From: Horticoccus luteus
GTDB lineage: Bacteria > Verrucomicrobiota > Verrucomicrobiia > Opitutales > Opitutaceae
Direction: 5' to 3'
Assembly: GCF_019464535.1 (NCBI RefSeq)
Contig: NZ_CP080507.1
Span: 300,001-332,000, forward strand
DNA: 32,000 bases
The notes below the pieces were generated by a model that saw only the letters and a list, made by a program, of their open reading frames with translations, ran no database searches and was not told the DNA's origin. Position numbers and translations under genes: made by a program. Positions 1 to 32,000 of the stretch are shown here, one piece after another (position 1 is the stretch's first letter; every line of letters starts with the position of its first letter).

Positions 1-707
1 ACCACGCGCATTGCCGCCTTGCGGGACAACTGGGCGTTGTGATCGAGGACGACACGGTTGACGTTGTTCTCGCCGACTTGGTGCGTGATCGTGGTCGGGA
101 TCTTGCCGAACACCGGTTGCTTCGTGATGTAGTTGATCACGCCGCCCGGGTAGCCAGAACCGAAGAACACGGACGCCGGGCCTTTGACGACTTCAACACG
201 ATCAATGTTATTGATGTTGTAGGCGTTGTAGCGCGCGACACCGTTGCGGAGGATGGAGTTAACACCGAAACCGCGGAGGGTGAAGCCGCCTTGCGGCGTG
301 GCCGAGTTGGCCGGACGAGCCATCGTGAAACGGTTGTCGCCCGAACCCGAAGACGAATAACGGAAGATATCCGTGATGGAACGGATGTTGTTATCGTCGA
401 TAAAATCCTTCGCCATCACCGACACGGAGATCGGGATGTTTTGGATTGGCATGTTGATACGGGTCGCCGTCACCGAATTGGTGCGGAGGTAGCCCGTATC
501 CTTCTCGCTCGTCACCTGGAAGGGTGACAGCGTCTGCACCTCGTCGTCGGACGGGGTCGCATCAGTGGTCGTCGTTGTCGTCGTCGTGGTTGTCTTGGCT
601 GTTTGGGCCCAGACGGACGTCGTCAACGAAACCGCGGCCATGGCCGCCAAGCAAGCGACCAAGGAGACCTTGGTCCTGCGCAATGGATAGCTAGGTTGTT
701 GTTTCAT
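1..707 (-). CDS. TonB-dependent receptor, N-terminal part (gene continues past position 1)
   Basis: Own translation of the minus strand from the ATG at 707-705 gives MKQQPSYPLRRTKVSLVACLAAMAAVSLTTSVWAQ (signal peptide). A Thr-rich linker follows, then plug-domain-like text: LSPFQVTSEKDTGYLRTNSVTATRINMPIQNIPISVSVM...IDRVEVVKGPASVFFGSGYPGGVINYITK. It is absent from the ORF track because there is no stop inside the window. The + ORF 39..527 is its antisense shadow. Confidence 0.85.
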   Translation of the reverse strand, partial: MKQQPSYPLRRTKVSLVACLAAMAAVSLTTSVWAQTAKTTTTTTTTTTDATPSDDEVQTLSPFQVTSEKDTGYLRTNSVTATRINMPIQNIPISVSVMAKDFIDDNNIRSITDIFRYSSSGSGDNRFTMARPANSATPQGGFTLRGFGVNSILRNGVARYNAYNINNIDRVEVVKGPASVFFGSGYPGGVINYITKQPVFGKIPTTITHQVGENNVNRVVLDHNAQLSRKAAMRV

Positions 708-817
708 TATTATGTGGTTTGTAGTTTCCGGTTTTGGGCCGGTAGGGACCGATCCAAAATGCGGGAAATTTGTTAGGGAAAAGATTGAACGGCGCAAGAG
801 GTATCGGGCCTGAACGA

Positions 818-1858
818 TCAGGCGCTCAGCCGGGAGGCTTGCGGGTGAGTGAGCAGGGTGGGCGAAACGCTCACGCCGATTCGGCCCGTCGTGCGCGGAT
901 TCTCGATGCGCCAGACCAAATGGTCGACGACTTGGCGGACGAGCGTGGGGAGGTTGATGTCGAGGGCGGCCGGAAGGTGATCCAAATTGTGGTAGATCAC
1001 CGGGTTGTAATTTCCCAGGAGCGTCTCCACGTCGCGATCAGAACGAACGCCCGCCTGGCGCAGAGCGCGGAAAAACGAGCCGCAAAAATGGTCCACCGGC
1101 AGATAGAGGCCGGTGGGACGCGGGTTGGCTTGGACGACGCGGCGGGCGAGCGATTCGCTCTCTTCGTGCATCGGCGCGGTCTCGAGATAACTGGTGTTCG
1201 GCTTCGACCGCCCCAGGATGGTGTGGGCGGTAAGGCCGATTTCCTTGGCGCGATCCAGAAAAGCCCGCACCCGCCAGGCGACGGCGGAATAATCGGGATC
1301 CGGGGAAATGACGGCGACCACCTTGTGACCACGCGTTTGGAGGTAATCGGCGGCGGCGCGACCGTTCTCGGTGTTGTCCGGCTCAACGTAATCGCCCGCG
1401 TAGCTCATCGAGCGGCGGGTCATAAACCAAACGCGGGGTAAATCCCCCAGGCGCTGGAGACAAGCGGGAGAGGGTTCCATGCCTTGCACGATCACGCCGT
1501 CGACCTGGCGTTCGGCCAGTGGGCGGGGGAGATCGTCGGGCGAATCAGAGAATAATACCGTCAACTCGACTCGTTGGCGTTCGTTGGCGGGCTGGACGTG
1601 CAGCAACTGGTCTTGAAACCAATTGTGACTGGTATTGCGACGTGCGCCGACGAACCACACCGCGATTTTCTTGGGCGCGGCAAGGCGGGATTTGGGTCCG
1701 CGGCGGCGATTGAGCGGCGTGGGCGTGTAGCTCACCGCTTGCATCACGGCTTGGACGCGCGCCAAGCGATCAGGCGCTACCAAGTGCGGCTGATTAATGA
1801 CGCGTGAAACCGTCGCGGGAGAGACTTTTGCCTTACGGGCAATGTCGGCAATGAGCAT
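818..1858 (-). CDS. LacI-family transcriptional regulator
   Basis: 346-aa ORF. The N-terminal HTH reads MLIADIARKAKVSPATVSRVINQ. The rest looks like a periplasmic-binding-protein-like sugar-sensing domain. Confidence 0.9.
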   Translation of the reverse strand: MLIADIARKAKVSPATVSRVINQPHLVAPDRLARVQAVMQAVSYTPTPLNRRRGPKSRLAAPKKIAVWFVGARRNTSHNWFQDQLLHVQPANERQRVELTVLFSDSPDDLPRPLAERQVDGVIVQGMEPSPACLQRLGDLPRVWFMTRRSMSYAGDYVEPDNTENGRAAADYLQTRGHKVVAVISPDPDYSAVAWRVRAFLDRAKEIGLTAHTILGRSKPNTSYLETAPMHEESESLARRVVQANPRPTGLYLPVDHFCGSFFRALRQAGVRSDRDVETLLGNYNPVIYHNLDHLPAALDINLPTLVRQVVDHLVWRIENPRTTGRIGVSVSPTLLTHPQASRLSA

Positions 1859-1974
1859 GATCGGGGTAAAAGTGCCGTGAAACTTTCAGAAAGGCTCGTG
1901 AACGGGCATGGGAGGGTCAAGAGTTTTCCCCTCCCGAAGTCTGGCATAGCGCGCACGGGGAAACCCCGATGGCT

Positions 1975-2841
1975 CTAGGCGGAAGCGCCGCGTTGGGCAG
2001 CCTCACGCCACGCGCTGGCATACTCGCGGCGCGCGATCAACACGTCGTCCCACACGGGCGGGTTGGTGCTGACGTGATAGCCGTGGCTCATCCCGAGTTC
2101 CGGGCAGACCCAGAGTTCGGCGGGGCGTTTCGGCCCGGCGAGCCAGAGGGCGAAGAGGTCCACGACGAACGCCCGATAGTCGATGAATTCCGGAGTCAGG
2201 CGTCCGCGGCCGTTGCTGACCGGCACCTGGCAGTGCTGGGAATTGAAGGGCCGGAGGTGGAAAAGTTGCGAATGTTGGATGAGCTTGGGCCAGACCAAAA
2301 GCCGCCGCGAATAATCGGCGGGTTGCACATGCTTCGAAACCGCGAAATGCGAATGATCCCACGTCACCGGCATGAGGCGACCCGTGGCCCGGCGAAACAG
2401 CCGGGCGATTTCGTCGAATTTCTCCGGCGTTTCCGTCGCTGTGTCGCGGTGGGTTTCAATATGCGGCCGCAGTCCGAGGGCGGCGCCGAGTTCCACGACC
2501 TTGACCGCGAGGGCGGCGGCGGTCGCGGGCGGGGTGTCGTGGTTCAAAAGCTGGACGTTCAGCAGCTCGACACCAAGGTCGAGATTGAGCTGCAATTGCT
2601 CGCGGGCCCGGCGCACGTTCCCGCAGTCGAAGCCGCCCATGACGAGGAGGCCGAATTGGTCCGCAAGCCGGCGAACCTCGGGCGAGGCGAGGGTGGCGAC
2701 GCCGTCGAAACCGGCTTCCTTGATGGCGGCGAATTTGCGTTCGAGGGACCATTCCCGCTTCGCGGAAGGAAGGCCGATCATCGACCAAGTCGATGCGCAT
2801 TGGATGAGACGCGGGGTCGTGGGAGCAGGGGTGGGTTTCAT
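1975..2841 (-). CDS. Sugar phosphate isomerase/epimerase-like protein (xylose-isomerase-like TIM barrel)
   Basis: 288-aa ORF with family-typical text (KFAAIKEAGFDGV, HIETHRDT, WDHSHF). It is divergent from the T1 gene. The + ORF 1969.. covering it is an upstream extension artefact. Confidence 0.75.
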   Translation of the reverse strand: MKPTPAPTTPRLIQCASTWSMIGLPSAKREWSLERKFAAIKEAGFDGVATLASPEVRRLADQFGLLVMGGFDCGNVRRAREQLQLNLDLGVELLNVQLLNHDTPPATAAALAVKVVELGAALGLRPHIETHRDTATETPEKFDEIARLFRRATGRLMPVTWDHSHFAVSKHVQPADYSRRLLVWPKLIQHSQLFHLRPFNSQHCQVPVSNGRGRLTPEFIDYRAFVVDLFALWLAGPKRPAELWVCPELGMSHGYHVSTNPPVWDDVLIARREYASAWREAAQRGASA

Positions 2842-2850
2842 ACTGAATTT

Positions 2851-2866
2851 TCAGCGAAAATGCTGA
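2851..2866. promoter_or_regulatory. Imperfect palindrome TCAGCgaaaatGCTGA in the AT-rich divergent intergenic region; candidate operator
   Basis: The 72-bp intergenic region 2842..2913 lies between divergent genes. It is much more AT-rich than its surroundings and contains 5-bp inverted half-sites. A LacI regulator is encoded nearby. Binding is not shown. Confidence 0.25.
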
Positions 2867-2913
2867 TTGAATTACAGAAATACACCAGCCTAAGCTCAAA
2901 ATTCCCCGCCGGC

Positions 2914-4842
2914 ATGAAAACGAACGCTGCTTTCTCCCTTATCCTTGTAAGTTGCTGGCTGGCCGTCGCCGGGGTGGCTCGAGCGGCGGAAGCGCGTCCG
3001 CTTTCGCTGGCGGATGCGGACATTGCGCAACGGTTCGTGACGCGGCGCGAGCTGGTGCTGAAAGAAACCGCGGCGGGCATCGATCCGGCCGATCCATCCA
3101 AGGGCGGCTTTTTGAACGTCGCCGCGTGCCTGCAGCGGGGTGAAAACCGGGCCGCGGCGCTCGCGCGATTCGCGAAGCTCAACGAGCCGATGCCGGTGGA
3201 TAACATGTTTTGGGTCTATCCGATGGTGACGGTGATGTTGACCGGGCACGACAACCTCGATGCGGCGAGCTGGGCGCGCATTCGCGAGCTGTGGAAGATT
3301 TATTGGCCGAGCCGGGGGGACACCGAAAATCACTGGGTGATTTCCTACGCCGGGCTTTATCTGGCGGCGCAAACCCTCCCGCCCGCGGGCGGCGATCAAT
3401 GGTTCAACGGCCAGTCTTCCGCCGAAAACATGAAAGAGGCGCGTGATTACTTGCTGCACTGGATCGACGTGACGACCGCTTACGGCCAGGGCGAATACGA
3501 CTCGCCCAACTACATCGAGGAATACGCGATGCCGCTCAGTTTGCTGGCGGGGTGGTCCAAGGATCCGGTGCTGCGCGAGAAGGCGCGGATGCTGTTGGAC
3601 TATATTTTCTATGATTTCGTCGTCGAGCAAGTCGACGGCTACTACGGCGGCGCGCACAGCCGCGTCTATCCGAAGCAAGCGGTGGCGCCCGGCCGCACGC
3701 CGAGCTCGGCGCTGGCGTGGCTCCTGTTCGGGTTGGGTGACCGCCAAGCGGGCGCCGGAGCGACGGTGGTCGCGCTCAGCGGCTACACGCCGCCCCCGAT
3801 TTTGGAACGCATCGCACGCGACATGACGGTGCGACCCTACGTCGAACGCGAACTCAAGCGCACGCGCTGGCGGCTGCGGCACGCGGGCCCGGATTCCTTT
3901 GTGATCGGCGACAAGCGCACCGTGCCGGTCTATAAATACAGCTACGTGGATCGCGACTTCGTCCTCGGCTCGTCGCAAGGCGGCTTGTTGCAACCGATCC
4001 AGCAGCAGACGTGGAGCCTCGTGTGGCGCACGGACAAGAGCACGGCCGATGCGGCCAACACGTTTTTCGGGGTGCAGCCGAGCTCGTCGGCCTTGGAAGG
4101 CGCGATGTATTTCGGGGGCGACGCTGACACGCTGGCGAACCTGATTGCGCGCTCGAAGGCGGACTACGATTCGCCGGATAAACTCACGGGCGGCTCGCCT
4201 TATGAGCAGGTGTTTCAGGACGGCACGGCGTTGATCGCGCTCTACGACATCGCGCCGGGGGCGCGATTCCCGCATATCACGACGTTTTTCTCGCGCGATC
4301 TCACGGGGGTCGACGAAGACAAATCCGGGTGGATTTTCGCGCAAGGCGGACCCGTTTACATCGCTTACCGGCCGTTGGCGCCGGGCGAGTGGAAGCCCTA
4401 CGACTGGACGGGACTTTTGCGCCACGGCGGGGGCGGCTGGATCAGCGCGGGTTTTGCGGACTGGGGCACGGGCCACCGCTGCTACGTGAGCTCACAATTG
4501 CGCAACGGCTACGTGGTGCAGGTGGCGCCCACGCGGGATTACGCGAGCTTCAACGCGTTCAAATCGGCGGTGCGCGCGTTGCCGCTGACATATTCGACGA
4601 AGGACAAACCCCAGGTGACGTTCACCGCGCTCGGAGGCCAACGCCTGCAGGCGCGTTACGGCGAGCCACCGACAGTCGACGGAAAATCGCCGGACTACGC
4701 GCACTGGCCGTTGTTTGACGGCCCGTTTGCGCACGAAGCGCGCGGCAGCGGCAAACTCGACCTGCGCCACGGGGGCGAGCGCTTGCTGCTCGATTTCAAC
4801 CACACCCGCACTGAGGAGTCCGCCACCGCGGTCCAGCCATGA
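2914..4842 (+). CDS. Secreted ~640-aa protein of unassigned family, paralog T1 (helix-rich N-half, beta-rich C-half; candidate glycan-active enzyme)
   Basis: Start chosen at MKTNAAFSLILVSCWLAVAGVARAAEA (signal peptide), in frame with track ORF 1969..4842. Motifs shared with T2/T3: GDTENHW, NGxSSAENxxEARxYLxxWxDxTTxxGQGEYxSPxYIxEY, SPYEQVFQD, ALYDIAPG, FFSxDL..EDxSGWIFAxGG..YxAYRPLAP. I cannot assign a named family. Confidence 0.8.
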   Translation: MKTNAAFSLILVSCWLAVAGVARAAEARPLSLADADIAQRFVTRRELVLKETAAGIDPADPSKGGFLNVAACLQRGENRAAALARFAKLNEPMPVDNMFWVYPMVTVMLTGHDNLDAASWARIRELWKIYWPSRGDTENHWVISYAGLYLAAQTLPPAGGDQWFNGQSSAENMKEARDYLLHWIDVTTAYGQGEYDSPNYIEEYAMPLSLLAGWSKDPVLREKARMLLDYIFYDFVVEQVDGYYGGAHSRVYPKQAVAPGRTPSSALAWLLFGLGDRQAGAGATVVALSGYTPPPILERIARDMTVRPYVERELKRTRWRLRHAGPDSFVIGDKRTVPVYKYSYVDRDFVLGSSQGGLLQPIQQQTWSLVWRTDKSTADAANTFFGVQPSSSALEGAMYFGGDADTLANLIARSKADYDSPDKLTGGSPYEQVFQDGTALIALYDIAPGARFPHITTFFSRDLTGVDEDKSGWIFAQGGPVYIAYRPLAPGEWKPYDWTGLLRHGGGGWISAGFADWGTGHRCYVSSQLRNGYVVQVAPTRDYASFNAFKSAVRALPLTYSTKDKPQVTFTALGGQRLQARYGEPPTVDGKSPDYAHWPLFDGPFAHEARGSGKLDLRHGGERLLLDFNHTRTEESATAVQP

Positions 4843-5855
4843 AACTGCCCCCCGTATTTTCGTTCGCCGCCCTGAGTCTCGCGTTCGCCGGTTCGATCGC
4901 ATGTGCCGCGGAACCGGCGCCGACGGCGCATCGGCTCTACACTGCCGTGGCGATGACCGGGCAACAGCACAACACCTCGGTGCCGACCGATTCCGGACTC
5001 TATTTCCGTGAAGGCGCGAACCAGTGGGCGCATTTTGGTCCGCGCGTGCTGGGCGTGATGACCGTCGCGGTCGATCCGCGCGATCCGCAGGTGTCGCTGA
5101 TCGCGAGTGCGGATGGCGTGGTGCGGTCGGCGGATGGCGGCCGGACTTGGCGCAAGACGACTGGTTGGGAAGTGGCGGATGTGCGCGCCATCGTCTTTGA
5201 CGAGCAACGCCCCGAGCTCGCTTATGCCGCGACCGCGTGGGGTCCGCTGCGATCGACGGACGCGGGTGCCACGTGGCAGCTCGCGCAAAAAGGTTTGCCG
5301 CGGTTGTATGGTCAGACGCTGGTCGTGGAGCCGCAGGGCCGTATTTTACTCGGCACGGAGAAAGGGTTGTTCGCCTCCACCGATCGCGCGCAGTCGTGGC
5401 ACGCGCTGACGTTTCCCGAGGTCTCGGTGCTGCGGCTCGCGCAAAGCCGCGCGGATGCCAAGGTGCTCGTGGCCGGCACGGAAGGGCGCGGCGCGTGGTT
5501 GTCGCGCGACGGAGCGAAAACGTGGACGCAAATTTCCCACGTGCCCGCGACCGCGAATGTCTATGCGGCGGCGGCGGACCCGTTGGATTCGCAACGGCTC
5601 GCGGTCGGCGGTTGGAGCATCGGCGTGCGCTGGTCGAACGACGGCGGCGCCACGTGGCGCGATGCGACGGCGGGGCTGCCGGCCGGCAACGTGTTCGCGC
5701 TCGCTTTCGATCCCGACCACGCCGGCCGCTTGTGGGCGGGAGTCTTTGAGCGCGGCATTTACTATAGCGACGATGACGGCGCGTCGTGGATCGCCGACGG
5801 TCTGGACGGCGCCTACGTATTCGATTTCGTCTTCGCCGCGGCGCCCACGAAGTAA
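4839..5855 (+). CDS. Secreted BNR/Asp-box repeat beta-propeller protein, paralog B1
   Basis: 338 aa with an N-terminal signal peptide. Six Asp-box (SxDxGxTW) repeats: SADGGRTW, STDAGATW, STDRAQSW, SRDGAKTW, SNDGGATW, SDDDGASW. Its ATG overlaps the T1 stop (ATGA at 4839-4842). Confidence 0.85.
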   Translation: MKLPPVFSFAALSLAFAGSIACAAEPAPTAHRLYTAVAMTGQQHNTSVPTDSGLYFREGANQWAHFGPRVLGVMTVAVDPRDPQVSLIASADGVVRSADGGRTWRKTTGWEVADVRAIVFDEQRPELAYAATAWGPLRSTDAGATWQLAQKGLPRLYGQTLVVEPQGRILLGTEKGLFASTDRAQSWHALTFPEVSVLRLAQSRADAKVLVAGTEGRGAWLSRDGAKTWTQISHVPATANVYAAAADPLDSQRLAVGGWSIGVRWSNDGGATWRDATAGLPAGNVFALAFDPDHAGRLWAGVFERGIYYSDDDGASWIADGLDGAYVFDFVFAAAPTK

Positions 5856-5989
5856 AATGACCGACCGGGGGCGCGACTTTCCGCGATGCGCAGCGCGCCG
5901 GGCGCGGCGACCGGAACATTGTTCGGCCAATGCGGTAACTGGGCCGCTCCGCGGTCGGCCGCCCTCTGCGGCGGCTCTTCACTTTTCTC

Positions 5990-8434
5990 ATGTCTGCAAC
6001 TCCTTTCGTTAATTCCGCCAGTTGGATTTGGTCCGCCGAGGGCTCGCACAGCGCTCCGGCGCCCGAGGCCGCGACGCCATCGCACTACCAGGTGCGCTAT
6101 TTTCGGCGCACGTTCGAGGTCGAGGATCCGACCGCGGCGACGTTGCGCGTGCAATTGTCGGCGGACAGCCGCTACCTGTTTTTTTGCAACGGCAACTTTA
6201 TCGGCCGCGGGCCGGCGAAGGGGGACATCAACCACCATTTCTACGACTCGTTTGATTTGACGCCGTATTTGCGCGCGGGGCGCAACGTCCTCGCGGCGCT
6301 CGTGCTCGACATGTCCCACGTGGCGCACCGTCCGGCATTGCTCGGGCCGCCGTGTTCGGTGATGACTTACACGGGCGGTTTCGTGCTGGAAGGCGAGTTG
6401 CGCGGGCGCACGGGGGAGACCGTGGCGGATTTGCGCACGGGCGCCGAATGGAGAGTGGCGGTGGACAAGGCGCATCGTTTTCAAAACGAGAACACGACCT
6501 TCGAGGGTTACCTCGGGTATTTCGAACATCGCCTGTCGGCGTTGATCCCTGCGGGGTGGAACACCGCCGATTTCGACGACTCGGCCTGGGCGGAGGCGCA
6601 CGTGTTGTTCAAAGCGGAGCTGCTCGAAAACCGCCGCGACCCGTCGAGCCCTTACGGTTTGCTGCCGCGCATGATTCCGATGCTGGAAGAGGGAACGCCG
6701 CAGATTTTTGCGGATGCGTTTCTCCAAGGCGGCGCGCCGGTGTCGGCCGAGTGGCAACGGTTGTTGATCGGCGACGCGGCGCTGACGCTGCCGGCGGGTG
6801 CGACCGTGGATGTGGTTCTCGACGTGGGCGAACTCACCACGGCGTTTCCGCATCTGCTCGTCGCGGGCGGCGCGGGGAGCGTGCTGCGGCTGACTTACGC
6901 GGAAGCGTTGCGGCTGCCGTGGAAGACGCCGAATGCCCAACTGATCGGCAAACAACAATCCCTCGCGAACCTCGCTTCGCATTTTGCCGACGAGAGCTCG
7001 GGCTGGACGTTCGATCGCCGCGGCAAGGTGACAGGCTGGGGCGACATTTGGGAACCGTCGGGCCAGGTGGAGCTTTTCGAGCCGCTGCACTGGCGGGCGT
7101 TTCGCTACATCGGCCTGCGGATCGTGGTCGGCGCGGAGCCGCTCACGTTGCGGGCGTTGCAACATCGGTTCACGGCCTATCCCTACCGCATCGCGGCGAA
7201 ATTTGAGTCGTCGGACGCCGCGTTGAACCGCATCTGGCCGGTCGCGTTGCACACGATGCGGTTGTGTTCGCACGAGACGTTTGAGGACTGCCCGCACTAC
7301 GAGCAGATGCAGTATGCGGGCGACACGATGATCACCTCGAAGATCGCGATGCTCACGACGGGCGATTACCGCCTGAGCAAGCAGGCGCTGCATCATTTCG
7401 ACTGGTCGCGGTTGTCCGATGGGTTGACGCAGAGCCGGTTTCCCTCGCGCCTCGTGCAGGTGATTCCCACGTGGTCGTTGCACTGGATCACCAACACCAA
7501 GGATTACGTGATGTGCTCGGGCGATCTCGGGACGGCGAAGGAGCTGCTGCCGGGCGTGCGCGCCGTGACGGACTGGTTCCGGCGGCACACGGATGCCAGC
7601 GGCCTGCCCGCGAAACTTCCGTATTGGAATATCACGGACTGGTGCCCGTGGTGGCCGCGCGGCGTCGTGCCCGGAGCGGACACCGGGCCGACGACGATTC
7701 TCAGCGCGCAATACATCCAGGCGTTGACGGAAGTCGCCTGGCTCGCGCGCTTGCTCGGGCGCGACAGCGAGGCCCGCGAGCTTGAGGCCGAGGCGATGAC
7801 GCTGCGGCCGAAGCTGCACGCGCTCACGTGGAGCGAGAGCGAAGGGCTTTACTTTGACCGGCCGGGCGGGCCGGAAGTCAGCCAATACGGCAACGCGTGG
7901 GCAATCGTGGCGGGCATCGCGGGCGAGCGCGAACGCCGCCGGATCTTCGAACGATTCCCCAATGATCCCAAACTCGCGCCGGGATCGTTTTTCTGGTGGC
8001 ACACGGGCTTCGCCGCGCTGGCCGCGGCGGGCCGGTTCGACGAGATGCCGCAACATCTCGGGCCGTGGCACGAGTCGATCGGCTTCGGCCTCTCGACGTT
8101 CGTGGAGGAGAACTCCTATTGGCGCTCGATGTGTCACGCATGGTCGGCGCATCCCGCGCTCGCGTTTCTGCAAGGCATCCTGGGCGTGACGCCGACGGCG
8201 CCGGGCTTCGCGGAGGTTTTGATCGCCCCGCAGCGCTGCGGACTCACGCATGCCTCCGGCCGCGTGTGCACGCCGCAGGGTGGCATCGACGTCGCGTGGC
8301 GGATGGAATCGGACCACGACTTCCGCCTCCAAATCACCACTCCGGCTTCGCTCGCCGTGACCGTGGTTGCACCCAATGGAGCCCGGCGATCCTTCGCCGG
8401 GGGAGCCTTTGCCGAAACGTTTTCCCTCACATGA
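5990..8434 (+). CDS. GH78-like alpha-L-rhamnosidase family protein (no signal peptide)
   Basis: 814 aa. The N-terminus is rhamnosidase-N-like (SWIWSAE...YFRRTFEV...YLFFCNGNFIGRGP...FDLTPYLRAGRNV). A six-hairpin catalytic-domain motif, ETFEDCPHYEQMQYAGD, is present. Confidence 0.75.
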   Translation: MSATPFVNSASWIWSAEGSHSAPAPEAATPSHYQVRYFRRTFEVEDPTAATLRVQLSADSRYLFFCNGNFIGRGPAKGDINHHFYDSFDLTPYLRAGRNVLAALVLDMSHVAHRPALLGPPCSVMTYTGGFVLEGELRGRTGETVADLRTGAEWRVAVDKAHRFQNENTTFEGYLGYFEHRLSALIPAGWNTADFDDSAWAEAHVLFKAELLENRRDPSSPYGLLPRMIPMLEEGTPQIFADAFLQGGAPVSAEWQRLLIGDAALTLPAGATVDVVLDVGELTTAFPHLLVAGGAGSVLRLTYAEALRLPWKTPNAQLIGKQQSLANLASHFADESSGWTFDRRGKVTGWGDIWEPSGQVELFEPLHWRAFRYIGLRIVVGAEPLTLRALQHRFTAYPYRIAAKFESSDAALNRIWPVALHTMRLCSHETFEDCPHYEQMQYAGDTMITSKIAMLTTGDYRLSKQALHHFDWSRLSDGLTQSRFPSRLVQVIPTWSLHWITNTKDYVMCSGDLGTAKELLPGVRAVTDWFRRHTDASGLPAKLPYWNITDWCPWWPRGVVPGADTGPTTILSAQYIQALTEVAWLARLLGRDSEARELEAEAMTLRPKLHALTWSESEGLYFDRPGGPEVSQYGNAWAIVAGIAGERERRRIFERFPNDPKLAPGSFFWWHTGFAALAAAGRFDEMPQHLGPWHESIGFGLSTFVEENSYWRSMCHAWSAHPALAFLQGILGVTPTAPGFAEVLIAPQRCGLTHASGRVCTPQGGIDVAWRMESDHDFRLQITTPASLAVTVVAPNGARRSFAGGAFAETFSLT

Positions 8435-9309
8435 AATCCCTGCGTCTGCATCACGAAGCCGGTCGCGCGGTGGCGGTGGCGTTGGCCGGCGAGGCCGGCG
8501 CGCCGGAAGCGCTGCTTTGCCGGTATGTCTATGCGAGCGCGGAGGCGGCCAATGAATCGCCGCGCCCGTATTTTCACCCGTTGAATTCGCTCGCGGGCGA
8601 TACGTTGACGAATTTCCGGCCCAACGATCATCCGTGGCACCACGGCCTCAGCCTTACGGTAAATCACGCGGGCACCGCGAATTTCTGGGGCGGACCGACC
8701 TGCCTGCGGCCCGACGGTTACCAGTGGCGCGACGACCACGGCGCGCAACATCATCTCGAGTGGTCGACGCTGGCCGCCGAGGGCGCCACCGCGACGCTGG
8801 CGCACACGCTCGCCTGGCGCCGGAGCGGGGAAACGATTTTCACGGAACGCCGCGAAATCGTCCTCGCGCTCGATGCGGCCGGTCACGCCTGGTCGTTGCA
8901 CTGGCGCAGTGCGCTGCGCAACGCGACGACGCGGGACCTCGCGCTCGGCAATCCGAGCTCCGCGGGCGGTCTGGCGGGTTCGCACTACACGGGGTTGCAG
9001 TTTCGCGGCGCGCGGGCGCTGCTCGACGATCACCTCGACAAGACCATCGAGATCATCGCGGAAGGCGGCCTCACGGGAGAAAAGGCCGTGCACGGCGCGA
9101 AAGCCGGTTGGATGGAGTGGCACGCGCAGAGCGATACGACGCTGCACCGCGTGAAAATCCGTTTCACCAACAACAGCGGGCCGCTGCAGTGGTTTGTGCG
9201 TCGCGGATATCCGCTCGCGGCATTTCCTTTCCAGGCAGATCAGGATTATGTCTTGGCGCCGGGCGCGACCCTGTCGCTCGACCACACCCTCACGTTCACC
9301 CAATCATGA
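8431..9309 (+). CDS. DUF6807 / PmoA-like family protein
   Basis: Start at MKSLRLHH (ATG 8431) overlaps the GH78 stop (ATGA). The family-typical segment is RPYFHPLNSLAGDTLTNFRPNDHPWHHGLSLTVNHAGTANFWGG. The track ORF 7996.. is an upstream extension. Confidence 0.7.
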   Translation: MKSLRLHHEAGRAVAVALAGEAGAPEALLCRYVYASAEAANESPRPYFHPLNSLAGDTLTNFRPNDHPWHHGLSLTVNHAGTANFWGGPTCLRPDGYQWRDDHGAQHHLEWSTLAAEGATATLAHTLAWRRSGETIFTERREIVLALDAAGHAWSLHWRSALRNATTRDLALGNPSSAGGLAGSHYTGLQFRGARALLDDHLDKTIEIIAEGGLTGEKAVHGAKAGWMEWHAQSDTTLHRVKIRFTNNSGPLQWFVRRGYPLAAFPFQADQDYVLAPGATLSLDHTLTFTQS

Positions 9310-10604
9310 CTATTGATCGCAAAACGTTTCTGCGCGGACTCGGCGTCGGCGCCATCGGCACCTTCGCCGCGCCGGCTTTGCTGGCCGGCCACTCTTCGAA
9401 GGAGGCGTCGTCGACGGCGGTGAAGCTGCCGGCCTTCGATGCCAGCGGTCCGGAGCCGTTCTGGGCCGCAGTGCAGGCGAGTTACGTGATCGAACCGCCG
9501 CTCATGTATTTCAACACCGGCGGCCTCGGCCCCGCGCCGCGCCGGGTGCTGGATATCTTCACTCGCACGATGATGGCCCACCAGCGTGTTTCTGATACGG
9601 GTCACGATCTTTTCGACGGCGCCCGCGAAGAAGTGGCGAAGTTTTTCGCCGTGAAACCGGAGGAGGTTTGTTTCACGCGCAACGCCACCGAAGGCAACTC
9701 GATCGTCGCGGCCGGCCTGCGGCTGGCGAAGGGCGATGAAGTGATTTTCGAATCGCACGCGCATCCCGGCGGCTCGTTTCCGTGGGTCAATCAACAGCAG
9801 TTGAACGGGATCGTCGTGAAGCTGTTCGATCCTGATCCGGCGAGCCCGGAAGGAAATCTTGAGCGGATCAAGGCGTTGATCACGCCGCGCACCAAGGTGA
9901 TTCAAGTCAGCCACGTCACCGCCCCGACGGGGATCGTGTTTCCCGTGGCGGAGATCGCGAAACTGGCCCGCCAGCACGGCGCGTGGTTTCACATCGATGG
10001 CGCGCAGTCGGCGGGCATGTTTCCGTTCGGATTGCGCGACACCGGCTGCGATTCGTTCGCGACGAGCGGTCACAAATGGCTCGGTGGGCCGCACGAAACG
10101 GGGATCTTTTATGTGCGACATGAGCGGCAGGACACGCTCGCGCCGATCGAGGTGGGCGCGTATTCCGGCGAGCTGCCGTTTTTGCCGGGCACGTTGAAAT
10201 ACGTGGATTCGGCGGTGCGCTACGAATACGCGACCCGCAGCGCCGCGAGCATCGTCGCTCTCGCCGAGGCCTTGCGGTTTCAGGAGGAGATCGGGCGGGA
10301 ACGCATCGCCGCGCACGGGCGGGCGCTGGCGGAGCAGTTGCGGGCCGGCCTCGCGAAAATTCCCGATGTGGAAATTCTCACGCCCACGCGCCCCGAGATG
10401 CGCGGGTCAATCACCACCTTTCGCTCGTCCCGGCTACCCTACGATAAATTGTTCGGCGAGTTGTGGGGCAAATACCATTGCCGCTGCCGGCCGGTGAGCG
10501 AGCAGAAGCTCGACGCGTTGCGCGTGTCGACGCATTCGTTCAACTCGCCCGCGCAAGTCGATCATCTGCTCGAGGGCATCACCACGGTGTTGCGCAAGGC
10601 GTGA
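9306..10604 (+). CDS. Aminotransferase class V-fold PLP-dependent enzyme with a Tat-like signal peptide
   Basis: Start at MTIDRKTFLRGLGVGAIGTFAAPALLAGHS (an RK variant of the twin-arginine motif) overlaps the previous stop (ATGA 9306-9309). A PLP-lysine context, SGHKWLGGPHETG, is present, and the layout is class-V-like. Confidence 0.85.
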   Translation: MTIDRKTFLRGLGVGAIGTFAAPALLAGHSSKEASSTAVKLPAFDASGPEPFWAAVQASYVIEPPLMYFNTGGLGPAPRRVLDIFTRTMMAHQRVSDTGHDLFDGAREEVAKFFAVKPEEVCFTRNATEGNSIVAAGLRLAKGDEVIFESHAHPGGSFPWVNQQQLNGIVVKLFDPDPASPEGNLERIKALITPRTKVIQVSHVTAPTGIVFPVAEIAKLARQHGAWFHIDGAQSAGMFPFGLRDTGCDSFATSGHKWLGGPHETGIFYVRHERQDTLAPIEVGAYSGELPFLPGTLKYVDSAVRYEYATRSAASIVALAEALRFQEEIGRERIAAHGRALAEQLRAGLAKIPDVEILTPTRPEMRGSITTFRSSRLPYDKLFGELWGKYHCRCRPVSEQKLDALRVSTHSFNSPAQVDHLLEGITTVLRKA

Positions 10605-10663
10605 CGGCGTTGCGGCGCAGTCGAGTGCAGGCCACCCCCGCGGCTGCCGCCCGCCGGGTGCGT

Positions 10664-11191
10664 TCAGTCGGCGACTTCGACGAGCATCTCAACTTCGACC
10701 AGCGCGTTGCCGGGCAATGCCGCGACGCCGACCGAGGCGCGCGCATGCCGGCCGCGCTCGCCGAAGGCGGCGACGAGCAGATCGGAGGCGCCATTCACGA
10801 CCTTCGACTGGCCGGTGAAATCGTCGGTGCAATTCACAAAGCCGCCGACGCGGACCACGCGTTTCACGCGGGCGAGTTCGCCGATTTCCGTTTTCAACGC
10901 GCTGAGCAACTGCACCGCGCACACGCGCGCGGCCGCGGCCGCCTGGGCTTCGGTGGCGTCGCGACCGACTTTGCCGGTGATCAGGCCGCCGGCGGGATCG
11001 CGGGGGATTTGGCCCGCGAGAAACACCAGCGAGCCGGTGCGCACGGCGGGCACGTAGTTCGCGATGGCGGCGGGCGCGGTGGACAGCGTCACGCCTTGGG
11101 CGGAGAGGCGCTGCTCCGGCGTGGTCTCGGCCGCGTGCACGGCGGCGGCCCACATCACACTGCACAGGATCATGGCCAGGCGCTTTTTCAT
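10664..11191 (-). CDS. RidA/YjgF/UK114-family protein with signal peptide
   Basis: Start chosen at MKKRLAMILCSVMWAAAVHAAE (cat at 11189-11191), inside track ORF 10664..11266. RidA-like text: YVPAVRTGSLVFLAGQIP...RASVGVAALPGNALVEVEMLVEV. It is convergent with the PLP enzyme gene. Confidence 0.85.
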   Translation of the reverse strand: MKKRLAMILCSVMWAAAVHAAETTPEQRLSAQGVTLSTAPAAIANYVPAVRTGSLVFLAGQIPRDPAGGLITGKVGRDATEAQAAAAARVCAVQLLSALKTEIGELARVKRVVRVGGFVNCTDDFTGQSKVVNGASDLLVAAFGERGRHARASVGVAALPGNALVEVEMLVEVAD

Positions 11192-11252
11192 GTGGCGCGG
11201 ACTCAAAGCGCTCCTCCCGGCGGCGCGCAACGTTAGAAACCTTTTTACCCTT

Positions 11253-12290
11253 ATGCCTCTTCTCAAACCTGGTGTCCTGTTCGCTGTAGCGCTCGCCGTG
11301 GGGGCGAGTGCCGCGGCGGCGCCGCACGAGCTCTACGTCTGCGCGAGCGTGAACGACAATTACGTCATCGGCTCGACCTACGTGACCATGAGCGGACTCT
11401 TCCGGCGCGGCGGAGACGGCCAGTGGCAGCACGTCGGTTTCAACGACGTCGGCTTGATGGCGGTCTCGTTTGATCCGCGCGATCACCGCACGTTTTACAC
11501 GGCTACGTTGAACGGCTGCGTGCGGACGTTTGACGGCTACGACCACCTGCGGGTCACCACGGGGTGGGACGTCACGGAGCCGCGGGATGTGTGCGTGGAC
11601 CCGAATGCGCCGGACACCGTTTACCTCGCGTTGCCGGACGGCGTGGTCGTGACGACCAACAAAGGCGATACGTGGGAACGCCGCGAACACGGCCTGCCAA
11701 CGCGGGGGAAATACACGCAGACGATCGAGGTCGACCGCACACGGGCGGGGCGCGTCCTCGCGGGTTGCGAGAAGGGTATTTTTCTGACCGAGGATGCCGG
11801 CAAAAACTGGCGCCAGGTGTTGGCCACGGTCGACGCCGTCCTCGACGTGCAGCAATCGCCGCACGATCCCGCGCAATGGTTCGCGGTCTCGCAAAGCGCG
11901 GGTGCCTGGCGCTCGGCGGACGGCGGTGCGACGTGGGCGCAGGTGGGTGGCGTGCCCAAAGCGAAGGCGTTTTATAACGTGAGCTTCGACGCGACCAATC
12001 CGCAGCGGCTCGTGCTCGGCGGCTACACGTATGGTGTGCTGACGTCGGAAGATGGCGGGCGCACGTGGACGGAACGCAACGCGGGCCTCCCGGCCGGACA
12101 CCACGTGTGGCGCGTCGCAGTGGACCCGGATGACGGGCGGATTTACGCCGCCGTGCGCAGCGATTCAATTTACGTGTCCGCCGATTTTGGTCGCACGTGG
12201 AAAGCCGCCGGACTGCCCGGCTCGCAGGTGGCTGAATTTGTGTTTGTGCCCGCCGCGACGAATTCAACCCCCGCCCGCTCCTCGCGATGA
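11253..12290 (+). CDS. Secreted BNR/Asp-box repeat beta-propeller protein, paralog B2
   Basis: Start at MPLLKPGVLFAVALAVGASAAAA. Asp-boxes: TTNKGDTW, TEDAGKNW, SADGGATW, SEDGGRTW, SADFGRTW, plus one degenerate. It is collinear with B3 along its whole length. Confidence 0.85.
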   Translation: MPLLKPGVLFAVALAVGASAAAAPHELYVCASVNDNYVIGSTYVTMSGLFRRGGDGQWQHVGFNDVGLMAVSFDPRDHRTFYTATLNGCVRTFDGYDHLRVTTGWDVTEPRDVCVDPNAPDTVYLALPDGVVVTTNKGDTWERREHGLPTRGKYTQTIEVDRTRAGRVLAGCEKGIFLTEDAGKNWRQVLATVDAVLDVQQSPHDPAQWFAVSQSAGAWRSADGGATWAQVGGVPKAKAFYNVSFDATNPQRLVLGGYTYGVLTSEDGGRTWTERNAGLPAGHHVWRVAVDPDDGRIYAAVRSDSIYVSADFGRTWKAAGLPGSQVAEFVFVPAATNSTPARSSR

Positions 12291-14176
12291 AATCCGTCAC
12301 GTTTCTCACCGTTCTTTTCAGTTTGGCCACGGCACTGACCGCGGGGGCGCAGCCCTCTTTTTCCGGGCCGCCGCCCTCGCGCACTGTCGTGCACGACGCG
12401 AGCGTGCGCCGCGCGCAATACCTGCAACGCATCAACGAAGCCCTCGACTGGCGGATTGCGGCGATTGATCGCCAGAACGTCGCCGGGACCGTCGATCTCG
12501 CGGCCGTCAGCGCGTTGCTGGCGCGCCATCAGGACATCGAGTTGTGTAATCAACGCGTCATCGAATTGATGAAGACGCCCGGCAGCGGACCGTTCTGGAT
12601 GTTTCCGACGGTCTGCGTGTCCTTCCTCGGGCGCGATCAACTTTCCGCCGAGGCGAAAGCGGCCATCCGCACGGCGTGGAAATCTTTCCAGATTCGGGGC
12701 GACACCGAGAATCATTGGGCGATGTATTACACTTCGGTCTATCTCATGAGTGAGCTTTATCCGAACGATCCCGCCGAGTCGTGGTTCAACGGGAAAAGCT
12801 CCGCCGAGAATCGGGCGGAAGCGCGCGCTTATTTGATCAGTTGGATGGATCTCGCCACGACCGTCGGGCAGGGCGAATACAATCCCTCCCACTACATCGG
12901 AGAATACGCGATTCCGATGATGTTGATGGCGCGGTGGGCGCAGGATCCAGCCATGCGGCAGCGCGGTCATATGATGCTGGACTGGATTTTCGCGGGTCTC
13001 GCGGAGAGCACGCTGAACGGTGTGTTGCACGGGCCGAACTCGCGCACGGACGAAGGCTCGGTCGTCGAGCGGTGGAATGCGCTCGCATCGGTTTTTAGCT
13101 GGGTGCTTTTCGGCAACACGCCGCCGATCGCGGGCTACGGCGGGTGGGGCAACTATTTCATGGCGATTGCGGACAGCTATGAAGTGCCCGCGGTGATTTA
13201 TCTCATCGCCACCGATCGGTCGGCGCCGTTTCTGCAGCGCGACCTCGCCCGCAGCCGCCGGCGGTGGCGCTACAGCGCCGAGTTGTTCATGCCGGTGTAT
13301 AAAACCAATTACACGACGAAGCATTACGCCGTCGGCTCCTATCAAGGCGGCATTTCCGATCCGATTCAGACGCATGTGTGGGACGTGACGTGGGACGTCA
13401 CGGATCCGCGCGGCATTCACAACACGATGTTCTCGCTGCATCCGTTGGCGTCGAACCACGTCCTGCAGATGTATTTCTCGGAACTGCCCGACACGATGGC
13501 CCAAGACATCACGAAACAGGGCAAGCCTTCCTACACCCTGGCGGGGAAAATCGTCGGCTGTTCGCCCTACGAGCAGGTGTTTCAAGATCTCGATACGGTG
13601 GTCGCCCTCTACGATATCGCGCCGGGCGTCGAGTTTCCGCAGGTGAACGGGTTTTTCTCCAAGGACCTCATCAACGTGACCGAGGACCAGTCGGGGTGGA
13701 TTTTCGCCGAGGGGGGCGACACCTACCTCGCCTACCGGCCGCTCGCGCCTTACCATTGGGAAGCGTATCGGCACTTCGACGGTGGGTGGGCGGCGAAACA
13801 GGAGGAGATTGGCGGCCGGTTGCTCGTCAGCCCGCACCTGAAAAACGGCACGATCGTGCAGGCGGCGTCGGCGTTCGACTTCAAGGATTTCGAGGACTTC
13901 AAGAACGCGATCCGGCGTTTGCCCGTGGAGTTCAGCCTCAAGCCGAAGCCGGCGGTGAAGATGATGACCTTGCGCGGACATGACATCGTCGTGACCTATG
14001 GCGAAGCGCCGACGCGCGACGGGGAGAAGATCGATTACGCGAAGTGGAAGCTTTTCGAGGGTCCGTATCTCAACGCGGAGAAGAATTCGAAACGCCTCGT
14101 CATCACGCACGGCGCTTTGCAACGCGTGCTCGATTTCAACACCCTGACCATCGCCGACACCGTCACCCAACCCTGA
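12287..14176 (+). CDS. Secreted protein of unassigned family, paralog T2
   Basis: 629 aa with signal peptide MKSVTFLTVLFSLATALTAGA. It carries the same motif set as T1/T3. Its ATG overlaps the B2 stop (ATGA 12287-12290). Confidence 0.85.
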   Translation: MKSVTFLTVLFSLATALTAGAQPSFSGPPPSRTVVHDASVRRAQYLQRINEALDWRIAAIDRQNVAGTVDLAAVSALLARHQDIELCNQRVIELMKTPGSGPFWMFPTVCVSFLGRDQLSAEAKAAIRTAWKSFQIRGDTENHWAMYYTSVYLMSELYPNDPAESWFNGKSSAENRAEARAYLISWMDLATTVGQGEYNPSHYIGEYAIPMMLMARWAQDPAMRQRGHMMLDWIFAGLAESTLNGVLHGPNSRTDEGSVVERWNALASVFSWVLFGNTPPIAGYGGWGNYFMAIADSYEVPAVIYLIATDRSAPFLQRDLARSRRRWRYSAELFMPVYKTNYTTKHYAVGSYQGGISDPIQTHVWDVTWDVTDPRGIHNTMFSLHPLASNHVLQMYFSELPDTMAQDITKQGKPSYTLAGKIVGCSPYEQVFQDLDTVVALYDIAPGVEFPQVNGFFSKDLINVTEDQSGWIFAEGGDTYLAYRPLAPYHWEAYRHFDGGWAAKQEEIGGRLLVSPHLKNGTIVQAASAFDFKDFEDFKNAIRRLPVEFSLKPKPAVKMMTLRGHDIVVTYGEAPTRDGEKIDYAKWKLFEGPYLNAEKNSKRLVITHGALQRVLDFNTLTIADTVTQP

Positions 14177-14185
14177 ACTTACGTT

Positions 14186-15205
14186 ATGAAAACCAAACAC
14201 AAACTGCGCTGGCTGGCCGGCTGGGCGCTCTTGACGAGTGCCGCTCTCGCGGCGGCTCCGGCCTACGATTTCTACCTGTGCGCGTCCGTGAATAAAGGCT
14301 ACGTCACGGGCTCGAAGATCACGACCGTGAGCGGGCTGTTCCAGCGCGAGGCCGATGGCACGTGGCACCACATCGGCTACAACGACATGAGCATCGCCGC
14401 CGCGGCGTTTGATCCGCGCGATCACAACGTCATCTACACGGCCGCGCTCAACGGCTGCTGGCGCACGCTCGATGGCGGCAAGACCTGGCGGCAAACCAAC
14501 GACTGGACGATCACCGAGGGCCGCGACATCGCGGTCGATCCGCACGCGCCGGATCACGTTTATCTCGCGTTGCCCGACGGGGTCGCGGTTTCGCAGGACC
14601 GTGCGGAGACCTGGACGCGCCGCGAAAACGGATTGCCGGAACGCGGCAAATACACGCAGACGATCCGGGTCGATCGCAGCCAGGCCGGCCGCGTGCTGGC
14701 GGGTTGTGAGACGGGGATTTATCTGACGGAAAACGGCGCGGAATCCTGGCGGCGCGTGCTGCCCACGACCGATACCGTCGATGATATTCAGCAAAGCTAC
14801 CATGATCCCAAAACGTGGATCGCGGTCACCCAAAGCGCGGGCGCATGGATGTCGCACGACGGCGGCGCGACGTGGGCCAAACTCGACGGCGTGCCCTCCG
14901 AACACACGCTCTACAACGTGACCTTCGATCCGCGCAACCCGCAGCGGATCGCGCTGGGCGGCTGGGACGCCGGCGTGCTGACGTCGGAAGACGGCGGGAA
15001 AACCTGGGCGAATCGCACGGCCGGATTACCCGCTCCGCACCACGTCTGGCGCGTCGGGATCGATCCTGACAACGGGCTGCTTTACGCCAGCCTGACGAAG
15101 CAGACGCTCTTCACTTCCGCCGACTTCGGTCGCACGTGGAAAGCGGGACCGTTCGAAGACTCGGCCATCAACAACTTCATCAGCCTGCCCCGGGCAGAGA
15201 AATAA
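14186..15205 (+). CDS. Secreted BNR/Asp-box repeat beta-propeller protein, paralog B3
   Basis: 339 aa with a signal peptide. Asp-boxes: TLDGGKTW, SQDRAETW, TENGAESW, SHDGGATW, SEDGGKTW, SADFGRTW. Confidence 0.85.
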   Translation: MKTKHKLRWLAGWALLTSAALAAAPAYDFYLCASVNKGYVTGSKITTVSGLFQREADGTWHHIGYNDMSIAAAAFDPRDHNVIYTAALNGCWRTLDGGKTWRQTNDWTITEGRDIAVDPHAPDHVYLALPDGVAVSQDRAETWTRRENGLPERGKYTQTIRVDRSQAGRVLAGCETGIYLTENGAESWRRVLPTTDTVDDIQQSYHDPKTWIAVTQSAGAWMSHDGGATWAKLDGVPSEHTLYNVTFDPRNPQRIALGGWDAGVLTSEDGGKTWANRTAGLPAPHHVWRVGIDPDNGLLYASLTKQTLFTSADFGRTWKAGPFEDSAINNFISLPRAEK

Positions 15206-15222
15206 TCGGGAGAGCCATCAAC

Positions 15223-17106
15223 GTGAAAATTACCATCCCCGTCCTGTGTGCCTTGTTCGCGGCCTCGCTGTTGCCGGCGACTGGCCAACCCTCCTTTGAA
15301 GGTCCGATGCCGGACCGCCACGTGGTCACCGATGCCAACGTGCGGCGGCAGGACTACAACCGCCGGGCGGACGAAGTTGTGAACTGGTATGCGGCCCAAG
15401 CGAAGCCGGGCCAAGACCTCGGCGTCGGCCAGATTCTGGCCAAACTCGTGCGCCATGAGGACGAACCGCAGGTCTCCCAAAGTGTGATCGCCCTGATGAA
15501 GGATCCCGGCACGGGACCGTTCTGGATGTTTCCGGTCGTGGGCATTTCGATGCTGGGACAAGACCAGCTTTCCCCGGCCGCGAAGAAGGCGATTCGCGAC
15601 ATGTGGCGCACCACTTACCAAGTGCGCGGCGACACCGAGAATCACTGGTTGATGTATTACACGTCGCTTTACCTGATCGCCGAACAGAATCCCAACGAGC
15701 CGGCCAACACCTGGTATACGGGCAAAAGCTCGGCGGAGAATCTCGCGGAGGCGCGCAGTTATCTGATCAGTTGGATGGATCTCACGACCACGGTGGGGCA
15801 GGGCGAATTCACGCCGACCGGCTACATCGCGGAATATTCCATTCCCCTTTTGTATCTGGCGACGTGGGCCAAGGACCCCGCGATGCGCCAACGCGGGCAG
15901 ATGATGCTCGACTGGCTGTATGCGGAGCTCGCGGAGAACACGCTCAACGGCGTGTTGCACGGGCCGAATTCCCGCACTGATGAACGCGAAGTGGTGGAGC
16001 GCGGCAATACCGCGGCGTCGTTTTACTGCTGGCTGCTTTTCGGCAACACGGTGCCGCCGCAGGCTTACGGCGGGTTTGGCATCTACTTCGCCGTGGCCGC
16101 GAAAAACTATCACGTGCCCGACGTGATCTACCACATCGCGGTGGAGCGGGATCGCGACTACACGCAACACGACCTGAAGCGCACGCGGCGCCGCTGGCGT
16201 TACAGCGATCAGCTCTCGCCCCCGGTTTACCGGACCAATTACACGCGCAAGGATTACGCGGTCGGCTCCATCCAAGGCGGCTTGATCGATCCGATCCAAA
16301 CGCACGTGTGGGATGTGACGTGGGACGTGCCGGACCCGCGCGGGGTGCACAACACGATCTTTTCGCTGCAGCCGTATTCCGCCAACCGGTCGATGCAGAT
16401 GTATTTCTCGGCGTATCCCGAGCTGATGATCCCCAACCTCGCCGTCGAAGGAAAGCCGAGCTACGACCTGTCCACGAAAGTGATCGGCAGCTCGCCTTAC
16501 GAGCAGGTGTTTCAGGATCACGACACGGTCATTGCACTCTACAATATCGCGCCCGGCACGCGTTTCCCGCAGGTCAATGGATTCTTCTCGAAAGACCTGC
16601 AGAACGTCACCGAAGACAAGTCGGGCTGGATCTTCGCGCAAGGCGGCAAGACCTACCTGGCTTACCGTCCGCTCGCGGGCTACCATTGGGAGAAATATCA
16701 GCATCGCGACGGCGGTTGGGCGAAAGAGGTCAAGGACCTCGGCGACAAGCTCCTGATCAGCCCGCATCTGCAAAACGGCACGATCGTGCAGGCCGCGGAT
16801 GAATCGGAATTCAAAACGCTGGCCGAGTTCGCCGCCGCGATTCGCGCGCTCCCGCTGGAATTCAAGCTCGCGCCGGAGCCGACCGTGAAATTCACCACGC
16901 TCCGCGGCCACCAGATGGCGTTTACTTACGGCCAAACGCCCGTGCTCGACGGCAAGCCGGTGGATTACGCGGACTGGAAGCTCTTCCAGAGCCCTTATCT
17001 CAACGCCGAGAAGGGTTCGAAGCGGTTGACCATCACGCACGGCGAACTCGAACGCGTGCTCGATTTCAACACGCTGACGATCACGGATCGCGTGCGCGAA
17101 CCGTAA
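15223..17106 (+). CDS. Secreted protein of unassigned family, paralog T3
   Basis: GTG start chosen at VKITIPVLCALFAASLLPATG. This gives a signal peptide, lies after the B3 stop, and has a gggagag Shine-Dalgarno-like sequence about 9 nt upstream. It is in frame with track ORF 15136... It is very similar to T2 throughout. Confidence 0.8.
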   Translation: MKITIPVLCALFAASLLPATGQPSFEGPMPDRHVVTDANVRRQDYNRRADEVVNWYAAQAKPGQDLGVGQILAKLVRHEDEPQVSQSVIALMKDPGTGPFWMFPVVGISMLGQDQLSPAAKKAIRDMWRTTYQVRGDTENHWLMYYTSLYLIAEQNPNEPANTWYTGKSSAENLAEARSYLISWMDLTTTVGQGEFTPTGYIAEYSIPLLYLATWAKDPAMRQRGQMMLDWLYAELAENTLNGVLHGPNSRTDEREVVERGNTAASFYCWLLFGNTVPPQAYGGFGIYFAVAAKNYHVPDVIYHIAVERDRDYTQHDLKRTRRRWRYSDQLSPPVYRTNYTRKDYAVGSIQGGLIDPIQTHVWDVTWDVPDPRGVHNTIFSLQPYSANRSMQMYFSAYPELMIPNLAVEGKPSYDLSTKVIGSSPYEQVFQDHDTVIALYNIAPGTRFPQVNGFFSKDLQNVTEDKSGWIFAQGGKTYLAYRPLAGYHWEKYQHRDGGWAKEVKDLGDKLLISPHLQNGTIVQAADESEFKTLAEFAAAIRALPLEFKLAPEPTVKFTTLRGHQMAFTYGQTPVLDGKPVDYADWKLFQSPYLNAEKGSKRLTITHGELERVLDFNTLTITDRVREP

Positions 17107-17191
17107 GAATCGCCGCGTTGCCGCGCCGCCTGCCCGAGCAGGCTGGCGCGGCGCACCGGCTCCTGTATCGGTGCGTTTGCCCTTTCTTTCC

Positions 17192-18697
17192 ATGCCCCGC
17201 GCCAACCTCACGATTCGGGCGAATGAGCCCGGCCCCACGATCAGCCGCCATCTCTTCGGCCATTTCGCCGAGCATCTGGGGCGTTGCATTTACGACGGGC
17301 TATGGGTGGGCGAAAACGCCCGCGTGCCCCACGTGCGCGGCTGGCGCAGCGATCTGGTGGCGGCGCTGCGGCGCCTGCGCATTCCGAATCTCCGCTGGCC
17401 GGGCGGTTGCTTTGCGGACGACTACGCCTGGCGCGATGGCATTGGCCCGCGCGAGCGCCGGCCGCGGCGGATCAACGCGCACTGGGGCGGCGTGGTCGAC
17501 GACAACGCCGTGGGCACGCATGAGTTTCTCGATCTGTGCGCTCAGCTCGGTTGCGAGCCTTACGTGGCGGCCAATGTCGGCAGCGGTTCACCGCGCGAGA
17601 TGCGCGATTGGATCGAGTATTGCAACGCCCCGGCGGGCTCGCTCGCCGAGGAGCGCGCGGCGAACGGCCGGCGCGAACCGTGGAAGATCCGACTCTGGGG
17701 CATCGGCAACGAAAACTGGGGCTGCGGCGGCCACATGACGCCGGAATATTACGCCAACGAGTATCGCCGTTTCACCGGTTACGCGCGGGAATTTCCGGAC
17801 GCTCCGCTCTTTCGCGTCGCGTGCGGTCCGGCGGGCGACGACGTGCGGTGGACCGAGGTGATGATGCGCGACGCGTTGAAAGGGCCGTTTCACGCCGCGC
17901 CGATGTTTCAGGGCCTCTCGCTGCACTACTACACGATGCCGGGCACATGGGAGAACAAACACGCGGCCTCCCCGTTTGACGAAAATGGTTGGAAAAGCGT
18001 CATGGCGCTCGGGTGGAAAATGGACGCCATCGTGCGCGGCCATCGCGCCGTCATGGATCGCTACGATGCCGCGGGTGCAGTGGCGCTGGTGGTCGACGAG
18101 TGGGGTGCGTGGTTTGCGGCGGAGCCGGGCACGAATCCGGGTTTCCTTTATCAACAGCAGACAGTCCGCGACGCCGTCCTCGCAGCGCTCACGCTCAACG
18201 TTTTCATCAACCACTGTGAACGCGTGCGATTCGCGAACCTCGCGCAGATCGTGAACGTGCTGCAGGCGGTCGCGCTGACGGAGCCAGGCGGCGGCCGGCT
18301 CGTGCTGACGCCGACGTGGGATACGCTGGAGCTTTACTCCGCGCACCAGGATGCACGACGGCTCGCCGTGGACTGTGACGCCGCGTTCGCGTCGCACGAC
18401 GGTTTGGAGTTTCCCCACGTTTCGGCGACGGCCTCGGTCGCCGCCGACGAGTCGATTACGTTGACGGTGTGCAACACCGATCCCGCCGCCGCAGCGGACG
18501 TGACGCTCGCGCTGGCCGGACGGAACGTGAGCGTGCGTGAGGCGCGCGTGCTGGCGACGCCGGTGCTCACCACGTGCAACACCTTCGATCATCCCCGGGC
18601 CGTGACAGCGCGTCCGCTCGACGGGGTGAAAACCGATGCTGCCGGCGTGCATTTCACGCTGCCGCCGGGCGCCGTCGCCGCCCTTCGTTTTTCATGA
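17192..18697 (+). CDS. abfA: GH51 alpha-L-arabinofuranosidase
   Basis: GH51-typical text: FGHFAEHLGRCIYDGLWVG, LRWPGGCFADDYAWRDGIGP, WGIGNENWGCGG (acid/base Glu context). The start could be 17171 or 17192; no signal peptide either way. Confidence 0.85.
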   Translation: MPRANLTIRANEPGPTISRHLFGHFAEHLGRCIYDGLWVGENARVPHVRGWRSDLVAALRRLRIPNLRWPGGCFADDYAWRDGIGPRERRPRRINAHWGGVVDDNAVGTHEFLDLCAQLGCEPYVAANVGSGSPREMRDWIEYCNAPAGSLAEERAANGRREPWKIRLWGIGNENWGCGGHMTPEYYANEYRRFTGYAREFPDAPLFRVACGPAGDDVRWTEVMMRDALKGPFHAAPMFQGLSLHYYTMPGTWENKHAASPFDENGWKSVMALGWKMDAIVRGHRAVMDRYDAAGAVALVVDEWGAWFAAEPGTNPGFLYQQQTVRDAVLAALTLNVFINHCERVRFANLAQIVNVLQAVALTEPGGGRLVLTPTWDTLELYSAHQDARRLAVDCDAAFASHDGLEFPHVSATASVAADESITLTVCNTDPAAAADVTLALAGRNVSVREARVLATPVLTTCNTFDHPRAVTARPLDGVKTDAAGVHFTLPPGAVAALRFS

Positions 18698-20634
18698 GCC
18701 TGCCCACCTGCCTGCCTTTGCCGCGCATTCGCTTCGAGCGCGGTTTTCTCGCCGAACGCGCCCGCCTCGTCCGTGAGGTCGTCATCCCGTATCAATGGGA
18801 AGCGCTCAACGACCGCGTGCCCGGCGCCGAGCGCAGCGGCACGATCAACAATTTCAAAGTAGCCGCCGGCGAACGGCCGGGGGAATTCTACGGCTATTGG
18901 TTCCAGGACTCCGATCTGGCGAAATGGCTCGAAGCGGCCTCGTTTTCGCTCGCGACGCATCCCGACCCGAAATTGGACGCGGAGCTCGATGGCATTATCG
19001 CAACCATCGCCAAAGCCCAGCAACCCGATGGCTACCTCGACACGTTTGTGCAGTTGACCGCTCCGGACAAGCGGTGGACCAACCTGTTTGAATGGCACGA
19101 GCTCTATATCGCCGGCCACTTCATCGAGGCGGGCGTGGCGCACTTCGAGGCGACGGGTAAACGCACGCTGCTCGACGTGGTCGGCAAGCTCGCCGACATG
19201 ATCGAGAAAGTCTTCGGCCTCGGCGCCGGCCAGATCCCGGGCTATCCGGGGCACGAGGAGATCGAGCTCGCGCTGGTGAAACTGGCGCGCGTGACCGGTG
19301 AAAAACGTTACGTGCAGCTCGCGGCCTATTTCATCAACCAACGCGGCGCAGCGCCCAACTATTTCGATGCCGAGAGCCAGCGTCTCGGCGTGAGCGCCAA
19401 GCTCCCCATCTATTTCTACAAAAACCGTTGGGAATATCTGCAGGCGGAAAAGCCGGTGCGAGACGCGCTGGAGCCCGTCGGCCACGCCGTGCGGGCGATG
19501 TATCTCTACACGGCCATGGCGGACCTGGCGCGAGAGCTGGGCGATCAATCGCTGCGCCAGGCCTGCCACACCCTCTGGAATAATTTGCGCGACTATCACA
19601 CCTACATCACGGGCGCGGTCGGGTCGGAGTGGGAAGGCGAACAGTTTTCCGGGCGCTACGATCTGCCGAACGATCGGGCGTATGCCGAAAGTTGCGCCGG
19701 CATCGGCCTCGTCTTCTTTGCGCGCCGGATGCTGGATCTGGAGCTGCGCGGCGAGTTCGCCGATGCGATGGAGCGCACCTTGTTCAACAACGTGCTCGCC
19801 GGCATGGCGCTCGACGGGAAAACATTCTTTTACGTCAACCCGCTGGAAGTGCGCCCGGAGGAAGCGAAGGCGCGCCGCGACCAGCACTACGTGAAGACGC
19901 AGCGCGTGCCGTGGTTCGGTTGCGCGTGCTGCCCGCCCAACATCGCGCGCACCTTGACCTCGCTCGGCTACTACGTGCACTCGGTGCAGCCCGACGGTCT
20001 CGCGATTCATCTCTACGCGGACTGTGCGCTCGACGCCACGGTGGCCGGAGTGAAAGTCGGCCTCGCGGTGAAAACCGATTATCCGTGGGACGGGAAAGTC
20101 CGGGTGGAGGTGACGCCGCGCGGGCCGGCGAAATTCGGGTTGCGGTTGCGGCTGCCCGGCTGGTGCACCGCGCCGAGTGCGTCGGTCAACGGCGCCCCCG
20201 TGGATCTCGCCGCGCACGCGCGCGACGGTTACCTGCACCTCGATCGCGAATGGGCGCCGGGCGATGTCGTGACGTTGGATCTGCCGATGACTGTGCAACG
20301 CGTGCGCGCGCATCCCCGGGTCCACTACGATCTCGGATGCGTGGCGCTGCAGCGCGGACCGCTGGTTTTTTGCGTCGAGCAAATCGACAACGGCCCGCAG
20401 CTCGCGCAACTCGTCTTGCCGAAGCGCGCGGTGCTCACGGCGCGGTTCGATGCAGGATTGCTGGGCGGAGCGATCGTGATTGAGGGCGCCGCTGAACGCA
20501 TCACCCCGGCGTCAAACGAACTCTATTCAACGGCGGAACCCATCCGGGTGCCCGCGACACTCAGGGCGGTGCCTTACTGCCTCTGGAATAACCGGGGCGA
20601 AGGCGAGATGCGGGTCTGGCTCCGCGAAGATTAA
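18694..20634 (+). CDS. GH127 (DUF1680) beta-L-arabinofuranosidase family protein
   Basis: Start at MSLPTCLPLPRIRFERG overlaps the GH51 stop (ATGA 18694-18697). GH127-typical text: GHEEIELALVKLARVTGEKRY, plus the Cys-rich FGCACCPPNIAR motif. Confidence 0.85.
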   Translation: MSLPTCLPLPRIRFERGFLAERARLVREVVIPYQWEALNDRVPGAERSGTINNFKVAAGERPGEFYGYWFQDSDLAKWLEAASFSLATHPDPKLDAELDGIIATIAKAQQPDGYLDTFVQLTAPDKRWTNLFEWHELYIAGHFIEAGVAHFEATGKRTLLDVVGKLADMIEKVFGLGAGQIPGYPGHEEIELALVKLARVTGEKRYVQLAAYFINQRGAAPNYFDAESQRLGVSAKLPIYFYKNRWEYLQAEKPVRDALEPVGHAVRAMYLYTAMADLARELGDQSLRQACHTLWNNLRDYHTYITGAVGSEWEGEQFSGRYDLPNDRAYAESCAGIGLVFFARRMLDLELRGEFADAMERTLFNNVLAGMALDGKTFFYVNPLEVRPEEAKARRDQHYVKTQRVPWFGCACCPPNIARTLTSLGYYVHSVQPDGLAIHLYADCALDATVAGVKVGLAVKTDYPWDGKVRVEVTPRGPAKFGLRLRLPGWCTAPSASVNGAPVDLAAHARDGYLHLDREWAPGDVVTLDLPMTVQRVRAHPRVHYDLGCVALQRGPLVFCVEQIDNGPQLAQLVLPKRAVLTARFDAGLLGGAIVIEGAAERITPASNELYSTAEPIRVPATLRAVPYCLWNNRGEGEMRVWLRED

Positions 20635-20652
20635 ACCTAAGACTAACATATT

Positions 20653-22182
20653 ATGATCCACATCCGATCTGCCGACGTTTTCTCGTGCTCGATCAACTCG
20701 CGCATAGAGCGCAAGGTTCACCGCCCAGGCGTCCGCTGGGTGCGGCGGGCAGTCCCGGCGCTTTTGCTGGCGGTGACCGCGGCGACGGTCGTGGCGCAAC
20801 CGCAGCAAAAAATTGTGGATGCGATCATCGCCGATGGAATGACGGATCAAACCGGCTACAAATTCCTGGAGGAATTGTGCGACGACTTCGGCGGCCGGCT
20901 CGTGGGGAGCCCGCAAAACCAAGCGGCGATGGAGCGCACCGTGGCGGAGTTGAAGGCGCTGGGAATCGAAGCGCGTTTGGAAGAATTCAAGATGCCGGGA
21001 TGGGAGCGGGGCGATGATCGGATCACCATGCTCGCGCCGGTGCCGCGGCCGATCCGCGCGGCGTCGATCAGCTACACGCAACCGACTCCCGAATTCACCG
21101 CGGACGCCGTGGACCTGAAACTCGGACGGGCGGAGGACTACGCGGGACAGGACACACAGGGAAAAATCGGCGTGGTTTCGGCCGGCAGCCCGGTGTCGAC
21201 CCGCGAGAGTATAAAGCAGGCGATGGCGCATGGGGTGAAAGCGCTGCTCTTCATCGATCGCGTGAATGGCGGTCAGTTGCTCGCGCGTTCGGGGAGCTTT
21301 GTCGGCGAGCCGTTGGCGCTGCCGGTCTTCACGATCACGGCGGAGGAAGGATTGTGGATGCAGCGGTTGCTGGCGCGAGACCAGCGCGTGACGCTCACCT
21401 TGGTGGTGCGCTCGAAATGCATTCCGGTCACCACGGCCAACATCGTGGCGCGTTTCCCTGGACGCACGCCCGACACGGTGATTTTGGGCGGCCACTTTGA
21501 TGGTTGGGATCTCGGCCAGGCGGCGTTGGATAACGGCCTGGGGATTGCCCAGATTCTCAACACCGCGCGGCTCCTGCAGAAGCACAGCCCGGAAAATCTG
21601 CGCACGGTGGAGCTCGTCTGGTTCAATGGCGAAGAGGCGGGTCTGTGGGGTTCGCGCACGCAATCGGAGCGCGAGCGCGACGCGCCGATCGTCGCCATGA
21701 TCAACCTCGACATGGCCGGCTACCCGACCGGGGTGAACGCGATGGGCTACGACGAGTTGATGCCGGTGCTGCAGCGATTCAACGAGACGCTGGGTGAATT
21801 GAAGTTGAAGGACGGGGTCGTGAGCTCGCCGTGGCGCGGCAGCGATCATTTGCCGTATATGTTGACGGGCGTGCGGGCCATCACGATCGGCGGCCCGATC
21901 GCGCCGGAGGCGGTGCGGTTCTATCACGATTTTGGCGACACCTACGACAAGGTGGATCCGAAGCTCGTCGCCGCTTCGTCCTCCGCCGTGGCCGCGCTCG
22001 TTTACACGTTGGCCAACGATTCGGAATTGAAGGCGAAACGCGTGTCCGATGCGGACACCGCGGCGCTGCTCGTAAAAGCGAAACTCGACACGGAATTGCG
22101 CAACGCCGGCATCTGGCCGTTTGGCGACGCCAAGGCGGCGGCGACGAAGCCGGCGCGCGAGCCGAAGACGACCAAGCCCTGA
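20653..22182 (+). CDS. M28-family metallopeptidase with PA domain, secreted
   Basis: 509 aa. A hydrophobic signal region RRAVPALLLAVTAATVVAQP is present. M28-like text: GGHFDGWDLGQAALDNGLG, WFNGEEAGLWGS, INLDM. The exact start is uncertain. Confidence 0.75.
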   Translation: MIHIRSADVFSCSINSRIERKVHRPGVRWVRRAVPALLLAVTAATVVAQPQQKIVDAIIADGMTDQTGYKFLEELCDDFGGRLVGSPQNQAAMERTVAELKALGIEARLEEFKMPGWERGDDRITMLAPVPRPIRAASISYTQPTPEFTADAVDLKLGRAEDYAGQDTQGKIGVVSAGSPVSTRESIKQAMAHGVKALLFIDRVNGGQLLARSGSFVGEPLALPVFTITAEEGLWMQRLLARDQRVTLTLVVRSKCIPVTTANIVARFPGRTPDTVILGGHFDGWDLGQAALDNGLGIAQILNTARLLQKHSPENLRTVELVWFNGEEAGLWGSRTQSERERDAPIVAMINLDMAGYPTGVNAMGYDELMPVLQRFNETLGELKLKDGVVSSPWRGSDHLPYMLTGVRAITIGGPIAPEAVRFYHDFGDTYDKVDPKLVAASSSAVAALVYTLANDSELKAKRVSDADTAALLVKAKLDTELRNAGIWPFGDAKAAATKPAREPKTTKP

Positions 22183-22222
22183 TCGCAGACGCGATCGCGC
22201 AAAAAGATCATTGCCCCAGCCC

Positions 22223-24400
22223 ATGGCCTCCAACGTTCAACCCGAACTCTTTCGCAAGGTGCGCTGCGGCGCGATTACGGCGCTCTATATGCGCGACCCG
22301 GAGACCAAACGGCTCGGGCTCTGGCTCGTGCCCACGGCGAAAGCGGCGAAGCTGCCGAAGCGCCGCGAGGTGATCGACGGCGTGGAGTTCGACGCGATGC
22401 TGGCGGCGACGAATGGGCGGTTGCGCGCGTGGCACATTGAATCGCTCGTGCAAGTGAAAGCGCTCGCGGATGAACCGCCGGCGGGCTTTGCGCAAGGCCG
22501 CACCCTGCGCAACAGCGTGACGGTGGACCGGCTGGCGTTTGAGCGTCAGGCAGTGACCCGACGTGGCGGCGCGACGACGGTGCGCACCAGCTTCGTTCAC
22601 GACCGAGATGGCTGGCGGGCGCACCATGAACTCACCTGGCGGGCGGGCGCGAGCTGGCTGGAGAGCACGACAACGGTGGAAAACACGTCGGCAGCCCCGG
22701 TCACGCTGGAAATGCTCGCGAGTTTCTCGATCAGCGGACTCGCGGCGTTCGCCTCAGACGATGCGCCGGAGCGGCTGCGGCTGCACCGGATCCGGGCGGC
22801 GTGGAGCACGGAAGGGCGGCTCGTGACGGAAAGCTTTGAAGACGCGCAACTGGAGCCGTCGTGGAGTTGCTACTCAGTGCGCGCCGAGCGTTTCGGCGCG
22901 GTGGGCTCGCTGCCGGTCAACGGGTATTTCCCCTTTGTCGCGGTGGAAGACAGCGGGGCGGGCGTGACGTGGGGCGCGCAGGTGGCCCACCCGGGCTCTT
23001 GGCAGATGGAGGTTTACCGGCGCGAAGATCTGGGCGCGATTTCCGGCGGACTCGCGGATCGCGAGTTTGGCCATTGGATGAAGACGGTGGCGCCGGGCGA
23101 GCAGTTCACGTCGCCCGTGGCGTTCGTAAGCGCCGTCGCCGGCGGCGTGGAGGATGTTTGCGCGGCCTTGACCGCGGCGCAGGAGCGGCCGCTCGCGCAA
23201 CTGCCGAAGAGCGAGCGAGCGTTGCCGGTGATGTTCAACGAATGGGCGACGAGTTGGGGCGATCCGCGGCACGAGAACATGGTGAGGCTGGCGGAGCGGC
23301 TGCGCGGATCGGGCGTCAAATATCTGGTGATCGATGCGGGTTGGTATAAGCCGGACGCCGGTTCGTGGGGTGATGCGCAAGGCGAGTGGCAGGCGAACCG
23401 CGCGATGTATCCGCAGGGTCTGCGCGCCACCACGGAGGCGATCCGGGCGGCGGGATTTGTGCCGGGCTTGTGGTTTGAGATGGAGGTGGTCGGCAGCAGT
23501 TCGCCGCTGTGGAACAAGACCGAGTGGTTGCTGCATCGCGACGGTCGGCCGATCACGGGCGGCACGCGACGGTTTCTCGATCTGCGCCAGCCTGCGGTGG
23601 TGGATTATCTGACGGCGCGCGTGATCGGCACCCTGCGGGAGGGGAATTTCGGCTATATCAAAGTCGATTACAACGAGACGATCGGCTTCGGCGTCGACGG
23701 GGCGGAATCGCCCGGTGAAGGCTTGCGGCAGCATCTCGCGGGCGTGCAGGCGTTTTTTAGGAAAATGCGCGCGGAGCTGCCCGATCTCGTGATCGAAAAT
23801 TGCTCGTCGGGCGGGCACCGGTTGGAGCCGTCGATGATGGCATTGGTGGCGATGGGCAGCTTTTCCGATGCGCACGAGTGCCGGGAAATTCCGATCATCG
23901 CGGCGAATCTGCATCGCGTGATTTTGCCGCGGCAGAGTCAGGTGTGGGCGGTGTTGCGGGCGGAGGCGGATCTGCGGCGCACCGCGTATGTGCTCGCGAG
24001 CGGGTTTCTGGGCCGGCTGTGTTTTTCGGGTGATTACATGACGCTGCGTGCGGAACAGCATGAACTTGTGGCGCGGAGCATCGCGTTGTATCGCGAGGCG
24101 GCGCCGGTGATCGCGCGGGGGCGGAGCCACCGCTACGGCCCGGATGTGCGGGCCTATCGGCATGCGCGCGGCTGGCAGGCGGTCGTGCGCATCGCCCCAG
24201 GCGGACGAACCGTGTTGGTGGTGGCGCACACGTTTGCGGATCCGAAAACGCGCGAGCTGCGTGTGCCGCTGCCGCCGGGAAAGTGGAAGATTGCCGGCGA
24301 ACTGAACGAGGGAGGGAAGGGCGCGCGCATCGTCGACGGCGAATGGCGCTGGCGACCGGGCGGCGAATGGGCGGGTTGCGCGGTGGTTTTGCGTCGCTGA
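22223..24400 (+). CDS. GH36-family alpha-galactosidase-like glycoside hydrolase
   Basis: Start at MASNVQPELF lies after the upstream stop. GH36-type catalytic-region text: KYLVIDAGWY, YIKVDYN, IENCSSGGHRLEP. No signal peptide. Confidence 0.8.
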   Translation: MASNVQPELFRKVRCGAITALYMRDPETKRLGLWLVPTAKAAKLPKRREVIDGVEFDAMLAATNGRLRAWHIESLVQVKALADEPPAGFAQGRTLRNSVTVDRLAFERQAVTRRGGATTVRTSFVHDRDGWRAHHELTWRAGASWLESTTTVENTSAAPVTLEMLASFSISGLAAFASDDAPERLRLHRIRAAWSTEGRLVTESFEDAQLEPSWSCYSVRAERFGAVGSLPVNGYFPFVAVEDSGAGVTWGAQVAHPGSWQMEVYRREDLGAISGGLADREFGHWMKTVAPGEQFTSPVAFVSAVAGGVEDVCAALTAAQERPLAQLPKSERALPVMFNEWATSWGDPRHENMVRLAERLRGSGVKYLVIDAGWYKPDAGSWGDAQGEWQANRAMYPQGLRATTEAIRAAGFVPGLWFEMEVVGSSSPLWNKTEWLLHRDGRPITGGTRRFLDLRQPAVVDYLTARVIGTLREGNFGYIKVDYNETIGFGVDGAESPGEGLRQHLAGVQAFFRKMRAELPDLVIENCSSGGHRLEPSMMALVAMGSFSDAHECREIPIIAANLHRVILPRQSQVWAVLRAEADLRRTAYVLASGFLGRLCFSGDYMTLRAEQHELVARSIALYREAAPVIARGRSHRYGPDVRAYRHARGWQAVVRIAPGGRTVLVVAHTFADPKTRELRVPLPPGKWKIAGELNEGGKGARIVDGEWRWRPGGEWAGCAVVLRR

Positions 24401-24430
24401 CGCCGGCGAGCGACGACCGGCGGAGGCGAC

Positions 24431-24457
24431 CTGTCAGGCAGGCTGACGGCGTCTTTC
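24431..24457 (+). terminator. Candidate intrinsic terminator after the GH36 gene
   Basis: 7-bp stem CTGTCAG/CTGACGG (one G-U pair) with loop GCAGG, followed by CGTCTTTC. The U-tract is short. Confidence 0.3.
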
Positions 24458-24493
24458 GGCGGGGTTGAGGGGTATTCAGTTGCCGTCGACGCG

Positions 24494-26626
24494 GTGGGCA
24501 GACTCTTTCGTCGGCACCCCCCCATGTCATCACCCCACCCGCAGGCTCCTTGGTGCAAGTGGGGGTTATGGTTTCTTGGGCTCGCTCCGGTCGTGTTTCT
24601 CGTCGCGCAGGTGGCGGCGAACCTGCGGAATATTGTTTACTGGGATGAGTTCGAAACGGCGCTGAGTTATCTCGTCGACCTCGACCGGCACGCGTCGTGG
24701 CCGGTGATTCTCGAAAAACTGTTCGCGGTGCAAAATGAGCATCGGATCGTGACGAGCCGGCTGCTCTACCTGCTGTTGCGCGCGACGACGGGAACGTTGG
24801 ATTTCGTTTTCATTGGTGTCTTGGGCGATGCTTTTCTGCTCGGGACCGCGGTTCTGCTGCTCGTGTTTGTCGGCAAGCCGGGGCAGCGCGCACCGCTGGC
24901 GGCGTTGTTGGGCCTGGGGTTGTTTCACCTGGAGCATTACGAAAATCTTTTTTGGGCGGGCTCTTCCATCGACCACTTTCATGTGGTGCTGCTCGCCACG
25001 GGGGCATTCGTGCTGCTGACGCGCGAGAGCAGGCTGGGGCTGTGGGGCGCGTTGCTGCTCGGATTGCTGGGAAGTTATACGCTGGTGCATGGGTTCGTGA
25101 TCTGGCCGGTGGGCGCCGGGTTGCTGGCGGGGCAACGCCGCTGGCGTCATTTGGGCGTCTGGCTGCTGGTCGCGGCGACGGCGGTGATTTGTTATTTTCC
25201 AGGGTTCTTTTTCAACCCGGGGCATCACGTGGAAACCTCCGTCCACGCGGGCTCGGTGTTCATTTACTGGCTCGCTTTGCTGGGGGCGGCTCCGGCGTTG
25301 GGTGATGCAGCGGTGGCTCCATGGCTCGGGGCGTGTCTGGTGGGCGCAGGATTCTGGTTGATGCGGCAGCGCCGCTGGAAGGATGAGCGGGTCGCGGCGG
25401 CGGTGGTCGCGTTCTGCGTGATCGCAATGATGCTGATGGCGCTGGGTCGCACGGGGCTCGCGGGTGCGGCGACGTTGACTTCGCGCTATATCATTCTGAG
25501 TTCGCTGGCTTGGACGTTAACCGCGTGGGTGGCGTGGACGAGCGGGGAGATCAGTGCGGCGCGTCGCGGATGGCTCTTCGCGTCGCTGGTGGTGGCGTTT
25601 GGCGCGGTCAACGTGGCGGCCGATGTCCGCTTTGGGGAGAAAGGGAAAGTGTTCAAAGAGCTGCGCGAACAAGTGGCGTTGCGCTATCATTTCTCCCGCA
25701 CGCTCGAAGGTGCACCGTTTAAACTCTATCCCAATGCCGCCTTGGGGGATCGCATCCTCGTCGCGGCGGAAGAGCGGGGCATCTATCGCCTGCCGCTACC
25801 AGAGGTGAAGGCGATCACGCTCGGGCACGAGCGATTGAGGGATGGCATCACGTGTGCGCTCGACGGCGTCCAAGCCAACGCGCACGCGGTGTATGTCGAC
25901 GGGTGGGCGGCCACTCCTCGAGGCGGCATGCCGCCGGGCGAACCCGCCGTGGTGTTTGTCGGCGACTCGACGGTGCGCGCTTTCCACGCGCTGCGCATCC
26001 GGCGCCCCGATGTCGTGCAAGCCAAGGGTAACGCGGAATTGTTGTTCGCGGGTTTTCGGGTCGTCGTGCCGCGCGCGGCCTTGCCGCCGGAAAATTATCG
26101 AATCGGCGCGCTGTTTCGCGGAAAGGATTCCGATGCGTGTGTGCTGACGGCATCGACGGTGGATTTGCGCACCGCCCCGGTGAACGCGCCATCGCCGGCG
26201 GAAAAAGTGACGCTGCGCGCCCCGCGCGAAATTCCGGGCGTGGTTTACTTTGTCGAGTCCGTGCGAAGCGATGACGAGGCGGTCGAGATCGACGGTTGGG
26301 CGTTCCTCCCGAAACGCGAAGGCGGCGAGCGGGAGATGGCCGTGGTTTTTCAATCCGAGGACTCGCGCCTGGCATTCCGCGCGCGTCGGTCTCCGCGGTT
26401 GGACGTCGCGCAAAAGTATCCGGAGTGCCGCACGCTTTACGCAGGCTTCCACCTGCATCTGCCGCGCAGCGAATTGCCGAAGACGCATTTTCGGCTGGGG
26501 CTGTCTTTCAAGCAGGAGGACGAAGAGGAATTCATCCTGACGGATCACCGCGTGGACCTCGCGCCGGAACCAGCGTTGCTCGGCGACGCGGCGAGAGTGC
26601 CACTGCCGAGCGGCGTCGGCGGGTGA
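24494..26626 (+). CDS. Multi-pass membrane protein, GT-C-like glycosyltransferase candidate, with a duplicated C-terminal soluble domain
   Basis: About 10 or more hydrophobic segments lie in aa 20-375. An acidic motif YWDEFE follows the first TM segment, as in the first loop of GT-C enzymes. The C-terminal ~260 aa are soluble. The start is 24494 or 24524. The functional call is an inference. Confidence 0.5.
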   Translation: MGRLFRRHPPMSSPHPQAPWCKWGLWFLGLAPVVFLVAQVAANLRNIVYWDEFETALSYLVDLDRHASWPVILEKLFAVQNEHRIVTSRLLYLLLRATTGTLDFVFIGVLGDAFLLGTAVLLLVFVGKPGQRAPLAALLGLGLFHLEHYENLFWAGSSIDHFHVVLLATGAFVLLTRESRLGLWGALLLGLLGSYTLVHGFVIWPVGAGLLAGQRRWRHLGVWLLVAATAVICYFPGFFFNPGHHVETSVHAGSVFIYWLALLGAAPALGDAAVAPWLGACLVGAGFWLMRQRRWKDERVAAAVVAFCVIAMMLMALGRTGLAGAATLTSRYIILSSLAWTLTAWVAWTSGEISAARRGWLFASLVVAFGAVNVAADVRFGEKGKVFKELREQVALRYHFSRTLEGAPFKLYPNAALGDRILVAAEERGIYRLPLPEVKAITLGHERLRDGITCALDGVQANAHAVYVDGWAATPRGGMPPGEPAVVFVGDSTVRAFHALRIRRPDVVQAKGNAELLFAGFRVVVPRAALPPENYRIGALFRGKDSDACVLTASTVDLRTAPVNAPSPAEKVTLRAPREIPGVVYFVESVRSDDEAVEIDGWAFLPKREGGEREMAVVFQSEDSRLAFRARRSPRLDVAQKYPECRTLYAGFHLHLPRSELPKTHFRLGLSFKQEDEEEFILTDHRVDLAPEPALLGDAARVPLPSGVGG
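25847..26560 (+). repeat. Intragenic protein-level duplication (two ~105-aa domains, about 25847..26167 and 26240..26560)
   Basis: Copy 1: VYVDGWAATPRGG..AVVFVGDSTVRAFHALRIRRPDVVQA...FAGFRVVVPRAALPPENYRIGALF...VDL. Copy 2: VEIDGWAFLPKREGG..AVVFQSEDSRLAFRARRSPRLDVAQK...YAGFHLHLPRSELPKTHFRLGLSF...VDL. Confidence 0.65.
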
Positions 26627-26881
26627 GGTGAGGCGAAGCGCCGACGCGGACAGCGAGAGGCCGACGGGTGAAACGTGGGGCGGCTGGCTCGATAAAGTGC
26701 CGAGCACGATGGTTGAGCGCGTCGCTGACGCGAATCGTTGGCGGAAACGGCGAAAGAAATGCGTTTTTGGCGAACGGGCGTTTGACGGAGAGGTCGGCGT
26801 TTCTACGTTCGCGTCGAGCGCGGGCGTTTTCCCCGACGTCCGCGCAGTCTGACTCCTTCAACCCCACGGAGACTCAACCCC

Positions 26882-27361
26882 ATGAGCAAGTTCATCGCTT
26901 GGAGCGAGGCGCATCGCGGCCTCTGGCTGGATTGTGTTCGGATTTTCCTCGGCCTCGGTCTGTTCGCGCGCGGGGTGATGCTGATCACCCATACGTCGAC
27001 GGGTTACTACGTGAATTTGCTTCAACAGGCGGACGCCATCTGGCTGTTGAAGAGCGGTGTGCTGCACTACGTGATGCTGGCGCACTTTCTCGGTGGGGTC
27101 TTGTTGACGATCGGTTTTTTCACGCGGCTGGCGGCGTTGGTCCAGATTCCGATTCTGGCGGGCGCAGTGTTTCTCGTGCACCGGCAAGATGGACTATTTG
27201 ATGCGAATCAGGCTTTGGCGTTTTCTACGCTGGTGCTGTTTTTGCTCGTCGTGATCGCGGCGGCGGGAGCGGGCAAATTCTCGCTCGACTACGCGACGTT
27301 TGGCCCGGCGAGGGCGGACGACGACCCGGAGCATCCATCGATCGCGCTGCCGCAGGTGTAG
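26882..27361 (+). CDS. DoxX-family membrane protein
   Basis: 159 aa with four hydrophobic segments. DoxX-like text: RIFLGLGLFARGV, FFTRLAALVQIPILAGAVFLVH. Confidence 0.8.
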   Translation: MSKFIAWSEAHRGLWLDCVRIFLGLGLFARGVMLITHTSTGYYVNLLQQADAIWLLKSGVLHYVMLAHFLGGVLLTIGFFTRLAALVQIPILAGAVFLVHRQDGLFDANQALAFSTLVLFLLVVIAAAGAGKFSLDYATFGPARADDDPEHPSIALPQV

Positions 27362-27428
27362 GGGAAACGGCGGGACGGGCGGGACCGATCTTGTTCGGGC
27401 CGAGGCGACGACGGCCGAAGGCCCGCGG

Positions 27429-27908
27429 CACTATTTTGTCGCGGGTCGGTCGCAAGCGTTCACCTATGACGAGGAAGGCAATCTGAAGACCGACGAAGCT
27501 TGGAAATTATGGATCTTCAACGACCGGGGGAATCTGGGACTACACCTACGATGCGGAAAACCGCCTCGTTCGCATGCAGAGCGCCCTGCCCGCGGGTTTT
27601 GGCTTTACCCGGTCCTCATCGAATTCAAATACGATTACTTGGGCCGCCGGGTGCAGAAGCGTGTGATCAATTTGGACGATAACACGGAGGTGTCCTTGCT
27701 GCGCTACCTTTACGCTGGCTGGGAGCTGGTCGCGGAAACCAAGGGGGACGGGACGATCGTTCGCAGCTACTTGTGGGGGCTGGATATTGCCGATTCCTTG
27801 AGTGCCACGGGCGGAGTGGGAGCATTGTTACAGGTGACCAACCATGGCGCCAGTCAGCGCACGCGTTATCTGGCTGCTTATGCGGACGGCGGATGGCCGC
27901 CGAAATGA
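27429..27908 (+). pseudogene. Decayed RHS/YD-repeat protein fragment (at least 2 frameshifts, truncated)
   Basis: YD-repeat text is split over two frames. FTYDEEGNLKTDE is in frame 0. WDYTYDAENRLVRMQS is in the +1 frame from 27535. EFKYDYLGRRVQKRV...YLYAGWELVAE...YLWGLD...GGVGALLQV is back in frame 0. There is no N-terminal body and no intact C-terminal core. Confidence 0.7.
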
Positions 27909-28168
27909 AAGCGACCCGCGAGGCGCTTTGGCAGGAAGAGTTAGCGGCCTTGCTGGCCAGACTCAAACGCGGGCCCGCGGACGTGGAGCAGGAAAGGAAA
28001 TCAGCGTTTTGGAAAACCGCGTTGGCGGCGGCGATGAAAGACCGCACGACGGCGACCAACCGCTGGCTGGGAGAGGCCATCAATATGGGAGTCCGGCACG
28101 AAGTCAGTCGTCAGGTTGGGCGTTGGAAACGAAATCCGGATGCGCGATTGAGCAAGCAACTGGCATGA
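27893..28168 (+). CDS. Orphan 91-aa ORF resembling the C-terminal HTH-like tail seen on some transposase-like proteins; probably a gene fragment
   Basis: MAAEMKATREALWQEELAALLARLKRGPADVEQERKSAFWKTALAAAMKDRTTATNRWLGEAINMG. The pattern KSAxWKxAxAxxxKxxTTxTNxWL is recalled from memory, not searched. No catalytic domain lies upstream. Confidence 0.35.
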   Translation: MAAEMKATREALWQEELAALLARLKRGPADVEQERKSAFWKTALAAAMKDRTTATNRWLGEAINMGVRHEVSRQVGRWKRNPDARLSKQLA

Positions 28169-28521
28169 ACTACAAACTACAAAGCCAGACCCCTTTTTAG
28201 ATTCCTCACCCCGTGTCGCCGGCGGCAGCCTTGGCCGCGACGGACGCAAGACGGCTCGCGCCCCCGGTGACGGGCGGCGGACGTCCTCTCGGCGGGCGAA
28301 AACGGACGCCACCGGCCCGCGCGCCCGCGACCGGCGAAGGATGCCGCCGTCCGGCGCTCCGCCCATCGGCGGTCGGAGGCCACTACAAAACGCATAAGCG
28401 GCGGTCGGAACCGCGGACGCCTTCGAAACGGGCTTGTTCAACCCGCGTCCCGCTGCGCGCTACGGCGCAGCAGAACGCTCAGAGTTCGGCCTTTTATTGC
28501 ACGGCATCAGTGAACACCCAG

Positions 28522-32000: not shown

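Follow-up and report, generated by a model that had tools for sequence, protein, structure and literature searches.

An unannotated secreted protein family paired with a BNR propeller in Horticoccus luteus suggests a possible two-part glycan-degrading enzyme

RESULTS

Organization of the locus

In a 32,000-nt stretch of Horticoccus luteus DNA (hereafter the window) three gene pairs, all on the + strand, encode a secreted protein of a family that we call T and a BNR/Asp-box propeller protein, B (Table 1). The pairs T1–B1 (2914–5855), B2–T2 (11253–14176) and B3–T3 (14186–17106) lie where the initial annotation had placed them, and the paralogy claimed for both proteins holds: T2 is 39% identical to T1 and 62% to T3, while B3 is 35% identical to B1 and 58% to B2. 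T1 represents a divergent type, with T preceding B. The long ORF of T3 begins at 15136, within B3; the most likely start is the GTG at 15223 (VKITIPVLCALFAASLLPATGQP..., 627 aa), which leaves a gap of 17 nt after B3.

Table 1. Genes of the T/B locus and their positions in the window
Feature	Position	Strand	Description
TonB-dependent receptor, N-terminus	1..707	-	Plug 56.5 bits; runs past the window edge
LacI-family regulator	818..1858	-	Pfam; conserved in locus L001
Conserved protein, ~267-288 aa	1975..2841	-	66% identical to L001 gene
T1	2914..4842	+	Secreted, 642 aa, T family; no Pfam/NCBIfam match; all four motifs
B1	4839..5855	+	Secreted, 338 aa, BNR/Asp-box beta-propeller, partner of T1; six Asp-boxes
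GH78 alpha-L-rhamnosidase	5990..8434	+	Bac_rhamnosid6H 89.6 bits; no signal peptide; constant, 31/38 loci
DUF6807 (PmoA-like)	8431..9309	+	180.8 bits; constant neighbour
Class-V aminotransferase-fold PLP enzyme	9306..10604	+	Aminotran_5 187.8 bits; Tat-like signal; constant neighbour
RidA/YjgF-like protein	10664..~11195	-	Sec-type signal; start approximate
B2	11253..12290	+	Secreted, 345 aa, BNR propeller, partner of T2
T2	12287..14176	+	Secreted, 629 aa, T family; modelled toroid + sandwich
B3	14186..15205	+	Secreted, 339 aa, BNR propeller, partner of T3; six Asp-boxes
T3	15223..17106	+	Secreted, 627 aa, T family; start reassigned; all motifs
GH51 alpha-L-arabinofuranosidase	17171..18697	+	Pfam; cytoplasmic; facultative, 14/46 loci
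GH127 beta-L-arabinofuranosidase	18694..20634	+	338 bits; cytoplasmic; facultative, 27/46 loci
M28 peptidase with PA domain	20653..22182	+	Pfam; exported; 38/46 loci
GH36-type alpha-galactosidase (Melibiase)	22223..24400	+	Pfam; cytoplasmic; rare, 3/46 loci

ATGA overlaps join the T1 stop to the B1 start and the B2 stop to the T2 start, and had been read as a hint of a complex. Both overlaps are real, but 4-nt overlaps also occur at GH78/DUF6807, DUF6807/PLP enzyme and GH51/GH127, with the DUF6807 gene ATGA-coupled on both sides. The overlap is thus a property of the whole operon and gives no specific evidence for a T–B complex.

Signal peptides were judged by inspection and by 12-residue hydropathy. 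T1–T3, B1–B3 and the M28 peptidase have hydrophobic N-terminal segments (1.65–2.48), in agreement with the signal peptides ascribed earlier to all T and B proteins; the GH78, GH51, GH127 and GH36 enzymes, described as lacking a signal, have no such segment (only 0.49–1.12). The idea that, apart from receptor and peptidase, only T and B are exported did not survive, given the Tat-like signal of the PLP enzyme and the Sec-type signal of the RidA-like protein.

Pfam matches bear out the GH78, GH51, GH127, M28 and GH36 context. The conserved core in Opitutaceae runs GH78–DUF6807–PLP enzyme–(RidA)–B–T–M28; GH78, DUF6807, the PLP enzyme and M28 are the constant partners of T/B, with M28 the most constant downstream. 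The initial annotation's emphasis on arabinan, extensin and AGP rests on GH127 and GH51, both of which are merely facultative. The recognisable glycosidases of the Opitutaceae loci all act on neutral sugars, and these loci contain neither GH88/GH105 unsaturated-uronyl hydrolase genes nor genes of KduI/KduD type. The start of the RidA-like gene is taken as the Met at residue 26 of ORF 10664–11266; its product is 65% identical to that of an L001 gene assigned to YjgF_endoribonc/Ribonuc_L-PSP. The receptor N-terminus consists of a signal peptide, a poly-Thr linker and a Plug domain, and is positioned as in L001. The product of 1975..2841 weakly resembles a xylose-isomerase-like TIM barrel (AP_endonuc_2, E 0.0015, below the cut-off). 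In another locus (L081), T/B has as neighbours a Hepar_II_III_C protein related to PL15/PL35, an SSF transporter, an aldolase and PfkB kinases.

The T family

T is a widespread, unannotated secreted protein that occurs in Verrucomicrobia of soil and freshwater as well as in other phyla; its family numbers 2226 representative clusters at a threshold of E<=1e-3, or 225 when the threshold is E<=1e-30. The motifs GDTENHW, GQGE[YF]xxxxYIxEY, SPYEQVFQD and EDxSGWIFAxGG, quoted earlier, were located by regular expression in all three T proteins. No matches of T1–T3 to Pfam or NCBIfam were detected, nor of any of 33 diverse members down to 23% identity; searches against PDB sequences, by phmmer and by profile, were blank as well. 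The Pfam domains Hepar_II_III_C, DUF4962, Alginate_lyase and Lyase_8 were absent from the T members searched, and hhalign comparisons of the T profile with the PL15/PL35-related protein and with a mini-profile containing 3a0o and 8khw were insignificant. T has no sequence relatives in Pfam, NCBIfam or the PDB; its neighbourhood is conserved. Its proposed position outside characterised families was upheld to this extent: by sequence comparison T is a family distinct from those in Pfam, NCBIfam and the PDB, the comparison covering CAZy families that have a Pfam model or a solved structure. To our knowledge, PL29, PL30, PL37 and PL40 have neither. In some lineages T carries a fused CBM9, or CHB_HEX_C together with BACON, as expected of a catalytic module.

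The AF2 model of T2 (pLDDT 89.6, pTM 0.89) has helices at 38–309 and strands at 315–626, a predicted toroid (~38–310) followed by a beta-sandwich (~315–626). Foldseek yielded 26 PDB matches at E<=1e-3, all of them lyases of the toroid–sandwich class except dermatan-sulfate epimerase 1 (6hzn), which likewise has an N-terminal helical toroid and a C-terminal beta-sandwich; the top matches were PL35 (8khv, 1.2e-6), PL15 (3a0o), PL12, PL33 and PL8, with PL39 also among the 26. TM-scores were only 0.25–0.43 at ~10% identity. The resemblance to toroid-plus-sandwich lyases noticed earlier is confirmed only at the level of fold: the model shows T as a helical toroid plus beta-sandwich, as in PL35, PL15, PL12, PL33 and PL8 lyases.

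Lyases of this fold carry Asn(/His), a Tyr 52–57 residues further on, and, another 130–166 residues beyond that Tyr, a His (PMC12088678, Table 4). The pattern in T2, N142-H143, Y203 (+60) and H363 (+160), has lyase-like spacing, and in the model E141/N142/H143, Y203 and R253 each begin successive helices. Candidate catalytic residues of T2 are E141, N142, H143, E197, Y203, R253, R328 and H363. Like the PL35 GAGases (8khv/8khw), PL15 Atu3025 (3a0o), PL12 heparinase III, PL33 BT4410, PL39 and PL8, T would combine the same order of domains with an Asn-His...Tyr...His set at comparable spacing, and all are exported and lie in glycan-utilisation loci. Unlike these lyases, T shows no similarity to them detectable by HMMER profile or hhalign, and its candidate beta-domain His is not invariant (23/33 members for H363; T1 has Gln at this position). 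Two glutamates, E141 (32/33) and E197 (33/33), are better conserved than the proposed lyase triad (28/33 for N142/H143). Moreover, the lyases are single polypeptides, whereas T is nearly always paired with or fused to a propeller.

The B propeller

B consists of just one BNR propeller, a relative of those in GH74 and Ycf48. Of the six Asp-boxes claimed for each B, all are present in B1 and B3, while B2 has five canonical boxes and one degenerate box; as claimed, no FRIP-like motif was found in B1–B3. Sortilin-Vps10 (Pfam, cut-off 33) matches B1 at 55 bits, B2 at 59 bits and B3 at 68.7 bits, and PSII_BNR exceeds its gathering threshold in B2 (42.5 bits) and B3. The nearest NCBIfam model, named for a glycosylhydrolase, scores 103–113 against a cut-off of 175; the Ycf48 equivalog scores 21–31 against 326.

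The best PDB relatives of B3 are GH74 propellers, 3b7f, DAIP and Ycf48. B is homologous to one seven-bladed propeller of GH74 xyloglucanases (1sqj, 2cn3, 3a0f; profile E 1.5e-22, Foldseek E ~1e-10). These enzymes have two tandem propellers (~750 aa) with one catalytic Asp each and a cleft between two large domains; B has one propeller of ~310 mature residues. Its partner is a toroid/sandwich protein by the T2 model rather than a second propeller, and a similar inter-domain cleft is proposed for B plus T. Ycf48/HCF136, DAIP (dispase-autolysis-inducing protein) and 3b7f (Reut_B4987) are stand-alone propellers of similar size and match B best in fold (TM normalised to target 0.58–0.64), and Ycf48 and DAIP bind a partner protein or peptide. 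B differs from this group in that its host is non-photosynthetic and that it lies in a glycan-utilisation locus, genetically locked to T.

Linkage of T and B and natural fusions

The co-occurrence of T and B extends well beyond H. luteus, and their linkage is strong: of the 121 T genes in 79 related loci, 113 are directly neighboured by a B on the same strand, and five more sit at contig edges. A T1-type gene is always followed by a partner of B1 type, and the pairs duplicate as units with this concordance preserved; some arrays also contain surplus T genes that lack a B of their own (L009, L034, L036). Adjacency is kept at 25–35% identity in other lineages (L081, L085 of Calditrichota, L087 and L088), and T and B are probably adjacent in P0269 as well.

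With a B-specific HMM, B domains turned up in 21 of the 150 top-ranking T clusters, in both orders; the named members among these fusions derive from MAGs of Acidobacteriota and Planctomycetota, and fused forms are found away from any receptor gene. One T–B fusion recurs in nine member sequences on many contigs. A fused propeller is 42% identical to B2/B3, and AF2 renders a fusion protein as one body (pLDDT 93.9, pTM 0.89) with a linker of ~6 residues. Together, the genetics and this single AF2 model suggest that T and B may form a physical complex.

DISCUSSION

The pairing of T with B is suggestive of a hitherto undescribed enzyme for glycan degradation, made of two parts. We tentatively favour, at somewhat less than even confidence, a single two-component extracytoplasmic carbohydrate-active enzyme, encoded by two adjacent genes or as one fused polypeptide, in which T would be catalytic (likely a lyase) and B would form the cleft. 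The modelled fold of T is that of Tyr/His polysaccharide lyases (PL8, 12, 15, 17, 21, 33, 35, 39), and we infer that T most probably cleaves by beta-elimination next to a uronic acid. In this scheme N142/H143 would serve both to neutralise the carboxylate and as a base, Y203 would be the acid/base and H363 (Gln in the T1 type) a second base, while the carboxylate would be held by R253 and R328. B, as a GH74/Ycf48-like single propeller, would dock rigidly on T and provide a wall of the substrate-binding cleft. In Opitutaceae the pair would act periplasmically or on the cell surface, alongside the exported M28 peptidase, the Tat-exported PLP enzyme and the RidA-like protein. The substrate may be a rhamnose-containing, peptide- or amine-bearing acidic glycan of plant, algal or microbial origin, taken up via the TonB-dependent receptor, with fragments finished by cytoplasmic GH78 (with or without GH127, GH51 and GH36).

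A known system offers a partial parallel. In the breakdown of hydroxyproline-rich-glycoprotein arabinosides by Bifidobacterium longum and Xanthomonas, extracellular GH121 and GH43 enzymes and an importer supply a cytoplasmic GH127, which depends on release by GH121 (PMC7263609). The T/B locus similarly has cytoplasmic GH127 (with or without an alpha-L-arabinofuranosidase) downstream of exported enzymes, and a peptide-bearing substrate is plausible. Unlike the arabinoside system, it lacks GH121 and GH43, and many T/B loci lack GH127 and GH51 while keeping the constant partners.

The dependence of GH127 on an extracellular releaser suggests a reading in which T is a glycoside hydrolase on a lyase-type fold, a functional analogue of GH121, with E141/E197 as acid/base and B still its partner; from glycoproteins, hydroxyproline-rich or otherwise, it would liberate small neutral oligosaccharides (e.g. 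rhamnosylated fragments or beta-L-arabino-oligosaccharides), which would be imported and then cleaved by cytoplasmic GH127, GH51 and GH78. The two glutamates are indeed the best-conserved polar residues, and the neutral-sugar glycosidases and missing GH88/GH105 fit this reading. Still, we consider it rather unlikely: the significant structural neighbours of T are all lyases or an epimerase, GH121 and other (alpha/alpha)6 GH families do not figure among them, GH127 and GH51 are just facultative, and several conserved arginines (R137, R253, R322, R324, R328) suggest an anionic substrate. The lyase reading, for its part, has to accommodate the imperfect conservation of the triad, the lack of demonstrable sequence homology to any lyase, the low TM-scores, and Opitutaceae loci that have neutral-sugar glycosidases but neither GH88/GH105 nor KduI/KduD-type genes.

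Other readings dissolve the complex or shift its function. T and B could be co-regulated neighbours that are physically independent (two enzymes, or an enzyme and a binding protein) and act sequentially on one glycan, the fusions being occasional events that imply no shared active site. The generic overlaps, the T genes without their own B and the likeness of B to stand-alone binding propellers would suit this, but near-universal adjacency, duplication as type-concordant pairs, fusions in both orders with very short linkers and the fusion model (pTM 0.89) make it quite improbable. It is less probable still that T–B is a non-catalytic glycan-capture complex feeding the TonB-dependent receptor in a SusD/E-like role, even though that receptor heads the locus, T and B are both exported, B is similar to propellers that bind ligands, and we know of no SusD/E-like proteins in Verrucomicrobia of the kind found in Bacteroidota: polar residues of the kinds that catalysis commonly uses (E, Y, R, H, Q, S) show strict conservation across 23–63% identity, appended CBM9 and BACON argue that T itself is not the binding module, and fused forms occur away from any receptor gene. 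Least probable of all is a catalytic B (a GH74- or sialidase-like propeller hydrolase) with T as accessory or binding domain. The GH74 profile match, the name of the nearest NCBIfam model and two invariant acidic residues, D96 and E175, speak for it; yet GH74 catalysis needs an Asp from each of two propellers, the FRIP motif is absent, the NCBIfam score is below its cut-off, the non-enzymatic Ycf48 and DAIP are among the closest folds, and it is T that is the larger, more strictly conserved and CBM-bearing partner.

Coupling of T and B genes

The genetic coupling of T (paralogous secreted proteins of ~630 aa, T1–T3 in the window) to B (their BNR/Asp-box propeller partners, B1–B3) is the strongest result of our analysis. 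A genome scan with a T-family alignment (A1) returned 78 loci, all from Opitutales, and the related locus L001 was added for the counts. Cultured carriers include Oleiharenicola sp. Vm1, O. lentus and Horticoccus sp. 23ND18S-11. These loci contain 121 T genes, 113 of which have a B gene on the same strand within a few hundred bases; among the T genes lacking an adjacent B, five are situated at contig edges and three inside tandem T arrays. Throughout the Opitutales loci, every T1-type gene has a B1-type gene behind it, while B2/B3-type genes precede T2/T3-type genes. The number of pairs ranges from one to three or more, thus T and B duplicate as units. In the arrays of loci L009, L034, L036 and L070 there are extra T genes without a B of their own (e.g. 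B-T-T-T-B-T); here several T paralogues may share a single B, or some T proteins may function by themselves.

Co-occurrence of T and B is not confined to Horticoccus and the paired Opitutales genes, since distant pairs and fusions were found as well. Adjacency is kept at 25–35% identity in unrelated contexts: a low-GC locus (L081) has B, then a T-B fusion, then T; a locus from a Calditrichota MAG (L085) has B followed by T with a CBM9 domain; L087 has the order T-B-B-T, again with an ATGA overlap; in L088 a B precedes a T with an ‘EHE’ motif variant; and P0269, where T is followed by a gene of 330 aa, is a probable further case. Natural T/B fusions make up 21 of the best 150 T clusters, as detected with a B-specific HMM (E-values down to 1e-116) and a Pfam check. 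Both orders, B-T and T-B, are used, some linkers are only a few residues long, and the named fusions belong to MAGs of Acidobacteriota and Planctomycetota. One natural fusion has the accession MBI5280961.1. One T-B fusion was seen in nine sequences on many contigs and is, therefore, no assembly artefact. The fused propeller shares 42% identity with B2/B3. In the model of the fusion P0246 (875 aa; pLDDT 93.9, pTM 0.89), about six residues link the propeller to the toroid, and the model suggests a fixed T-B interface. A structure search with this model found no PDB entry matching the combined toroid/sandwich and propeller architecture.

T and B genes in the window

The T/B locus lies on the plus strand of a window with 60–69% G+C, and translation bears out the three pairs, T1-B1, B2-T2 and B3-T3, at the places where the initial annotation had put them. 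T1 and T3 are 39% and 62% identical to T2; B1 and B2 are 35% and 58% identical to B3. The ORF of T3 opens at 15136, within B3; the GTG codon at 15223 appears to be the sensible choice of start and gives a T2-like signal peptide. All four motifs quoted earlier for the T proteins were found in each of T1, T2 and T3. The B proteins, described as carrying six Asp-boxes and no FRIP motif, indeed lack [FYW]R[IV]P in all three cases; six Asp-boxes are present in B1 and B3, while B2 has five and a degenerate one.

Features of the window with their coordinates
Feature	Position	Strand	Remarks
TonB-dependent receptor	1–707	−	Plug domain (Pfam)
TIM-barrel-like gene	1975–2841	−	about 267–288 aa
T1	2914–4842	+	642 aa (translation)
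B1	4839–5855	+	338 aa (translation)
DUF6807	8431–9309	+	Pfam
Class-V aminotransferase-fold PLP enzyme	9306–10604	+	Aminotran_5; Tat-like signal
RidA/YjgF-like gene	10664–~11195	−	Sec signal
B2	11253–12290	+	345 aa (translation)
T2	12287–14176	+	629 aa (translation)
B3	14186–15205	+	339 aa (translation)
T3	15223 (GTG)–17106	+	627 aa from GTG 15223
Polytopic membrane protein	24494–26626	+	710 aa; no Pfam match
DoxX protein	26882–27361		
IS110-family transposase	29434–30507	−	
Phage-integrase-family recombinase	30655–31620	+	

Two ATGA stop/start overlaps at T/B junctions had been read as a sign of co-translation and possibly of a T-B complex. Both overlaps exist (4839–4842 for T1/B1 and 12287–12290 for B2/T2), and the same operon has three more, at GH78/DUF6807 (8431–8434), DUF6807/PLP enzyme (9306–9309) and GH51/GH127 (18694–18697). 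Since the overlap also joins genes other than T and B, translational coupling is general in this operon and we discarded it as non-specific evidence for a complex. Very long antisense ORFs (735–911 aa) on the minus strand overlap the real genes, T and B included (e.g. 12170–14905, 911 aa; 15082–17289; 5813–8332); their translations are of low complexity and Arg-rich, hence we rejected them as artefacts of 64% G+C.

Sequence relatives and fold of T

The initial annotation could not place T in a known Pfam family, and database searches agree. No match was obtained for T1–T3 in Pfam and NCBIfam scans; the 33 T-family members of the diverse alignment A2 (23–63% identity) gave no credible Pfam match even at E ≤ 10, the few hits being spurious; searches of PDB sequences with T2 and with the A2 profile revealed no relative and no lyase match. 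Alignments of A2 by hhalign to the Hepar_II_III_C protein of L081 (PL15/PL35-related), and to a three-sequence mini-profile built from the alignments of this protein to 3a0o and 8khw, were insignificant. T has >1,000 close homologues; where a name is given, it is ‘hypothetical protein’, and the taxon labels, where present, are mostly Opitutaceae or other Verrucomicrobiota. An exhaustive profile search yielded 2,226 T clusters (at 50% identity) at E ≤ 1e-3 and 225 at E ≤ 1e-30, with a taxon range of Verrucomicrobiota, Acidobacteriota, Planctomycetota and Calditrichota.

The AlphaFold2 model of T2 (pLDDT 89.6, pTM 0.89) has a helical domain (~38–310) followed by a beta domain (~315–626). A Foldseek search of this model against the PDB gave 26 matches at E ≤ 1e-3. 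The sole non-lyase among them is dermatan-sulfate epimerase 6hzn; the others belong to the polysaccharide lyase class with an (alpha/alpha)n-toroid and an antiparallel beta-sandwich (PL35 8khv/8khw, PL15 3a0o, PL12 4mmh/5jmd, PL33 8r6z, PL39 6jp4 and PL8 1rw9/2brv). The earlier guess of a toroid-plus-sandwich organization thus agrees with the fold matches, and the modelled T2 has the two-domain layout of the Tyr/His lyases, with an N-terminal toroid and a C-terminal sandwich. The matches to PL35, PL15, PL12, PL33, PL8 and PL39 have probability 1.0 and E-values of 1e-6 to 3e-4 at ~10% identity and TM-scores of only 0.25–0.43, and are therefore an assignment to a fold class, not to a family.

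While the fold is common to T and the Tyr/His lyases, T fails every sequence-membership test run: comparisons with Pfam Hepar_II_III_C, DUF4962, Alginate_lyase and Lyase_8 and with solved members place it in none of PL8, PL12, PL15, PL17, PL21, PL33, PL35 and PL39. Opitutaceae TAV5 has members of both PL33 and PL34 (PMC6442616). PL33 was rejected for lack of sequence similarity of T to PL33 structures. The case against PL34 is an indirect one: PL34 falls into one cluster with PL15 at E ≤ 1e-24 (PMC11890756), and the T profile has no similarity to PL15 in the PDB. GH121 beta-L-arabinobiosidases have a central (alpha/alpha)6 barrel, N- and C-terminal beta-sandwiches and a conserved Glu/Asp/Glu (PMC7263609); GH121 is absent from the T2 Foldseek matches and T has no N-terminal sandwich, so this family was rejected too.

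Candidate active site of T

In the alignment of 33 T members (T2 numbering), G169, E197, W365, S426 and Q433 are invariant, and R48, E141, W166, W186, G194, Y203, D220, G249, R253, R328, S351, E429, Y442 and W471 are at least 90% conserved. Of the 33 members, 28 have N142 and H143, while the remaining five read E-H-E; Y203 occurs in 31. Residue 363 is His in 23 members and Gln in T1 and its subfamily (around position 360, QPIQQQTW in T1 versus DPIQTHVW in T2; the T3 type also has His). The lyases of this fold class use a catalytic Asn, often adjacent to a His, with a Tyr 52–57 residues on and a His 130–166 residues past the Tyr (PMC12088678, Table 4). In T2 the candidate triad N142-H143, Y203 (+60) and H363 (+160) resembles that of the Tyr/His lyases in order and spacing. 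The model of T2 puts E141/N142/H143, Y203 and R253 each at the start of successive helices, which is the geometry that would be expected for residues on one face of the toroid.

Lyase chemistry is the leading hypothesis for T, not an established fact, because H363 is variable, the Asn/His pair is surpassed in conservation by two glutamates, and hhalign produced no PL15/PL35 alignment. A serious rival is that T is a hydrolase using these glutamates, E141 and E197; the same conservation speaks for it, and the lyase-type fold matches speak against it. Gln363 of the T1 type and E-H-E of the five distant members could mark subfamilies with another epimer preference or chemistry.

The B propeller

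Pfam detects Sortilin-Vps10, BNR and PSII_BNR in B. The B-family profile matches 53 PDB sequences at E ≤ 0.01, including GH74 xyloglucanase propellers (E = 1.5e-22), the structural-genomics protein 3b7f, DAIP, Ycf48 and sortilin, and the propeller of the modelled fusion is best superposed on 3b7f, Ycf48 and DAIP (target-normalised TM 0.58–0.64) as well as on single GH74 domains. Judged by these profile matches and superpositions, B is a single BNR propeller of the GH74/Ycf48 type, whose relatives are seven-bladed. Conserved residues of B include H62, R93, D96, E175 and Q203.

Several families with similar propellers were considered for B and rejected. GH74 enzymes form their cleft from two tandem seven-bladed propellers contributing one catalytic Asp each, whereas B, with 338–345 aa, is homologous to one GH74 domain, has no second propeller and is too small. 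The Ycf48/HCF136 photosystem II factor is represented in NCBIfam by the equivalog PRK13684, to which B scores 21–31 against a cut-off of 326; PSII_BNR scores (cut-off 27 bits) are 42.5 for B2, 39.1 for B3 and 20.1 for B1, and the photosynthetic context of Ycf48 is absent from the host, an Opitutaceae-like heterotroph. A GH33 sialidase is contradicted by the missing FRIP motif and by BNR_2 scores of ≤19 bits (cut-off 31.4), and the F510_1955 family glycosylhydrolase NF045728 by 103–113 bits in three to four partial stretches (cut-off 175). No PL42 (formerly GH145) L-Rha-alpha-1,4-GlcA lyase is among the 53 PDB sequences; propeller structures of this family are in the PDB.

Neighbouring genes and export

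The window has the order TonB-dependent receptor, LacI and TIM-barrel-like gene (all on the minus strand), T1-B1, GH78, DUF6807, PLP enzyme, RidA-like gene (minus strand), B2-T2, B3-T3, GH51, GH127, M28, GH36 and the 710-aa membrane protein; GH78, DUF6807, Aminotran_5, GH51, GH127, M28, GH36 and LacI are confirmed by Pfam. The arrangement in L001 is the same, except that it has a single B-T pair and includes an SSF transporter. By sequence inspection and hydropathy, hydrophobic, signal-like N-terminal segments are present in T1–T3, B1–B3 and M28 and absent from GH78, GH51, GH127 and GH36, in agreement with the initial annotation. Its further claim, that T and B are the only exported proteins besides the receptor and the peptidase, did not hold: the PLP enzyme, with the Tat-like signal DRKTFLRGLGVGAIG..., and the RidA-like protein, with a Sec signal, are exported candidates too.

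Among loci with enough flank, the upstream neighbours are GH78 (31 of 38 loci), DUF6807 (30 of 38) and the PLP enzyme (31 of 38), and the downstream ones M28 (38 of 46), GH127 (27 of 46), GH51 (14 of 46) and GH36 (3 of 46). The constant partners of T/B are a rhamnosidase and DUF6807 together with two exported proteins, the PLP enzyme and the aminopeptidase, which suggests a rhamnose-containing substrate with peptide or amine groups; the arabinofuranosidases are not constant, and a purely extensin or arabinan reading is weakened thereby. GH88 and GH105 genes were not found in the Opitutaceae loci. In L081, T and B have as neighbours the Hepar_II_III_C protein, two PfkB kinases, an aldolase, a cupin, an aminotransferase, an amidohydrolase and an SSF transporter; this set of sugar-acid-type catabolic genes beside a PL15/35-like gene fits an acidic, nitrogen-bearing glycan. 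A speculative role for the exported PLP enzyme, RidA and M28 would be beta-elimination in the periplasm, with glycosyl-amino acids or amino sugars as substrates.

Proposed function and novelty

That T and B act as one functional unit is, in our assessment, highly probable. The full statement, in which this unit is catalytic through lyase chemistry of T, is tentative, with chances somewhat short of even. T and B would form a stable complex; T would be the catalytic part, as its strictly conserved polar residues and the appended CBM9/BACON domains indicate; B could provide a wall for substrate binding, much as two domains enclose the cleft of GH74. T would perform beta-elimination at a uronate via the candidate residues N142/H143, Y203 and H363/Q363, and its products would be trimmed in the periplasm by M28, the PLP enzyme and RidA, and in the cytoplasm by GH78, with or without GH127, GH51 and GH36. 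We regard as unlikely the more far-reaching proposal that T-B is the first obligately two-subunit or fused family of carbohydrate-active enzymes with a joint cleft, acting on glycopeptides with an M28/PLP/RidA periplasmic route. Here, the lyase-fold subunit would share the building of the active cleft with a separate GH74/Ycf48-like propeller, and the M28 aminopeptidase, the Tat-exported PLP beta-lyase and the exported RidA would free the glycan of its amino-acid anchor; if true, this would mean a new CAZy family and a previously undescribed periplasmic deglycosylation pathway.

The interpretation of T/B as a glycan-processing module is essentially supported, and T-B is a good candidate for a new family of carbohydrate-active enzymes with an unusual two-component architecture. 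Set apart through the Pfam, NCBIfam and PDB comparisons, T is probably a new family of a known fold class, and its obligate partner B is likewise new to that class, although T may belong to a CAZy family that has neither a Pfam model nor a structure (e.g. PL29, PL30, PL37 or PL40). Literature searches on GH127/GH51/Opitutaceae, extensin-degrading enzymes, new Verrucomicrobia PL families and DUF6807 turned up no account of T, B or the locus, and no described system is known to combine a T-like lyase fold with a B-like propeller. T has been missed by Pfam, NCBIfam and PDB-based annotation, though central to a glycan-utilisation locus conserved across Opitutaceae; if catalytic, it would define a new family of polysaccharide lyases or glycoside hydrolases and fill an unexplained step of extracellular carbon turnover by abundant soil and freshwater bacteria. 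Among carbohydrate-active enzymes, which to our knowledge nearly always consist of one polypeptide, the near-obligate association of T with a single BNR propeller, as a paired gene or as a fusion, is unusual. The idea that two different folds build one active site or substrate cleft can be tested on T-B. The exported PLP enzyme, exported RidA and M28 as constant neighbours hint at glycopeptide or amino-acid-decorated glycan substrates, which current enzyme catalogues cover poorly.

Other features of the loci

Between its signal peptide and the Plug domain, the TonB-dependent receptor contains ten threonines in a row (TAKTTTTTTTTTTDAT). The gene between LacI and T1 is conserved (66% identity to its L001 counterpart), and its product has only weak similarity to a xylose-isomerase-like TIM barrel (AP_endonuc_2, E = 0.0015); AP_endonuc_2 genes are also found near T/B in L080 (Acidobacteriota) and L085. 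DUF6807, the PLP enzyme and the RidA-like gene (8431–~11195) make a conserved triad between GH78 and the B/T block. In L081, the Hepar_II_III_C protein has PL15 3a0o and PL35 8khw as relatives (E ~1e-13), and there are unannotated proteins of about 796, 528 and 795 aa (1–8960 and 15566–17635), the 795-aa one with weak matches to (alpha/alpha)6 families including GH88 (E = 0.0016).

The C-terminal soluble part of the 710-aa membrane protein has, by eye, an apparent internal duplication of ~90 aa, with ‘...V.VDGWA...R.PDV.Q...AGF...LP...’ occurring twice. A DoxX protein is encoded downstream of it. The IS110-family transposase and the phage-integrase-family recombinase are situated just downstream of the locus, and the region 29434–31620 may be a mobile-element boundary.
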